From: Candidatus Margulisiibacteriota bacterium | GTDB lineage: Bacteria > Margulisbacteria > WOR-1 > O2-12-FULL-45-9 | Reading direction: 5' to 3' | Length of the DNA: 59,395 bases | Assembly (NCBI GenBank): GCA_034723395.1 | Contig: JAYEOW010000048.1 | Location: 1-59,395, forward strand | Shown: in pieces, positions 1 through 59,395 of the stretch | How the letters are laid out: the number at the start of each line of letters is the position of its first letter | How positions within the stretch are numbered: position 1 is the stretch's first letter | Program-made: the position numbers and the translations under genes | The notes under the pieces: generated by a model | Database searches by the model: none | The model's input: only the letters and a program-made list of their open reading frames with translations | Told to the model about the DNA's origin: nothing

Positions 1-57
1 TTTCTTCTCTAACCCTAAGAGATCACGAATCCTAAAAGAGAGCTCCAAATCCTTCAT
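1..57 (-). CDS. Possible 5' end of a gene running off the window (MKDLELSFRIRDLLGLEKK...)
   Basis: Minus-strand ATG at 57, frame open to the window edge, TATAAT about 14 nt upstream; only 19 codons visible. Confidence 0.35.
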   Translation of the reverse strand, partial: MKDLELSFRIRDLLGLEKK

Positions 58-63
58 AATTTG

Positions 64-120
64 GGTTAGATATTATATGATTTAACGTATAGGGCTATGG
101 TTAGATTTTAGATGATTTAA
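64..120. repeat. 22-bp imperfect direct repeat, two copies, upstream of dnaB
   Basis: ggttagatattatatgatttaa (64-85) and ggttagattttagatgatttaa (99-120), 2 mismatches, 35-bp period. Confidence 0.7.
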
Positions 121-167
121 TTCGTTACCTTGAATCAAACCACGAATTGGAGTAAAATATATGAGTT

Positions 168-1505
168 ATGCCTGAAGAGAGAATCCCCCCGCAGGATTTA
201 ATTGCCGAACAATCTGTTATCGGTTCAATGCTGCTGGATAAGAACGCGATTGTTAAGGTCGTGGAAAAGGTGCAGCCCGACTCTTTCTACCGCGACGCGC
301 ACCGCGTTATTTATGAAGCTATTTTAAATCTGTTTGATAAGGGGGAACCGATCGACCTTATCACCCTCACTAATGCTTTGCGCCGTGCGGGGAGATTGGA
401 TGACGTAGGAGGTTCGGTCTATATTGCTGACCTTCTCAATTCGGTCCCTACCTCTGCCAATGTAGACTATTATGCCAATATCGTCAGCGAGAAGGCAATT
501 TTACGGAAACTGATCGAAGCGGGGACAAAGATTGTTGCCGACGCCTTCGAGAGGAAAGATGATGTCAACCAGGTCCTGGATGATGCCGAAAAATCGGTTT
601 TTGAGATCGCGTTGAACCGGGTTAGCCAGGGATTTTATAAGATTGATTCGGTCATTAAAAAAGTTTTGGATAAGCTCGACACCCTTTACGAGAAGAAAGA
701 AGGGATCACCGGAATGCCGACCGGTTTTCCGGATTTAGATGCTATGACAGGAGGGCTGCAGAACGCGGATTTGATCATCATTGCGGCGCGGCCTTCGGTA
801 GGTAAAACCGCGTTTTCGCTTAACATCGCCCAGAATATGGCGATCAAGCACAAGATCCCGGTAGCGATCTTCTCTTTAGAAATGAGCAAGGAGCAGCTGG
901 CCCAAAGAATGCTTTGTTCCGAAGCCGAAGTTAATGCGCAGAAATTAAAGACGGCCAGCCTGTCCGATACCGGATGGAAGAAATTAACTAGAGCTCTGGG
1001 AAGACTTTCCGAAGCCTCTATATTCATCGATGATACTCCATCGATGACCTCAACCGAGATCCGCGCCAAATCCCGCCGGCTGAAAATGGAACGCGGTTTA
1101 GGCTTGATCGTGGTTGACTATATGCAGCTGATGCGCGGGCGGGGGCGCGTGGAGAATCGTGTCCAGGAGATTTCCGAAATTGCCCGATCGTTGAAAACTC
1201 TTGCCAGAGAGATCGATGTCCCGGTAATTGCCCTTTCACAGCTCTCCCGGGCGGTCGAACAGAGGAATGATCGTATTCCTCGCCTCTCTGACCTGCGTGA
1301 GTCGGGCGAGATCGAGCAGACCGCGGACCTGGTCGCCTTTATCCATCGGGATGATTATTATAACCCTCAATCCGATCGGGGGAATGTTGCCGAGATTATT
1401 ATTGCCAAACAGCGAAACGGCCCGACCGGGACCATAGAACTGGTATTCCGCAAGGAGATCGCGAAATTTTGCAGTAAAGAGAGCCGCTACGAACAAGTCG
1501 CGTAA
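168..1505 (+). CDS. dnaB: Replicative DNA helicase
   Basis: N-terminal PPQDLIAEQSVIG, Walker A AARPSVGKT, DYMQLM, LSQLSR, SDLRESGEIEQTAD, KQRNGPTG. Confidence 0.98.
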   Translation: MPEERIPPQDLIAEQSVIGSMLLDKNAIVKVVEKVQPDSFYRDAHRVIYEAILNLFDKGEPIDLITLTNALRRAGRLDDVGGSVYIADLLNSVPTSANVDYYANIVSEKAILRKLIEAGTKIVADAFERKDDVNQVLDDAEKSVFEIALNRVSQGFYKIDSVIKKVLDKLDTLYEKKEGITGMPTGFPDLDAMTGGLQNADLIIIAARPSVGKTAFSLNIAQNMAIKHKIPVAIFSLEMSKEQLAQRMLCSEAEVNAQKLKTASLSDTGWKKLTRALGRLSEASIFIDDTPSMTSTEIRAKSRRLKMERGLGLIVVDYMQLMRGRGRVENRVQEISEIARSLKTLAREIDVPVIALSQLSRAVEQRNDRIPRLSDLRESGEIEQTADLVAFIHRDDYYNPQSDRGNVAEIIIAKQRNGPTGTIELVFRKEIAKFCSKESRYEQVA

Positions 1506-1507
1506 TT

Positions 1508-1616
1508 AATTTCAAATGTCAAATTTCAAATGTCAAATTATAGTGCGCCTTCGGCGCTTTATTTTTTTAATAATTTTACCTTCATTTGTCATTTTTAATC
1601 TGTTATTTGTCATTTT
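1508..1616. repeat. Heptamer arrays flanking a GC hairpin (GCGCC-TTC-GGCGC)
   Basis: aatttca/aatgtca x4-5 at 1508-1542, hairpin at 1545-1557, atttgtc-type heptamers at 1581-1616. Confidence 0.75.
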
Positions 1617-3093
1617 GCCAAGTCCGGCTTTTTCTCAGGAGCCCGAATTGATTATTAATGCTGACGACCTCTCATATGATAAAGAAAACCATCGCGTAGT
1701 AGCTAAAGGGGCGGTAGAGGTTATTTATGGGGATGTAACCGTTTATGGCAACCAGATTATTTATGACACCAAAGATGAGGAGATCCATGCGGATAACGGG
1801 TTTACGATCAAATATGAAGAGGTATCGATCGAAGGGGACGCTTTAGATTATGAAGTTAAGAAAAAAATAGGAGCGGCAAAAGGATTTAAATTTAGTTATG
1901 AAGGGATCAAGCTGACCGGGGAGCAGATTGATTTTTCACAAGATAAATATATTTTGAAAAATTCATCTTTTACCACTTGTGATCTTGAGTGGCCGCATTA
2001 TCATGTTTCCGCTGGAGAAATTATCCTCTACCCAAAATATGGATGGCTGGTCGCCTATTGGGGATTTTTCTGGTTGGGGAGGGTCCCTTTGGTCCCCGTA
2101 CCAACTTATATTTATGATGTTTGGGCCGAACAGCGGGGCGGGAAAAATATTCCGCCGTTTCCGGAGGTCACTTCTAATGACGAGGATGGAATATTTATTA
2201 ACGAACGCCTGGCTTGGCATATCCGGAGAGAACTTTCCGGCACTTACAGCATTAGCTACGCGACCAGGAAAGGGATTGGCGGAGGGGTGGATGCGAACTA
2301 TATCGCGAACGAAAAAAGCCGCGGCAACGCGCGGTTTGCCGGTAACGCGACTGACGGCTTCTGGGGGGGGGTAACTCACCATGTTTTCTTTGGAAGTGAA
2401 ATTGTCGGAGGTCACGATCTCCCTTTTTCCTTTCTTGCCCAGCCCAATCTATATGAGTTTGACCTGCGGACAACATTGTCTCATCGTGAGCGGACCAACT
2501 ATCAAAGAGTCAGTTATTACCCGGATATTTTACTAAGAACGAATAAAGGGGCCGTGCTATCGGATAATCTGAAGTTTGATGCGGATCTTGGAGTTGGTGT
2601 TGTGGAAGAGGAGAATAATATTAACCTTTCTCGGGGGCTCGCTGGATTAAATGTATATTGGGAGATGCCAGGATCTAATTTTGGCGAGGTTACGCCTTCG
2701 GTCGGTTTAGATTCACGCTTTTATTCTAACGGCGGGAAATGGATAAAGAGTACCGGGGGGATCGATTACCGGAAAAATTTCTTTGATCTCTTTTCGCTGG
2801 GATTGGGTTATCTCCATTACTTTTCGGTTGACGGGGCCAGCCCCTTTAATTTTGAGCTCTATCGTTTTAGCGCGTCCGACCGGCTGAAATCCGACCTTTT
2901 CTTTCTGGTCGGAGAGACTGGAGTGGGCGTATCTACCTCCTACTTCCTCGATACCCGGAGCCCTGAGGATATAGATTACGCTTTATATTTCAGGCTGCAC
3001 TGCTACAATATGATCGTGCAGTATCGATCATTACGCAATGAATTCAGCTTGGGTTTTAGCCTGGCAGGAGGCGACAATGTTCATCACCCTTGA
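1516..3093 (+). CDS. LptD/OstA-like outer-membrane assembly protein
   Basis: Signal peptide, OstA-like INADDLSYD...AKGAVEVIYG, FTTCDLEWPHYHVSA motif, beta-strand-rich C-terminus. Confidence 0.75.
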   Translation: MSNFKCQIIVRLRRFIFLIILPSFVIFNLLFVILPSPAFSQEPELIINADDLSYDKENHRVVAKGAVEVIYGDVTVYGNQIIYDTKDEEIHADNGFTIKYEEVSIEGDALDYEVKKKIGAAKGFKFSYEGIKLTGEQIDFSQDKYILKNSSFTTCDLEWPHYHVSAGEIILYPKYGWLVAYWGFFWLGRVPLVPVPTYIYDVWAEQRGGKNIPPFPEVTSNDEDGIFINERLAWHIRRELSGTYSISYATRKGIGGGVDANYIANEKSRGNARFAGNATDGFWGGVTHHVFFGSEIVGGHDLPFSFLAQPNLYEFDLRTTLSHRERTNYQRVSYYPDILLRTNKGAVLSDNLKFDADLGVGVVEEENNINLSRGLAGLNVYWEMPGSNFGEVTPSVGLDSRFYSNGGKWIKSTGGIDYRKNFFDLFSLGLGYLHYFSVDGASPFNFELYRFSASDRLKSDLFFLVGETGVGVSTSYFLDTRSPEDIDYALYFRLHCYNMIVQYRSLRNEFSLGFSLAGGDNVHHP

Positions 3094-3697
3094 GGGGCCG
3101 GAGGGGAGCGGTAAATCGACCCACGCGACCAGATTAAAGTCTTATCTGGAAGGAAAAGGATTTAAAGTCATACTAACCCACGAGCCGGGGGGGACACAGG
3201 TGGGAAAGACCATCCGCGAGATGCTCTTGCATCCGGAGGGGAAGTTTGACCAGACCACGGAGATATTTATGTTTGCCGCCGACCGGGCGGAGCATGTAAG
3301 CAAGATTATCCAACCGGGGCTGAAGAATGGTAAGGTAGTTATTTCCGACCGTTTTACCGATTCGACCCTCGCGTACCAGTGCGGCGGGAGAGGATTGCCC
3401 GAAGACCAGGTCCGCTATATGAACATGGTTTCGTCCAAGGGTTTGGTCCCCGAGCTGACGGTGCTGCTCGATGTTTCTCCGGAGACCGGCATTAAAAGGG
3501 CGACCGAGAACGGGACTTCCGACCGGTTTGAAAGGGAGCGGATAAAGTTCCATAAGCGGGTGCGGAGAAAATATCTGCAGATCGCCAAAGATGATCCGGG
3601 TAGGGTAAAAGTCATAAAAACAGATAATAAGGATATCGACAAGGTCCAGAATGAGATCCGAAAGGCGATAGATGAAAAGTTCGGAAATAAGAAATAG
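3077..3697 (+). CDS. tmk: Thymidylate kinase (start moved to MFITLEG at 3077)
   Basis: FITLEGPEGSGKST P-loop, HEPGGT, SDRFTDSTLAYQ; AGGAGG upstream of 3077. Confidence 0.96.
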   Translation: MFITLEGPEGSGKSTHATRLKSYLEGKGFKVILTHEPGGTQVGKTIREMLLHPEGKFDQTTEIFMFAADRAEHVSKIIQPGLKNGKVVISDRFTDSTLAYQCGGRGLPEDQVRYMNMVSSKGLVPELTVLLDVSPETGIKRATENGTSDRFERERIKFHKRVRRKYLQIAKDDPGRVKVIKTDNKDIDKVQNEIRKAIDEKFGNKK

Positions 3698-6359
3698 GTT
3701 CTTAAAATATTTTGAAGGTAAAGGGCATAAGATACTGCCGGGATCTTCGCTGGTGCCGACCGATCCAACGGTGCTTTTAACCCTGGCAGGGATGCTGCAA
3801 TTTAAGCCGATCTTCTTAGGTGAAGAAAAGCCGCAGTATAAAACAGCGACTACCGTCCAAAAATGCCTAAGGATGAACGATATCGAGAATGTCGGGAAAA
3901 CCGCGCGCCATCTTACTTTTTTCGAAATGCTGGGCAACTTTTCCTTTGGCGATTACTTCAAAAAAGAGGCGATCGGATTTGCCTGGGAGCTTTTAACCGA
4001 AGGATATGCATTACCTAGAGAAAAACTCTCCGCCGCTGTTTTTGAAAAAGATGACGAAGCCTATGCGATCTGGAAAGATATAATTAAACTTCCCGAAAAT
4101 AGGATTTTCCGCCTGGATGAGGAAAATAATTTTTGGTCGGTGGGCCCTACCGGTCCTTGTGGCCCCTGCTCGGAGATATATTACGATTTCGGTCCGGAGA
4201 AGGGATGCGGTAAGCCCAATTGCCGGCCGGGATGCGATTGCGACCGGTTTCTCGAGGTCTGGAATCTGGTTTTTATTCAATATAATCGGAATGAAAAAGA
4301 AGATCTGATCCCCTTAAAAGTAAGAGGGATCGATACCGGGATGGGATTGGAGCGTTTAGCTTCTATCCTCCAGGGAGTGGATAATAATTTTGAGACCGAT
4401 CTCTTTGTCCCGTTGATTAAAAAGACCTTAACTTTTACAAAATTACAAGATCCATCAAAAGCCTCACTGCGGATAGTCGCCGACCATACGCGGGCGATGA
4501 CCAACCTGATTAGTGACGGAATCTATCCAGGAAACACCGGCCGCGGTTATGTTCTCCGCCGGATTATTCGCCGGGCAGTACGCCATGGAAAACTTCTCGG
4601 TATACAAAAACCGTTTTTGGTAGATCTGGCTAAAGAAGTCGTTGCGGAGATGAAAGATGTTTATCCGGTATTAGCTAAGAGAGAAAAAATTATTTGTGAA
4701 GTTATCCAAACTGAGGAAGATAACTTTTTAACCACACTTAAGCAGGGGATGGAGCTTTTTAATAAAATAATGGAGCAGCATAAAGCGGATAAAATCATTC
4801 CCGGAGAGACCGCCTTTAAACTACACGACACATTTGGTTTTCCAATCGAGCTGACCCGGGAGATCGCGGAAGAGAACGGTTTTAAGGTCGATGAGCAGGG
4901 ATTTGAAAAGGCGATGGAGGGGCAAAAAGAGCGGGCGAGAGAGGCGGGGATCCCGGCCGAAAAGAAGGAAAAGGTTGCTAAGTTGGATCTTAGCAAGTTA
5001 AAAACGACTAAATTCCTTGGTTATGAAAAGGATTCGTCTGATGCAAAAATTATTAAAATATTCCCAGAGGAAAAAATCGTTGTTTTGGATAAAACTCCTT
5101 TCTATGGAGAGAGCGGAGGGCAAGTGGGTGACACCGGATTGATCAATGATATTAGAGTAACCGATACGTTGCTTTCTCCTAGCGGAGTTATTCTCCACGT
5201 GGTGGAAAAAGTCGACGGATTAAAAGAGAAAGCTAAAGTGAAAGCGACGATCGATGGTTCAAGAAGAGCGGCGATCAAAGCGCACCATACCGCTACCCAC
5301 CTTTTACATAAAGCGCTGCGTGAAGTTCTTGGCGACCATGTAACGCAGTCGGGCTCTTATGTAGGTCCCGATAAGCTCCGCTTTGATTTTAAACATTTCC
5401 AGGCGATGAAGCCGGAAGAGATCGCGAAGGTAGAACGCATCGTTAACGAACAGATCAAGCGGAAATGTAAAGTTGATGTTTCGCAGAAGTCATATGACGA
5501 AGCGATCAAGATGGGTGCGATGGCCCTTTTTGGCGAAAAATATGGCGATAAAGTAAGAGTTTTGGACATCAAAGATTTTAGCACCGAACTTTGCGGAGGC
5601 ACCCACGTCGGATCGACCGGCGAGATATTGTTCTTTAAGGTCCTTTCGGAGAGCGCGCTCGGCGCTGGAGTAAGGAGAATTGAAGCGGTTGCCGGACAGA
5701 AGGCGAAGGTTAATGTTCTTTACCAGGCAAAATCACTTAAGGCTGAGGTCGAGAACCTGCTCAAAAAGTATCGAGCTCTGCAGGCGGAGAAAGAGAGTTT
5801 AGGCGGGAAGCAATTTAATGAGACCGGTATTTTCCAGATCGAATTGACCGAACTTGAGAGTTTGGTTAACGCGGTAGATAACCAGGACTCGGTCAATGTA
5901 AAAAAATTTCTTGATCATTTCAGGGGGCGTGAAGAGTGGCTTGAAGAGAGGATCGTAAAATCGGAGAAAGAGATCCGGGACATTAAATTAAAACAAGCAT
6001 CGGGTGACGCGTCTTCATATCTTAGCGAAGTAAAAGAGATTGCTGAAGTAAAAGTACTGGCCAAAGAATTTGAAGGCCACAGTATGCAGATGCTGCGGGC
6101 GGTATCAGATACGTTACAGAATCAATTGAAATCATGCATTGTGGTGTTAGCTTCAGCATTCCCCGGAAGATTAATTTTCCTGATCACTGTAACTAAAGAT
6201 CTGATCGAAAAAGGATATTCGGCTAAGAAGCTTGCAGATATTTTTACCCAGGTTGTTGGCGGAAAAGGTGGAGGGAAAGAGGCCAAAGCTGAAGGTGGAG
6301 GGAAAGATCCCTCTAAGATCAGAGAGGCACTCGAAAAAGTATGCGCAAGCTTGGGATAG
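3672..6359 (+). CDS. alaS: Alanine--tRNA ligase
   Basis: SEIRNRFLKYF, HLTFFEMLGNFSFGDYFK, DTGMGLER, editing motifs HHTATHLLH and ELCGGTH, C-Ala GGKGGG. Confidence 0.99.
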   Translation: MKSSEIRNRFLKYFEGKGHKILPGSSLVPTDPTVLLTLAGMLQFKPIFLGEEKPQYKTATTVQKCLRMNDIENVGKTARHLTFFEMLGNFSFGDYFKKEAIGFAWELLTEGYALPREKLSAAVFEKDDEAYAIWKDIIKLPENRIFRLDEENNFWSVGPTGPCGPCSEIYYDFGPEKGCGKPNCRPGCDCDRFLEVWNLVFIQYNRNEKEDLIPLKVRGIDTGMGLERLASILQGVDNNFETDLFVPLIKKTLTFTKLQDPSKASLRIVADHTRAMTNLISDGIYPGNTGRGYVLRRIIRRAVRHGKLLGIQKPFLVDLAKEVVAEMKDVYPVLAKREKIICEVIQTEEDNFLTTLKQGMELFNKIMEQHKADKIIPGETAFKLHDTFGFPIELTREIAEENGFKVDEQGFEKAMEGQKERAREAGIPAEKKEKVAKLDLSKLKTTKFLGYEKDSSDAKIIKIFPEEKIVVLDKTPFYGESGGQVGDTGLINDIRVTDTLLSPSGVILHVVEKVDGLKEKAKVKATIDGSRRAAIKAHHTATHLLHKALREVLGDHVTQSGSYVGPDKLRFDFKHFQAMKPEEIAKVERIVNEQIKRKCKVDVSQKSYDEAIKMGAMALFGEKYGDKVRVLDIKDFSTELCGGTHVGSTGEILFFKVLSESALGAGVRRIEAVAGQKAKVNVLYQAKSLKAEVENLLKKYRALQAEKESLGGKQFNETGIFQIELTELESLVNAVDNQDSVNVKKFLDHFRGREEWLEERIVKSEKEIRDIKLKQASGDASSYLSEVKEIAEVKVLAKEFEGHSMQMLRAVSDTLQNQLKSCIVVLASAFPGRLIFLITVTKDLIEKGYSAKKLADIFTQVVGGKGGGKEAKAEGGGKDPSKIREALEKVCASLG

Positions 6360-6748
6360 ACTATGGAGAAAAGCGGATAGGCATTGCGGTTTCTGATCCT
6401 CTTGGAATTGCTGCACAACCGGTGGAAGTCATTGAAAATAGTGATCAAGTGATTGAGAGATTGAGTGATATAGTTAGCCGGTATGAACAGGTGGACGAGA
6501 TAATTGTTGGTCTGCCGAAAACTTTAAAAGGTGAGGTTGGGATAGCAGCGGAAAAGGTTTTGAAGTTTGTCGAAGAATTGAAAAAAGTAGTCAAAATTCC
6601 AATTGTTACCTGGGATGAGCGGATGACTACCGCGGCGGCGGAGAAAAATTTAATTGCCGCCGGGTTATCGCGCGGGAAGCGAAAGAAAGTAATTGATAAG
6701 TCAGCCGCGGCTTATATTTTGCAAAGCTATTTGGATGTGAAACGATGA
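6341..6748 (+). CDS. ruvX: YqgF/RuvX family nuclease
   Basis: LGIDYGEKRIGIAVSD, WDERMTT, IDKSAAAYILQSYLD; alaS-yqgF-mltG gene order. Confidence 0.95.
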   Translation: MRKLGIDYGEKRIGIAVSDPLGIAAQPVEVIENSDQVIERLSDIVSRYEQVDEIIVGLPKTLKGEVGIAAEKVLKFVEELKKVVKIPIVTWDERMTTAAAEKNLIAAGLSRGKRKKVIDKSAAAYILQSYLDVKR

Positions 6749-7854
6749 AAACCTCACCCCGCCCCTCGACAAGCTCGGGGCACCCCTCTCCATCAAAGAT
6801 GGAGAGGGGAATGAATTCGCCGAAGGCGAAGAAAGGGGTGAGGATTGGATTCTGGATTTTTGTGCTGGGATTTGGGATTTTAATTATTTTATTTGCCGCT
6901 TCTCTCCTCCAAGCTGCCAATCCTTTAGACCGGACACAGTACAAGATCGATATTCCAAAAGGCGCTTCAACTAAAACTATTCAAAGTATGTTGGAAAAGA
7001 AGAGTATCTTAAGGAGAAAAAGCAGTTTTTCAATTGCCAGTCGTCTTTTGAACGTTTCAAAAAATATCCAGGCCGGGCAGTATGAGCTCTCCCCATCGGA
7101 TACTTTATTTACTGTTTTATCGAAGCTGAAAAGAGGCGATGTTTACCAGCCCGAAGAGGTCCGCAAGATGGTTACCTTCCCAGAAGGAATGTCGATCTAT
7201 AAGATGGGGGAAGCACTCCGAAAGAACGGGATCAGCGATCCGGATAAATTCAAAGGATTAGTAAAAGAGGGGATTACCGAAGAGCTTAGAAACCGGCATT
7301 GGGCGATCTTTAAATATATTCCTTCTGAATCGCTGGAAGGATATTTATATCCGGACACATATTGGTTTTTTGAGAAAGGAGAGATTGAGGACCTGGTAGA
7401 GGTTATGCTGGCCCGGTTTGAAGAATTAGTTTTGCCTTTCTGGGCAAAGGCCAAAAAGGATACAAAATATTCGCTGCACGAGATCATCACCCTGGCTTCG
7501 ATCATTGAAAAAGAGGCGCAGAAGAAAGAAGAGCGCAAGATTATCTCTTCGGTCTATCATAACCGCCTAGAAAAGAATATGTTTATGGCCTCCTGTCCGA
7601 CGATTAAGTACGCATTAGATGAGCCGACCAAGAAGGTTTATTATGAGCAGTTAGACATTAAGTCACCTTATAACACGTATAAGAACAAAGGCCTGCCGCC
7701 GGGGCCGATCTGTAATCCTGGATTGGAATCAATTAAAGCGGCAGTTTATCCCGCAAAGACCAACTATTATTATTTTGTTGCCAAAAAAGACGGCAGCCAT
7801 TATTTTTCTGCAACCTGGGATGGACACCAGAAAGCTAAATATAATAACCGCTAA
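6745..7854 (+). CDS. mltG: Endolytic murein transglycosylase MltG (YceG), N-terminus encoded by a repeat element
   Basis: LEGYLYPDTY, LASIIEKEA, SVYHNRL, SPYNTYKNKGLPPGPICNPG; ATGA overlap with the ruvX stop. Confidence 0.95.
   Translation: MKTSPRPSTSSGHPSPSKMERGMNSPKAKKGVRIGFWIFVLGFGILIILFAASLLQAANPLDRTQYKIDIPKGASTKTIQSMLEKKSILRRKSSFSIASRLLNVSKNIQAGQYELSPSDTLFTVLSKLKRGDVYQPEEVRKMVTFPEGMSIYKMGEALRKNGISDPDKFKGLVKEGITEELRNRHWAIFKYIPSESLEGYLYPDTYWFFEKGEIEDLVEVMLARFEELVLPFWAKAKKDTKYSLHEIITLASIIEKEAQKKEERKIISSVYHNRLEKNMFMASCPTIKYALDEPTKKVYYEQLDIKSPYNTYKNKGLPPGPICNPGLESIKAAVYPAKTNYYYFVAKKDGSHYFSATWDGHQKAKYNNR
6752..6843. repeat. REP-like multi-hairpin element, copy 1
   Basis: Outer inverted repeat cctcacccc...ggggtgagg enclosing hairpins cccctcgacaagctcgggg, cccctctccat/atggagagggg and ttcgccgaaggcgaa. 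Confidence 0.85.
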
Positions 7855-7857
7855 ATC

Positions 7858-7885
7858 TGAAATTTTCCCCATTCTTTCCTGATAT
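7858..7885 (+). promoter_or_regulatory. Putative sigma-28-like promoter, copy 1
   Basis: tGAAA-ttttccccattcttt (15 nt)-CCTGATAT, 6 nt before the ATG at 7892; same motif at 12242 and 58238. Confidence 0.55.
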
Positions 7886-7891
7886 ATAGAT

Positions 7892-9064
7892 ATGAGCAAG
7901 AGTTTTTTATTAAGACGCAGAGGATTAATGGAGCGCCGGACAATAGTAAAAACCAGATTTCTGGAGAATAAGCAAAAAATTATCGAAAAGCGCTGGATCA
8001 AAGCCCTCCAAAAAGATTATAAAACCGCTAAAGTAGCTTTTAATAGGCTGCTTAAATTGAGTGCTTATCAATTGCCCGCAAGTATTCTGTTGGCGGCCAG
8101 TAAATGGGATGCAGATAAAGGGTCTTTATTAGCTGAATTTAATAAACTTAAGAAGATATTACCCATTGATCTTATTAGCAAAGGAGATATCGGTTCGATC
8201 TCAAAGTTTGAAAGCAAAGGAATTTTTGGGATAACAGATATTGGCGGGAGAAGAAACAATGAGGATGCAATTGCGGTTTTTAAACATAAGGGGAAGATAT
8301 ATTTGTTGTTAGCGGATGGGGTGGGAGGAGCAGCGGATGGGGAGATCGCCTCCCATTTAGCCCTTTTACACATGATGGTTGCGCTTGAAAAGGATCCGCA
8401 TAATCTTGACGCGGCCATTCGAAAAGCGAGTGATATGGTTAAGCAGGGGATAGAATCAACAGGAACTCCGGGGACAACGCTTGTTGTCGCCATGATCGAA
8501 AAGGATCTAGTTACCGTTGCTCATGTCGGAGACAGCCCGATCTTCCTGCTTAAGCGGAGCGGGGAGCTCCGGCTGTTGACTCTGCCGCATTCTCAAACCA
8601 TCAACATGGCAAGAATGATCAGGGATAAAGATGTAAAGGTATTTATTAAGGATGGTTTACCAGAGGAGATTAAAGGTGAATTAAATAAGATAGATATGGA
8701 TAAGCCGCCTTTCCCATTTAAGTTGTTATATCTAATTAATCAGGTGGAGGAATTCATGATAGGTTTTACACCTTTTACCCGCAGGATGGTGGGGGCGGTC
8801 AATAGAATTGTCGGGATCAAGGTTGGGGATGTTATCCCGATTTATAACTTTAGGATACAAAAAGGGGAAAGGCTCTTGCTTACATCTGATGGACTGGATC
8901 TGACATGGCATAACCGAAAGGGGATGAATTTGGGAAAAGTTCTGGTTGAGGCAATGAATCAAACTGATCGACTAGGCATTCGAATGCATAAATTTATGCA
9001 AGTAGTAAGATCATTGCAGGGTAGAGATGATGATAATGCGTCCGGGATAATATATGAAGCTTAA
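7892..9064 (+). CDS. PP2C/PPM-family Ser/Thr protein phosphatase with an unrecognised ~105-aa N-terminal extension
   Basis: TDIGGRRNNEDA, LADGVGG, GTTL, AHVGDS, LTSDGL and DDN motifs. Confidence 0.85.
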   Translation: MSKSFLLRRRGLMERRTIVKTRFLENKQKIIEKRWIKALQKDYKTAKVAFNRLLKLSAYQLPASILLAASKWDADKGSLLAEFNKLKKILPIDLISKGDIGSISKFESKGIFGITDIGGRRNNEDAIAVFKHKGKIYLLLADGVGGAADGEIASHLALLHMMVALEKDPHNLDAAIRKASDMVKQGIESTGTPGTTLVVAMIEKDLVTVAHVGDSPIFLLKRSGELRLLTLPHSQTINMARMIRDKDVKVFIKDGLPEEIKGELNKIDMDKPPFPFKLLYLINQVEEFMIGFTPFTRRMVGAVNRIVGIKVGDVIPIYNFRIQKGERLLLTSDGLDLTWHNRKGMNLGKVLVEAMNQTDRLGIRMHKFMQVVRSLQGRDDDNASGIIYEA

Positions 9065-9370
9065 TTATTCCCACTCGATAGTCGACGGCGGTTTTGAGGA
9101 GATATCATAAACTACACGATTAACTTCCGGGGTTTCATTTACAATCCGATTAGAAATCTTTTCAAGTAACTCATAAGGCAACCTCGCCCAATCGGCGGTC
9201 ATTGCATCTTTGGATTCAACTGCACGAATGGCAACCGTATTCAGATAAGTTCTTTTATCACCCATAACTCCCACTGTTCGAATTGGAAGAAGAACGGCGA
9301 ACGATTGCCAGAGCTTTTTATATAATCCAGCGCTTTTAATTTCGCCGACAACGATATCATCCACTTCCTG
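9065..9370 (-). pseudogene. Diverged duplicate of the 3' 306 bp of guaA
   Basis: Colinear with 10662-10967; protein near-identical (GEIKSAG vs SEIKEAG) with many synonymous changes; no 5' part. Confidence 0.92.
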
Positions 9371-9862
9371 TTTTTCGAAAATGCTAGTGTAGATGATGTG
9401 TCTGAAATAATGTTAAATAGATTCGAAGAATTAGTCCTCCCTTTTTGGGAAAAGGCGAAGAAAGATACAAGCTATACTCTGCATGAAATTATTACTTTAG
9501 CATCGATTATTGAGAAAGAGGCACAGAAAAAGAGTGAGCGGAAGATTATCTCATCCGTCTATCATAATCGTTTGAATAAAAAAATGTTCCTGGCAGCTTG
9601 CCCAACGATCAAATATGCTTTAGACTGGCCGACGAAAAAAGTTTACTATGAACAGCTCGATGTAAAATCCCCGTATAATACATATAAGAATAAGGGGTTG
9701 CCGCCGGGGCCGATCGCAAATCCCGGGATCGAATCGATTAAAGCGGCGGTTTATCCAGCTAAAACCAATTATTATTATTTTGTTGCAAAAAAAGACGGCA
9801 GCCACATTTTTTCCTCGACCTTTCAGGGGCATCAGCAGGGGAGACAAGAGAGTAAAAAATAA
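9371..9862 (+). pseudogene. Diverged duplicate of the 3' ~490 bp of mltG
   Basis: [21 protein letters not shown]... aligns with MltG FFEKGEIEDLVEVMLARFEEL from 7366 onward; lacks the N-terminus and TM anchor; fused to the guaA fragment. Confidence 0.92.
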
Positions 9863-9870
9863 AATTTAAG

Positions 9871-10422
9871 TTATTTTTCCAGGCAATCTTTAAATATTTT
9901 GAGAAGGTTTTTCTCGGGTGATATGTTTTCGAAATCTCTAAGCCACTTTTGAATATAATTAATATCAATAGATGGATTTTTTATCAAAATGCTTTTTACA
10001 TCTTCAATATCCCGGGCCCTGCCAGCGAATATTTTGTGGATTATGACATCTTCCGGAGAGGCAAAGTTTACTTTTGTTTTGCCGATCCTGATTTTTTTTG
10101 CGTTCTCTATGGCTTGCTGTTCGAAGGGGGTGAAGGAGAATATAAAATCAATCCGGATTTTACTTTTTTTGTCCTGGCTCGGCAGTACCCAGGTTTTTTT
10201 GGCAAAATCAACAGGGTTGTCGGGCAGAGGGTGCAATTTTAGTATTTTTAAAATATCCAGGATCAGAGATAATTTATCGGTCCCAATTCCCAGCGTAATA
10301 TCTATGTCCCTGGTTAGCCTGGGTTCTCCATATAATAAAACTGCTTGTCCGCCGATGATCATGTAGGGGATATCTGTTTTCCCCAAAGCCTTGGCGATTT
10401 TTTCAATTAGTTTTTCGAACAT
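9871..10422 (-). CDS. Nucleotidyltransferase-family protein (AbiEii/DUF6036-like)
   Basis: YMIIGGQAV...PRLTRDIDI (GG-x-DxD) and ASPEDVIIHKIFAGRARDIEDV. Confidence 0.8.
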   Translation of the reverse strand: MFEKLIEKIAKALGKTDIPYMIIGGQAVLLYGEPRLTRDIDITLGIGTDKLSLILDILKILKLHPLPDNPVDFAKKTWVLPSQDKKSKIRIDFIFSFTPFEQQAIENAKKIRIGKTKVNFASPEDVIIHKIFAGRARDIEDVKSILIKNPSIDINYIQKWLRDFENISPEKNLLKIFKDCLEK

Positions 10423-10598
10423 GAATTTAAAATTTTGGCGATCCTTAGATCTTTTTCAATTCCTTCGAGCGGATTTTTGGATGGAAGCACTTTTAGTGAT
10501 AAGGCTTCCTGCCATAAGGACTCGAATATCCTCATTGCTTCCTTAAAGCTTAGTTTTTCCTTGTCGAACATCCTTAGTAATTCAGGTTTCTTGATCAT
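10407..10598 (-). CDS. Small helical protein, probable partner (antitoxin-like) of the nucleotidyltransferase
   Basis: 63 aa, overlaps the downstream gene start; TGCTATAAT extended -10 just upstream. Confidence 0.6.
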   Translation of the reverse strand: MIKKPELLRMFDKEKLSFKEAMRIFESLWQEALSLKVLPSKNPLEGIEKDLRIAKILNSCSKN

Positions 10599-10661
10599 TG
10601 CCGGTATAAATTATAGCATAAGGTCCCGGAGGGTTCTATGAAGAATATCGGAAGTGAGCGC

Positions 10662-12218
10662 TCACTCCCACTCGATCGTCGAAGGCGGCTTTGAGGAGAT
10701 ATCATAAACTACACGATTAACTTCCGGGGTTTCATTTACAATCCGATTAGAAATCTTTTCAAGTAACTCGTAAGGCAATCTTGCCCAGTCCGCGGTCATT
10801 GCATCTTTGGATTCAACTGCACGAATAGCTACCGTATTCAGATAAGTTCTCTTGTCTCCCATAACTCCAACGGTTCGAATCGGGAGGAGAACGGCGAAGG
10901 ATTGCCAGAGCTTTTTATACAAACCGGCTTCCTTGATTTCGCTGACCACAATGTCATCCACTTCCTGGAGGATTTTTACTCTTTCTTTAGTTACTTCGCC
11001 AATGATCCGGATCGAAAGGCCCGGCCCGGGGAAAGGTTGGCGGGAAATGATTTCATCCGGAACGCCCAAGCCTCTGCCTAAAGCTCGAACTTCGTCTTTG
11101 AATAGTAAGCGGAGCGGTTCGATGAGCTTAAATCCCATTTTTTCAGGAAGCCCGCCGACGTTGTGGTGGGTCTTGATCTTCTTGGCGACTTTTCCGGTAG
11201 TCGTTCCTGGGACTGCACTTTCGATCACGTCCGGATATAAAGTTCCCTGAGCGAGATAGGGGATATCGCCTAATTTCTTAGCCTCTTCTTCAAAGGTGCG
11301 GATAAAATTCTCTCCGATTATCTTTCTTTTCTTTTCAGGATCAATTACTCCTTTGAGTTTGTCGAAGAATCTTTTGGCGGCATCGATATGAATAAAATTG
11401 ATCTTGAATTTACTGGTAAAGAGCTCATTTATTTTTTTGGCTTCGTTTTTGCGCATGAAGCCCTGGTCGATGAACATACAGGTGAGCTGATTGCCGATCG
11501 CCTTTTGGATCAGCGCCGCCACGGTGGTAGAATCAACTCCGCCGGAGAGGGCAAGTAATATTTTTTCTTTTCCGACCCTGGTGCGGATATCTTTTACCTG
11601 CTCTTCAATGAAATTGGCGGTGGTCCAGGTCGGTTTACAGTTGCAAACGATATAGACAAAGTTCTTTAATATCTCTATTCCTTTAGGGGTATGGACGACT
11701 TCGGGATGGAACTGAACGCCGAATAGTTTCTTTTCCGCATTTCCGATCGCGGCAAATTTCGTATTGTCGGTGTGGGCCAGCTGTTTAAATCCTTCCGGAA
11801 GGGATGCGACCGTATCACCGTGGCTCATCCACGACTTGATCTTGTTTGGCAGTCCAGCAAAGATGTTGGTCTCATCATCGATTAGAGGGTCGGCCTTGCC
11901 GTACTCTTTTTTCTCTCCCTGTTTTACTTCGCCCCCGAGCTCTTTGGTCATTAATTGAAGGCCGTAGCAGATGCCAAGGATCGGGATCCCGCAGTTCCAA
12001 AGCGCTGGATCGGCTTTGGGGGCGTCTTTTTCGTATACCGAAGCAGGGCCGCCGGAAACAATTATGCCCCTAACGTTTCTTTTCTTGAGTTCGGAAACCG
12101 GGATATCGTGGGGGAGGACTTCGCAGTAAACATTGCATTCGCGGACTCTTCTTGCGATCAGCATCGAATACTGGGCGCCAAAATCGAGAACAACTACGAG
12201 GTCATGCTTCTGTGCCAT
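10662..12218 (-). CDS. guaA: GMP synthase, glutamine-hydrolysing (start moved to MAQKHD at 12218)
   Basis: [50 protein letters not shown]. Confidence 0.98.
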
Positions 12219-12241
12219 ATGAGAGTATAACATAACTAAAT

Positions 12242-12269
12242 TGAAATTTTCAATAATTGCTGTCGATAA
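12242..12269 (+). promoter_or_regulatory. Putative sigma-28-like promoter, copy 2
   Basis: tGAAA-ttttcaataattgct (15 nt)-GTCGATAA, 6 nt before the ATG at 12276. Confidence 0.6.
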
Positions 12270-12275
12270 GGAGAC

Positions 12276-13058
12276 ATGAGTGCGGGAAAAGTTACAATGG
12301 TTGCTCATTACGGGCCCAAAAAGCAAAACTTAGCCAGGTTTATCCGGGCCCTCCAAAAAAAGGTAAAGGAAGGATTGGGAAGAAAATATTCCCGAGTTTT
12401 TAAGCCTTATCGGGTAGAACAGGTGCATGCGACGTTGGTTGGGATGGAAGGCGGACCGGGTGGGATAAACCGTAATTTCAATAATGCTTTAGAGCAGCGG
12501 AAACGTATGGATTTTGAAGGGTTGCTTCGTTTTATCCAGAATACCAATATTTTCCCGATGCGGATCCAATTTGGACGGATTTTCCCCTTCAGGGATTACG
12601 GCTTTAAGACGTCTAATGAGCATCCGGCTGACTGGACTTTTAGGTTTAGAGAAGCCCAGGTGATAGTGATCGGGTGGCCGGCAAAAAGAGGAAGCAGCCT
12701 GCAGGATCCCTTATGCCAGGATCTGGAATTGTTCAGGCGGGCGGTCCAGTCTTTTGGGATTCGGCATAAATTTCATGAAAAGCCCGGCGATTATGATAAT
12801 GATTTCTACATGGTTTTAGGAACTATCGATAGAGCCAGGATTACCAAGGGGGCCATGTCCCAATATGCTGAAAGGACCGCTGATCTTGAGCAGAAAGTTA
12901 GAAGAGAGTTAATGGTCAATCCGCCGCTTCGGATAAAAGTTGGAATGGAGGATATATCGGTTGTTAAATATGAAGATTCAAAATTACCCGTGAGAGGAAC
13001 GACTGCTTATCCGATTATAAATCTATCCGCATCACAAATTCAAAGTTTATTTGGATAA
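12276..13058 (+). CDS. Hypothetical protein, possibly 2H-phosphoesterase-like
   Basis: 260-aa ORF between guaA and guaB on the opposite strand; one HxT motif (QVHATLV). Confidence 0.65.
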
Positions 13059-13075
13059 ATACGGCCCCTAATTAA

Positions 13076-14236
13076 CTACTTATACATCCCCAACTGCTGT
13101 GCTTTTTGGAAAACTTTCCCTTCGGTCAAGATCGAGGGAGCAATTACCACTTCAACCTGCTGCATCTCTTTAATGTTCGCCGCGCCTAAGGTTCCCATCG
13201 AGGTTTTTAGCGCTCCCACAAAATTCATTGAGCCGTCATCATACTTTGCCGGGCCGTGAAGGATTTCTTTTAGCGATCCGATGGTTCCGACTTTGACTCT
13301 AGAACCACGGGGAAGCGTAGGAGAGGGAGTCGCCATTCCCCAGTGATAGTCTCCGCCGGGGGATTCGGTTGCTTTAGCGATCGGCGAACCGATCATCACC
13401 GCGTCCGCTCCGCAGGCGATCGCTTTACAGATATCTCCACCGACGACCATTCCGCCATCGGCGATGATAGGAACGTAAACATTATTTTCTTTAAAGTATG
13501 CGTTGCGGGCTGCAACACAATCGGCGATCGAGGTTGCCATCGGGACGCCGATGCCAAGAACTCCGCGTGAAGTGCAGGCGGCGCCGGGGCCGATCCCAAC
13601 TAAAACACCGGCAACCCCGGTTCCCATTAAAGTTAATGCCACTTCATAAGTTACACAGTTTCCAACCAGCACCGGGATTTCCATCATTTTGCAGAATTCT
13701 TTCAGGTCTAACGCTTTAGAGGTTGACGATTTATGTTTAGTAGATATAACCGTTGACTGGAGGACAAAAATGTCTACCCCGGCATCGCGGGCGATCGGTC
13801 CTAGTTCAATTGCATCCTGGGGAATAGAAGAGGCAGCGGCGATCGCTCCGCTTTTTTTGATCTCTTTAATTCTTTTTATGACTAATTCTTTTTTTATCGG
13901 TTCCTGATAAAGTTTTTGCATCAGCGGGACATATTCTTCTTTGCTGACCGAGGATATCTGTTTCAGTATCTTTTCTGCGTCTTCATAACGTGTCCAGACC
14001 CCCTGCAGGTTCAAAACTCCTAATCCGCCAAGCTCGCTCATTAAGATCGCGGTCTTTGGGCTGACCACGCCATCCATTGCAGAAGCTATGACCGGGACTT
14101 CGAGTTTCTTCCCGCCAATCTCAACCGAAACATCCGCGTCGTCGGGGTTGATGGTGACGATCGAGGGGACTAAAGATATCTCATCGAATCCATAAACTCT
14201 CCGGGTCTTTTTTGACTTTCCTAACATGATTTCCAT
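13076..14236 (-). CDS. guaB: GuaB3-type IMP dehydrogenase (no CBS domains)
   Basis: YGFDEISLVP, ASAMDGVV, catalytic loop GIGPGAACTSR, IADGG, HWGMA. Confidence 0.93.
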   Translation of the reverse strand: MEIMLGKSKKTRRVYGFDEISLVPSIVTINPDDADVSVEIGGKKLEVPVIASAMDGVVSPKTAILMSELGGLGVLNLQGVWTRYEDAEKILKQISSVSKEEYVPLMQKLYQEPIKKELVIKRIKEIKKSGAIAAASSIPQDAIELGPIARDAGVDIFVLQSTVISTKHKSSTSKALDLKEFCKMMEIPVLVGNCVTYEVALTLMGTGVAGVLVGIGPGAACTSRGVLGIGVPMATSIADCVAARNAYFKENNVYVPIIADGGMVVGGDICKAIACGADAVMIGSPIAKATESPGGDYHWGMATPSPTLPRGSRVKVGTIGSLKEILHGPAKYDDGSMNFVGALKTSMGTLGAANIKEMQQVEVVIAPSILTEGKVFQKAQQLGMYK

Positions 14237-14237
14237 T

Positions 14238-14534
14238 TTACTTTCTCCTCTTTTTGTTTTTCCGTTTTTTTCCGTGTGATCCCTTTATCCGTGGTTCTCT
14301 GTGTTTAGCGGTAGCGATCATTTTTTCAAATTCGTTCATCACCGGTTCCGGCACCCACACTTCGCCGCACTCCTGGCAAACATAGGCGGGGACGTTTTCC
14401 ATTAGATAAAGCTTACCATCCTGATAATCCTCGAGGTTTACCTTTTCAAGGCTCAATAACCCGCCGCAGGATTGGCACTCCTGGGGATTGCTGTCCTTTA
14501 AAAATTGTTTGTATTTTTCAAAATAGTCTGCCAT
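14238..14534 (-). CDS. YgiT/MqsA-type zinc-finger protein
   Basis: CQSCGG...ENVPAYVCQECGE; basic C-terminal tail. Confidence 0.8.
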   Translation of the reverse strand: MADYFEKYKQFLKDSNPQECQSCGGLLSLEKVNLEDYQDGKLYLMENVPAYVCQECGEVWVPEPVMNEFEKMIATAKHREPRIKGSHGKKRKNKKRRK

Positions 14535-14571
14535 TGGGATTAAACGGACATTATAACTAAAAACTTCATTC

Positions 14572-14599
14572 TTGACAATAGTCTCTTAATTGCTATAAT
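14572..14599 (+). promoter_or_regulatory. Sigma-70 promoter
   Basis: TTGACA-16 nt-TATAAT with a TG extended -10; GGAGG upstream of the TTG start at 14623. Confidence 0.8.
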
Positions 14600-14622
14600 C
14601 GCCCCAAGGTGGAGGTGTCACG

Positions 14623-15294
14623 TTGAAAAAAATATTGATCTTACTTTTCGTCATTATTTACGCGGCGGCGAGTTTTGCCGCAAATTTGGCCGATAAGAAA
14701 GCTGAACTTTCGCGGGTAAAAAAATATATCCGTTCACTCGATGCTAAGATCGTAGCGGCCAGGTCTGCCCGAAAGATCAATAAACTTGCAGAATTAAAAG
14801 ATCTAAAACGCCGCCAGCTTGAAAGAGCAAAATTAATCAGGAAAGATATTGCTGAGTTGGAAACGGGAGAGAAGAAGCCGGAGGTAAAAAAAGAAGCGAA
14901 ACCGCAACCGAAGCCGGATGAAGGGAAGCGGGGCCGTCAGTTCGAGGTTGGATACGGAGGCGGAACATTGCTGTTGGGCAGTGCGTACTCGTTTCCTTTT
15001 AGGAATTTGAATTTGCAGGCAAAAGCGGGCTATGGGATCGGAAACGGCTATTCGATCTTAGATGCTGGGATCAGAGCGCTCTTTGCGGTGAGAGGAAACA
15101 AGGTTGGGGTAGAGCTGGGAATGGCAAATTATTCCGAGACCGTTGCGGACATACTGGGGGTAGCAGGGAATATTGATAAAGGGACAAAACTGGGGTTTGG
15201 AGTTTTCCTGGTGCGGCCCGTATTTAAGTACACTGGGCGGATAGGCTACAATACGGCTTTGGGATTGACCGCATCCCTGCTGTACAAGTTTTAA
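14623..15294 (+). CDS. Secreted protein with a coiled-coil N-terminal part and a probable beta-barrel C-terminal part
   Basis: Signal peptide (AAASFA), Lys/Arg/Glu helical region, Gly/aromatic alternating strands, C-terminal YKF. Confidence 0.65.
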   Translation: MKKILILLFVIIYAAASFAANLADKKAELSRVKKYIRSLDAKIVAARSARKINKLAELKDLKRRQLERAKLIRKDIAELETGEKKPEVKKEAKPQPKPDEGKRGRQFEVGYGGGTLLLGSAYSFPFRNLNLQAKAGYGIGNGYSILDAGIRALFAVRGNKVGVELGMANYSETVADILGVAGNIDKGTKLGFGVFLVRPVFKYTGRIGYNTALGLTASLLYKF

Positions 15295-15301
15295 TTTAAG
15301 C

Positions 15302-15330
15302 TTGACACTAATGCGGGGTTAGCTTATAAT
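15302..15330 (+). promoter_or_regulatory. Consensus sigma-70 promoter
   Basis: TTGACA-ctaatgcggggttagct (17 nt)-TATAAT; AGGAGG RBS before 15360. Confidence 0.88.
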
Positions 15331-15359
15331 TTATCGAAACTTACTTAGGAGGTAAGAGT

Positions 15360-16349
15360 ATGAAAAAGATCGCAGGTTTATTAGGTGTTTTGATGTTAGT
15401 TGGTTTATTGTATGGATGTTCGACAACGCAGTCTGCTAGTAATCCGAATGATACCGATGTCCCGTGCTCGATTCCGTCTGATACAAACCTGACTGTTTCC
15501 GCGTCAAATATAACGGTGGGGAGCGACAGTAAGAGCCTCACTTTTAACATGGCCGCGATTGATCAAAATAATGCCGCATTTACTGACTTAACAAAGGGTA
15601 ACTTACAAGTTTCAGTTGCGAGCACTCCTGAGACCTGGACGATTACTTATATCGCTAACGGGGCAAACACCGGCACACGCAACTTTTCTATGGCTATGAC
15701 CCTGGATAGATCGGGAAGTATGTCTTCCGCTGACAATTCAAGTTTAGAGGCGGCGGCATTAAGCCTTGTTGGCTTGATCCCGCAGGGAGATGCTGATGTT
15801 GGAGTGATCAATTTTGCCAGCACGGTAACAGTAGATGCGACAATGACCACCGATAAAAGTTTGCAAAGTGTAGCCATAACTGACGAGTCGTACGTTGGGG
15901 GTAGTACCGCCTTATATGATTCGATGGGCGCGGCTATCGACTTGGTTTTAACAGGAGCTAACGGTTACAAGGTTGTTATTGCTATGACTGATGGCGGAGA
16001 GAATTACAGTTCTACTTATACAACGACCACTGAAATTATCGATTATTCAGTTCAAAGTGGCAATGTGCCTATTTTTGCCCTGGGTTATGGATTGTCTGCT
16101 TCCAGTGCGGCTGAGGTCGCAATGCAAAATATTGCTACTGGAACCGGTGGTTTGTATTACTCAGCCCCATCACCCGAAGCGCTCGTAGAAGTATATGATA
16201 CTCTTGCTTCAACGATGGCGAATGCATATCAGGTGAGTATATCCGGAAATACTGCATTGCCCGCAGGGACACACACTTTGACTATTGTGGTTAAGGATGA
16301 AAATGGAAATGTTGTATATACGGTTAGTGTTCCATTTGTAGTTTCCTAA
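15360..16349 (+). CDS. VWA-domain lipoprotein
   Basis: Lipobox LYGC; MIDAS DRSGSM, TALYD, MTDG. Confidence 0.85.
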   Translation: MKKIAGLLGVLMLVGLLYGCSTTQSASNPNDTDVPCSIPSDTNLTVSASNITVGSDSKSLTFNMAAIDQNNAAFTDLTKGNLQVSVASTPETWTITYIANGANTGTRNFSMAMTLDRSGSMSSADNSSLEAAALSLVGLIPQGDADVGVINFASTVTVDATMTTDKSLQSVAITDESYVGGSTALYDSMGAAIDLVLTGANGYKVVIAMTDGGENYSSTYTTTTEIIDYSVQSGNVPIFALGYGLSASSAAEVAMQNIATGTGGLYYSAPSPEALVEVYDTLASTMANAYQVSISGNTALPAGTHTLTIVVKDENGNVVYTVSVPFVVS

Positions 16350-16374
16350 GAGCTGTTTAGATTTTAAGTTTATT

Positions 16375-16409
16375 AAAAGCTCCCCGATGAAAATCGGGGA
16401 GCTTTTTTT
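16375..16409 (+). terminator. Rho-independent terminator, possibly bidirectional
   Basis: aaaagctccccgat-gaaa-atcggggagctttttt. Confidence 0.85.
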
Positions 16410-16411
16410 GT

Positions 16412-16524
16412 CCTCACCCCGTCACTCACTTCGTTCGTGCCACCCCTCTCCATTTTCAATGGAGAGGGGAATGAATTCGCCGAACCTTGCCTGCCGGCAG
16501 GCAGGGGCGAAGAAAGGGGTGAGG
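16412..16524. repeat. REP-like multi-hairpin element, copy 2, with a nested 21-bp palindrome
   Basis: Same scaffold as 6752-6843, plus ccttgcctgccggcaggcagg inserted in the ttcgccgaa/ggcgaa loop. Confidence 0.85.
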
Positions 16525-16592
16525 GTTTTGGGGTTTGAGATGAAAAAAAGAGTATGTTATACTCTGATAAAATAAAAGCGGTGAGGTGTTTT

Positions 16593-18284
16593 GTGAGCAA
16601 AAAAATTACCCTTACGATCCTAGGTTTACTAATAATCGGGTTCTCTCTTTATGGATGTGGAAGGGTAGTAAATGTTGTTACCCCGGTTCATCCTTCATCG
16701 CAGACTTATGGGGTGATTATCGGAACGGTCAAGGATACTTCCGGTACCGCACTAAGCGCAGTTGCGGTAACCTCATCCGGCAGCAGCTCCGCCACCAATG
16801 CCCAGGGATGGTTCACGGTATCAAACCTAACCGCAACGACTCGAGAAGTGGTTGCCTTTACAAAATCGGGTTACGTTTCAAATCAAAAGGTCGTTGCTGT
16901 TTCGGCTGGCCAGTCTACTTTTGTAGATGTAAAAATGGGGGTTGCCGGCACCGCTCAAACGATGGATGCCATAACTGGTGGAACAATAACCGTCCAGACG
17001 AGTTCTGGCTTAAGCGCCGAGGTCACCATCCCGGCCAATTCTTTAGTTGATTCGTCAGGGACCGCTTTTACCGGGACTGCTCAAGTTCAATTAACCCCAT
17101 TTGATCCAACGGTTAATAACGATTTGGATGCTTTCCCGGGGAATTTTGAAGGGATAAATACCAGTGGGGTGACCCAGCAATTTAAGTCCTTTGGCTTTAT
17201 GGATATTAATATAACCGGGAGTGGGTCTTTGAGCCTGTCTGCTGGTAAAACTGCAACTGTAACTATTCCAGTCCCGGATTCAATGACCGTAGAAGCGGCT
17301 GCCCTGGGAACATGCCCAATGTGGTATTACGATACTTCGGATGGAACATGGAGGCAGGATGGCTCCGGGACCTACGATGCGGCAAAACAGGCCTTCGTCG
17401 GAACCGTTGACCACTTTTCCACTTGGAATTTTGATGTTTCTTTTACCCGCGCCTATATTAGCGGAAATGTCGTTGATGGAAACGGAAACCCGGTGCAGGG
17501 AGCGGAAGTAAGATGCCGCGGTGAGGGGTGGAAGTGGTCGCGCTGGGAGAGCGGTGAAACAAAGACGGGGACCGATGGCGCGTTTACAAGGATTCCAGTT
17601 GAGAATAATGTTACTTTTGAATGTTGGGCAGAGAAGGGTGGGAAGAAAAGTGCTGTTTCGGTTTTTGGGCCCTTTGCAGCCGCATCTGATAATGCGGTTG
17701 GAAATATCGTGTTAGATGCCCCGCAAATTCAATTTACCCTGGCCTGGGGGCAAAACCCGACCGATCTCGATACCCATTTAACTATTCCATCGACCGCGAC
17801 TACAACCCTGGCGGCTGAGCGCGGTCACCTTTGGTATCCTTATGCGGTTGATAAAGGTTATTCAAATCTCTCATCGACCTATCCTTATGCTATTTTAGAC
17901 ACAGATGATGTATCAAGCTATGGCCCGGAAGTCACTTCGATCTACCAATTGTTTGGAGGGACCTATCGCTATAGTGTCCATCATTTTTCGGGCAGTACGA
18001 CCATCTCCGATTCGAGCGCTAGTGTTGATTTAATTGTATCCGGTGGAGGGAGCGCGGGGATCTATAACTTTACCCCTCCAATTGGAGCGACCGGCGCAAA
18101 TGATGTTTGGATAGTTTGCGATATTGTGGTCGATAGCTCGGGGAATATTTCTGAGGTTAATACGATCGGCGATTTTCTGCATGATATTGCAGCGTTCTCC
18201 GGCGAGGCCTTTAGCCCGAATAGTGCGCCAACTTATCGCGGGCCGGCAGCTGGTTATTCGGTAAACTCGTTGCGTATCAAGTAA
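16593..18284 (+). CDS. Surface lipoprotein with carboxypeptidase-regulatory-like Ig domains and a YfaP/DUF2135-like C-terminal domain (start moved to the GTG at 16593)
   Basis: GAGGTG RBS, lipobox [14 protein letters not shown] and [16 protein letters not shown] repeats, [23 protein letters not shown]...DDVSSYGPE. Confidence 0.75.
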
Positions 18285-18307
18285 AATATAGAAAGGATTG
18301 GGGGAAA

Positions 18308-19555
18308 ATGCATTTTAATATTGATCAGGTTCGAAAAGAGGACCCGGAGATTGCCAAAGCGATCGATCTGGAGCTTGGTAGGCAACAGAATAATCTGGAG
18401 ATGATCGCTTCCGAAAATTTTACCAGCCGCGCAGTGATGGAGGCGTGCGGATCGGTCCTTACCAATAAATATGCCGAAGGGTATCCGGGAAAGAGATACT
18501 ACGGCGGCTGCCACTGCGTGGATATTTCTGAAAACCTGGCGATCGAACGCGCCAAAAAACTTTTCGGCGCAGAGCATGCCAACGTTCAGCCGCACTCGGG
18601 TTCACAGGCAAATATCGCCGCTTATCTGGCGTTTATGAAACCAGGCGATCACGTTATAGGATTAAATCTTTCTCACGGCGGCCATTTGACCCACGGCAGC
18701 CCGGTAAACGCATCGGGAATACTATTCAATTTCAGCTCTTACGGTGTTGCCAAAGATACGGAGACGATCGATTTTGACGCGCTCCGCAAAGCGGCTAAAG
18801 ATCATAGGCCGAAAATGATCGTGACCGGAGCGACCGCGTATCCACGGACGATCGATTTTAATAAGTTCAGAGAGATCTGTGATGAGGTAGGGGCGATCCT
18901 GATGGTAGATATCGCCCACATCGCCGGATTAGTAGCAGCTGGTGAGCATCCATCACCGGTCCCGATGTCCGAAGTCGTTACCTCGACTACCCACAAGACG
19001 TTAAGAGGGCCGCGCGCCGGTTTTATCCTTTGTAAAGAGCAGTATGCTAAACAGGTTAACAAGGCGGTGTTCCCGGGGACTCAAGGAGGGCCGCTCGAGC
19101 ATGTTATTGCCGGAAAAGCAATCGCTTTTAAAGCGGCGATGACTGAAGAGTTTAAGCAGGACCAAAAACAGGTGGTTAAAAACGCGAAGGCGCTTGCCGA
19201 AGGATTGCTCAAGAACGGATTCCGATTAGTTTCCGGAGGAACAGACAATCACTTAGTGTTAGTCGACCTTAGGCCCAAAAAGATCACCGGTAAAATTGCC
19301 GAAAAAGTAATGGATGAAGTCGGAATTACGGTAAATAAAAACACCATTCCATTTGATCCGGAAAAGCCATTTGTAACATCCGGAATCCGTATCGGCACGC
19401 CTGCGCTTACCACCCGCGGGATGAAAGAGGGGGAGATGAAGCTGATTGCCGATCTAATCGGAAAAGTTCTCAGTAACGTTGAAGACGATAAAACAAAAAC
19501 CGAAGTAAAAGCAAAAGTTAAAGAGCTTTGTAAACAATTTCCGCTGTACGTGTAG
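18308..19555 (+). CDS. glyA: Serine hydroxymethyltransferase
   Basis: [34 protein letters not shown] (PLP lysine). Confidence 0.99.
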
Positions 19556-19576
19556 ATTTCTCCTCCGGTAGGAATA

Positions 19577-19657
19577 GCCCTCACCCAAGTTAGAGACTTG
19601 CGTAAAGTTATTATTAACAACCCTCTCCCGAAGGGAGAGGGAGTAGAAGGTGAGGGC
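19577..19657. repeat. REP-like multi-hairpin element, copy 3 (divergent); may also terminate glyA
   Basis: gccctcacc...ggtgagggc outer stem with inner ccctctccc-gaa-gggagaggg. Confidence 0.75.
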
Positions 19658-19704
19658 TTGGAGAAGACAACGAATCGTTTTCGTGCTAAAATAAAATAAA
19701 CGCG

Positions 19705-20385
19705 ATGATCGAACTTGTTAACGTATCAAAAAATTATCCTAATAGCATCGATGTCCTTTATAATATTAACCTCCATGTGGGGAAGGATGAGTTTATCTTT
19801 GTTGTTGGTCCATCCGGGGCAGGGAAGACCACGATTATGAAGCTGCTTTACCGCGAGGAGTTGCCCTCGGCCGGAAAGGTAGTCGTTGACCGGGTAAACG
19901 TAGTTGAGCTCGATTCGAACCAGGTCCCCTATCTTCGCAGAAATATCGGAGTGGTGTTCCAGGATTATAAACTGCTTGCAAAGAGGACGGTTTATGAAAA
20001 CGTAGCTTTTGCCTTACGAGTTACCGGGGCTCCCCGATCAAATATACGCCGCAAGGTAATGCAGTCTTTGGAAATGGTAGGGTTGCTGCGAAAGGCAAAT
20101 TCCTTTCCCGCGGAGCTCTCGGGCGGGGAAAAACAGCGTGCCTGTATCGCCCGGGCGATTGTTAATAATCCTCCGATCCTGCTGGCGGATGAGCCGACCG
20201 GGAATCTGGACCCGGCAACATCCTGGGATATTATTCAGCTCCTGGATAAAATTAATAAAAGAGATACGACGGTCCTGGTTGCGACCCATAATAAAAACAT
20301 TGTTGATGACATGAAGCGAAGGGTGGTTGTCCTTGAAAACGGGAGGATTACCCGGGACCAGCAGTTGGGGACATACAACACATAA
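19705..20385 (+). CDS. ftsE: Cell division ATP-binding protein
   Basis: GPSGAGKTT, LRRNIGVVFQDYKLL, LSGGEKQR, ADEPTGNLDP; followed by ftsX. Confidence 0.96.
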   Translation: MIELVNVSKNYPNSIDVLYNINLHVGKDEFIFVVGPSGAGKTTIMKLLYREELPSAGKVVVDRVNVVELDSNQVPYLRRNIGVVFQDYKLLAKRTVYENVAFALRVTGAPRSNIRRKVMQSLEMVGLLRKANSFPAELSGGEKQRACIARAIVNNPPILLADEPTGNLDPATSWDIIQLLDKINKRDTTVLVATHNKNIVDDMKRRVVVLENGRITRDQQLGTYNT

Positions 20386-21272
20386 TGTTTTCAAACCTTG
20401 AATTTTTTATAATTGAAGCATTCCGCTCTTTCCGCCGCTCGGCATTAATGAGTTTTGTCGCGATCGGCATAATTGCCGTTACTTTAGTTATCTTTGGGAT
20501 GTTTATTCTTTTGGTGATCAATCTGGGAAATATTATCGGGAATGTTTCCAGCCGGATGGATGTTGCGGCGTATGTTGAGAAGGATATCTCTCTTGAATCT
20601 GCCGGGGCCCTCCAGATAAAACTGACCAATCTTCCGGGGGTGGAAAAAGTTAATTTTATCTCCCGCACTGAGGCCTGGAGAAAATTCAGGGAGGATTTTG
20701 GAGGGAAATTGAATCTAGATGAAGTAATGACCTCCAATCCTCTTCCGCATACATATACGATCAAGGTGAAAACGCCCGAATATGTCCCGATTCTTGCCAA
20801 GCGGCTCTCTAAATTTGATGAGATAACCGAGATCCGCTATAGCGGGCAATTAATTGATCAGATAAAGACATTAATGGATGCGGTAAGGTTAGGAGGATCG
20901 GTTTTAATTATCTTGATATCCTTTGCTACCTTGCTTATCGTTGTTAATACAATTCGTCTAACTGTTTTAGCCAGAGAGACCGAGATCTATATTATGAAGC
21001 TGGTAGGGGCTACTAACTCATTTGTTAAGTGGCCCTTTATTATCGAAGGGGTGATGATCGGAGTTGTTGGGGGAGGCTTATCGTTTTTGGCCCTAAAGTT
21101 TTCTTATGACGCGGTCTTTTTGCGCATATCTACCGCGCTCCCTTTTCTCCCGCTGGTCAGTGACCAGCGACTACTGACTATGGTCTACCTGGTGATGATC
21201 TTTGGCGGGACCGCGCTGGGGATGATCGGAGCGTATGTTTCGGTTTCCAAAGTCTTAAAAGCGGAAATTTAA
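20385..21272 (+). CDS. ftsX: Cell division permease
   Basis: Four TM segments, NTIRLTVLARETEIYIMKLVGAT, PFIIEG. Confidence 0.95.
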   Translation: MFSNLEFFIIEAFRSFRRSALMSFVAIGIIAVTLVIFGMFILLVINLGNIIGNVSSRMDVAAYVEKDISLESAGALQIKLTNLPGVEKVNFISRTEAWRKFREDFGGKLNLDEVMTSNPLPHTYTIKVKTPEYVPILAKRLSKFDEITEIRYSGQLIDQIKTLMDAVRLGGSVLIILISFATLLIVVNTIRLTVLARETEIYIMKLVGATNSFVKWPFIIEGVMIGVVGGGLSFLALKFSYDAVFLRISTALPFLPLVSDQRLLTMVYLVMIFGGTALGMIGAYVSVSKVLKAEI

Positions 21273-21289
21273 AATTAAGGAGATGTAAT

Positions 21290-22630
21290 ATGTTAACTTA
21301 TTTAAGGAAAAAGATGAAGACGATCATGCTGGTGGTAGTAATTATTTTTGCCGCTTCTATGTTTTATGGGATAGGGATGTCAAGGTCTCGTGGGGGAGGG
21401 GGAGATAACCGAATTAAAGGATTAGCTAAAGTAAACGGGCGGGAAATAGATGTTTATCTATATCGTGAGTTTTTAAATAGGATTACCCGTCAGCTGGGGG
21501 ATAGCATTTCGGCGCAGGAGTTTGCTTTCGTCGAGAGCCAGGCGCTTCAACAGACAATAGATTTTACTATTCTGCTTCAAGAAGCCAAGAAGAGGGTAAG
21601 GATTTCCGGCAAAGAATTAGACATGGCGGTAAATAATGTGATGGCAAAGGGGAAGTTTTCCTCAAGAAAAGATCTGGAAAGGTCGCTAAAGAGCCTGGGG
21701 ATGAGCATGCGCAAGTTTAGGGAGATGCTGAAAAATGAGCTGTTAGTGGCAAAACTCATGCGAAAAATGCAGGAAGAGATTACTGTTTCACCGGATGATC
21801 TGCGCGAAGTAAAAGCGCGGCATATCCTGGCAAGCACCGAAGCCGATGCAAATGAAATGATTGTGAAACTTAAGAGAGGAGAAAAATTTTATAAATTAGC
21901 AAGAAAGTATTCGATCGATCCTGGATCAAAAGATAAGGGGGGGGATCTCGGTTATTTTACGACTGGAATGATGGTCGGACCGTTTGAAAAAGCGGCTTTT
22001 ACCTTAAAAATCGGAGAAGTAAGCGATGTGGTTAAATCACCTTTTGGCTATCACGTTATCGAAGTTACCGATACTAGATTGCGGAAATTTAAGGGAGGGC
22101 AAAAGGATATCGAAAAAGCGGCGCTGGCGGAGAAAAGAACCAAAGAATACCAAAAATGGTTTTCAAAGGTAAGGAGCAAGATTAAAGTAGAAATTAGCCA
22201 TCCCGGATTAAAGGGGCATGCTTATCGTTTCCGCGGCCAACTGCTGGAAGCGATCGAGGAGTATAAAAAGGCGATCAGGCAGAGCCCGAATAATGCTTAC
22301 CTGCACGTTTTTCTGGGGGATGCCTATTATTCGATCGGCAAAAAAGATCTGGCGATCAAGCAGTACCAGGAAGCGATCCGTGTAGAAGGGGGACGTCCGG
22401 AATTCTATATGATCCTGGGGATGGCTTATGAAAAGATCGGCAAAAAAGGTCTGGCGACAAAAGAGTATAAAAAAGTATCGATGATCGCCGGTGATAACAA
22501 GAAAATGCACGAAGATCTGGTTGAAATATTTAAAAAACTCGGGGCATGGAAAGAGGTTCGTGCGGAACGGGCGGAGATCAAAAGGATCGAAAAGAAAGAA
22601 AAATTTGAGAAGAGTTTAAGCGGAGATTAA
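21290..22630 (+). CDS. SurA/PrsA-like parvulin PPIase with C-terminal TPR repeats
   Basis: VKARHIL, LARKYSIDPGS...GGDLG, KSPFGYHVI; TPR-like helices. Confidence 0.88.
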   Translation: MLTYLRKKMKTIMLVVVIIFAASMFYGIGMSRSRGGGGDNRIKGLAKVNGREIDVYLYREFLNRITRQLGDSISAQEFAFVESQALQQTIDFTILLQEAKKRVRISGKELDMAVNNVMAKGKFSSRKDLERSLKSLGMSMRKFREMLKNELLVAKLMRKMQEEITVSPDDLREVKARHILASTEADANEMIVKLKRGEKFYKLARKYSIDPGSKDKGGDLGYFTTGMMVGPFEKAAFTLKIGEVSDVVKSPFGYHVIEVTDTRLRKFKGGQKDIEKAALAEKRTKEYQKWFSKVRSKIKVEISHPGLKGHAYRFRGQLLEAIEEYKKAIRQSPNNAYLHVFLGDAYYSIGKKDLAIKQYQEAIRVEGGRPEFYMILGMAYEKIGKKGLATKEYKKVSMIAGDNKKMHEDLVEIFKKLGAWKEVRAERAEIKRIEKKEKFEKSLSGD

Positions 22631-23995
22631 TTCCTCTCCGGCGCCAAGGATCTGTTTAACTTCAGCTTCTGAGGTTGATTCGACATATATTCTCAGCAGT
22701 GGTTCGGTCCCTGAGGCGCGGAACAATATCCAGCTGTTTTCTTCGAGAATAAGTTTTACCCCATCTAAGGTTTCAACTTTTTCCACATTTTTGCCTGCGA
22801 ATTTATCCGGAGTCGAATCTTTTAGCTTGGCAACGATATCTTTCGCCTTTTCGGTATGCAGATCGGTACGGTCATAATAAAAAAATCCATGTTCCCGCAT
22901 AAGCGAGCCCAAAATTTGGGACAGACTCTTCTTTTCATAAGCGATCAGCTCCAACAGCATTAGGCCAGCCAAAATTCCGTCCCTTTCCGGCGTATATCCC
23001 TTAATCCCCATCCCACCCGATTCCTCTCCTCCGAGCAGAATGTCTTTCTTGAGCATCTTGTCGGCGATATATTTAAAGCCGATCGGGGTTACAGTTAATT
23101 TTCTATTATATTTTTCGCACAAACGGTCAACTAAATTGCTGATATTAAACGTTTTGATGATATCGCCCGACATTTTTCGATGGACGATTAGATGATGGAG
23201 GAGGAGCGCGAATACATTGTGGGTATTAATAAATTTTCCTGACCCGTCAATCGCTGCTAAGCGGTCCCCATCTCCGTCCAATACAATACAAGCTGTGATT
23301 TCCGACGAATATTTGAGAGCGGTCTCTTTGGTAAAGGAGACAGAGTCTTCAAGATTTAGGGGGATCGGTTCGGGATTGATCCCGCCAAATAACGGGTTGC
23401 GCTGGCTGCGGATTTCAATAACCGGCAAGCCGAGCGCTCTGAAATATCCAGCTCCGCTCCCATACATCGGATCGATAACAATCTTTAAACGCTTGTTTTT
23501 AATCAGATCGAGATTGACCATCGAAGAAATTTTTTTAAGATAGGCCGGATTTGGATCAAATAGTTGGATATTTTTCGAAGATGGGGCAATTGAAAGCCCT
23601 TTTTTTAACTTGTTTTCAACTCCCTTGGTTGTTTCCGGGAAGGCTGATCCGCCAAACGATTCTTTGATCTTAAATCCGTTCCATTCCGGGGGATTATGTG
23701 AAGCGGTGATCATAATCCCAGCCGAAAGATTGTTTTCTATAACGCACGAGGAGAGAGCCGGAGAGGTGACCGCAGTTTTGGTCAGTAACGCCTTGGTCCC
23801 CGCGCCGGAGCATATCTCGGCCGCGGTCCGGGCAAACGATTCAGATTGGAAACGGTTGTCATAACCGACGGCTATCCCTTTAGTCTCTTTTCCCAGATAA
23901 TCGATTAATGCTTGTGATACCAGGCGGATATTGTCAAAAGTAAAATCTTCCGCGATCCTGGCGCGCCAGCCGTCGGTACCGAACTTAATTTTCAT
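22616..23995 (-). CDS. Phosphoglucomutase/phosphomannomutase (start moved to MKIKFGTDG at 23995)
   Basis: FGTDGWR, ITASHNP, DGDGDR, GEESGG, RASGTEP. Confidence 0.93.
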   Translation of the reverse strand: MKIKFGTDGWRARIAEDFTFDNIRLVSQALIDYLGKETKGIAVGYDNRFQSESFARTAAEICSGAGTKALLTKTAVTSPALSSCVIENNLSAGIMITASHNPPEWNGFKIKESFGGSAFPETTKGVENKLKKGLSIAPSSKNIQLFDPNPAYLKKISSMVNLDLIKNKRLKIVIDPMYGSGAGYFRALGLPVIEIRSQRNPLFGGINPEPIPLNLEDSVSFTKETALKYSSEITACIVLDGDGDRLAAIDGSGKFINTHNVFALLLHHLIVHRKMSGDIIKTFNISNLVDRLCEKYNRKLTVTPIGFKYIADKMLKKDILLGGEESGGMGIKGYTPERDGILAGLMLLELIAYEKKSLSQILGSLMREHGFFYYDRTDLHTEKAKDIVAKLKDSTPDKFAGKNVEKVETLDGVKLILEENSWILFRASGTEPLLRIYVESTSEAEVKQILGAGEELISA

Positions 23996-26003
23996 AGGCC
24001 TCCAGTTCAAATTCATAAAGCTCGTCGCCCGGCTCGTGGATATCGCAAGGATCATTAGGAACATCCTTTTTCCAGAGGGTGACCCATTTATGGTCCATTT
24101 TTGGGCAGTAGGGACCGACCAATTTATCGGAAACGGTGCAGATCTTTACCTTGACCAGTCCTTCTGGTTTCGGAAAATAGAGGATCGGCTTCCCCTGCAG
24201 GCTCTTTTTATTATATCCTTTCCAAATGCGGGGGCAAACGGCAACTTCGGCGATCCCTTTCATCGAAGTGTTATCATCATTCCCAACCCAAACCCCGGTA
24301 ACCAATTGAGGGACAAACCCGATAAACCAGGCATCGCGGAATTCCTCGGTTGTTCCGGTTTTGGCTGCTGCCGGCCGGGATATTCTGCCTCTGACCCCTG
24401 TCCCACGGGTTAAAACACCTTTCATCATATCGATCATGACCGCGGCAATGTTAGGGTCGAGCGCCCGTTTTTCTTTGATCGCATGTTTAAAAAGGGTAAC
24501 CCCATTGCGGTTTTCGATCTTTACGATCGCGGTAGGCTCAACCCGAATGCCGGAGTTAGCAAAAACTCCGTAAGCTGAGGTCATCTCTAAAAGGGTGGTC
24601 TCGGATACTCCAAGAGTTAGTGCCAGGCCGGATTCCAGGGGGCTTTTGATTCCCATTCTTCTTGCTACATTGATCGCCGACCGGATCCCGACCCGTTCGA
24701 GGATTTTGACCGACGGGATATTGAGCGATTTTTCGAGAGAGTATCGCAGGGTCACCGCGCCGCGGTATTTCTCGTCAAAATTCTTTGGTTCCCATGTCCC
24801 GTCCGGATTCCATTCGTTGGGGAAGACGTCAAAGGTTGTCGGGGTATCCATCATAATTGTTCCAGGGGATATTCCCTGTTCCATTGCCGCCGTATAGATA
24901 AAGGGCTTAAAGGATGATCCCGGCTGTCGTTTTGACTGGGTGGTGCGATTGAATTTACTTTCAAAGAAATCGACCCCGCCGACCATCGCTTTAATATAAC
25001 CGGTGCGCGGATCGATGGAGACGAGGGCCGCTTGGGTGAAATTATATTTTTCCCCTTCTTCGGTGACGATCTTGGTTATCACGTCTTCGGCGGCGGTCTG
25101 CATGGCTGTATCTAATGTTGTATAGACCCTAAGCCCGCCGTGATAGACTGTATCTTCGCCGTATTTTTCGAGGAGCTCTTTTAGGATGTGGCTGATAAAG
25201 TAGGGAGCGATCTCGCCAAGACGTTTTAAATTCTTAGGGGAAAATTCAAGATTTTCAATTGCGGCTATTTTTGCATCACGTTCGTTAATAATGCCGTGCT
25301 GGTAAAGCTTATTGATTACAAAGATTTGTCTACGTTTGGCCCCTTTAAAATTACGATAAGGGGAATAGAGCTCTGGTCCGCGGATGATCCCAGCTAAGAG
25401 GGCCGACTCGGCCAGGTCTAGATCTTCGGCATGTTTTCCGAAATAAAGATTTGCGGCCGATTCGATCCCATAAGTGTTATGTCCCAAATAGACCTGGTTT
25501 AGGTATAGTTCGAGGATCTCCTCTTTAGTAAAGCGCCTCTCAATCTGAATGGCGATGAGGATCTCCGCTAGCTTTCGAGCGACAGTCTTTCGCCGGGTGA
25601 GGAATAAATTTCTGGCCAGCTGCTGGGTGATCGTACTAGCTCCCTCCTTGATCCGCCCGTACATTACGTTCTTGATCCCAGCGCGAATTATTCTGCTGAA
25701 ATCAAAGCCTCGATGGTAATAAAAGCCCGGATCTTCGGTAGCGATCACCGATTTGATAAAATGGGGTGAAATTTTTGAAAGCGGGACGACCTGTCGATTT
25801 TCTTCTTTGTGCAGGCGGGCGAGGACCTTGCCGTCTGACGAAAAGATTATAGTTGTCTCGCTGGGAATGTACGAGCTGATGCTGTTGACATCGGGCAACT
25901 GGGATAATATTTGCAGTGAAAAACCGGCAACAACAGCAATAACCAGGAACACCCCGATTATTAGATATTTGGTCCGTTTGACCTTGCGTTTTTTGCGGCG
26001 CAT
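23985..26003 (-). CDS. Class A penicillin-binding protein (PBP1A family)
   Basis: Transglycosylase GASTITQQLARN and YLNQVYLG; transpeptidase SSFK, SLN and KTG motifs. Confidence 0.93.
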   Translation of the reverse strand: MRRKKRKVKRTKYLIIGVFLVIAVVAGFSLQILSQLPDVNSISSYIPSETTIIFSSDGKVLARLHKEENRQVVPLSKISPHFIKSVIATEDPGFYYHRGFDFSRIIRAGIKNVMYGRIKEGASTITQQLARNLFLTRRKTVARKLAEILIAIQIERRFTKEEILELYLNQVYLGHNTYGIESAANLYFGKHAEDLDLAESALLAGIIRGPELYSPYRNFKGAKRRQIFVINKLYQHGIINERDAKIAAIENLEFSPKNLKRLGEIAPYFISHILKELLEKYGEDTVYHGGLRVYTTLDTAMQTAAEDVITKIVTEEGEKYNFTQAALVSIDPRTGYIKAMVGGVDFFESKFNRTTQSKRQPGSSFKPFIYTAAMEQGISPGTIMMDTPTTFDVFPNEWNPDGTWEPKNFDEKYRGAVTLRYSLEKSLNIPSVKILERVGIRSAINVARRMGIKSPLESGLALTLGVSETTLLEMTSAYGVFANSGIRVEPTAIVKIENRNGVTLFKHAIKEKRALDPNIAAVMIDMMKGVLTRGTGVRGRISRPAAAKTGTTEEFRDAWFIGFVPQLVTGVWVGNDDNTSMKGIAEVAVCPRIWKGYNKKSLQGKPILYFPKPEGLVKVKICTVSDKLVGPYCPKMDHKWVTLWKKDVPNDPCDIHEPGDELYEFELEAYEN

Positions 26004-26099
26004 AGAAAATAATTATATCATTTTTAAGCTTGCTTGATAAGTAAACTAAGGTTGTGATAAAATCAATTTATAAATAAGCTCGGGGCGAGGAGTATTGAT

Positions 26100-26540
26100 A
26101 TGGCCAAAAATAAGATTTTAGTGATCCACGGACCGAATTTGGCGCTGCTGGGGGAGAGAGAAGTTTCTGTTTATGGGAAGTTTACTCTGGATGAGATCAA
26201 CCAAAAACTTGAAGCTTTAGCCAAAAAAGAGGGAGTAGAACTCGAGATCGTTCAAATGGACGTTGAAGGCGAAATCGTTGAGAAGATAGGGAAGGCGAGC
26301 AAAACTTCTAAGGCGATCGTTATTAATCCGGCGGCCTATACACACTACAGTGTGGCGATCCGCGACGCGGTCGCAGCGGTTAGAATACCGACGGTTGAGG
26401 TCCATCTGTCAAATATCTACGCGCGTGAAGAATTCCGCCATAAATCGGTAATCGCGCCGGTTGCTGTAGGGCAGGTTTCAGGTTTTGGGGTTAATAGCTA
26501 TTTGCTGGGTTTGAAAGCTGCGATTGATCTTCTTAAATAA
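26100..26540 (+). CDS. aroQ: Type II 3-dehydroquinate dehydratase
   Basis: [30 protein letters not shown]. Confidence 0.97.
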
Positions 26541-27171
26541 AGCACAACTAAAAGCGATCCGAATAGCCGATCGTGTCTATTCAAAACTAAAGGTAAAAGC
26601 GGGGATGACCGAAAAAGAGGTCGCCCGCCAGATAACTTTTTTACTGCGGCAGTATAAATCCAGGCCATCCTTTAGAATTCTTGTCGGATCCGGGAAAAGA
26701 TCGGCAATTCCACATTGCTTTGCTGCTGGAAAGAAGATCAAGCGGGGCGAGTTGGTTGTGATCGATTTCGGCGCGGTGTATAATGGATACAGGTCGGATA
26801 TGACCCGGACTGTTATCGTTGGGAAGCCTTCTAAGAGGCAAAAGAAGATCTATTCGATCGTGAAAAAGGCCCAGGCAATAGGCATAAAGGCAGTTAATGC
26901 CGGTAGGCCCTGTTGTGAAGTGGATAGAAAAGTAAGAGATTATATTAGGCAGAAAGGCTTTGGTAAGTATTTTGTCCATACTACCGGGCACGGGATTGGG
27001 AGAAGGGTTCATCAAGCGCCAAAAATTTCCAGAGGAAATAATCATAAGCTTAAGCTTGGCATGGTGATTACGATTGAGCCGGGAATTTATATCAAGGGAT
27101 GGGGCGGCGTGCGCATAGAAGATATGGTCCTGGTAACGAAAAAGGGATGCAAGGTATTGACTAAGTCATGA
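26524..27171 (+). CDS. M24 (Xaa-Pro) peptidase, catalytic domain only
   Basis: [23 protein letters not shown] and RIED metal ligands; no N-terminal creatinase domain. Confidence 0.85.
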
Positions 27172-27833
27172 AAACAGTAGCGATTATAACTGCAGCGGGC
27201 CATGGAAAACGGATGGGAAGGCCGAAACAATTCCTGGAAATTGGCGGTAAACCGATCCTCGAATGGACAATTTCCGCCTTCCAATCAGCGGATGTAATCG
27301 ATGAGATCATTTTGGTCGTTAATAAAGGGGATGTGGAAAAGGGGAAGGCTTTTAAATATCCAAAATTAACGAAGGTTGTTGCTGGAGGAGATGAGAGGCA
27401 AATTTCTGTTAATAACGGCTTAAAGATGGTTGCCGGGGATGTTGGGATTGTTGCTATCCACGATGGGTCAAGGCCGTTTATTTCTCCTGAGATAATCGAA
27501 GAAGCGGTTTGCGAAGCCGAAGCGAGTGGGGCGGTGGTGGTTGGAGTACCGGTTTATGATACAATAAAACAGGTAAGGCGAGATTCCTCGGCCTGTGTAG
27601 TGAGGACCCTTGATCGGAGCGACTTGTGGAGGGCGCAGACTCCTCAAGTTTTTAGAAAAGAAATAATTTTAAAGGCTTATCAATGTTCCGGTAGAGTGAC
27701 CGATGATGCTATGCTGGTTGAGAAAATGGAGGTCCCGGTAAAGATGGTAATGGGTTCTTATAAAAATTTCAAGATCACCACCCCGGAGGACCTGGCGATT
27801 GCCGAGAAAATGATAAACGAAGGAGTTGCCTAA
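27168..27833 (+). CDS. ispD: 2-C-methyl-D-erythritol 4-phosphate cytidylyltransferase
   Basis: AAGHGKRM, KQFL, HDGSRP, AQTPQ, TDDA, KITTPEDL. Confidence 0.95.
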   Translation: MKTVAIITAAGHGKRMGRPKQFLEIGGKPILEWTISAFQSADVIDEIILVVNKGDVEKGKAFKYPKLTKVVAGGDERQISVNNGLKMVAGDVGIVAIHDGSRPFISPEIIEEAVCEAEASGAVVVGVPVYDTIKQVRRDSSACVVRTLDRSDLWRAQTPQVFRKEIILKAYQCSGRVTDDAMLVEKMEVPVKMVMGSYKNFKITTPEDLAIAEKMINEGVA

Positions 27834-28297
27834 TGTTCGGGATGATCAATGGTCTGTTATCAAATTTTACTTTTGTTGCGGTTGTCATTGCCTGGTTGTT
27901 GGCGCAGATAATTAAAGTGGTCATTTACCGTTTTGAAGAAGGGGGATGGAATATCTGGCATTTTTTTGAGGCGGGAGGGATGCCTTCGGCGCACTCTGCG
28001 GCGGTAACTTCGCTTACTTTATCGGTTGGGCTTACCGTTGGATGGGACAGCGCATTATTTACTGCCTGTCTGGTCTTTGCGTTAATTGTTATGTATGATG
28101 CCACTGGAGTTCGGCGGGCAGCGGGTAAGCAGGCCGAGATATTAAATAAGATCGTAGATGATATTTATTCTACAGGGAAGGTAAAGGTAGATAAATTAAA
28201 AGAGATCCTGGGCCACGATCCGATCGAAGTTGTCGCAGGGGCTTCGCTATCGATCATTGTGACGTTAATCGTTTATTATGTCTGGTTTATTAGATAA
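27833..28297 (+). CDS. Divergent PAP2 family (DUF212) membrane protein
   Basis: GGMPSAHSA, VMYDATGVRRAAG, LGHDPIEV. Confidence 0.9.
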   Translation: MFGMINGLLSNFTFVAVVIAWLLAQIIKVVIYRFEEGGWNIWHFFEAGGMPSAHSAAVTSLTLSVGLTVGWDSALFTACLVFALIVMYDATGVRRAAGKQAEILNKIVDDIYSTGKVKVDKLKEILGHDPIEVVAGASLSIIVTLIVYYVWFIR

Positions 28298-30173
28298 AAT
28301 ACAACTCCCCAATACTTTAAAAGAGCTTTCGGGCAGGCAGCTCGAAGAAGTTGCGCGGGAGGTCCGCCATAAAATAATTGAGGTTACTTCTAAAAACGGA
28401 GGCCATGTTGCTCCCAGCCTAGGGGCGGTTGAGCTGGCGGTGGCGCTGCATGCCAGTTTTGAAAGCCCAAAAGATAAAATTATCTGGGATGTTGGCCATC
28501 AGGCTTATGCCCATAAGATACTGACCGGCCGTCTCGATAAATTCCATACCTTGCGGACCAAAGGGGGGATATCCGGTTTTCCCAAACCTTTAGAGAGTAT
28601 TCACGACGCATTTGGGGTAGGCCACGCGTCCACCTCTGTGTCAGCGGCTTTAGGGATGGTTAAAGCCCGTGACTTGCAAGGCAAAGATTATGCGGTGGTC
28701 GCAATAATCGGCGATGGTTCGTATTCGGGGGGGCTCGCTTTTGAGGGGGTTAATAACGTTGACGGGATGAAGAGCAACATGATTGTTATCTTAAATGATA
28801 ACGAGATGTCGATCTCAAAAAATGTAGGGGCGCTTTCGCATTATCTGACAAAAGTGTCGACCAGCGGTTTATATGTTGATCTAAGAAACCGGGTTGAAAA
28901 ACTGGCGAAAAAAATCCCCAAGGTCGGGACCCCTCTTTTTATGGCGGCTAAAAGATTAAAAGACAGGACCAAGCATATCGTGGTCAGCTTTAAGGTGGAT
29001 GTAATGTTCGAAGAGCTCGGCTTTAAGTATTTCGGGCCGATCGATGGGCATAATATTCCGTTGATAATGAGCACCCTTCACCATGCCAGGGAGATAAACG
29101 GCCCGGTGCTGGTGCATGTGGTCACCAGGAAAGGGAAGGGGTATGCTCCTGCAGAAGAAGATCCGACACGTTTTCACGGGACAGCGCCTTTTGATATTAA
29201 GACCGGCGATCCAAAAAATGGGAAGGGGAAAAGGAGCTATACCTCTGTTTTTGGCAAGACGATGGTCGATTTGGCAGAACGGGACCCTAAAATTATCGGG
29301 ATCACCGCGGCAATGATCGACGGTACCGGGCTGGACGAGTTTGCCGTAAAATTTCCCCGGCGCTTTTTTGATGTGGGGATTGCCGAAGAACACGCGGTCA
29401 CTTTTGCCGGAGGATTAGCGATCTCCGGTTTCCGTCCGGTAATCGCAATTTATTCGACCTTTTTACAAAGAGCCTACGACCAAATTGTCCATGATATCTG
29501 TCTGCAAAATTTGCCGGCCGTTTTTTGTCTCGATCGGGCGGGGATCGTTGGAGAAGATGGTCCGACCCATCATGGGATATTTGATATCGCCTTTTTAAGG
29601 ACGATACCTAACATGACGATTATGGCCCCGAAGGATGCGAATGAGTTGCGGCATATGCTTTTTTCCGCGTTAAAATATAATAGTCCGACGGCGATCCGCT
29701 ATCCTAAAGGTGGTGGTTTGGGGGGGGCGCTGGACGAAAACTATAAACAGATCGAGGTTGGTAAAGGAGAAGTTGCTTTTAGCCCCCGCGGCAGCAGTCA
29801 TGGGAAAAAGGTGGCGATTATCGCGATCGGTTCGATGGTTTTCCCATCGGTTAAAGTGGCTGATCTCCTTCAAAATGATGGAATTTCCGTTACCGTTATT
29901 AATTCTCGTTTTGCAAAGCCGCTTGATGATAAATTGATCCTCGAAACTGTTAAATCGGCGGATAAAGTTATAACGGTTGAAGAGGGAGCGCTGGATGGCG
30001 GTTTTGGATCTGGGGTGCTGGAGTTATTATCTGAAAAAGAGATCGATAAGCCGGTCTACTGTATTGGTCTCCCGACCGAATTTATCGGGCAGGGGGGCAG
30101 ATCGGAGCTGCTTGAAGAATATGGTTTAACTAAGGAAGGGATTTATAAAAAATGCTTACAGATATTGAAATAG
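28278..30173 (+). CDS. dxs: 1-deoxy-D-xylulose-5-phosphate synthase
   Basis: WDVGHQAYAHK, GHASTS, IGDG, NDNEMSI, GIAEEHA, DRAG. Confidence 0.98.
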   Translation: MSGLLDKIQLPNTLKELSGRQLEEVAREVRHKIIEVTSKNGGHVAPSLGAVELAVALHASFESPKDKIIWDVGHQAYAHKILTGRLDKFHTLRTKGGISGFPKPLESIHDAFGVGHASTSVSAALGMVKARDLQGKDYAVVAIIGDGSYSGGLAFEGVNNVDGMKSNMIVILNDNEMSISKNVGALSHYLTKVSTSGLYVDLRNRVEKLAKKIPKVGTPLFMAAKRLKDRTKHIVVSFKVDVMFEELGFKYFGPIDGHNIPLIMSTLHHAREINGPVLVHVVTRKGKGYAPAEEDPTRFHGTAPFDIKTGDPKNGKGKRSYTSVFGKTMVDLAERDPKIIGITAAMIDGTGLDEFAVKFPRRFFDVGIAEEHAVTFAGGLAISGFRPVIAIYSTFLQRAYDQIVHDICLQNLPAVFCLDRAGIVGEDGPTHHGIFDIAFLRTIPNMTIMAPKDANELRHMLFSALKYNSPTAIRYPKGGGLGGALDENYKQIEVGKGEVAFSPRGSSHGKKVAIIAIGSMVFPSVKVADLLQNDGISVTVINSRFAKPLDDKLILETVKSADKVITVEEGALDGGFGSGVLELLSEKEIDKPVYCIGLPTEFIGQGGRSELLEEYGLTKEGIYKKCLQILK

Positions 30174-31705
30174 CCCAGAGGGCAAATATTAAAGATATAT
30201 CAAGTATCGCCAAGAAGGCCAAAATCCATTCCTCCGATCTTGAACTCCATGGGCGCAATAAAGCAAAAATCAGCTTAAAAGCGCTTAAAAGATTAAAGAA
30301 CAAAAAAGATGGCAAGCTGATTTTAGTTACTACAATGTCTCCAACCCCCCAGGGCGAAGGGAAGACCACGACAACTATCGGCTTATCCCAGGCGCTGCCA
30401 AATTCGATCGCCTGTATTCGTGAGCCATCTCTAGGACCGGTGATGGGAATGAAGGGTGGGGCGGCTGGAGGCGGACATTCTCAGGTTATTCCGATGGACG
30501 ATATCAACCTCCATTTAACCGGTGATATGCACATGATCACTTCGGCGCATAATTTGCTGACCGCGATGCTTTACAACCATGTGTATCAGGGGAATAAACT
30601 TGATATCGATGCGAACAAGATCGTCTGGAAGCGGATAATGGATATGAACGATCGTTCGTTGCGCGGCGTTTTCGATATTACCGCCTCGTCTGAAGTAATG
30701 GCGATCCTCTGTTTATCTAAGAATGTTAGCGATATGAAAAAGCGGCTCGGGGAAATTGTAATTGCTTATACTAAGAACGCAAAGGTGATCCGGGCTAAGG
30801 ATATTAAGGCGCATGGGGCGATGGCACTCCTTTTGTGGCATGCGATAAAACCGAATCTGGTTCAAACTTTAGAGGGGGGCCCTGTCCTGATTCACGGCGG
30901 ACCTTTTGCAAACATTGCCCACGGTTGTAATAGTTTGGTTGCTACTCAATTGGCGCTAAAACTTGCCGACTATGTTGTGACCGAGGCTGGATTTGGTTCC
31001 GATCTCGGAGCGGAGAAATTCTTTAACATTAAGTGCAGGGTAGGGAAATTAAAACCTTCTGCCGCGGTATTAGTCGTTACCAAACAGGCAATCGAGCGGC
31101 ACGGTTATGATAATGTTGCTAAACATGTTGAAAATCTTCAATCGTTTGGGGTTCCAATCGTGATTGCGATCAATAAGAAAGCAGATGACACCAAAGACGA
31201 TTTGAAAGAGATTGAGAAACGATGTTTGCGTTTTGGTGTCCCTTGCGTAGTTTCTGATGTATGGAGGCATGGAGGGAAGGGTGGAAAGGATTTGGCAAAA
31301 GCGGTAATCGAAGTTTGCAAACGAAAATCAAAGTTTAAATATCTTTACGATGTTAAAGGTTCGATCAGGGAAAAGATCGGAACGATCGCTAAAAAGATCT
31401 ACGGCGCGGATGGGGTTCAATTTACCGAGAGGGCCTTAAAAGATATTGAGCGGTTAAATAAGATCGGTTTGTCAAGTCTTCCGATCTGTATGGCCAAGAC
31501 CCAGTATTCATTGTCCGATAACAAGAATGCATACGGTAGGCCGAAGGGTTTTAAAATTACGGTCCGTGAACTCAAACCTTCTGCCGGCGCAGGATTCATT
31601 GTTGCCTATTGTGGTGCTATAATGACTATGCCGGGGCTGCCAAAACATCCCGCAGCGGAAAACATGGATGTTAGTGAGGACGGGAGGATAAAAGGATTGT
31701 TTTAA
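30152..31705 (+). CDS. fhs: Formate--tetrahydrofolate ligase
   Basis: [49 protein letters not shown]. Confidence 0.95.
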
Positions 31706-32265
31706 TGATCGATCAAAAGCGGATAGAAAAAGCGGTTAGAGATATCTTGAAGGCGATTGGGGAGAACCCAAATCGTGAAGGGGTAAAAAATACCCCCAAG
31801 CGGGTTGCGCGAATGTATGCGGAGATTTTTGCCGGCCTGCATAAAGACCCGGGAAAAGAGATATCGATCTTCCATAACGAAGAGCACGAAGAGATGGTCA
31901 TGGTAAAAAATATTCCTTTTTATTCGATGTGTGAACATCATCTGGTCCCTTTTATTGGTAAGGCGCATGTCGCTTATATACCGACGAAGGGTAAAGTTAC
32001 CGGGCTCTCAAAGTTAGTTCGCGTAGTTGAAGGATTTGCCAAACGTCCTCAGGTCCAGGAGCGCTTAACCAGCGAAATTGCCGATTGCTTGATGAAGCGA
32101 TTAAGACCGCATGGGGTTTTAATCGTTATCGAGGCCGAGCATTTGTGTATGTCGATGAGGGGGGTGAAGAAGCCAGGGGCGGTTACTACTACGTCTGCGG
32201 TGCGCGGGGTTTTCCAGAAGAACGCCAAGACCCGCGCCGAAGCCCTCTCTCTGATCAAGTCTTAG
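31705..32265 (+). CDS. folE: GTP cyclohydrolase I
   Basis: [36 protein letters not shown]. Confidence 0.98.
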
Positions 32266-33359
32266 TGAAACATCTATTAGCTATCAATAAGATCGAAAAA
32301 GTTGGTCCTGTAACCATTAAAAAATTATGGGAGCATTTTGGTTCTATCGAAAACGCTTGGGAAGCTAACGCCGAGAATATCCTGCAGGTTGAGGGGATAA
32401 ATAAGAATGCGGCCGAAGCTTTTATTCAAAATAGAAATAAGATTGATTTAAATCAAGAATTAGAAGCTATTCGAAAAAGTGACATTAAAGTGTTAACTTT
32501 AGAAGACAAAAATTATCCTACAACACTAAAAAATATTTATGCCCCGCCGCCAGTTTTATATCTAAAGGGGAGCCTTCAAAAGCAAGACGAGAAAGCGATC
32601 GCGATTGTGGGGACGAGGAGGGCATCGAGGTATGGTAAGGAAATAGCTAAAAAATTAGCTTACGAATTGTCTTCTATGGGCTTTACCATCGTTTCCGGCA
32701 TGGCGGCAGGGATTGATACCGTCGCACACCAGGGGGCGCTTGAAGCTGGCGGTAGAACCTTGGCCATATTTGGGACTGGAGTCGATGTGATTTATCCTAG
32801 AAGTAATAAAGAATTGTCTGAACAAATAAGTTCCTCAGGAGCGTTAATCTCTGAATTTCCGATTGGCGCTGACCCAGATAAAGGTTCTTTTCCGCGAAGG
32901 AATAGAGTTATTTCCGGACTTTCGATGGGAACTATTGTAATTGAAGGAGACTATACTAGCGGCGCGATGATCACGGCAAAGTGTGCTTTGGACCAGGGAC
33001 GAGAAGTATTCGCCGTTCCGGGGAATGTTGAGATTGACCAATCCAAAGGGCCGCACTGGCTGATCAAGAATGGAGCTAAACTGGTCGAGACGGTAGATGA
33101 CGTTCTGGAAGAGCTTAATATGGTTCGACCAGTAATGACAAATGACAAATTAAAAATGACAAATGAATGTAGAAATTATTCGGAGTTATCTGATGAGCAG
33201 AAAAAAATTGTTGAAGTGTTGTCTCTGGAACCGAAGCATATTGATCGGATAGTGATTGAAACCTCGCTTGCGATCTCCCAAGTTTCAAGCCTCCTGATGA
33301 TGCTGGAAGTTAAAAAAATAATTCGCCAGCTCCCCGGCAAAATGTTCATTCTTTACTAA
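32265..33359 (+). CDS. dprA: DNA-processing protein DprA (start moved to the GTG at 32265)
   Basis: AIVGTR, VSGMAAGID, FPRRNRVISG, GREVFAVPG; C-terminal winged helix. Confidence 0.95.
   Translation: MKHLLAINKIEKVGPVTIKKLWEHFGSIENAWEANAENILQVEGINKNAAEAFIQNRNKIDLNQELEAIRKSDIKVLTLEDKNYPTTLKNIYAPPPVLYLKGSLQKQDEKAIAIVGTRRASRYGKEIAKKLAYELSSMGFTIVSGMAAGIDTVAHQGALEAGGRTLAIFGTGVDVIYPRSNKELSEQISSSGALISEFPIGADPDKGSFPRRNRVISGLSMGTIVIEGDYTSGAMITAKCALDQGREVFAVPGNVEIDQSKGPHWLIKNGAKLVETVDDVLEELNMVRPVMTNDKLKMTNECRNYSELSDEQKKIVEVLSLEPKHIDRIVIETSLAISQVSSLLMMLEVKKIIRQLPGKMFILY
33134..33167. repeat. Heptamer element read in frame within dprA
   Basis: aatgacaaatgacaaattaaaaatgacaaatgaa, 32/34 identical to the reverse complement of 1581-1614. 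Confidence 0.8.
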
Positions 33360-33389
33360 TTTGCATAAGCACGCTAAAATAGAAGTATT

Positions 33390-34652
33390 ATGGTGCTTTT
33401 CTCAGAGATGTTTGTGTCCAGGCTCATCGGGATCCCGGTAGTCGATAAACTACAGGAACATGTAGGGGAAGTTAGGGATATTATCCTTTCCCTGGGTGAG
33501 GTGTTTCCAAAAGTGACAGGTCTTTTACTTCGCTGGCCCGAAGGGGCCGTTGTCCTGATGAGCGAGATCGAGCTTGTCGGCCAGCAATTTGTAGTTACTA
33601 AAGCAGTCAAAGAACGGATCGTATATACTAAATTACGCGAAGGTGAGGTTCGCTTAGTTAAAGATTTGATGGATAAACAGATCGTTGATACCGAAGGGGC
33701 AAGAGTTATTCGGGTTAATGATCTTAAGCTTGCGAAGGTTGGGCAAGATGTAAGGTTGATCGCGGCCGATGTGGGGTTTAAAGGGCTCCTGCGCAGGCTT
33801 GGCTGGCTGGAGATGATCAGTTTCGTTTTGGGAATATTTAAAAAACAGGTTCCTGATACTTTGATCGGCTGGGACCATGTTGAGCAGTTAAAAACGGATA
33901 AGGCAAAGGGGATAATAACCGTTCCGACAAAACATCTTTCGGAGATGCACCCGTCGGATATTGCCAGCGTGATTAGCCAGGTGCATTCCGAAGAAAAGAC
34001 CGCTATCTTTACCTCACTTTCAGAAAAAACCGCGGCTGAAGCGTTGCATGAGTTAGAGCCGAAGATCCAGGCGCTGCTTTTGATGACGATTGATACAAAA
34101 AGGGCATTAAGTATTTTGGATAAAATGCCGGTGGACGAAGTGGCCGACGTTCTGGGTGACCTTCCATCGGAAAATGCAGAGAATTTTCTCCGCCTGATGA
34201 AGCCAAAGAAAGCAGGAGAGGTTAGAAAGCTTCTCAAACATCCGGATGAAACGGCGGGAGGTTTGATGACGACTGAGTTTATCGTGCTTCCGCATGACCT
34301 GACCACCCAGCAAGCTATCGAAAAGATGCGAGCCGAAGCGGTTGAGGCGGAGACTATTTATTATATCTATTTTACGGACGACGGCGGGAAATTGATCGGG
34401 GTTATTTCTCTGCGTGATCTGATTGTCGCCCCCCCTGATACGAAAATTGACAAAGTGATGAGCAAGAATCTAATTACCGTTGAGCCGGAAACAGATCAAA
34501 AAACAGTGGCGGCGATCATTTCGAAATATAATTTATTGGCTGTTCCGGTCGTAGATAAAGCAGGGAAGATCATGGGGATCATTACGGTTGACGATGTTAT
34601 TGATTTTATCTTGCCGCCGATTTCTAGAAGGATCCGGCATATGCTGGGGTAG
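33390..34652 (+). CDS. MgtE-like cytosolic protein (PRC barrels, MgtE N-domain, CBS pair; no TM domain)
   Basis: DKQIVDTEG...RVNDL, HPSDIA, ETAGGLMTTE, LAVPVVD...GIITVDD. Confidence 0.85.
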   Translation: MVLFSEMFVSRLIGIPVVDKLQEHVGEVRDIILSLGEVFPKVTGLLLRWPEGAVVLMSEIELVGQQFVVTKAVKERIVYTKLREGEVRLVKDLMDKQIVDTEGARVIRVNDLKLAKVGQDVRLIAADVGFKGLLRRLGWLEMISFVLGIFKKQVPDTLIGWDHVEQLKTDKAKGIITVPTKHLSEMHPSDIASVISQVHSEEKTAIFTSLSEKTAAEALHELEPKIQALLLMTIDTKRALSILDKMPVDEVADVLGDLPSENAENFLRLMKPKKAGEVRKLLKHPDETAGGLMTTEFIVLPHDLTTQQAIEKMRAEAVEAETIYYIYFTDDGGKLIGVISLRDLIVAPPDTKIDKVMSKNLITVEPETDQKTVAAIISKYNLLAVPVVDKAGKIMGIITVDDVIDFILPPISRRIRHMLG

Positions 34653-34658
34653 TTTGTT

Positions 34659-35900
34659 ATGCGTATTCCACGATTTAGAAGATTATGGTTGTTCCTTTTA
34701 ATCCTCGGCCCCGGCTTGATCGCGGCGATCGCCGGGAATGATGCCGGTGGCACTGCTACCTATTCGATTGTCGGGGCGAACTACGGTTATCATATGCTGT
34801 GGATGCTTCTCCTGGTCGGAATATCGCTGATCGTTATTCAGGAGATGTGCGCCCGGATGGGGGTTGTCACAGGGAAGGGACTCTCAGACCTTATCCGCGA
34901 GGAATTTGGCGTCCGCTGGACATTTTTTGCAATGGCCATTCTTCTGGTCGCAAATATCGCGGTGACAATCTCCGAATTTGCCGGGATCGCGGCCAGTCTC
35001 GAGATCTTTGGGATTACCCGCTACCTTTCAGTCCCGGTAATGGTTATGCTGATCTGGTTTTTAATGACGCGCGGAAGTTACAAAGGGGTGGAGCGGATAT
35101 TTATCGCTATGTGTTTTATCTATGTGGCGTATATTTTTTCCGGGGTCATGGCCAGGCCGGATTGGGGATTGGCCTTGAGAAGTACATTTACGCCAAGTTT
35201 TTCGTTTGATATAAATTTTATCCTGATCGCGATCGCGATGGTTGGTACTACCGTGACCCCCTGGATGCAGTTTTATCTCCAATCTTCGGTGGTGGAAAAG
35301 GGGATAAAGATAAAACAGTACAGATATCAGCGGTGGGATGTTATTTTAGGCTCAATTATTGCGGTGATCATTGCCTTCTTTATTGTTGTTGCCTGCGCGG
35401 CGGTGCTTTTTCCAAGGGGGATCGTGATCCACGAAGCAAAAGAGGCGGCAATGGCGCTGCGCCCTTTTGCCGGTAATTATGCCTATCTTCTCTTTGCCCT
35501 GGGCCTCTTTGCCTCTTCGACCTTAGGGGCCTCAATTCTCCCCTTGTCTTCGTCATATGCGATTTGCGAAGCATTTGGCTGGGAGAACGGGATCAGTAAA
35601 AAGTTTGACGAAGCGCCGATCTTTTTCACCTTATACACTTTGTTGATCGTGATCGGAGGAGGCGTTGTCCTTTTCCCCAACACACATCTAATTAGTATTA
35701 TGTTGTTTTCCCAGACCGCTAACGGAATACTGTTTCCATTTATCCTGATCTTTATGCTCCTGCTGGTAAACAAGAAGAGGTTAATGGGGGAATATGTAAA
35801 CTCAAAGTTTAATAATTTTATCGCGGGATCAACTGCGATCGTGTTGATTTTGCTTACGATATTTCTAATTATCGCTACCATTACTGGCAAGGTGACCTAA
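34659..35900 (+). CDS. Nramp-family divalent cation transporter (NRMT/Mg-type)
   Basis: GPGLIAAIAGNDAGG, QEMCARMG, GTTVTPWMQFY; about 11 TM segments. Confidence 0.88.
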   Translation: MRIPRFRRLWLFLLILGPGLIAAIAGNDAGGTATYSIVGANYGYHMLWMLLLVGISLIVIQEMCARMGVVTGKGLSDLIREEFGVRWTFFAMAILLVANIAVTISEFAGIAASLEIFGITRYLSVPVMVMLIWFLMTRGSYKGVERIFIAMCFIYVAYIFSGVMARPDWGLALRSTFTPSFSFDINFILIAIAMVGTTVTPWMQFYLQSSVVEKGIKIKQYRYQRWDVILGSIIAVIIAFFIVVACAAVLFPRGIVIHEAKEAAMALRPFAGNYAYLLFALGLFASSTLGASILPLSSSYAICEAFGWENGISKKFDEAPIFFTLYTLLIVIGGGVVLFPNTHLISIMLFSQTANGILFPFILIFMLLLVNKKRLMGEYVNSKFNNFIAGSTAIVLILLTIFLIIATITGKVT

Positions 35901-35937
35901 AATATGCTAAGATACCAGCTCCCTTCCGGGAAAATGT

Positions 35938-37278
35938 ATGTTTAAGAAGGTCTTAATTGCCAATCGAGGTGAGATAGCGGTCCGCATCATCCGCGCAGCT
36001 AAAGAGTTGGGGATGGAAACGGTCGCTGTTTATTCCGAAGCCGACAAAGATTCTCTCCATGTAAAGATTGCTGACGAAGCCTTCTGTATCGGTCCTCCTG
36101 CCCCTAACAAAAGTTATCTGAATATCCCCGCGATCATGAGTGTTGCCGAACTGGCCGGGGTAAGCGCGATCCATCCCGGATACGGATTCCTGGCTGAGAA
36201 CGCTAAATTTGTGGAGATCTGCACTGCCAGCAACATTAAATTTATTGGTCCGCCGATCAATGCGATGCAAAAAATGGGAGATAAGGCTACGGCGAGAAAG
36301 ACTGTCCAGAAAGCTGGCGTTCCAGTTGTTCCCGGTTCTGACGGGATAATCTCTGACGTAAACGAGGCCTTAAAATTGGCCGATGGGATCGGTTTTCCTG
36401 TATTGGTGAAAGCGACCGCGGGTGGTGGTGGAAGAGGGATGAGGGTGGTTTTTGACCGGAAAGATTTTGCTAACCTTATGAAGACGGCGCAGTCGGAAGC
36501 AGAGGCCTGTTTTGGCAATCCGGATGTTTATATCGAAAAGTTTATCGAAGAGCCGCGCCATATCGAAGTCCAGGTAATGGCCGATAATTATGGAAATGTT
36601 ATCCATTTGGGGGAGAGAGATTGTTCGATCCAGCGGCGCCACCAGAAATTGGTCGAAGAAGCTCCTTCGCCCGTAATTGACGATCGTACCAGAAGGAAGA
36701 TCGGGGAATCGGCGGTCAGGGCGGCCAAAGCGGTCAATTATGAAGGGGCGGGGACGATAGAATTCCTCTACGACAAACATGGCAAGTTCTATTTTATGGA
36801 GATGAATACCCGGGTCCAGGTTGAGCACCCGGTCACCGAGATGATCACCAATACCGATATTATTAAAATGCAGATCTCGGTTGCTGAAGGGGATAAGTTG
36901 AGATATCGTCAGGGGGACATTAATTTTAAAGGGCATTGTATAGAATGCCGCATTAACGCGGAGAACCATGAGCGGAATTTTATGCCTTCACCAGGAGAGA
37001 TCAAGGCGTACCTTGCTCCGGGAGGCTTGGGAATTCGGGTCGATAGCCACGCATACCCGGGATATAAAGTGCTCCCACACTACGATTCATTAGTCGCCAA
37101 ATTGATCACCTGGGGGAAGAATCGAAAAGATGCGATCCGGAAGATGGAGAGAGCATTGGATGAATATGTTATTGACGGCATTCACACCACGATCCCCTTC
37201 CATTTGAAAGTTCTGCGCAACGAAGCCTTCCGCCGTGGTGAAACGACCACTAAGTTCATCGAAGAGCATTTTAGTTAA
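35938..37278 (+). CDS. accC: Acetyl-CoA carboxylase biotin carboxylase subunit
   Basis: IANRGEIA, HPGYGFLAEN, GGGGRGM, ERDCSIQRRHQK, EMNTRVQVEH. Confidence 0.97.
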   Translation: MFKKVLIANRGEIAVRIIRAAKELGMETVAVYSEADKDSLHVKIADEAFCIGPPAPNKSYLNIPAIMSVAELAGVSAIHPGYGFLAENAKFVEICTASNIKFIGPPINAMQKMGDKATARKTVQKAGVPVVPGSDGIISDVNEALKLADGIGFPVLVKATAGGGGRGMRVVFDRKDFANLMKTAQSEAEACFGNPDVYIEKFIEEPRHIEVQVMADNYGNVIHLGERDCSIQRRHQKLVEEAPSPVIDDRTRRKIGESAVRAAKAVNYEGAGTIEFLYDKHGKFYFMEMNTRVQVEHPVTEMITNTDIIKMQISVAEGDKLRYRQGDINFKGHCIECRINAENHERNFMPSPGEIKAYLAPGGLGIRVDSHAYPGYKVLPHYDSLVAKLITWGKNRKDAIRKMERALDEYVIDGIHTTIPFHLKVLRNEAFRRGETTTKFIEEHFS

Positions 37279-37280
37279 TT

Positions 37281-37682
37281 ATGGGCAAAAGAAGCACTGC
37301 GCGGCGTATCGCTATGCAGGTCCTCTATCAAGCCGACCTAGCCGGGTCTGACCCCGAAACCGCGCTTAGGAATATCTCCGATAACGAAAAATTTATCCCC
37401 GAAACGGTAGAATTTGCTACTCAATTGGCCAAAGCGGCCTGGGATGAGCGGGATGAACTTGATAAAGAGATATCGGGATTAGCGATCGATTGGCCGATCG
37501 ATCGGATTGGGAAGGTCGATCGGAGTGTTTTAAGGCTGGCGATCCACGAATTACGTAAGAATGAAACTCCCTCAGCGGTTGTAATCAACGAAGCGGTTGA
37601 ATTGGCTAAGAAGTACTCCTCACAAGAGGCAGCGAAGTTTATCAACGGTATTTTAGGCGCTTATCTACGAAATAAAGATTAA
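37281..37682 (+). CDS. nusB: Transcription antitermination factor
   Basis: RSTARRIAMQVLYQ, DRSVLRLA, INEAVELAKKY, FINGILG. Confidence 0.96.
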   Translation: MGKRSTARRIAMQVLYQADLAGSDPETALRNISDNEKFIPETVEFATQLAKAAWDERDELDKEISGLAIDWPIDRIGKVDRSVLRLAIHELRKNETPSAVVINEAVELAKKYSSQEAAKFINGILGAYLRNKD

Positions 37683-37829
37683 TCTTTTTTTTCGTGAGAA
37701 ACAATCTGTTCGACTGCTTTTTGTAATAAATGTTTGTCTGGTAGCGATAGACGATATTTTGAAGCAAATAGTTTATTAGAGATGCCTCCTAAAGCGTATT
37801 CAACCAGAACATGGTCCTTTTAAGATCAA
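37679..37829 (-). pseudogene. 3' fragment of a YhcG/DUF1016 (PDDEXK nuclease) gene
   Basis: Hand translation KDHVLVEYALGGISNKLFASKYRLSLPDKHLLQKAVEQIVSHEKKD*, resembling the DUF1016 C-terminus; in-frame stop immediately upstream. Confidence 0.7.
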
Positions 37830-37850
37830 TTAAGACAAAACATTTTAGGA

Positions 37851-37884
37851 TGCGATGATAGTGCACACTCTACTTGACACTAAC
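37851..37884 (+). mobile_element. IS-terminus-like scar (IS256-like), copy 1
   Basis: tgcgatgatagtgcacactctacttgacactaac, 33/34 identical to the reverse complement of 59271-59304. Confidence 0.55.
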
Positions 37885-37930
37885 CGAATAATTGTTTTTG
37901 CCTTAAAAATATAGTATAATAACATTTCGT

Positions 37931-38587
37931 ATGTTCAGCGGGATTATTGAAGAGCTAGGGATCGTTACCTCACTGATTCGAGGTTTGCAATCCGCTAAAT
38001 TGGCCCTTTCGGTCAGCAAAAACTTCACCGCTTTGAAAGTAGGGGAAAGTATTGCTGTAAATGGGGTTTGTCTTACTGTGGCCAATATTCGCAAGAATTC
38101 CCTCGAATTTGATGTTTCCCCCGAATCCTTAAAACGCTCAAATCTCCAATATTTAAAGATAGGGGATAAAGTTAACCTGGAAAGAGCTCTCCTGTTATCC
38201 GGACGACTCGGCGGGCATATCGTTACCGGGCATGTGGATGGGGTTGGTGAGATCCGCAGCAAGATCCTCCGGGATAAGCATGTTGAATTTCAGGTCTCGG
38301 TTCCCAGCAAACTTTTGAATTATTTTGTTCCCAAAGGCTCGATCACGATCGATGGGATCAGTTTAACAGTTTCGGACGTTAAAAATTTACTGCTTATCGT
38401 TAATATTATTCCTCATACCGCGAAAACTACTACTCTGGGCGATCTTGATGTGGGAGATCGGGTAAATATTGAAGTTGATATCCTCTCGAAATATATTGAA
38501 AGGCATTTGAAGAGGGAGGCCGGGAATATTAACGAAGAGACCTTGTCCCGTGTCGGGTTTTTCCCCATGGGGTGGATCGATAATTAA
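37931..38587 (+). CDS. ribE: Riboflavin synthase alpha chain
   Basis: MFSGIIEE, SIAVNGVCLT, VNLERA, GGHIVTGHVDG, VNIEVD. Confidence 0.96.
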   Translation: MFSGIIEELGIVTSLIRGLQSAKLALSVSKNFTALKVGESIAVNGVCLTVANIRKNSLEFDVSPESLKRSNLQYLKIGDKVNLERALLLSGRLGGHIVTGHVDGVGEIRSKILRDKHVEFQVSVPSKLLNYFVPKGSITIDGISLTVSDVKNLLLIVNIIPHTAKTTTLGDLDVGDRVNIEVDILSKYIERHLKREAGNINEETLSRVGFFPMGWIDN

Positions 38588-38680
38588 AATGAAAAATTAA
38601 AAATAAAAAAACACATACAAAAAATATAAATATTTGAGTTTTCGATTTGTGTTTTTTGTCTTTTGTTTTTAATTTTTTAT
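38586..38680. repeat. AT-rich imperfect palindrome, family copy 1
   Basis: A-rich arm with aaaaaacaca, centre aaatattt, T-rich arm with tgtgtttttt. Confidence 0.7.
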
Positions 38681-38690
38681 ATCAAAAATT

Positions 38691-39971
38691 ATGAAACTTA
38701 AATTTAATACAATAAAACAAGCAATAGAGGATATCCAGAACGGTAAAATGGTTGTCGTCGTGGACGACTCTGACCGCGAAAACGAAGGGGATCTGGTTAT
38801 AGCGGCCGAAAAGATCACTCCCGAAGCGGTAAACTTTATGATCAGCGATGGTAAAGGTTTAGTTTGTGTTCCGATGAATGGTGATCGACTTGATCAATTG
38901 GAACTTCGCCAGATGGTTGATCATAACCGCGAAAGTATGCGGACCGCTTTTACCGTTTCGGTCGATGCGGACGTAAAACATGGTGTTTCAACCGGTATTT
39001 CGCCGGCCGACCGGGCGAAGACGATCGAAGTTCTGATTAATCCTAAATCGAAAAAGTATGATTTAGTTAGTCCCGGCCATATTTTCCCTCTCCGGGTAAG
39101 AGAGGGGGGAGTGCTTAAAAGAGCGGGGCATACTGAGGCAGCCGTAGATTTGGCAAAGCTTGCCGGCCTTTATCCGGCGTCCGTTATCTGCGAAATTATC
39201 GATAAAAGCGGGAAGATGGCACGCACTCCGCAATTGATCGAATTCGCTAAAAAGCATAAGCTAAAAATGGTCTCGATTGCCGATCTCATCTCTTACCGTC
39301 TCCGCAATGAAAAACTTGTAAAGCTTGTAACTTCAGTGAAATTACCGACCAGGCATGGCGATTTTAAGGCATACGCTTATGAGGACCTTTTAAATGGCGA
39401 TATTCATGTTGCTCTGGTAAAAGGGAAGGTTTCCGGCAAAAAGAACGTTTTAGTTCGTGTACATTCAGAGTGTTTAACCGGCGATGTTTTTCATTCGCTA
39501 CGCTGTGACTGTGGCGAGCAGTTGGCGGGGGCACTGGACAAGATCGAATTTGTCGGCGAAGGCGTTTTGCTCTACATGCGGCAGGAAGGGCGGGGGATCG
39601 GGTTGAAAGATAAACTATGTGCCTATAAACTTCAGGAGCAGGGGCATGATACAGTTGAAGCAAATGAGCTGCTCGGTTATGATGCAGACCTAAGGGATTA
39701 TGGGGTGGGGGCGCAGATACTGGTAGATCTTGGCCTGTCAAACATCAGATTGATCACTAATAATCCAACCAAGGTTGTCGGATTAGAAGGTTACGGTTTA
39801 AAGATCAAAGAGAGGGTTCCGTTAGAGATCGAACCTAATAAACATAATGAGAAGTATATTGAAACCAAAATAAAAAAAATGGGACACATGTTAAGAGTCT
39901 CTCGACAGAGCTCGAAACAAGGGAGGAAAAATGATGGTAAAAAGGTACGAAGGGAATTTAGAGGCAAGTAA
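38691..39971 (+). CDS. ribBA: Bifunctional DHBP synthase / GTP cyclohydrolase II
   Basis: [41 protein letters not shown]. Confidence 0.97.
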
Positions 39972-40392
39972 ACTTAAGGTCGGGATTGTTGTTTCGCGTT
40001 TCAATGAACTAGTATCAAATGGCTTATTAGGGGGTGCGCTCGATTGTCTTAAACGCCACGGCGCCAAAGATGAAAATGTCGGAGTTGCCTGGGTGCCGGG
40101 GGCTTTTGAAATTCCATTGATCGTAAAAAAGATGGTTAAAGATTACGATGCCATTATCTGTTTGGGCGCTGTAATCAGGGGGGGGACCCCTCATTTTGAG
40201 TATGTTGCCAGCGAAGCGGCAAAAGGGGTATCCAAGGTATCGCTGGATGCCGAAGTTCCTGTAATATTTGGAATTCTAACCACCGATAATTTAGAGCAGG
40301 CATTGGAAAGAGCCGGAGCTAAATCGGGGAATAAAGGTTTTAACGCGGCGCTATCGGCGATTGAGCTGGCGAACCTAAGTAAGGAGATATAA
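39931..40392 (+). CDS. ribH: 6,7-dimethyl-8-ribityllumazine synthase
   Basis: [32 protein letters not shown]. Confidence 0.97.
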
Positions 40393-40396
40393 GAAA

Positions 40397-41497
40397 TTGG
40401 CACGAGTATTACTTGAAAACATAACAAAACAGTTTGGTGAAGTAACCGCGGTAAAGAGCGTCGATCTCGAGATCAAAGATGAGGAATTTGTCGTATTAGT
40501 CGGCCCTTCCGGATGCGGAAAGACTACGACCTTAAGGATGATCGCGGGTTTGGAAGAGATCTCCGATGGGAAGATCTATATCGGAGACCGTTTGATCAAT
40601 GACGTCCCACCCAAGGATAGGAATATAGCGATGGTTTTCCAGAACTACGCCTTGTATCCACATATGCGGGTTTATGACAATATGGCTTTCGGTCTAAAAC
40701 TTCGCGGGATTCCTAAAAAAGAGATAAATGAAAGGGTTGGCGAAGCGGCCGATATTTTGGGATTGGGTGATCTTTTAGATCGCTACCCAAAACAACTTTC
40801 CGGTGGCCAAAGGCAGAGGGTGGCAGTGGGGCGCGCGATCGTTCGCCGACCGCAGGTTTTCCTGATGGATGAACCGCTTTCAAACCTAGACGCCAAGCTT
40901 CGGGTTCAGATGCGGGCAGAGCTGCAGAGACTTCATAAAACTTTAAAAGCTACCGTAGTCTATGTTACCCATGATCAGGTAGAGGCGATGACCCTCGGCC
41001 AGAGAGTTGCGGTTATATTAAACGGCGAACTGCAGCAGCTCGAAAATCCACTTAGCGTTTATTCAAGACCATCCAACCGATTTGTTGCCGGATTTATCGG
41101 CAGCCCGCCGATGAACTTTGTTAAGGGGACGATCGATAAAAAAGATAATAAATACATCTTTAAGTCGGTGGACTTTGAGCTTGTTGTTCCCGACAGCGTA
41201 GACCATATGCTGGAGAGTTATGTTGGAAAGGACGTTACTTTTGGGATCCGCCCGGAAGATATCTGGGATATCCCGTCATCCGATTGGATTAAAGAGAAGT
41301 ATGCTTTAAAAACAAAGGTTGACTTCCGTGAGATCATCGGGGCCGAGACCTATTTATACGTGCATGTCGGCAAGACATCTCTGGTTTCTCGGGTAAACGG
41401 GCTTTGTGATGCCTTGACCGGGAGCGAATTTGAAGTCGCGATCAACTTAAACAAGCTCCATTTCTTTGATCCGGCGACGCAGAAAGCTATTATTTAA
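40397..41497 (+). CDS. Sugar ABC transporter ATP-binding protein (MalK/UgpC/MsmX family)
   Basis: GPSGCGKTT, VFQNYALYPH, LSGGQRQR, DEPLSNLDAKLR, TOBE domain. Confidence 0.93.
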   Translation: MARVLLENITKQFGEVTAVKSVDLEIKDEEFVVLVGPSGCGKTTTLRMIAGLEEISDGKIYIGDRLINDVPPKDRNIAMVFQNYALYPHMRVYDNMAFGLKLRGIPKKEINERVGEAADILGLGDLLDRYPKQLSGGQRQRVAVGRAIVRRPQVFLMDEPLSNLDAKLRVQMRAELQRLHKTLKATVVYVTHDQVEAMTLGQRVAVILNGELQQLENPLSVYSRPSNRFVAGFIGSPPMNFVKGTIDKKDNKYIFKSVDFELVVPDSVDHMLESYVGKDVTFGIRPEDIWDIPSSDWIKEKYALKTKVDFREIIGAETYLYVHVGKTSLVSRVNGLCDALTGSEFEVAINLNKLHFFDPATQKAII

Positions 41498-41498
41498 G

Positions 41499-41600
41499 AT
41501 AAAAAATAAAAGACTAAAAACAAAAAACACAAATTAAAGATCCAAAAATATTTAAGTATTTATGTATGTGTTTTTTATATTTTATTTTTAGTTTTTTATA
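41499..41600. repeat. AT-rich imperfect palindrome, family copy 2
   Basis: aaaaaacacaaa...aaatattt...tgtgtttttt, same layout as 38586-38680. Confidence 0.7.
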
Positions 41601-41610
41601 TTAGATAAAT

Positions 41611-43086
41611 ATGGAAGAATCACTTATCTTTGAAAAATCATCACCTGGCCGCAAAGCCTATTCCCTTCCTGAACTAGATGTTCCTGAAGAGAAGATCGAA
41701 AATTTAATTCCAAAAGAGCTTCTAAGGAAAGCCCTAAACCTGCCCGAACTGTCCGAGATTGATGTGGTCCGCCATTTTACCAATTTATCCCGCAAGAATT
41801 TTGGGGTAGATCTCGGTTTTTATCCCCTCGGATCCTGCACTATGAAATACAACCCAAAGGTTAATGAAGAGATTGCAAAGCTTCCCGGATTTACCGATAT
41901 TCACCCTAATCAACCGGAGGAAGAGATCCAGGGGATATTAGAGCTGCTTTATAATTTCGAACAATATCTATGTGAGCTCTTCGGTTACGATGCGTTTACT
42001 TTTCAGCCGGCCGCTGGCGCGCATGGGGAGCTTACGGCTCTTCTCATGATTAAGGCTTATCATAACCAGGCTCAAGGCTCAAGGCTCAAGGCTCGAGGCA
42101 AGAGGAATAAAATTATTATACCGGATTCATCCCATGGGACAAATCCTGCATCTGTGGCGATGGTCGGATACCAAACAATAGTGGTCAAATCAAATGGCCG
42201 CGGGAATATAGATGTTGAAGATCTAAAAAGTAAGGTGGGGGATGATACGGCGGGTTTAATGCTTACCAATCCAAATACCCTAGGATTATTTGATGAACAT
42301 ATTCTTGAAGTTGCGGAAATTATCCATAAAGTAGGCGGATTACTTTATTATGATGGAGCAAACGCAAACGCGACAATGGGGATTTGCCGCCCTGCAGATA
42401 TTGGTTTTGATGTTGCCCATTTTAATCTACACAAGACATTTTCGACCCCACACGGGTGTGGAGGCCCTGGGTCAGGACCAGTCGGAGTAAACAAAAAACT
42501 CGAGCCTTTCCTTCCTATTCCTAGAGCAGTCAAAATAGGCCCAAACTACAAGCTACAAACTACGAGCTACCCTAGATCAATCGGCAAGGTCCACTCCTTT
42601 TACGGGAATATAAACGTAATCATAAAAGCTTATGCCTATTTGCGTTCACTCGGCGCTCAGGGATTGAAAGATGTTTCCGAAACCGCGGTCCTAAACGCGA
42701 ATTATTTGATGAATAGACTGAAGGAGCATTATTTTCTTAAGTATGATCGGGCCTGCCAACATGAGTTTGTGCTCTCTGCTAAGTGGCAGAAGGAAAAATA
42801 TGGTGTAAAAGCGCTTGATATCGCAAAACGTCTATTAGATTATGGATTCCATCCGCCGACGATCTATTTTCCGCTGATCGTTGAAGAGGCGATGATGATC
42901 GAACCGACCGAAACAGAAACCAAGGAGACGCTGGATGCCTTCTGTGATGCAATGATCAAGATCGCGGAAGAATGTAAAACCGATCCCGAATTAGTTAAGA
43001 CTGCTCCACATACTACGCCGGTTAAGAGGGTAGATGAAGCGAAGGCGGCAAGGGAGCTTAATGTGAAATGGACCCCTGGCAATTAG
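41611..43086 (+). CDS. gcvPB: Glycine dehydrogenase (decarboxylating) subunit 2
   Basis: [43 protein letters not shown]. Confidence 0.97.
42067..42099. repeat. Heptamer tandem array in frame in gcvPB
   Basis: caggctc-aaggctc-aaggctc-aaggctc-gaggc, encoding [11 protein letters not shown]. Confidence 0.8.
42543..42570. repeat. Second heptamer array in frame in gcvPB
   Basis: aaactac-aagctac-aaactac-gagctac, encoding NYKLQTTSY. Confidence 0.75.
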
Positions 43087-43673
43087 TTATTTCCCCCAAA
43101 CTTCCCGGCTCCACTAATATGGAAACTGACCTCAAATTATTCAACGATTTTGAGCAAGGTCTAATTCCATCTTCACTGCGCATCTATTCCTGGAAACCGA
43201 AATGTGTTTCGGTCGGCTATGCGCAGGAGATGATTAAAAAAGACGGTTGGGATGTGGTGAAGAGACCAACGGGTGGAGGAATTGTTTTTCATAACGAAGC
43301 GGAAGTCACTTATTCATTAGTCACGGCAATTAATAATCCTCTATTGCCGGAAGGGATGATCCCTTCGTACAAGAAGATTTCGGAAGCGATCGTATATGGT
43401 TTGAAGATATTGGGGATCGATGCCGGTATCGCATTTCGCGTCCCGCAACCCGCATTCCGCACCAGTTTATGTTTTGACCATCCCGCAGAATATGAGGTTG
43501 TGGTTGACGGGAAAAAGATTGTTGGCAGCGCGCAGAAGAGGGGGAAGAGCACGCTGCTTCAGCAAGGTTCGATCTGTATCGAAGAGGTATTGGGGATGAA
43601 GGTGGGGTTTGATGAGGTAAAGGACGCATTAACTGCTGGATTTTCCAAGGTGCTAGGCATACAATTTAGCTGA
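43068..43673 (+). CDS. Lipoate-protein ligase / octanoyltransferase (LipM-like), compact
   Basis: [35 protein letters not shown]. Confidence 0.85.
43429..43463. repeat. Degenerate heptamer array in frame in the lipoate ligase
   Basis: tcgcatt-tcgcgtc-ccgcaac-ccgcatt-ccgcacc. Confidence 0.65.
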
Positions 43674-45079
43674 TGTCTAACTGGCAAGATGTTTTTGAAA
43701 AAGTAGACGAATACCGCTTTAAGATACCAAAGTCTTTTCAGGTTGGAATGCGGGTAGATGGCCTGATCTACACAAATGAAGCGATGATCCAGCATATTTA
43801 TTCCGAAAAGGCCCACCTCCAAGTTGCAAATGTTGCCTGCCTTCCAGGAATTGTCGGAAACTCCCTCGCTATGCCTGATATCCACTTTGGTTACGGTTTC
43901 CCCATCGGGGGAGTAGCTGCTTTTGATCCAGACCAGGGTGGAATAGTCTCTCCCGGCGGGGTCGGGTATGACATAAATTGCGGAGTAAGGCTCCTGCGTA
44001 CGAATCTACACAAAGAAGATGTTCTGCCGAAGATTAAAGACATAGTGAACGAATTGGCCCGCGAAGTTCCCTCCGGGGTCGGTTCTACCGGACCGATCGC
44101 ACTCTCTCCATCGGATATGAATAAAGTCCTCTCGATCGGTTCGCAATGGGCGGTTAAACACGGATATGGCACGGATGAAGAGATCGTAAACACGGAGGAA
44201 CACGGGAGATTAGACGGAGCGGACGCGGATGCGGTTTCTAAACATGCTAGAGAAAGAGGAAGGAGACAATTGGGAACTCTCGGAGCGGGAAACCATTTTC
44301 TTGAAGTTCAGATTGTCGATGAGATTTATGATCAGCAGGCCGCTGAAAAGTTTGGGATTTGGAAAGATCAGGTAACGATTATGATCCATAGCGGATCGCG
44401 CGGTTTGGGCCACCAGGTATGTTCTGATTTTATTAATGTCATGCGCCAGGCGGCGATGAAGTATAGAATTCAGTTGCCGGACAAACAGCTCTGCTGCGCG
44501 CCAATAAATTCCCCCGAGGCGGAGCGTTATTTATCGGCAATGGCCGCCGCCGCAAACTATGCTTGGTGTAATCGCCAGTTATTAATGCACTGGACCAGGG
44601 AATCTTTTTCTAAAACGATGGGGGCCTCGCCTTCAAAATTGGGAATCAGTTTGGTCTATGACGTTTGTCATAATGTCGCTAAGAAAGAGAAACATGGAGG
44701 AAAGATCCTCTGTGTCCACCGGAAAGGGGCGACTAGAGCATTCCCCGGCGATCCCGTCTTGGTCCCCGGCGATATGGGGAGATATTCGTACATTATGACC
44801 GGAACCGAGGTTGCGATGCAGGAGACCTGGGGATCGGTTTGTCATGGTGCGGGGAGAATGCTGAGCCGTTCAGCAGCTTCGCGAAAATATAATGCTGGTG
44901 AACTTTTAGCTGAATTAGAGGGTAAAGGGATTATTGTTCGCTCGGCAAGTAAAAAAGGACTTGTCGAAGAGGCTCCAGGAGCGTATAAAGATGTTAGGGA
45001 AGTCGTGGATGTAGTCCATAACTCTGGATTAGCTAAAAAGGTGGCGAGGATGAGGCCGGTGGGAGTGGTAAAAGGATAA
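43673..45079 (+). CDS. rtcB: RNA-splicing/repair ligase RtcB
   Basis: MPDIHFGYGFPIGG, GYDINCG, GTLGAGNHF, HSGSRG, HRKGAT, HGAGR. Confidence 0.96.
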   Translation: MSNWQDVFEKVDEYRFKIPKSFQVGMRVDGLIYTNEAMIQHIYSEKAHLQVANVACLPGIVGNSLAMPDIHFGYGFPIGGVAAFDPDQGGIVSPGGVGYDINCGVRLLRTNLHKEDVLPKIKDIVNELAREVPSGVGSTGPIALSPSDMNKVLSIGSQWAVKHGYGTDEEIVNTEEHGRLDGADADAVSKHARERGRRQLGTLGAGNHFLEVQIVDEIYDQQAAEKFGIWKDQVTIMIHSGSRGLGHQVCSDFINVMRQAAMKYRIQLPDKQLCCAPINSPEAERYLSAMAAAANYAWCNRQLLMHWTRESFSKTMGASPSKLGISLVYDVCHNVAKKEKHGGKILCVHRKGATRAFPGDPVLVPGDMGRYSYIMTGTEVAMQETWGSVCHGAGRMLSRSAASRKYNAGELLAELEGKGIIVRSASKKGLVEEAPGAYKDVREVVDVVHNSGLAKKVARMRPVGVVKG

Positions 45080-45081
45080 CA

Positions 45082-45615
45082 ATGAAAAAAATATTACTAA
45101 TACTACTGTTAATCTGTGTTGGTTGTTCTGTATGCGCGGATAATTCAAAATATTATTTTTCCAACCAATGGAATATGTCGCTTTACCCAATGATTAATAA
45201 CCGTTTTACCGTTTTAAAGACTAACATTAACGATCGGGATATGGTTTTTGTAAACGCGGCGCGTGGTGGGATGTTTCTTTACGGTTATAATAATAGTTAT
45301 CGTTTAACTTCCTACGTTGATGTGGGGAAGTTTTACGCCGGTCTTTCAGTTGGAGGGAGTAACAAGATAAGTGGATTATCGTTTGCTCCAGCTTTGCTGA
45401 TCGAAGGAGAGTTTCCATTAACCCAAGGTTATATGAGCGAGATCTTAATTTATTCTGACAGTATTTCTGTCCAGCCGACATTCAATCTTTGGCAATCGCC
45501 GGTATGGAATAGGTTTCGTGCCGGATTAAAGATGAGTTTTGCCTGGACTTATGATTATTCAGGGATTTTCGGGGCGATCGGAGGAGCGTCGATATGCATC
45601 GATTACATTTTATAG
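45082..45615 (+). CDS. Hypothetical secreted protein, possibly a small beta-barrel
   Basis: Signal peptide; aromatic/Gly alternating strands. Confidence 0.6.
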   Translation: MKKILLILLLICVGCSVCADNSKYYFSNQWNMSLYPMINNRFTVLKTNINDRDMVFVNAARGGMFLYGYNNSYRLTSYVDVGKFYAGLSVGGSNKISGLSFAPALLIEGEFPLTQGYMSEILIYSDSISVQPTFNLWQSPVWNRFRAGLKMSFAWTYDYSGIFGAIGGASICIDYIL

Positions 45616-46268
45616 TTTTACTAATATACGGAATTTTAATTGGGGGAATGAGCTGCGGGATGAATCCTTCTCTCGAAGGATTAGTGGCCGAGGAGCCCCA
45701 ATTGATTCTGCCGCTAACAATTGCCAGTACTTATGATGCATCTACTAATACAATGGGAGGGATCACGTTTGCCCAGAGAGGGATCGATCCGTATGCGGTA
45801 GAAGTAGATGACGGGCAGGGGAATAAAAAACGGCTTCCCGATATCCAGTTTTATATTACGGATGAAGCAAAAGTCATATGTTCTTCTTACGGCACGGTGA
45901 TTCAAAAATATAAAAATCCAAACGATGACGATTATGAGATCCTTATCCAGATTAATCTCCATTATAAAATGGTCTATGACCATGTTACCCAATGCCCCTG
46001 GCAGGTTGGAGATAGTTTAAAGCCGGGAGATATTATCGGGTACGGCGGACCGGTTGATGAAACTTATTATCCGGGGGTTAGGCGGGTGGAGTGGGGTATA
46101 CGGATGAGCCCGGATATTAGTCATATTGGCTGGTCGCATAATCCGGTCAGTTTCTTAACTTCTGAGGCGGATAAGCAATTGCTTGAACAAGTTGTCCAGC
46201 AGGCAAATGCTTTGGGTTATGGCCCTTATACCGGGATCGCTTATTTAGAGAAGATGTCGGGGAGATAA
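45594..46268 (+). CDS. Lipoprotein with a degenerate M23-like (duplicated hybrid) domain
   Basis: Lipobox GMSC; YGTVI...VYDHV...VGDSLKPGDIIG...NPVSFL pattern. Confidence 0.6.
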   Translation: MHRLHFIVLLIYGILIGGMSCGMNPSLEGLVAEEPQLILPLTIASTYDASTNTMGGITFAQRGIDPYAVEVDDGQGNKKRLPDIQFYITDEAKVICSSYGTVIQKYKNPNDDDYEILIQINLHYKMVYDHVTQCPWQVGDSLKPGDIIGYGGPVDETYYPGVRRVEWGIRMSPDISHIGWSHNPVSFLTSEADKQLLEQVVQQANALGYGPYTGIAYLEKMSGR

Positions 46269-46272
46269 TATT

Positions 46273-47334
46273 ATGACTGACGAACTTAAAGAGGCGATGC
46301 TTTATGAAAAGCTTGCCGATAATAAGGTAAAATGTAACCTCTGCCCCTGGAGATGCGCGATTCATCCTGGTAAAGGTGGATTTTGTGGGGTCCGCCAGAA
46401 TATCGACGGTAAACTTTTCTCTCTGATCTACGGCAAGACCTCTTCAGTAGCTGTCGATCCGATCGAAAAGAAACCGCTCTTTCATTTTTATCCGGGATCA
46501 AAAGTGTTATCATTCGGTACGTATGGCTGCAATATGCGCTGCGGGCATTGCCAAAACTGGCAGATCTCCCATGTAGTCATGATCAAAGGGGTAGATCCGG
46601 CAAAGACCTACTATGTCGAGCGAGAGCCGATGACCGAATATATCTCTCCGGAAAGAGTGGTCGAACTTGCCAAGGAGAATGGCTGTCAGGGGATTGCCTG
46701 GACCTACAATGAGCCGACGATCTGGTTCGAATATACTTATGATGTAGCTAAACTTGCTAAAGAAGCCGGCCTTTATACAGCTTACGTTACAAATGGATAT
46801 ATCACGCCAGAAGCTTTAGATACGATCGCCCCTTATTTAGACGCTTATCGACTGGATATCAAAGGTTTTACTGACGACTTCTATTTTAGGCTTGCTAAGA
46901 TAAATGATTTTAGACCGGTCTTAGAAGCGGGGATCCGCGCCAAGAAAAAATGGGATATGCATGTTGAGGTTATTACCCTGGTGATTCCGACGATGAACGA
47001 TGATGATAAGCAGCTCAAAGATATCGCGGATTGGATCGTTAAGGATCTCGGGGATGATACGCCATGGCACGTTACCCGGTTTGTCCCGTATCTTGAGTAC
47101 AGCCATCTTCCACCAACTCCGGTGCAAACCCTGGAAAAGGCGCGAAAGATTGGCTTTGATGCCGGACTGAAATATGTCTATGTCGGAAATGTCCCCGGCC
47201 ATCCCGGCGAAAACAGCTATTGCCCAAAATGCAAGAAGGTATTAGTGGAGAGGATAGGGTATGGGGTAGGAGCCACAAATATTTCTGAAGGTAAATGTAA
47301 GTTCTGCGGAGAGCCGCTTAATTTTAGGCTCTGA
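46273..47334 (+). CDS. AmmeMemoRadiSam-system radical SAM enzyme
   Basis: CNLCPWRC...CGVR, DPIEKKPLFHF, GCNMRCGHCQNW, TYNEP, C-terminal CPKC...CKFC. Confidence 0.92.
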   Translation: MTDELKEAMLYEKLADNKVKCNLCPWRCAIHPGKGGFCGVRQNIDGKLFSLIYGKTSSVAVDPIEKKPLFHFYPGSKVLSFGTYGCNMRCGHCQNWQISHVVMIKGVDPAKTYYVEREPMTEYISPERVVELAKENGCQGIAWTYNEPTIWFEYTYDVAKLAKEAGLYTAYVTNGYITPEALDTIAPYLDAYRLDIKGFTDDFYFRLAKINDFRPVLEAGIRAKKKWDMHVEVITLVIPTMNDDDKQLKDIADWIVKDLGDDTPWHVTRFVPYLEYSHLPPTPVQTLEKARKIGFDAGLKYVYVGNVPGHPGENSYCPKCKKVLVERIGYGVGATNISEGKCKFCGEPLNFRL

Positions 47335-47830
47335 GTTTGATCACGTAAGGTAAAACCGCTAAGACCACGATCCCGATAAAAAGAAAAAGAGCGATCCATA
47401 GTTTATTCCGGTTTGTCGTATGCACTCTTGGATGACCGTACGAAACGACATTGAGAGAGTTAGCGTGAATATCGAGGTCGCCGCCATGCTGGGCGCAGGC
47501 TCGGTTGAAAATTCCGACTATCCTTACCGTATCTCCGATATTATTGTAGTCTCCCCGGGTTTTTACCTGGTCGGCCAGGTTTTTAGTTACCCAAATACCG
47601 ATCGCTCTTCCGCCGTCGCTCACGTTGATCCAAGCGTGGCCACCGCGATTCATTATGTCACCGATTACTTCTCCTTGGTATTCAATCACCTGTCCATCGT
47701 AGCGGTTTGCGTTATCGACTAAATCGTTGCTGCTTAATGCAGAGGCGGGAAGGGCTAAGAAATTAAAAATTAAAAATGAAAAATAAAAAACACAAACAAA
47801 AAGCCTAAAAATATTTTTATTTTTTGTCAT
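47324..47830 (-). CDS. Membrane-anchored OB-fold-like protein at the end of the trk operon (start moved to 47830)
   Basis: ATGA overlap with the trkH stop; signal peptide; GEVIGD...GDTVRIVG...HGGDLDIH; C-terminal TM segment. Confidence 0.7.
   Translation of the reverse strand: MTKNKNIFRLFVCVFYFSFLIFNFLALPASALSSNDLVDNANRYDGQVIEYQGEVIGDIMNRGGHAWINVSDGGRAIGIWVTKNLADQVKTRGDYNNIGDTVRIVGIFNRACAQHGGDLDIHANSLNVVSYGHPRVHTTNRNKLWIALFLFIGIVVLAVLPYVIKLRA
47760..47830. repeat. AT-rich palindrome family, copy 3 (partial); encodes the signal peptide of the 47830 gene
   Basis: aaattaaaaattaaaaatgaaaaataaaaaacacaaac...aaatattttt. Confidence 0.65.
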
Positions 47831-49344
47831 CGGCTTCTCCCCCTCGCCCCGGTAAAACGGGCGATCGCTAATCCGATCAAGACAAAGACCGACATAAATT
47901 CGAGCCGGCCTACCCACATTTGGATAATATAGGTTACCTTTAAACCGTTAGGCATTGATGGCTCGGTTATCCCGGTTGAAAGCCCGACGTTGGCCGATGC
48001 GGATACCGATTCAAATGATGCCTGATCAAGCGGATAGCCATAATAGAGTCCGATCACTGTCCCAAGCAGATAGGTGAATAGATAGCTGATCAAGATTACG
48101 AATGCCGAACGGACCAGCCTATCTTCAAGCAGAATAGTTTTAATATGATGGAACTTTTCGATAACGATCGCGCTGCCTGGCGACATGATCCTTTTAATAT
48201 CCTGGATAAAGGCCTTAAAAAAGAGCCCGATCCTGATCGCCTTAATGCCGCCCGCGGTCGAACAGGCGGAGCCGCCAAAAGCCATCGCCATAATTGCCAT
48301 CAGCAGCGCCAGGCAACCCCATTCGTTGGGGAATTGCGGCGCGTAAATGGTCATAAAACCGGTTCCGGAATGGGCGGAGACGATTTGGTAAAAACCTTTC
48401 CGCAAATGGGCAAACCAATTTGGATAGACAGTAAGCTGGGTCAATCCGATCGTGCAGACAATAAAGATTGTGGTGGTAGAGATAAAAAGGGTCCGCGTTT
48501 CAATATTCCTGAAAAATTCTTTAAATTTACGGTTCCATAATGCGTAATGCAGGCTAAAGTTCAAGGTTCCTAAGATCATCAATACCATGGTTACTATCTC
48601 ATAAGGGAAGCTGTGATAGTAGAGGATACTTTGGGAGTGCGGGGTGAACCCCCCCGTATCGAACGCAGCCATAAATATCCAGAGCCCGTGCAATAACGAA
48701 CGGACAAAGGGGATCCCTTCCAGCATTCCAATGATGGTCAAAAGAGTCGATCCAAACACCAGATAGACTAGACTGATCATCCAGATAAAGCGGGCGGTCT
48801 GGATAACGTTTGGTAAAACCTTTTCTTCTTTAGCCTCCCCGACATACATTCGATATGCTCCAGCAGTCCCCCTGACCAAAAAGGTCAGGGCGATAACGAC
48901 GATCCCTTGGCCGCCGATGAACATCATTAGGTGTCGCCACATGTTAAGGGAGTGTGCGGCGTGGTCGAGATCCTGGATCAGCGCCAACCCGGTAGTGGCA
49001 AATCCGCTCATTGAATCGAAGCAGGCATCAAGATATGAACCGTAATGTCCGGAGAGTACTAACGGAATAGCTCCCAACAACATTGCTACCAGCCATGAGA
49101 TCGAGGTTACCGCCAATCCTTGGCTCCAATTCATGTCGTGACGGGTAGGAAATAATCTTTGTAAAAATAGGCCGATAAAGATAGAGGCGAGCATAGCGAT
49201 CAAGAAGTCGATCGAGCGGTCCCATTCTCTGAAGATAACTGCTGTGATAAGGGGGATGATGAAAATGATTCCGAGGCCAACCGTTAGGCGGCCGATGTAG
49301 TAGGCGATTGTCCTAAAATCTTCATTGGTTGGCCTGAGCAGCAT
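47827..49344 (-). CDS. trkH: Trk potassium uptake membrane subunit
   Basis: Pore loops SGFATTG, AFDTGGF, SAHSGTG, SASANVGLS; STAGGIK. Confidence 0.92.
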   Translation of the reverse strand: MLLRPTNEDFRTIAYYIGRLTVGLGIIFIIPLITAVIFREWDRSIDFLIAMLASIFIGLFLQRLFPTRHDMNWSQGLAVTSISWLVAMLLGAIPLVLSGHYGSYLDACFDSMSGFATTGLALIQDLDHAAHSLNMWRHLMMFIGGQGIVVIALTFLVRGTAGAYRMYVGEAKEEKVLPNVIQTARFIWMISLVYLVFGSTLLTIIGMLEGIPFVRSLLHGLWIFMAAFDTGGFTPHSQSILYYHSFPYEIVTMVLMILGTLNFSLHYALWNRKFKEFFRNIETRTLFISTTTIFIVCTIGLTQLTVYPNWFAHLRKGFYQIVSAHSGTGFMTIYAPQFPNEWGCLALLMAIMAMAFGGSACSTAGGIKAIRIGLFFKAFIQDIKRIMSPGSAIVIEKFHHIKTILLEDRLVRSAFVILISYLFTYLLGTVIGLYYGYPLDQASFESVSASANVGLSTGITEPSMPNGLKVTYIIQMWVGRLEFMSVFVLIGLAIARFTGARGRSR

Positions 49345-49348
49345 AGCT

Positions 49349-50011
49349 CTATTCTTTACCTAGCAGTGCTTCGCGCAGTGCCTTTTCCTGCTCGATGGTG
49401 GAGAGAGCAATTACTGAATCGTCGGCTTGAAGCACTGTTTCTCCCTTGGGGAAGATGATCTGGCTTCCGCGGATAATCGTCGCCAGGATAGAGTCGGGGG
49501 GGAGCTTAAGATCTTTGATCGTTTTGCCAGCTGCCCCTCTTTTCGGCTTTAAGATTGCTTCGACGATCGATAGCTTTCCTCGCTTTAGGGCGAGCAGGGT
49601 AAACATATCTCCGATGGTTGCCTCTTCCTCAATAAGTTTGGTAATGATAGTCGTGCTGGACACGGTATCGATCCCCAGCTTGTGAAAAGTAGACTCATTT
49701 CGCGGGTTATTAACGCGGGCGATAACGCGGGGGACCCCGAACGTATCTCGCGCCAGCTGACAGATAATCAGATTATCTTCATCGTCACCGGTAACTGCGG
49801 CAACTACCTGCGCGCGCTTTATCCCAGCGTCTTCGAGTTTGGCTGGGTCACAACCGTCCCCGGCAATAACTAATCCTTTATCCAGGTCTTCAGCGATCTT
49901 TTTTGAAATCGGCTCCTCTTTTTCTACCAGCGCGACATCATAACCGCTCTTGTTAAGGGTGCGAGCCAGCGAATCTCCGACTTTTCCTCCGCCGACGATC
50001 AATACGTACAT
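49349..50011 (-). CDS. trkA: TrkA-family regulator (RCK_N + RCK_C)
   Basis: IVGGGKVG, GDGCD, AVTGDDEDN, ARVNNP. Confidence 0.92.
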   Translation of the reverse strand: MYVLIVGGGKVGDSLARTLNKSGYDVALVEKEEPISKKIAEDLDKGLVIAGDGCDPAKLEDAGIKRAQVVAAVTGDDEDNLIICQLARDTFGVPRVIARVNNPRNESTFHKLGIDTVSSTTIITKLIEEEATIGDMFTLLALKRGKLSIVEAILKPKRGAAGKTIKDLKLPPDSILATIIRGSQIIFPKGETVLQADDSVIALSTIEQEKALREALLGKE

Positions 50012-50012
50012 A

Positions 50013-50492
50013 TTACCCCCCCCTTTCCTTTTTTTGCGCTTTATATTCGATCAGTCCCATATCTTCGCCGATCGAATATTCGAGTTTGGACGACTCTTTT
50101 AAGAGGGCGCTGCGAAAGATCTGTGCAACAATTGTCGTGGTGCTGATCGTATTAAGCCCGAACTTTTTATAAATATCAGCGCGCAGAGGATCGTATATTC
50201 TGGTGATAACCCGGGGAACGTTGTATATCTTCTTGGCGATCTGGCTGACCATGATGTTTGAATTGTCGCCGTTGGTAACGGCGGCCAGAGCATCCGCCCG
50301 TTCAACCCCGGCTCGTTTTAAAATATCGGGATCAAAGCCTATACCGGTAATGCTTATGCCGTTGAAATCGGGGCCTAAGCGTTTGAATGATTTTGAATTT
50401 TTATCGATAATAACAACGTTATGGCCTTCCTGGGACAGGATTTGGGCCAGCTCTGAGCCGACCCTGCCGCAACCGACAATTATTATGTGCAT
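50013..50492 (-). CDS. trkA: TrkA-family regulator (RCK_N only)
   Basis: IVGCGRVG, AVTNGDNSN, RIYDP. Confidence 0.88.
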   Translation of the reverse strand: MHIIIVGCGRVGSELAQILSQEGHNVVIIDKNSKSFKRLGPDFNGISITGIGFDPDILKRAGVERADALAAVTNGDNSNIMVSQIAKKIYNVPRVITRIYDPLRADIYKKFGLNTISTTTIVAQIFRSALLKESSKLEYSIGEDMGLIEYKAQKKERGG

Positions 50493-50495
50493 TGA

Positions 50496-51119
50496 TTATG
50501 ACTCCTTCTTGGCTAAAGTTTCAGAAGGCTGGCCGTTTGGTTTTAAAACCCCGCCAGATACCACGTACCTGAACGCATCTTCGATCTTCATGTCGAGCAA
50601 GGTAACTTCGCGTGCCGGCACAACGATTAAAAATCCGGTTGCCGGGGTGGGGGTGTTGCAGATAAAAATATTGATCATCTTTTCTTTAGCTTTGGCCTCG
50701 ATCTCCGCCGCGGCGTCAGAGGTTACAAAACCTACCGACCAGATCCCTTTGCGCGGATACTCAATAATGCATGCCCTGCGGTATTCATCGGCGCTTTTTT
50801 GGATAAAGAGGACATCGTTGATCTGTTTAACTGCCGAATAAATACTTTTAACGATCGGCAATCGGAATAATATCCACTCCCCGAATTTAAAAAGCTTTGC
50901 TCCGATGATATAGGTGGCGAAGAACCCGGTGAGAAAGATAATTATTACGGTAAGGATAAAACCTAACCCGGGGTACGACTCGCCGGTGACCAGGGTGATG
51001 AAATTGCCTAAAATCCCGTCTAAAAAGGTGAAGATGAAATAGAGCAGCCAGGTAGTTATTAATAATGGTAAAAGAGTTATCAACCCTCGAAAAAAGTAAC
51101 CACTCATCTTATTCCACAT
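50496..51119 (-). CDS. DUF502 membrane protein
   Basis: FFRGLITLLP, PIVKSIYSAVKQ, EYPRKG, TPTPATGF. Confidence 0.9.
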   Translation of the reverse strand: MWNKMSGYFFRGLITLLPLLITTWLLYFIFTFLDGILGNFITLVTGESYPGLGFILTVIIIFLTGFFATYIIGAKLFKFGEWILFRLPIVKSIYSAVKQINDVLFIQKSADEYRRACIIEYPRKGIWSVGFVTSDAAAEIEAKAKEKMINIFICNTPTPATGFLIVVPAREVTLLDMKIEDAFRYVVSGGVLKPNGQPSETLAKKES

Positions 51120-51139
51120 ATATTATCCTCCGTTTCGTA

Positions 51140-51233
51140 TGATTATGTTGATAGAAAAATGATTACGGTAATGGGAACATGATTAAGATGATAGAAATCA
51201 CCGTAATCAGTTAGAATCACCGTAATCACCGTA
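51140..51233. repeat. Intergenic 9-10-bp tandem repeats in inverted arrangement
   Basis: tgatta.../tgatag... units followed by aatcaccgt x3. Confidence 0.65.
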
Positions 51234-51285
51234 TGATAGCATTGAGGTTTGCTTTTTTCAACCGGCATATGTTATACTCCCGCCC

Positions 51286-51519
51286 ATGACACATGCTTAT
51301 ATTTTAATCGAGGCACTGCCGGGGAAAGCGATCGAGTTGATCAGCGTGGCCGAGGGAATCAAAGGGGTAAAAACGGCGCAGCTGGTAACCGGTCCCTATG
51401 ATGTAATTATATTTGCTGAAGCGCCAGATCTAAAGGAGCTGGGAGAGATGATTGTTAAAAAGCTCCAGGCGACCGGGAGTGTTGCCCGCACCTTAACTTG
51501 TGTTACTGTTGAGCGATAA
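51286..51519 (+). CDS. Lrp/AsnC ligand-binding-domain protein
   Basis: AYILIE...VTGPYDVI...TLTC; TGTTATACT 7 nt before the ATG. Confidence 0.88.
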   Translation: MTHAYILIEALPGKAIELISVAEGIKGVKTAQLVTGPYDVIIFAEAPDLKELGEMIVKKLQATGSVARTLTCVTVER

Positions 51520-53020
51520 GGCGGTTAATTGCGGCCAGGTAAGCTTTGGCTGAAGCGATAATGATGTCAGTGTCTGCCCCGTGGCCGACATAGATGCTCT
51601 CTTTATCTTTAATTCTTACCGTAACCTCGCCGAGCGCATCGGTCCCGCCGGTAATTGCCTGGATTGAATAATCTACCAGGCTCGATTTTATTTTGGTGAG
51701 TTTATCGATCGCTTTATAGACTGCGTCTACCGGGCCCGAACCATCCGATTCTTTTTCAATCGTCTTACCTTTATAGATAAGTTTTACTTTTGCTTTTGGC
51801 TTAACGTGGGTTCCTGAGCTGATATCAATGCTCTCGATCTTGTAGGTCTCTTCAACGATGTAGACCTCTTCAGCGACGATGATCTCGAGGTCGCGTTCTG
51901 AAACTTCTTTCTTTTTGTCGGCGATCTGGATAAATCTTTGATAAGCCTTTTCCAGGGAATCTTTATTGAGCTCGTAGCCCATATCTTTAAGTTTCGATTG
52001 GAGGGCGTGGCGGCCGGAATGCTTTCCCATTACGATCTTTGATTTGGTGAGCCCGATATCGTTTGGATGCATGATCTCATAAGTTTCTCTAGCTCTAAGA
52101 ACTCCGGATTGATGGATCCCTGCTTCGTGAGCGAAAGCATTTGCGCCGACTATCGCCTTGTTTGGCTGGACCATCATTCCGGTTAGGGTCGATACTAGCC
52201 GGCTAGTTTTATAAATTTCTTTTGTGTTGATATTTGTCCTACAATCAGCAAAGAAATCTTTGCGGGTCTTGATCGCCATTACAAGTTCTTCAAGCGAAGC
52301 GTTTCCGGCCCGTTCGCCGATGCCATTGATTGTGCATTCAACCTGATCCGCTCCCGCTTTTACCGCGGCAAGGGAATTTGCTACCGCAAGGCCGAGGTCG
52401 TTGTGGACATGGACACTGATGGTGACATTGTTCTTTTTTATCTCCGGGACATTTACAAAAACATTTTCGATCAGTTTACCGAATTCCCATGGGGTGGTAT
52501 ATCCGACGGTGTCTGGAATATTTACTGTTTTTGCTCCCGCTTCAATTACCGCTCTAATAACTTTATAGAGGAATGCCGGATCTGATCTTCCTGCATCTTC
52601 TGGCGAAAACTCAACATCCGGGCAGAGCGAACAGGCGAGTGTAACCATTTTAGCGGCCTGTTTGAGTACCTGGTCCGGGGTCATTCTAAGCTTTTTTTCC
52701 ATATGGATGGGTGAAGTGGCGATAAAAGTGTGAATTCTCGGTTTTTCAGCGGGTTTGATCGCTTCCCAAGCACGCTCGATATCCTCTTTCTTTGCGCGTG
52801 CGAGTGAACAAATAGAAGGTCCTTTTATCTGTTTTGCGATCACATTGATGGCGTCAAAGTCACCCTGCGAAGCGATCGCGAACCCCGCCTCAATAATATC
52901 AACATTGAGCTTAGCCAGTTGCCGGGCGATCTCCATCTTCTCTTCGGGATTAAGCGACGCTCCGGGGCACTGCTCGCCGTCGCGAAGGGTTGTATCAAAG
53001 ATTTTTATTGTTCTGGCCAT
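51503..53020 (-). CDS. leuA: 2-isopropylmalate synthase
   Basis: DTTLRDGEQ, HVHNDLG, NGIGERAGN, HEAGIHQ, GSGPVDA regulatory domain. Confidence 0.97.
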   Translation of the reverse strand: MARTIKIFDTTLRDGEQCPGASLNPEEKMEIARQLAKLNVDIIEAGFAIASQGDFDAINVIAKQIKGPSICSLARAKKEDIERAWEAIKPAEKPRIHTFIATSPIHMEKKLRMTPDQVLKQAAKMVTLACSLCPDVEFSPEDAGRSDPAFLYKVIRAVIEAGAKTVNIPDTVGYTTPWEFGKLIENVFVNVPEIKKNNVTISVHVHNDLGLAVANSLAAVKAGADQVECTINGIGERAGNASLEELVMAIKTRKDFFADCRTNINTKEIYKTSRLVSTLTGMMVQPNKAIVGANAFAHEAGIHQSGVLRARETYEIMHPNDIGLTKSKIVMGKHSGRHALQSKLKDMGYELNKDSLEKAYQRFIQIADKKKEVSERDLEIIVAEEVYIVEETYKIESIDISSGTHVKPKAKVKLIYKGKTIEKESDGSGPVDAVYKAIDKLTKIKSSLVDYSIQAITGGTDALGEVTVRIKDKESIYVGHGADTDIIIASAKAYLAAINRLIAQQ

Positions 53021-53081
53021 AATTTACTCCCAGGGAGGAGTAATTTTAGCATTTTTATTAAAGACGCGCAAGAAAGTTAAT

Positions 53082-54413
53082 TTAACTCCCGCTGACCGAA
53101 ATTCCGGAGACCAAAAGCGTAGGCGACCCAATATCCGCGATAAAACGGAGGTCAGATCCAACCGCCTCAATCGCTTCCAGCATTTCGATCAGGTTCCCGG
53201 CAATAGTTATCCCTCTAACTGGGAAAGTTTTCTCACCATTTTCGATCATTATCCCGGATGCACCAAAAGAGAAGTCTCCAGAGATCGGATTTGCAGTATG
53301 TAATCCCATTACTCGAGTAACAAATAATCCTTTTTCGATGGACTTGATAATTTCTTCGTGAGATTTGTCACCTGGTTTAATATAAAGATTGGTCGGGCCG
53401 ATAACCGGCAAGCTTTGGAATGATCCTCTAGCTGCATTTCCAGTCGATTTTGTTTTCCCTTTATTTGCGGTGTAGGTATTAAAAAGAAAGCTGTTTAGTT
53501 TTCCATTCTTGATCAGTTTTGTCTCTTGTGTTGGAACGCCTTCGCCGTCAAACGGAGCGCTGCCTAAACCATTTTTCAACCTCCCATTATCTATGATCGT
53601 TAACGATTTAGCCCCAACGATTTGTCCAATCTTATCCGCGAACAGCGATTTCCCTTTCTGTGCCGATTCTGAAGATAGGGGGGCGGCAAGCACTCCTAAA
53701 ATTTGACTGCCCACATAGGGATCGATCACTAGCGGAATTTTTTGGCTTGCTATCGGTTTTGCGCCGAGTAATTGAGTAGATCTTTCGGCCGCCTCTCTGC
53801 CGATCTTTTCTGGATTAAGATCGGTAATTTTTTTTACGAAATCCAAGCCAAAACCCATCTGCATCTCCTGATCGGAAACGGCGATCATTCCCGCATCGGC
53901 GCCGCAATAGTTTAATTTATAATTTGCATTCACCCCATTCGAATTGACGATTGTAACTTCGCTTTCCGAATCAGAATAGGAAACCTTTTCGGTTTTCTTT
54001 ACTCGTTTATCTGCTTTATAGGCGGCATCTTCGATCTTTAACGCTATTTTTATCTTATCTTCGATTGAAGTTTTATTTATTCTTTCGTCAAATAATTCAA
54101 TACGACCTTCTTGCTGCACTACGATACTACTTGGCAACCCCAGGAACTTATCTCGCTCCGAGTTCCCGGCATTCTGGATGGCCTGATCGATCGTCTCTTC
54201 CAGAACAGTTTCGTCGAGATCGGAAGTAAAGGCGAAACCGAGCTTTTTATCTTTAATTACTCGGATTCCGATGCCAGTCTCATCAATTTCATCAATTGCT
54301 TCGACCTCGCGGTCCAGAACATCGATCTTTAAGGTTTTCTCAGAGGCGAAAAAGACTTCGGCCTGGTCGACATCTTTGGCGAGAATTTTATCTAGGATTT
54401 CTTTTGCTTTCAT
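53082..54413 (-). CDS. TldD/PmbA family protein (PmbA/TldE-like)
   Basis: GIGIRV, PFDGEG, STGNA, SGDFS, ITIAGN; no HExxGH motif. Confidence 0.9.
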   Translation of the reverse strand: MKAKEILDKILAKDVDQAEVFFASEKTLKIDVLDREVEAIDEIDETGIGIRVIKDKKLGFAFTSDLDETVLEETIDQAIQNAGNSERDKFLGLPSSIVVQQEGRIELFDERINKTSIEDKIKIALKIEDAAYKADKRVKKTEKVSYSDSESEVTIVNSNGVNANYKLNYCGADAGMIAVSDQEMQMGFGLDFVKKITDLNPEKIGREAAERSTQLLGAKPIASQKIPLVIDPYVGSQILGVLAAPLSSESAQKGKSLFADKIGQIVGAKSLTIIDNGRLKNGLGSAPFDGEGVPTQETKLIKNGKLNSFLFNTYTANKGKTKSTGNAARGSFQSLPVIGPTNLYIKPGDKSHEEIIKSIEKGLFVTRVMGLHTANPISGDFSFGASGIMIENGEKTFPVRGITIAGNLIEMLEAIEAVGSDLRFIADIGSPTLLVSGISVSGS

Positions 54414-55378
54414 TGAGCTTGGACCGCGGTAATCGCGACAACGTTTACAACATCTTCAACGCTGCAGCCGCGGGAGAGATCATTTACCGGGTTTGCTTCA
54501 CCCTGAAAGATGGGGCCAAAAGCTTTAGCGTGCGCCAATCGTTCGGTAAGCTTATATCCAATATTTCCTGCGTCAAGATCAGGAAAGATCAAAATGTTTG
54601 CGTGTCCGGCAACGGCGCTGCCCGGAGCCTTTCGCTGTGCTACCACAGGGATAATTGCTGCATCTAATTGCAGCTCTCCATCAAGCGGGAGATCGGGCCT
54701 TTTTTTCTTGGCAATTTCGGTCGCTTTGATCACCTTGTCAACATCCGAATGGACGGCGGAGGTCTTAGTTGAAAAAGAGAGCATCGCTATCCGTGGTGTT
54801 TTGTCCATCAGCTTTTTAAAGGAATCAGCGGTTTGGATGGCAATGTCTGCTAGTTGGTCAGAGTGAGGATAGGGGACTACTCCGCAATCGGCGAAAAATA
54901 GGGTCCCATCTTCTCCAAATTGTTTATCATTCAAGATCATAACGAAAAAACTGGAGATGGTCGATTGGCCCTCCGCTTTTCCGATACATTCAACGGTGGC
55001 TTTGATCGTATCGGAAGTAAAATGGGTCGCTCCCGAGACCATCCCATCTGCTTCTCCCTGGCTAACCATCATCGCCGCAAAATATGGATAGTCATCGACC
55101 ATTAAATGCCTCGCTTTTTCGATGGTCATCCCGCGGTGGGCGCGTTTGTCTTTTAATGCCTGTACGAATTTATCTAATTTAGGATGATTTCGGGGAGAGA
55201 TTATTTTTGCTCCCGAGCTGTGCTCTCCGTCCTCTTTTCCGATCAGGATTATTTTGGCAAGTTTGCTTTTATGGACCAGTTCGGTGGCTTTTAATATGCG
55301 GGGGTCGTCGGATTCTGGCAATACGATAGTTTTGTCTAATCTTTTTGCTTTATTCCAGATTTCTCGTATAAAATCCAT
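54410..55378 (-). CDS. pta: Phosphate acetyltransferase
   Basis: VLPESDD, FADCG, AMLSFST, DGELQLDAA, FPDLDAGNIGYK, DLSRG. Confidence 0.96.
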   Translation of the reverse strand: MDFIREIWNKAKRLDKTIVLPESDDPRILKATELVHKSKLAKIILIGKEDGEHSSGAKIISPRNHPKLDKFVQALKDKRAHRGMTIEKARHLMVDDYPYFAAMMVSQGEADGMVSGATHFTSDTIKATVECIGKAEGQSTISSFFVMILNDKQFGEDGTLFFADCGVVPYPHSDQLADIAIQTADSFKKLMDKTPRIAMLSFSTKTSAVHSDVDKVIKATEIAKKKRPDLPLDGELQLDAAIIPVVAQRKAPGSAVAGHANILIFPDLDAGNIGYKLTERLAHAKAFGPIFQGEANPVNDLSRGCSVEDVVNVVAITAVQAQ

Positions 55379-55387
55379 CGCTTTATC

Positions 55388-56035
55388 CTACAACCGCGCC
55401 GCCAAAGAGTCAAGGTCGCGCTTATTACTGATACCTCTCTCCTTTAGCATGTCGATGAAGTGGGTCCAGATCTGATAAGTAAGCTCGGCGTCCCCAACCG
55501 CGCGGTGGCGGTTCTCGGCTTTCAATCCAAAATGAGCAGCGACGGTGTGCAGTTTATGGTTCCTCAAATTTGGCAGCAGGTATCTGGCGAGCTTAACGGT
55601 GCAAACCACGCGATTGTTCATTTCTGGTTGGTTTAGTTTCTTTAGATGATATTTAATGAAGTTAATATCAAAATCAGCGTTATGGGCGATCAGGATCGAA
55701 TCACCGATAAATTCGATAAAGCGGGGGAGTACTTCCTTCGCTGGCGGAGAATCTTTGACCATGGCATCGTTGATGCCGGTTAGCTCGGTAATTTTTTGAG
55801 ATATAGGATAATAAGTTTTAATTAGCGAGCTAAAAAGGTCCTGGATCTCTTTTCCTTTGACCTTAAACGCGCCGATCTCGGTTATTTCGCTGTCTGCCGG
55901 TTCCAGCCCCGTAGTTTCGATATCAAGGATAGTAAATTCCAATGACTCTAGGTTTTCACCTTTTGCACGATGGAGAAATTTATATTCTTTAGCCAGATCC
56001 TGGAACTGTTTATCTTTAGTAATGTCAGAGGTCAT
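55388..56035 (-). CDS. DEDDh 3'-5' exonuclease (DnaQ/PolC-exonuclease-like)
   Basis: LDIETTG, AHNADFD, HRAVGDA. Confidence 0.9.
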   Translation of the reverse strand: MTSDITKDKQFQDLAKEYKFLHRAKGENLESLEFTILDIETTGLEPADSEITEIGAFKVKGKEIQDLFSSLIKTYYPISQKITELTGINDAMVKDSPPAKEVLPRFIEFIGDSILIAHNADFDINFIKYHLKKLNQPEMNNRVVCTVKLARYLLPNLRNHKLHTVAAHFGLKAENRHRAVGDAELTYQIWTHFIDMLKERGISNKRDLDSLAARL

Positions 56036-56961
56036 TCGCTTGTAATTAACTCATACTTTCTACTGCCTAATCCGATCTCTTCAGCATACTGCAGTTGAAT
56101 GTTATAGTCAGCCTTTGGCCAAAGCTCTTTGAATATATCTTTTCCGGCAGATTTGTTAACTAAGTCGACACTTGCTTGGTCGATCGCCACCGGGTCGAAA
56201 GAGGCGATAATTCCGATGTCTGGAACGATCGGCGGGCCGTTGTGATCGTAGCAGTCACAATTCGGCGAAACATCGGTTATAAAATTAATATAGGCTGTTT
56301 TATTCCTGAATTTTTCAACAATTCCGTTGGTGTATTCAACCATCTTTTCCTGCACCAGCTGAGAAGATCCAAACCAGCATGCTTCAAAGGTCTGTTTTTT
56401 TCGGCAGGTTTTTACCTCCGGGCAATTTTTACAATCCGAATGCATATCGAGCTTTCCCCGAGGACTGCCGAGCCCCATTCCGATATTTTTTAGGACTCCG
56501 CCAAAACCGGTCAGCCCATGCCCTTTAAAATGGGTAATGGCGACCATTGCGTTGGCTTCAAATATCAACGCGCCGACATAGAGCATTTTAAAATGTTTGT
56601 AATTAACCGGGACCTTTTCGAACGTCTTTCCATGTATTCCATCGGCAATGATCACATGCGCGCCGGTTTTTCCAAAGGTGTAGCCGTGGTCGAAGGCGGT
56701 TTGTAAATGATCAAGGGTATTGCGCCGTGAACCGGGATAGAGGGTATTCGCATCGGTCCAGAAAGGTTTTCCTCCCGCCGCTCTGACCTTTTTTACGATC
56801 GGTTTTGCTCTTTGCGGTTTTATAAATGCTTTGTTTCCGCGCTCGCCGAAGTGTATCTTTAATGCAACGAAATCGTCTTTTGTGATTATTTTTGAGATAC
56901 CGGCGGCGTCGAATAATTGATCAACTTGATCCGGGTTTTTTGTGAAGAAGACCTTAGCCAT
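56032..56961 (-). CDS. DUF362 family Fe-S protein
   Basis: LKIHFGERGN, HFKGH, GGVLKNIGMG, SPNCDC, DPVAIDQAS. Confidence 0.85.
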   Translation of the reverse strand: MAKVFFTKNPDQVDQLFDAAGISKIITKDDFVALKIHFGERGNKAFIKPQRAKPIVKKVRAAGGKPFWTDANTLYPGSRRNTLDHLQTAFDHGYTFGKTGAHVIIADGIHGKTFEKVPVNYKHFKMLYVGALIFEANAMVAITHFKGHGLTGFGGVLKNIGMGLGSPRGKLDMHSDCKNCPEVKTCRKKQTFEACWFGSSQLVQEKMVEYTNGIVEKFRNKTAYINFITDVSPNCDCYDHNGPPIVPDIGIIASFDPVAIDQASVDLVNKSAGKDIFKELWPKADYNIQLQYAEEIGLGSRKYELITSE

Positions 56962-57592
56962 TCGAAAGTTCTTTAACTTTCTTATAATAGTCGAGCGCGT
57001 TGCGAACCTCTTTCATATCTTCCCAGGTCAGCCATTTGGGCGACCCCTTGGTCTTTTGCTGGTTTCTTAATAAATAAGCGGGATGGAAGATAGGCATAAC
57101 TGAGATCTCTTCATTCCCGGGTAGTTTTTTCCACTGTCCGCGGAGCTTTGACATCGGTTCGGTAGATTTTAAGATCGTTTTTACGGCTGGAGCGCCGGCG
57201 AGCAGGATAATTTTCGGTTTTATTAGTTTGATCTGTGCTTGTAAGTATGGCCGACAGGCGTCTTGTTCTGGACCAAGGGGAGCGCGATTGTTTGGCGGCC
57301 GGCATTTTACAGTATTGGCAATATAAATATCATCCGGCCTTTTGATATTAACTGATTCAAGGATCTTGGTTAGCAGCTGTCCTGAACGCCCGACGAATGG
57401 TCGTCCCTGGGCATCTTCGTCCGCTCCGGGAGCTTCGCCAATGAGCATTAAGTCGCACGGAACAGGGCCTTCTCCAAAAACGACATTCGTGCGCCCTTTT
57501 GAGAGCTCACACTTAGTGCATTTTTCAGCGATCGCCCTTAATTCTTCGTAAGAAAGGGACGAAAGATCGGGTTCATTTGAAAATAGGTCCAT
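56954..57592 (-). CDS. Family-4 uracil-DNA glycosylase
   Basis: [35 protein letters not shown]. Confidence 0.95.
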
Positions 57593-57634
57593 AACGGGAA
57601 AATTGTAGCATTTTTATTGAGATTGTGCAAAATA

Positions 57635-58228
57635 TTAAAAGGGGATCTGGATATTGAAGGGGAGTTTGGTTTGCGGGCAGATGATAAGGTATTTTGTAAT
57701 GAAGAAGACAAGGGGATGATTCTGCTCGTTTAGTTCAGATAATTCTTGGATATCTTCTGCGATCTTTGATTTTACATCATTCGCGCTAAGGGTTTTCCCT
57801 TTTGCGCTAAAAAGTATCAGGAAATTTTTTGGTCGATTTTTTGCCAGTCCGATTATCCAATCGTATATAAAATCGACTTTGGCACGGAAATCATCGTTTT
57901 TAGCCGCCGGATATTCGCCAAGGTAGCAGGAGCACTCATTAAATTTTTCGAACGCTCTTTCTGATATCTGTAAGCCTCTCTCGGATGAATCGAGCCTTCC
58001 TTCGGGGAAAAGATGCTCAAACTTTGCCCGCGCCGCCATAGCCATTAGAACGATTCTTTTTGCCTCATTAACTCTGGGTTTTGCTTGGGGATTGTACCTT
58101 AATTTTTGTAGATTATTTGTTTTTAAAAATGTTATGAGCCTAAACGCTTCCCCATGTCCTGCTTTTATCTGATCGGGCTTATATGCTCGAGTTATAATAC
58201 GCGATAACGGAAAAGATGTCTGTATCAT
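57635..58228 (-). CDS. Hypothetical (orphan) protein
   Basis: 197-aa ORF with no recognisable motif; preceded by the sigma-28-like motif. Confidence 0.65.
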   Translation of the reverse strand: MIQTSFPLSRIITRAYKPDQIKAGHGEAFRLITFLKTNNLQKLRYNPQAKPRVNEAKRIVLMAMAARAKFEHLFPEGRLDSSERGLQISERAFEKFNECSCYLGEYPAAKNDDFRAKVDFIYDWIIGLAKNRPKNFLILFSAKGKTLSANDVKSKIAEDIQELSELNEQNHPLVFFITKYLIICPQTKLPFNIQIPF

Positions 58229-58237
58229 GGTAATAAT

Positions 58238-58265
58238 ATATCGGCAGGTTTTTTTGGAAATTTCA
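58238..58265 (-). promoter_or_regulatory. Putative sigma-28-like promoter, copy 3
   Basis: Minus strand tGAAA-tttccaaaaaaacct (15 nt)-GCCGATAT, 9 nt before the ATG at 58228. Confidence 0.62.
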
Positions 58266-58276
58266 GGGAATATAGG

Positions 58277-59281
58277 TTATTCCGGATATTTTATAAGGAC
58301 CAGAACGTTAGTAACCAGTCTCTGCAATTCATTGGTGTCATGTCCCGGTTTCCAAACTGCTATAATATCTTGGGCCTGTCCAACACTCTGGTTGAAGGTT
58401 TCTGCTCTTTCATAATAATTGGTGGCCTTGACTTCTGGATATTTTTTACCAAGTTCGGCAATAATTGTGTTAAATGACGCTGCAGTTTCTCCGTCCGTTC
58501 TTATCTTGTTATAATTTGCGATAGCTTTTTCAATGGCTGCTTTAAGCTCAGGGTGCTGAGGAGAGAATAAAAGATCTTTTACAAAATCGCCATATCTTGC
58601 GGTCCCATTTCTTTTTGAGTATCTAATCATCGGCAATATTGTCCTTCTTATTACAGTATCGACATATTCAGAGACGACTGGTGCCCGGTCAACTTCCGGG
58701 GGAGGAGAAGTAGGCTGTTTTGCTTGGGCAGCACTTAATGTACTTCCTGTTTCTTTTTTATAGAGCAGGTGTCCTGCGCGGAGAATTGAATATAGCCCTT
58801 CGAAATCTTTTACGGCTAATTGCGGGAATCCACAATGGACCCCTTCCAGGTTGATCAATAAGCGGTCGGTTATCCTTCCTATATCAACAAAGCCGTTGCT
58901 TAGGGAGAAAAATTTTATGATAAGCTTCTCTGGGTCTCTTTCATTCAAGACATCTGTGACTGGTTGCGGGCAATCTCCTGGTTTGGAAGGAACATTCTCA
59001 TAAGTTTCCCTGGCATATGCTTTGATAAATGCGACCGCTGTTTCCAATACTTCTTTGGCTTCTCGACCCTCAATTTCTATTTTTTTGTGATGTAAGAGTT
59101 CGAGCTTAGGATTTTTCATCCCAGATAGCTGGCCCAATAAATCTGCTAACTCGGTGAAGTGTTTTCTAGCGCCTAAAACGCCGCTTTTGCTAAAATATTT
59201 ATTGGCATGCGGATTCATAAGTAATTCCATTATTTGCTTCGATCGAGCTGCTGGGGCTGACGCTGCCCTAGTTAGTGTCAA
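58277..59281 (-). CDS. Hypothetical helical (orphan) protein, possibly 5'-truncated
   Basis: 334-aa ORF whose TTG start lies inside the IS-end-like scar. Confidence 0.6.
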   Translation of the reverse strand: MTLTRAASAPAARSKQIMELLMNPHANKYFSKSGVLGARKHFTELADLLGQLSGMKNPKLELLHHKKIEIEGREAKEVLETAVAFIKAYARETYENVPSKPGDCPQPVTDVLNERDPEKLIIKFFSLSNGFVDIGRITDRLLINLEGVHCGFPQLAVKDFEGLYSILRAGHLLYKKETGSTLSAAQAKQPTSPPPEVDRAPVVSEYVDTVIRRTILPMIRYSKRNGTARYGDFVKDLLFSPQHPELKAAIEKAIANYNKIRTDGETAASFNTIIAELGKKYPEVKATNYYERAETFNQSVGQAQDIIAVWKPGHDTNELQRLVTNVLVLIKYPE

Positions 59282-59304
59282 GTAGAGTGTGCACTTTCAT
59301 CGCA
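59271..59304 (-). mobile_element. IS-terminus-like scar (IS256-like), copy 2
   Basis: Minus strand tgcgatgaaagtgcacactctacttgacactaac. Confidence 0.55.
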
Positions 59305-59395
59305 AACCTCACCTTATTTCCTTCTCGCTTTAGACCGGAACCAGTTCCTTTAATGGCCTGAGCGGAGGAAGAATCTTTGCGCCAGCCGTCGACCT

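Follow-up and report, generated by a model that had tools for sequence, protein, structure and literature searches.

In an uncultured Candidatus Margulisiibacteriota bacterium from brine (G000, a 55-contig metagenome bin that is 97% complete), the slot between the housekeeping genes mltG and guaA is doubled head-to-tail, with two different cargoes lying side by side and a single novel joint. The window analysed here is the whole 59,395-nt stretch of DNA that contains this locus. Our preferred reading, held with slightly less than even confidence, is that a 1.6-kb, circularly permuted copy of a relative's slot carrying an NTase module would have entered the genome through a single exchange within the 3' end of guaA.

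The resident, full-length mltG/YceG gene is an ORF at positions 6745-7854 of the plus strand (PF02618, E 8e-87); its first ~100 nt overlap with a repeat of the interspersed type, and translation therefore probably begins further 3'. Cargo A, a PP2C-type phosphatase gene (7892-9064, plus strand; PF13672, E 2e-13), is followed by guaA', the final 101 codons and stop of a GMP synthase gene on the minus strand (9065-9370; GMP_synt_C, E 9e-47). The stop codon of the PP2C gene directly adjoins that of guaA'. At 9370-9371, where the homology edges of both fragments meet, guaA' passes without a spacer into mltG', the final 163 codons and stop of a diverged mltG on the plus strand (9371-9862), which covers YceG positions 117-273 of 275 (E 1e-58) and repeats the resident part at 7366-7854 with a period of 2005 nt. 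Cargo B occupies the minus strand and comprises a 63-aa partner ORF (gene 1, 10407-10598) that overlaps the start of a DUF6036/AbiEii-like NTase gene (gene 2, 9871-10422; Pfam). The full-length guaA gene, identified as an ORF and by Pfam, lies beyond it (10662-12326, minus strand), and its last 306 nt (10662-10967) match guaA' with a period of 1597 nt. DNA comparison within the genome aligns guaA' with 10666-10967 at 90% identity (E 8e-114) and mltG' with 7417-7816 at 77% (E 1e-83), and pairwise alignment delimits an 80-nt tract that the two guaA copies have in common (9093-9172 = 10690-10769). This gene order had been read in an earlier note, and ORFs, Pfam, and DNA and protein comparison bore out every coordinate of it, together with the double occurrence of the mltG-guaA interval with unrelated cargo (PP2C versus NTase and small ORF), the absence of stops and frameshifts from guaA' and mltG', and the presence of dprA in the window (32469-33089). 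The cargo borders show no inverted repeats, hairpins or promoter excess, and the bin holds no further copy of mltG or guaA and no 5' halves matching the fragments. Of the other nearby repeats in a self-comparison of the genome, two were inspected as candidates for further end-pieces (C15 and C53) and proved to be whole-gene paralogues.

Protein homology defines the joint to the base: that of mltG' begins at exactly 9371 (FFE...), equivalent to 7366, and that of guaA' at exactly 9370, equivalent to 10967. The joint thus fuses guaA codon ~453 to mltG codon 208 with a microhomology of 0-1 nt (G), and the spacer-free fusion reported previously is real. A 14-nt repeat at this point (9370-9383 versus 10410-10423, 13/14 matches) is taken as chance, being one of eight similar two-copy families of 14-18 nt (D6-D13) in 5.7 kb. 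In an independent assembly of the probable source run (X1), one Logan contig spans 9200-10719 with 0 differences at a depth of 18.5, which is 1.17x the flanking contigs (15.7 over 6815-9122 and 15.9 over 10797-12500), and the shared piece at 9093-9229 (137 nt) has a depth of 33.1, near the expected sum of 34.2. From this structure and these depths, no branch of the k-mer graph occurs at the joint, and the copy number of the unit is about one. Mapping of reads across 9370/9371 had been proposed as a check; in the contigs of the probable source run, which set the scope of this result, the joint is contained in k-mers at a flank-like depth. Two further runs of the same study (X2 and X3) contain next to none of the stretch and are evidence neither way, and a contig joint 9098->10780 (depth 2.7, side 20) is taken to belong to another organism's guaA, being out of register with the 1597-nt period.

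It is very improbable that the arrangement is an artefact or a mis-resolved repeat, in which a chromosome with mltG-PP2C-guaA and a separate molecule or strain were stacked over the shared guaA tract. The genome is a 55-contig metagenome bin, the insert is slightly deeper than its flanks, and only the probable source run contains the sequence. The shared tract leaves the contig graph ambiguous; a chromosome accompanied by a free circle of 1,597 nt fits equally well, and 5 differences of the MAG at 10770-10791 are not separated by the Logan contigs. However, the joint itself lies in an unbranched contig, and an assembler did not make it, since a shared k-mer is absent and the overlap is at most 1 nt. 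The bin also lacks 5' halves that would complete another mltG or guaA, a 1.6-kb circle without a replicon is unlikely to match the chromosome in copy number, and the MAG copies differ on either side of the 80-nt run, itself below usual read lengths.

The two mltG copies are deeply diverged. Over the full fragment length, mltG' is 71.4% identical to resident mltG in nucleotides and 80.2% in amino acids, equal to its identity with G008, a relative from another genus; the former description of the two slot versions as alleles of one locus does not fit this genus-level divergence. Across 162 codons, the mltG pair shows 70 synonymous and 32 non-synonymous changes (dN 0.147, dS saturated and yielding no estimate), and its longest identical run is at most 17 nt. 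Across 101 codons, the guaA pair shows 28 synonymous and 2 non-synonymous changes (dN 0.017, dS 0.58), and guaA' differs from the resident guaA end by 2 amino acids. The statement that the differences are mostly synonymous therefore stands for guaA and amounts to no more than a majority for mltG. At columns invariant in relatives, 0 of 65 are changed in guaA' and 1 of 40 in mltG', the same as in full mltG (also 1/40); when the mltG amino acid changes are polarised with G008, 7 fall on the fragment branch, 13 on the full-gene branch, and 12 are ambiguous. The fragments thus show no neutral decay, as a comparison of dN and dS suggested by the earlier note was meant to reveal, with dN far below dS in guaA and no excess of amino acid changes in mltG. 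These patterns support the view that both fragments evolved inside working genes until recently.

Phylogenetic analysis places mltG' less firmly. In a 21-row tree, mltG' is sister to resident mltG (97/89), with branches of 0.13 for the fragment and 0.22 for the resident. When P0001, a full-length MltG of other origin (88% identical), is included, it joins the resident gene to the exclusion of mltG' (94/79), the fragment branch then being 0.17 and the resident branch 0.13+0.055; in neither tree is the fragment the longer of the two. An AU test does not reject mltG' and the resident gene as sisters (p 0.43), so transfer is unproven by the tree alone. Among 8000 candidates scored from a 5.8-billion-protein set, no donor-type mltG was found, the best full-length MltG being 84% identical to mltG'. 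Alternatively, the slot could have been duplicated in tandem in place long ago, its copies then diverging and changing their cargo while selection retained the fragments as short proteins; this would account for the tandem geometry with its single novel joint, for the sister relation in the 21-row tree that the AU test leaves unrejected, and for open frames with possible GTG starts. Such a history is nevertheless hardly credible, as it demands long purifying selection on two truncated genes together, although the fragments lack N-terminal domains (mltG' begins at YceG position 117, and guaA' holds the C-terminal domain only). Moreover, P0001 falls with the resident gene and hence inside the pair, and third-position composition differs between the copies. 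The copies do not resemble same-genome units with the same cargo that are free to decay: the cargo genes are mutually unrelated, mltG dS is saturated, and the fragments are stop-free. With both versions present and the fragments undecayed and deeply diverged, the proposal that a foreign second version of the slot was added rather than swapped is upheld.

The distance between the two guaA copies, 0.106, is smaller than that of all 153 pairs of relatives (minimum 0.142), whereas the mltG pair stands at 0.286. The 80-nt run without a difference is unlikely to arise by chance (P = 0.0008, permutation), and third positions in this tract are not conserved among 19 relatives (0.39-0.49). Judging from these comparisons, the guaA copies have evidently exchanged or converted sequence, with the 80-nt tract as the apparent mark of that process, and 4 differing sites separate the copies in the last 28 nt of the gene. 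It had been suggested that either cargo could be looped out by recombination between the duplicates; this is plausible for the NTase unit, which lies between guaA copies with an 80-nt identical tract, and implausible for the PP2C unit, where identical mltG runs do not exceed 17 nt.

Cargo B is a mobile and widespread two-gene module present in many phyla. Of 160 loci (the best 80 from metagenome_contigs and the best 80 from genome_contigs), 148 preserve the pairing of the NTase with the 63-aa ORF. Within these best 80 loci of each set, no NTase was found between mltG and guaA; in one locus (L172), mltG lies ~0.9 kb from the NTase on the other side, and two further loci have weak amidotransferase matches. 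Among the loci listed, the best NTase relative is 72% identical and located at a different locus; the closest-NTase locus among them (G006:C3), considered as a clue to mechanism, is a different variable region and uninformative. PADLOC returned weak matches only, of PP2C to PDC-M21C (E 1.5e-6) and of the NTase to AbiEii (E 0.005), and neither the NTase nor the small ORF had a match in PHROGs.

Across the class, relatives also vary in the content of the slot, as the earlier note had led one to expect. Both mltG and guaA lie on one contig at most 5 kb apart in 28 of 40 relatives, with 3 more added by further comparison; the gap between them ranges from 7 to 4602 nt and holds unrelated cargo, and PP2C, NTase and the small ORF occur in 0 of the 21 relatives' slots read. 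In G006, what looks like another guaA end comes from two contig ends that overlap by 141 nt, and no duplication is involved. Minimal mobile elements of Neisseria represent a comparable situation, in which variable cargo between conserved genes is swapped by homologous recombination through a double crossover. The mltG-guaA slot resembles them in carrying unrelated cargo per genome between the same two core genes, with the flanks as homology arms, but differs in that the second version in G000 was added beside the first instead of replacing it, and the present survey extends across genera, not strains.

In three relatives, sharp-edged repeats of the guaA end bracket the cargo (37 nt in G014, 28 nt in G040, and 23 nt in G026), and the bracketed cargo adjoins full guaA with the same polarity as in G000. 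Integrative elements and CIMEs are known to accrete in tandem at the 3' ends of guaA or other housekeeping genes (PMC4701971, PMC5704250), and the direct repeats described for guaA-targeting elements consist of 12-54 bp of the exact guaA 3' end (PMC4701971). G014, G026 and G040 fit this signature, and G000 shares with it the guaA 3' end as target, direct repeats, stacked cargo and an integrase-less unit. A tyrosine recombinase acting in trans might have inserted a circle at an att site at the guaA 3' end, with the guaA' and mltG' pieces stemming from aberrant excision in the donor. The phage-type Bro-N/anti-repressor gene in the G026 cargo and the three tyrosine recombinases of G000, all outside the slot, are consistent with such an event, as is a second G000 locus beside parB, where gene-fragment scars surround inserted defence genes and the fragment copies both stop at one identical base. 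It is nonetheless improbable as the source of the G000 arrangement. None of the four slots (G000, G014, G026 and G040) contains an integrase, and no recombinase, integrase or transposase family was found among the slot genes of G000 by Pfam and PADLOC. In contrast to accretion as these sources describe it, the G000 repeat is 306 nt long (90% identical) and, with the 492 nt from the opposite flanking gene added, greatly exceeds an att core, and the slot and its surroundings lack an integrase; the 28-nt tip differs at 4 sites, with identity beginning only further in. The idea of addition without an integrase is thus borne out for the slot itself and has to be qualified by the tyrosine recombinases elsewhere in the genome and the att-like repeats of 23-37 nt in relatives.

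Composition bears on which side of the joint is foreign. The GC3 value is 0.38-0.43 over the junction-proximal part of guaA', mltG', the NTase gene and the small ORF versus 0.50-0.54 in the full genes, with a genome mean of 0.497. Each side of the joint differs from the resident full gene right up to 9370|9371, and in AT3 both fragments next to the joint exceed the corresponding full genes (44:29 for mltG and 14:6 for the proximal part of guaA; combined sign test p 0.022), the single-pair tests giving p 0.10 and 0.12, neither significant. In the 28-nt guaA tip, the direction (3:1, n = 4) is opposite to that predicted for a circularly permuted insert. Log-likelihoods are -61.59 for such an insert, -64.20 for a one-sided event and -64.46 for the null, corresponding to a likelihood ratio of 13.6 for the permuted insert over the one-sided event. 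By this measure, a permuted insert with both joint sides foreign would be favoured only weakly. GC3 of PP2C is low too (0.422), and composition is therefore silent on which cargo is older.

The final structure would be identical if linear DNA had been integrated one-sidedly, by homology-facilitated illegitimate recombination (HFIR) or template switching. Under this scenario, the starting locus would be mltG-PP2C-guaA, and a relative's mltG'-NTase-small ORF-guaA strand would be anchored in or beyond guaA, its other end being joined illegitimately to resident guaA at 10967; guaA' would then be the resident's old end and the 3' part of the present full guaA would be foreign. We consider this possible but doubtful. 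The joint is illegitimate, as it requires, and the parB locus with its fragment scars around inserted genes would suit it, as would the presence of DprA, ComEC and RecA in G000, but the DprA and ComEC families also match in non-competent control genomes. HFIR joints usually carry 3-10 nt of microhomology, compared with at most 1 nt (G) here. One-sided integration also predicts opposite GC3 directions for the two gene pairs, whereas the same direction is observed and the fit is no better than the null, and the identical guaA tract would require a separate later conversion. HFIR, which had been put forward as the specific route, is thus not shown by these data, given the near-absence of microhomology and the weak lean of GC3 towards circular permutation. 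It has been proposed as the origin of effector-immunity arrays of the T6SS in Vibrio cholerae and of orphan 3' ends at Rhs/CDI loci (PMC5361080), and these arrays with retained 3' ends lend the one-sided scenario a precedent. As portrayed there, they share with G000 a horizontally gained module beside a conserved gene, an older module and displaced 3' end retained downstream, integrase-free acquisition, and copies that stem from different lineages rather than from duplication. Unlike in those arrays, the conserved genes in G000 are housekeeping genes rather than polymorphic toxins, end-pieces of both flanking genes are present and fused back to back, and composition leans towards a circularly permuted insert.

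Under the preferred reading of a circularly permuted insert, the donor would be a related Margulisbacterium of roughly genus-level divergence, and the insert would equal one period of 1,597 nt (placed at 9173-10769, with its ends somewhere inside the shared tract), running from the junction-side portion of guaA' across the joint and mltG', through the NTase gene and its small partner, to the final ~28 nt of the present full guaA. The guaA'|mltG' joint would have been pre-formed on arrival, either on a small circle or on linear DNA terminally redundant for the guaA end. One reciprocal exchange in the last ~300 nt of resident guaA may then have restored an intact guaA with the NTase module as newcomer immediately downstream; this exchange would have been homologous, at or close to the 80-nt tract that is identical today, or catalysed by a recombinase in trans at the guaA end. 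Full guaA would thereby have become separated from the resident PP2C gene and from its own former tip, two dead end-pieces too young for decay would have been left behind, and the guaA direct repeats (90% identical, with the perfect 80-nt tract) may now permit loss of the NTase unit by recombination. We know of no source of a 1.6-kb circle, and Ku is missing from the genes detected in G000 (97% complete); both points count against this reading, as does the fact that a donor-type locus was not found in the contig sets and protein set searched. Linear DNA bearing a junction gives rise to tandem duplications upon laboratory transformation, as with the EASy bridging fragment in Acinetobacter baylyi (PMC12455638), and pneumococcal merodiploids likewise arise by duplication through transformation (PMC3784515). 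In these cases, as in Campbell-type insertion-duplication and, on the preferred reading, in G000, one exchange (two with terminally redundant DNA) yields head-to-tail doubling and the joint is brought by the incoming DNA; those events, however, involve laboratory or self-DNA with near-identical arms, whereas the G000 arms are 71-90% identical and flank cargo of a foreign lineage.

The G000 slot is a clear natural example of genes being gained through addition, by broadly known kinds of recombination. It shows with unusual legibility how a small and streamlined bacterium that has not been cultivated acquires genes with mobile-element machinery not in sight. Because intact pieces of both housekeeping neighbours were kept, the origin, approximate age and geometry of the event can be read from the sequence: the insert would derive from a relative's orthologous slot, the event would be very recent relative to the divergence of the copies, and it would involve circular permutation with one illegitimate joint. 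A lineage-wide process in Margulisbacteria can also be envisaged, although we hold it to be unlikely. In such a process, small defence and toxin-antitoxin cassettes would accrete at conserved-gene ends (the guaA 3' end and the 5' end of a small gene beside parB) as small circles that carry the gene end, lack their own integrase and are inserted by host recombination or a recombinase in trans; the G000 unit would be a fresh capture, as yet untrimmed and so still bearing guaA and mltG pieces of 306 and 492 nt, and the 23-37-nt repeats of G014, G026 and G040 would be its mature form. If the guaA-end and parB patterns do reflect one process, it would be a principal means by which accessory genes turn over in a phylum without cultured members, and diverged-but-undecayed end-pieces of core genes would offer a simple signature for such events in metagenome-derived genomes.

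The mltG-guaA interval (the slot) of the Candidatus Margulisiibacteriota genome studied (G000, a metagenome genome of 1.68 Mb in 55 contigs, 97% complete, whose contig C48 makes up the window) contains a second, truncated end of each flanking gene. According to the ORF listing and Pfam, a full mltG/YceG gene (6745-7854, forward strand) is followed by a PP2C phosphatase gene (7892-9064, forward), a 3'-terminal piece of 101 codons from a GMP synthase gene (guaA', 9065-9370, reverse), the 163 terminal codons of an mltG (mltG', 9371-9862, forward), a DUF6036/AbiEii-like nucleotidyltransferase gene (NTase, 9871-10422, reverse), a 63-aa small ORF overlapping the latter (10407-10598, reverse, from the ORF listing) and the full-length guaA (10662-12326, reverse); both full genes are intact by Pfam. 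DNA matches within the genome give 90% identity between guaA' and full guaA (E 8e-114) and 77% between mltG' and full mltG over the best 400 nt (E 1e-83). The guaA homology starts exactly at 9370 (=10967) and the mltG homology exactly at 9371 (=7366), the parental sequences having at most one base in common at this joint, and neither fragment contains a stop or frameshift. Given these matches and exact edges, and since no further pieces of guaA or mltG occur elsewhere in the genome, the stretch between mltG codon 208 and guaA codon ~453 is doubled head to tail, with repeat units of 2005 and 1597 nt bearing unrelated cargo. A 14-nt direct repeat (13/14 matches) is present exactly at the joint (9370-9383) and at the NTase start codon (10410-10423), with the palindrome TTCGAA in both copies; it is probably due to chance, as the region holds several equally good 14-nt pairs. 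Divergent from guaA lies a 260-aa ORF without a Pfam family (12276-13058), the start of which overlaps the 5' end of the listed guaA ORF.

The sequence of the window was found in one brine-metagenome run, and the source names of its protein relatives indicate a Margulisbacteria/Saganbacteria-type bacterium. Read evidence consisted of Logan contigs (contig assemblies of runs) from three runs; X1 is probably the genome's own sample, and its contigs come from another assembler run on those reads, hence are not independent data. The earlier note had called for reads across 9370/9371, and at the level of contigs from this probable source run they are found: one X1 contig of depth 18.5 spans 9200-10719 without differences, reaching 171 and 1349 nt to the two sides of the joint, next to flanking contigs at depths of 15.7 (6815-9122) and 15.9 (10797-12500). 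Since no assembler could create a junction of two sequences with one base in common, the joint is present in the reads, at chromosome depth and unbranched. The insert's depth of 1.17x its flanks is within the expected noise and proves nothing. A 137-nt piece (9093-9229) has a depth of 33.1, near the sum of both paths, and the contigs allow the common guaA tract to be threaded either as a tandem, as in the genome assembly, or as a free 1,597-nt circle alongside the chromosome; the equal depth and the lack of a replication gene argue for the tandem. The genome assembly places five differences between the guaA copies at 9173-9194 / 10770-10791, leaving an identical run of 80 nt, whereas the X1 contigs treat 137 nt as common, in one piece at double depth, and the version in the genome assembly has no contig of its own. 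A conversion tract that is polymorphic in the population, or an assembler that removed the bubble, could account for this discrepancy. Elsewhere in the genome, exact 127-nt repeats (C15:8365-8491 = 17005-17131 and C4:105141-105267 = 105248-105374, one at a contig end) look like k-mer-length assembly overlaps rather than biology. An interspersed palindromic repeat of ~100 nt at 6750-6850, with a second partial copy at 16412-16484 and matches on 15 other contigs (72-94% identical), reaches a depth of 72.7 in X1, where its surroundings stand at ~16, and shows indels and numerous loose ends. This repeat, which resembles a REP/MITE-type element, covers part of the listed mltG ORF at its 5' end, and the true start of mltG is probably downstream of it.

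Both fragments look like pieces of functional genes. The guaA pair (101 codons) shows 32 differences, with 28 codons changed synonymously and 2 non-synonymously (dN 0.017, dS 0.58), while the mltG pair (162 codons) shows 139 differences, with synonymous change in 70 codons and non-synonymous change in 32 (dN 0.147, dS beyond estimation through saturation); the earlier statement that the fragments differ mostly at synonymous sites is thus true of guaA and less so of mltG, and the comparison of dN with dS that it proposed gives no sign of neutral decay. Columns invariant in relatives were changed in 0/65 cases in guaA' and 1/40 in mltG', with the full genes alike; amino-acid changes in mltG, polarised with G008 (another genus), number 7 on the fragment branch and 13 on the resident branch (12 ambiguous), and the terminal branch of mltG' is no longer than the resident's in protein trees of 21 and 32 rows. 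By none of these three measures is relaxed constraint seen in either fragment. As free drift over a synonymous-saturating divergence would have wrecked a truncated gene, both fragments belonged to functional genes during almost the whole of their divergence, and their truncation is recent.

Along its entire length, mltG' shares 71.4% nucleotide and 80.2% amino-acid identity with resident mltG, equal to that with G008. In the 21-sequence C-terminal MltG tree, mltG' is sister to the resident (97/89), with G008 next (97/95). Among 8000 candidates scored from a large protein collection, the closest full-length MltG to mltG' reaches 84%, and P0001, a full-length MltG from another organism, is 88% identical to resident mltG. 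In the 32-row tree, P0001 and the resident group together (94/79) with mltG' outside the pair (clade of three, 96/92), a topology that would be expected of a xenologue, although an AU test does not reject mltG' and the resident as sisters (p 0.43). These sequence comparisons point to a donor from an unsampled lineage that is close to G000 but separated from it by about the distance of a genus, and the two copies are therefore not alleles of one locus in the population sense, as had been proposed.

In the two guaA copies, 12 differences fall in the first 48 nt beside the joint; they thin out toward the stop, with difference-free runs of 35 and 80 nt, and the final 25 nt contain 4 more. If the 29 third-position differences were scattered at random, a run as long as the 80-nt one would have P = 0.0008, and third positions of this tract show no special conservation in 19 relatives (identity 0.39-0.49, as elsewhere in the segment). 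Moreover, 25 relative pairs with mltG-end distances of 0.24-0.33 have guaA-end distances of 0.168-0.271, whereas the G000 pair has 0.286 for mltG and 0.106 for guaA, the latter below all 153 relative pairs (minimum 0.142). Because the run is improbable and the guaA distance too low for the mltG distance, part of guaA was homogenised, through exchange at integration or by later conversion. The earlier proposal that either cargo could be looped out holds in part: recombination could plausibly remove the 1,597-nt NTase unit, as its guaA direct repeats hold an 80-nt perfect tract, but loss of the PP2C unit is unlikely, as the mltG copies share no identical run >17 nt.

With regard to integration, the preferred reading is that a circle, or a linear piece with a guaA end at both termini, would have arrived already bearing the joint and been inserted by a single exchange in the guaA end; integrase-mediated accretion at an att site in the guaA end is an enzyme variant of this route. 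Both predict that the two pieces beside the joint are foreign. A close rival is a one-sided event, by homology-facilitated illegitimate recombination (HFIR) or template switching, in which a linear foreign strand was joined illegitimately to resident guaA, predicting one resident joint-side piece and a foreign 3' part in the opposite full gene. RecA, DprA and ComEC are present in G000, yet DprA and ComEC match non-competent control genomes too, and the microhomology of 0-1 nt at the joint is shorter than usual for HFIR joints. Ku was not found in the genome (97% complete). Where third positions split between A/T and G/C, A/T is on the fragment's side by 44:29 for mltG and by 14:6 for the portion of guaA next to the joint (combined p 0.022), although neither pair is significant alone and four sites in the guaA tip (last 28 nt) point the opposite way. 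A shared-direction model fits 13.6x better than the one-sided model, which does no better than chance. GC3 is 0.38-0.43 across joint-proximal guaA', mltG', NTase and the small ORF, compared with 0.50-0.54 in full mltG and guaA and a mean of 0.497 (sd 0.064) over the genome's 745 long ORFs, although PP2C is low as well (0.422). Third-position composition, a weak test, leans towards a foreign origin of both joint-side pieces.

Convergent mltG and guaA within 5 kb on one contig are found in 28/40 relatives, plus G004, G026 and G028. The slot survey recommended earlier indicates that the interval varies: among 21 relatives' slots read, 7 are nearly empty (7-198 nt) and 14 carry 0.7-4.6 kb of cargo, with PP2C, NTase and the small ORF absent from all 21. 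Pfam families were assigned to 9/19 cargo ORFs scanned, including three IS200-like Y1 transposases (G002, G003, G014), an MNT+HEPN pair (G040), GH16, NHL, propeller proteins and a C39-like peptidase, with no integrase among the 19. The Y1 genes (174-177 aa) lie directly downstream of mltG (L026:2091-2624, L029:3466-3990, L030:1319-1843), that of G003 being flanked by 75-nt repeats (83% identical). A guaA-end motif matches 63/65 class genomes (reversed control, 0), occurring twice on one contig and strand in G000, G014, G026 and G040. The repeats are 37 nt in G014 (L029 1142-1177 / 3359-3394, 97% over 36 aligned by BLAST; a 705-aa ORF of no known family), 28 nt and exact in G040 (L037 1220-1247 / 1972-1999; the MNT+HEPN pair) and 23 nt in G026 (L043 1695-1717 / 2780-2802, 96%; a 74-aa ORF and a Bro-N/anti-repressor-like gene). 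All three are sharp-edged and bracket cargo adjoining full guaA, with no decayed extension or mltG piece at the repeats and no integrase in the slots.

Short guaA-end direct repeats are described (PMC4701971, PMC5704250) as the signature of tyrosine-integrase elements at the guaA 3' end and of integrase-less CIMEs, which the repeats of these three relatives resemble. G000 shares their polarity, the presumed newcomer adjoining guaA and the presumed older cargo lying toward mltG, but differs in its far longer repeat and extra mltG piece. Its slot also comes near, without fully fitting, sequential displacement in T6SS/Rhs/CDI arrays (PMC5361080), tandem accretion at gene 3' ends (PMC4701971, PMC5704250) and transformation-borne insertion-duplication or junction-driven tandem duplication (PMC3784515, PMC12455638). 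In full-text literature searches, no account turned up of a core-flanked slot that had been doubled so that the ends of its two flanking genes lie fused back to back, and nothing on such events in Margulisbacteria.

As for the cargo, a homologue of the small ORF is kept directly upstream of NTase on the same strand in 148/160 loci from many phyla. NTase relatives occur in 45/65 class genomes (G000 included), only one exceeding 37% identity (72%, in a different variable region on contig C3 of G006). NTase and the small ORF thus form a conserved, promiscuous pair, for which family names suggest a toxin-antitoxin-like function. PP2C has only distant class relatives, the best being a 41% paralogue in G000 itself. 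The first ~105-110 nt of an 85-aa gene beside parB in the same genome occur in three direct copies (C40:29440-32761; 77-85% identical), which bracket an AbiEii/AbiEi pair and an AAA_14/DUF4143 ATPase, and the homology of both truncated copies stops at the same base, a fixed edge that leans towards a site-specific step. As this locus shows the same kind of structure, cassette gain together with a diverged copy of a neighbouring gene's end is recurrent in G000, in which the doubled mltG-guaA slot represents a well-documented, mechanistically informative and moderately surprising case.

Follow-up and report, generated by a model that had tools for sequence, protein, structure and literature searches.

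Promoters recognized by sigma-28 factors (FliA/SigD/WhiG) combine a TAAA-like −35 box with a (GC)CGATAA −10 box, separated by 15–16 nt. In Bdellovibrio bacteriovorus, such a FliA-type promoter (TTAAG-N16-CCGATA) reportedly precedes around 100 scattered, mostly hypothetical genes of the attack phase (PMC3627812). Basal bodies with an export gate but no flagellin are described in Buchnera (PMC3459982) and, as the FT3SS, in Lysobacter enzymogenes OH11 (PMC7688988), and non-flagellar protein secretion is reportedly proposed or shown for these machines. The needle-less T3SS* of Myxococcus is implicated, with Kil, in prey lysis, an action on bacterial cells (PMC12428579, PMC3459982). In Chlamydia trachomatis, the PGM CT295 is reported as a metabolic enzyme that has acquired an N-terminal export signal peculiar to its lineage (PMC9251005; PMC4829429), a precedent for the acquisition of a type III signal by a housekeeping enzyme (PMC9251005).

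The system we describe, from an uncultured bacterium of the Saganbacteria/WOR-1 (source genome, G000), shares with that of Bdellovibrio a CGATA core, and in its second promoter class AAG is likewise followed by a 16-nt spacer. However, Bdellovibrio swims, whereas we detected neither flagellin nor motor in G000, which has instead two FliA-like sigmas, two promoter classes, and target genes without Sec signals and with biased N-termini. Unlike the machines of Buchnera and Lysobacter, the one found here occurs across the phylum, in 13 genomes alongside a normal flagellum, and has a truncated FliG, a putative sigma cascade of its own, a conserved distal cluster of unknown function and around 100 candidate substrates. 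The Myxococcus T3SS* is portrayed as a member of the injectisome branch lacking needle and outer-membrane channel, in contrast to the flagellar rod, L/P rings and hook-like protein found here, where the candidate cargo consists of regulators and enzymes instead of lytic proteins. Chlamydia, in turn, uses an injectisome on a eukaryotic host, whereas here the machine is flagellum-derived and the host a putative one. No description of this regulon or machine appeared in the non-subscription literature surveyed; in the principal genomic study of these bacteria (PMC6349859), the strings 'flagel', 'secretion', 'motil' and 'sigma' are absent from the main text, although its supplements may list such genes.

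A sigma-28-like promoter class

The window, that is, the whole stretch of DNA analysed (59,395 nt), contains three sites that the original prediction had described as sharing motif and spacing, and both their letters and coordinates were correct (Table 1). TGAAA lies 15 nt from the 8-mer in all three, and the 8-mer ends at the claimed 6–9 nt from the ATG; the second site is divergent from guaA. Taken by itself, the window shows a modest excess, with 3 matches versus 0.70 ± 0.86 expected and at least 3 in 4 of 100 shuffles.

Table 1. Promoter-like sites, associated genes and the FliA2 sigma gene.
Feature	Position	Strand	Remarks
Class-1 promoter-like site TGAAA-N15-CCTGATAT	7858..7885	+	PWM 22.5 bits; ATG 6 nt on
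PP2C-family phosphatase, 390 aa	7892..9064	+	PP2C domain from ~residue 119
Candidate export leader of PP2C	7892..7957	+	Length and sequence differ between 5 orthologues; putative role
Class-1 promoter-like site TGAAA-N15-GTCGATAA	12242..12269	+	PWM 20.1 bits; ATG 6 nt on
260-aa protein (ORF 12276)	12276..13058	+	Look-alikes: unnamed bacterial clusters, 2H-phosphoesterase clusters
197-aa orphan (ORF 58228)	57635..58228	−	1 acidic residue in aa 2–26
Class-1 promoter-like site TGAAA-N15-GCCGATAT	58238..58265	−	PWM 28.3 bits; ATG 9 nt on
FliA2 sigma, 196 aa	G000:C46:681-1271		Best matches FliA/WhiG

Genome-wide, the class-1 motif, [GC]TGAAATTT…CGATA[AT] with sigma-28 spacing, has 95 strict matches in G000. 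A position weight matrix (PWM) retrieved 102 sites of at least 16 bits, versus 1–3 in each of five 50-nt-window shuffles, and 71 of at least 20 bits versus 0–1. These counts are partly circular, because the matrix was trained on G000 itself and with intergenic sites only from the second round on; the first round started from a seed that had not been filtered and yielded 109 hits, of which 96 fell outside genes. Only 6 of the 102 sites are inside called genes, with coding sequence making up 88% of the genome, and for 82 of them an ORF of at least 55 aa starts within 50 nt. A fixed pattern, compared with its reversed control, gave 7–102 versus 0–2 matches in 61/61 genomes, and class-1 copies were present in 65/65 genomes of the class (8–181 per genome, variance/mean 16.6); outside the class, many genomes that retain FliA2 have counts of only 0–6. 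As judged from sequence, the three window sites are probably real promoters from a set of around 100 in this genome, a larger set than first described.

The consensus GAAAT-N15-cCGATA[AT], with G23, A24 and A26 at 0.94–0.99, has the TAAA-like −35 box, fixed spacing, CGATA −10 box and position upstream of genes of sigma-28 promoters. Its −10 core and spacing match sigma-28; the −35 is TGAAA, not TAAA, and exact FliA-consensus matches number 4 genome-wide. TGAAA also resembles a generic −35 box and AT-rich sequence often follows the core, as might be expected if the motif were a sigma-70 variant or a transcription-factor site. This explanation, which in its other form has the N-terminal bias described below arise from taking the first ATG after the motif as the start, appears highly improbable to us. 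The −7 T is not conserved, position 28 being A in 0.51 of the sites, which argues against sigma-70; the RpoD of G000 has canonical regions 2.4 and 4.2, and none of the 52 operon-leading motif genes has an upstream TTGAC-N-TAnnnT or TGnTAnAnT, versus 51/559 and 103/559 of the other genes (reversed patterns: 3 and 7). The contrast with sigma-70-type boxes at housekeeping genes holds as first described, and the identity of the motif as a sigma-70 housekeeping promoter was rejected on the lack of the −7 T and of canonical boxes.

A flagellar-type export apparatus and two FliA-like sigmas

Searches for a FliA/WhiG-like sigma and for flagellar or T3SS export genes, both suggested with the original prediction, were productive. 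Two sigmas of G000, FliA1 and FliA2, match FliA/WhiG better than any other family, both being short in region 3 and, at 135.6 and 75.1 bits against TIGR02479, both under the cut-off of 189.6. The region-4.2 helix of FliA2 aligns with that of solved FliA and is SESQ[VIAT][ST]RI in 20/20 genomes sampled from other classes. FliA2 is present in 136/146 genomes of the phylum, in single copy except in G142, and its gene often adjoins flhA; a class-1 site lies around 480 nt upstream in 10 of 30 loci and is absent from that position in the other 20. The class-1 motif would be the promoter read by a FliA-derived sigma, most likely FliA2.

The apparatus is of flagellar type. Among the parts of a motile flagellum, G000 has the export gate, MS/C ring, rod and L/P rings (FlhA, FlhB, FliOPQR, FliMN, FliHIJ, FliEF, and rod and L/P-ring genes including FlgH/FlgI), plus a 271-aa FlgE-like protein, two FliK-like proteins and a FliG of 154 aa that matches only the N-terminal and middle parts of the model. 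Flagellin, MotB, FlgD, FlgM, MCP and CheW were looked for and not found in this genome (97% complete; search controls detected). Across the class, FlhA occurs in 62/65 genomes, a flagellin domain in 1/65 and MotB in 4/65, with MotB-like genes being common outside it (59/146 in the phylum), and the 13 flagellated genomes G118–G130 have 2–3 FlhA matches each. The genome appears to retain the flagellar export apparatus while lacking both filament and motor. An injectisome identity of the core components was rejected, because FlhA scores 770.8 bits versus 661 for SctV, and FlhB, FliP, FliQ, FliR and FliI also score higher on flagellar than on Sct models.

A class-2 promoter, GCAAGT-N16-CGATA, has around 25 sites in G000 and 4–24 per genome across the class (variance/mean 1.7). 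Class-2 sites stand before fliK and before a conserved gene cluster for putative distal parts, an arrangement that points to a cascade from sigma-70 through FliA1 and FliA2 to cargo. In the first step, the canonical sigma-70 promoter seen upstream of flgFGAHI-(flgJ-like)-fliA1-flgBC-fliEFG*HIJ would drive this operon. FliA1 would then read the class-2 promoters before fliK-flgE-fliMNOPQR-flhBA, which runs on into fliA2 in G016 and G031, and before the conserved cluster, whose small helical-hairpin products and giant multi-TM product may form a distal conduit. Two of these class-2 proteins, of 108 aa, have a predicted fold of a helical hairpin with a beta-hairpin turn (their best structural matches, with Z 8.2 and 7.8, are unrelated hairpins), and the 1838-aa protein has 5 hydrophobic segments and no family match. 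Finally, FliA2 would read around 100 class-1 promoters, those of its own gene, of rpoD and of some 80–90 scattered, fast-turnover genes, most of whose products would be exported unfolded through the machine by an N-terminal signal of 15–50 residues. We estimate a probability of roughly 0.6 that class-1 is the last tier of such a three-step cascade, building and then loading a non-motile, flagellum-derived type III export machine with the products of a late regulon of cargo. Both motifs, the gene inventory and order, the composition bias and the Sec depletion are read directly from the DNA; from them we infer export, starts, sigma pairing and recipient.

N-terminal regions of the motif genes

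As predicted, motif genes mostly lack Sec signals: only 5/114 have Sec/TM-like N-termini, versus 567/2185 of the others over four class genomes, a depletion seen in each of them. In G000, with one start rule applied to motif and other genes, residues 2–26 contain 0.94 acidic residues in motif genes versus 2.82, and 3.14 Arg versus 1.32 (n 63/859, p ~1e-18). The start-artefact explanation finds some footing here in that 28 of 79 motif-gene starts are no more than 9 nt from the motif, so that their messages would be leaderless, and in that one public gene call places the start of the group-3-like sigma 44 residues later. However, the bias persists under the single start rule, in the Shine-Dalgarno subset (n 23/274, p 7e-8) and when the comparison set is 456 non-motif genes lacking homologues in the sample. 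It is also below random-DNA expectation, with 33 acidic residues where nucleotide shuffles of this DNA give 102 ± 9; its other two frames have 122 and 68 stops, and the acidic share is 2.5% versus 6.6% in stop-free intergenic DNA. Taken together, the 15 genes co-transcribed downstream of motif genes do not show the bias (acid 2.47).

Among the window genes, the leader of around 105 aa proposed for the PP2C is corrected to around 22 aa: residues ~1–22 are variable and basic, and the block ~25–105 is conserved in four full-length orthologues (47–51% identity) and a paralogue in the same genome. The short leader remains Arg/Lys-rich and acid-poor in 5 orthologues despite sequence change, and this retention of a basic N-terminus again argues against a start artefact. 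The ORF 12276 protein has no Pfam match and no acidic residue in aa 2–26, and it is not N-terminally extended in comparison with its 2H-phosphoesterase-like look-alikes. ORF 58228 has a 25% identical homologue in G016, also with the motif upstream.

The N-terminal signature transfers to G016 (AUC 0.87; 0.71 with a body window alone), and in both genomes the products combine the absence of a Sec signal with a compositionally biased N-terminal 15–50 aa. Three N-terminal patterns are reported for Pseudomonas syringae type III substrates (PMC3338616). In G000, a lack of acid in residues 2–12 is enriched (51/65 motif genes versus 298/951), whereas an aliphatic residue or Pro at 3–4 (33/65 versus 449/951) is not counted as such and Ser over 10% gives p 0.1 (17/65 versus 170/951); all three are nominally enriched in G016 (p 0.002–0.04) and results are mixed in other genomes. 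The comparison of N-termini thus revealed a distinctive flavour in G000 and G016 that is not class-wide: it was not replicated in G031 (AUC 0.63; acidic residues 2.2 versus 2.8, p 0.14), G053 (0.54) or G086 (0.59), with n of 13–19 each, and the acid-poor, Arg-rich leader of this order is lineage-specific. Motif N-termini of these three genomes lean to Ser/Thr/Asn/Gly. The bias in G031 and G053 is of a different kind from that of G000/G016, and two genomes of another family fail to replicate it.

Regulon content and candidate recipients

G000 has a homologue for 6/46 motif genes of three relatives, versus 575/906 of the others, and turnover of the regulon is near-total between genera; with the genome-wide scan, this supports a sigma-28-like alternative-sigma regulon of scattered, fast-changing genes. 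The accessory character attributed to it holds for most genes but not for all, since rpoD carries a class-1 site in 5/7 genomes examined; rpoD and the few Sec-signal proteins indicate that the regulon is not only cargo.

The presence of rpoD, together with glycolysis isoenzymes, RelA and sigma factors, would also fit an internal programme, in which FliA2 would have become a global switch governing a stage of dormancy, dispersal or host seeking; regulon proteins would act in the cell's own cytoplasm, without export, and the basic N-termini would serve local binding or stability. The Bdellovibrio attack phase, with 92/140 FliA-type promoters and 59% hypothetical genes reported (PMC3627812), offers a parallel, and the leader flavour is not class-wide, as seen above. 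We regard this as rather unlikely, because it leaves unexplained the retention of an export gate and a pair of FliK-like rulers where no filament was found, the Sec depletion, the near-total turnover, a CheR without MCP or CheW, and Tat-type signals without TatC.

The regulon genes look like cargo for the flagellar export machine, and some features hint at another bacterium as the target. They include additional copies of RelA, sigma factors and glycolytic enzymes, as well as YvcK/CofD, histidine-kinase-type ATPase domains and CheR, whose receptors and partners MCP and CheW were not found in the genome, and two lipoproteins with Tat-type signals, while TatC was not found in G000. Motif-bearing versions of PGK, PFK, PGM, RelA, an HD protein and a nucleotidyltransferase coexist with other copies in the genome and are 8–65 residues longer at the N-terminus; for PGM, however, the copy used for comparison belongs to another PGM subfamily, and a G016 homologue without the motif aligns almost from its start. 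Tentatively, and at less than even odds, Saganbacteria, and probably Margulisbacteria at large, would be epibionts or parasites with an independently evolved, flagellum-derived injector that reprograms the cytoplasm of a prokaryotic host. It would deliver sigma factors, RelA/SpoT, histidine-kinase-type proteins, YvcK/CofD, ATP-yielding enzymes, CheR from a donor without receptors, and twin-arginine lipoproteins from a donor without a Tat pathway. If so, the class-1 motif reads out the effector repertoire of each genome straight from DNA, and entry of the cargo into prokaryotic cells would mean that type III machinery delivers regulatory effectors from one bacterium to another, by a second, independent exaptation of the flagellum, bearing on injectisome origin. 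More generally, a lifestyle that can be tested is proposed for an entire uncultured class next to Cyanobacteria, together with a DNA tag by which candidate secreted proteins can be listed for any genome; even the weaker reading would leave a two-sigma FliA cascade over around 125 promoters, including rpoD, in bacteria without filament.

Export into a eukaryotic (protist) host is a doubtful alternative. The Arg-rich, acid-poor, weakly amphipathic N-termini of G000, which may resemble organelle presequences, would double as organelle-targeting peptides, with sigma factors, RelA and Tat substrates acting in a plastid or mitochondrion-like organelle. Indeed, the helical hydrophobic moment of G000 leaders exceeds that of shuffles (0.608 versus 0.567 ± 0.015; 1/200 reach it), whereas in G016 amphipathy is not significant (20/200). 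Kinases, PP2C, cyclase, GH16 and GH116, all in the regulon, could act in eukaryotes, but no eukaryotic target suggests itself for CheR or for the histidine-kinase-type ATPase domains, and 0/87 regulon proteins match ankyrin, LRR, F-box, U-box or SET families, with ankyrin matches in just 15/65 class genomes. Some Margulisbacteria are reportedly protist-associated, and Chlamydia secretes PGM (PMC9251005).

Class-1 sites and the genes behind them

Three genes of the window had been predicted to share a sigma-28-like promoter, and their sites have the letters and places originally given. Within the window they represent a modest excess (three sites against 0.70 expected, with 4 of 100 shuffles as high). 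Throughout the genome (G000; 1.68 Mb, 55 contigs, 97% complete), the strict pattern of this class-1 site occurs 95 times, and a position weight matrix (PWM) with consensus [GC]TGAAATTT-N~11-nnCGATA[AT] retrieved 102 sites of at least 16 bits versus 1–3 in shuffled sequence; six of these fall within a called gene, and for 82 of them an ORF lies at most 50 nt away. PWM-based figures are partly circular but those from a fixed pattern are not, and with the fixed pattern all 61 genomes searched showed 7–102 copies, against 0–2 when the pattern was reversed. All 65 genomes of the class contain class-1 copies (8–181), with 0–71 in other classes. The contrast drawn originally with sigma-70 also holds, as canonical boxes were found at none of 52 motif genes and are present upstream of other operon-leading genes. 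We estimate at about 95% the probability that the class-1 set is a real alternative-sigma regulon. The promoter is sigma-28-like in its working, and its nearest likeness is the expanded FliA regulon of Bdellovibrio (PMC3627812).

Genes were called within the analysis, with wrong starts and short ORFs possible, and counts exclude genes with intermediate motif scores (8–16 bits) and ORFs under 80–150 aa, depending on the analysis; composition tests also exclude hydrophobic N-termini. Among relatives, the samples were 400 kb each of G016, G031 and G053, and 30 of the 71 sites of G086.

A Pfam scan covered 87 of the 104 kept class-1 sites, the remainder being short or uncovered ORFs and the window's three being scanned separately; 54 of the 87 proteins had no match and 33 did. 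The latter include PGK, PFK, PGM, a nucleotidyltransferase, two PPDK_N proteins, an amino-acid-kinase-family protein, CofD/YvcK, two RelA/SpoT, RpoD, a group-3-like sigma, a 777-aa protein with sigma regions 3–4, three HATPase proteins, CheR, a cyclase, two HD proteins, two Ser/Thr kinases, ADP-ribosylglycohydrolase, GH16, GH116 and TPR proteins; ankyrin, LRR, F-box, U-box and SET domains had no match among the 87. The window genes encode a PP2C, a 2H-phosphoesterase-like protein and an orphan whose homologue in G016 likewise carries the motif. Across three relatives, 6 of 46 motif genes had a homologue in G000, versus 575 of 906 other genes. A class-1 site precedes rpoD in G000, G016, G031, G059 and G086, is weak in G130 and was not found in G100. 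PGK orthologues were matched in 5 of 65 genomes at E 1e-60, three of these loci being scanned on one strand only; that of G032 has an extended N-terminus, but is second in an operon after a motif gene.

Several neighbouring structures are collected in the table. Two partial gene copies directly follow the PP2C gene (window 9065–9862), and could mark, around the insertion, either an assembly artefact or the scar left by a rearrangement. The 334-aa orphan ORF had no Pfam match, and no class-1 site was found up to the contig end.

Coordinates of genes and loci in the window and in other contigs
Feature	Location	Strand	Remarks
PP2C gene	window 7892-9064	+	class-1 site
ORF 12276	window 12276-13058	+	class-1 site
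58228 gene	window 57635-58228	-	class-1 site
Partial guaA, 3' end	window 9065-9364	-	duplicate of 10662-12218
Partial mltG, 3' half	window 9398-9862	+	duplicate of 6745-7854
334-aa orphan ORF	window 58277-59281	-	directly upstream of 58228 gene
777-aa motif gene (L026)	G000:C33:3291-5624		sigma-like region repeated internally; sigma regions 3 and 4 C-terminal
Four neighbouring genes (L010)	G000:C7:5766-15268		PPDK-like (740 aa), PGK, 474-aa protein (no Pfam match), PPDK-like (1405 aa); a separate class-1 site for each, not a single operon promoter
111-aa ORF	G000:C46:1377-1712		in front of fliA2
Paralogue of 111-aa ORF	G000:C29:54089-54424		29% identical; between two response-regulator-like genes, adjoining an RpoN-like gene
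C16 cluster (L198)	G000:C16:11932-27801		class-2 site; 1838-aa multi-TM, 97-, 77-, 108-, 108- and 699-aa proteins, glycosyltransferase-like protein
Giant protein, 3665 aa	G000:C3:14992-25989		downstream of class-2 site
Giant protein, 4605 aa	G000:C43:9269-23086		downstream of class-1 gene
Flagellin-domain match	G019:C4:62270-62632		sole match within the class, at E 6e-16 in a 253-aa frame

Candidate sigma factors and export machine

G000 encodes five sigma-70-family proteins above the Pfam cut-off: RpoD, an ECF, the group-3-like sigma, whose gene is itself preceded by a class-1 motif, and FliA1 and FliA2. As to the FliA/WhiG-like sigma that was expected, FliA/WhiG is the best family for the last two, both being under its curated cut-off and having a short region 3. 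fliA1 is within a flgF-fliJ operon with a canonical promoter (TTGACA-17-TATAAT). FliA2 is present in 136 of the 146 genomes of the phylum; in G016 and G031 its gene follows flhA as the last of a fliK-flgE-fliMNOPQR-flhBA operon, and 10 of 30 loci show a class-1 site ca. 480 nt upstream of fliA2. From gene order, from this self-site and from the resemblance of the FliA2 4.2 helix to that of FliA, we infer a pairing of FliA1 with a second type of promoter-like site (class 2) and of FliA2 with class 1, and FliA2 is the probable reader of the class-1 motif. Pairing through covariation was abandoned because FliA2 hardly varies in region 4.2 across 20 genomes with 0–71 class-1 copies, leaving nothing to correlate. 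The 111-aa ORF that precedes fliA2 may encode a chaperone or regulator.

Of the flagellar or type III export genes also sought, profile searches identified an export gate, rings and a rod in G000, together with a FliG shortened to 154 aa, a hook-like protein shortened to 271 aa and two FliK-like genes. Flagellin, MotB, FlgD, FlgM, MCP and CheW had no match in this genome, with positive controls matched. Within the class, 62 of 65 genomes contain FlhA, one a flagellin domain and four MotB; MotB-like genes are frequent outside it (59 of 146 genomes overall), and the 13 flagellated genomes G118–G130 each have two or three FlhA matches. Judged by profile scores, the machine is flagellar; it does not qualify as a motile flagellum nor, by its core components, as an injectisome. 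In its working it comes closest to the export systems without a filament in Buchnera (PMC3459982) and Lysobacter (PMC7688988). Literature searches retrieved no published account of the regulon or the machine, nor did a term search of the main text of PMC6349859, supplements aside.

N-termini and possible destination of the products

Motif genes had been predicted to lack Sec signals and perhaps to carry N-terminal leaders for export. Sec/TM-like starts were indeed scarce (5 of 114 motif genes versus 567 of 2185 others in four class genomes), and comparison of N-termini under one start rule showed residues 2–26 in G000 to be acid-poor (0.94 vs 2.82 acidic residues) and Arg-rich (3.14 vs 1.32; p ~1e-18). 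This bias also appears in Shine-Dalgarno-supported genes, weakens by residue 50 and was not borne out in G000 as a product of orphan status; the leaders contain 33 acidic residues versus 102 +/- 9 from shuffles of the same DNA. Operon-internal genes as a group did not show it. The signature transfers to G016, of the same order, with an AUC of 0.87 (a body window gives 0.71). In G031, G053 and G086 it does not hold (AUC 0.63, 0.54 and 0.59). Only one of three P. syringae patterns (PMC3338616) is enriched in G000. Several motif enzymes have N-termini 8–65 residues longer than other copies in G000, and no extension was found in ORF 12276. The leader of ca. 105 aa proposed for the PP2C had to be corrected, because in five orthologues the first ca. 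22 residues vary yet stay basic and residues 25–105 are conserved. Chlamydia PGM, a housekeeping enzyme that gained an export signal, provides a precedent (PMC9251005). We lean towards the regulon being mostly cargo of the flagellum-derived machine.

Two clues bear on where such cargo might act. The regulon contains a CheR (E 8e-34) in a genome where MCP and CheW were not found. Likewise, two of 68 motif genes encode 14–23 residues that lead into a twin-arginine motif, after which come a hydrophobic segment and a cysteine; a loose version of this pattern is also matched by 5 of the 1279 other genes, the RRxFL form being absent from all five. TatC was not found in G000 or in 60 of the 65 class genomes. 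Twin-arginine signals without TatC, and CheR without receptors, fit proteins acting in another prokaryotic cell, each clue consisting of one or two genes plus an absence in a draft genome. The host of any exported proteins may also be a protist, and the leaders in G000 are slightly amphipathic. Delivery into prokaryotic hosts is a tentative reading, to which we give clearly less than even odds; the T3SS* of Myxococcus is a precedent for action on bacteria (PMC12428579).

Class-2 promoters and the C16 cluster

The class-2 pattern, GCAAGT-N16-CGA[TA][AT], has 38 matches with a spacer of 16 versus 7–10 at neighbouring spacings; there are 25 strong sites, and each of the 65 class genomes contains 4–24 copies. 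Sites are found upstream of fliK, of the second fliK and of the C16 cluster, and the N-termini of class-2 genes are acid-poor and rich in Ala, Asn, Pro and Gln (n=17). Copy numbers across genomes are steady for class 2 (variance/mean 1.7) and variable for class 1 (16.6), as expected if they control structure and cargo, respectively.

The C16 cluster is a candidate for the distal parts of the export machine. A single profile located parts of it, with class-2 sites, in 18 of 146 genomes, of which one belongs to another class; at 50% identity its 108-aa B family numbers 128 representatives, and its 1838-aa protein shows five hydrophobic segments. For two small proteins the predicted fold, at pLDDT 83 and 70, is a helical hairpin with a beta-hairpin turn, and their families did not align to each other (five sequences each). 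An identity as needle, tip or translocon would be a guess, because Pfam, PDB-sequence, atlas and fold searches gave no significant match. Elsewhere in G000, a giant protein of 3665 aa is encoded downstream of a class-2 site, and another, of 4605 aa, downstream of a class-1 gene.
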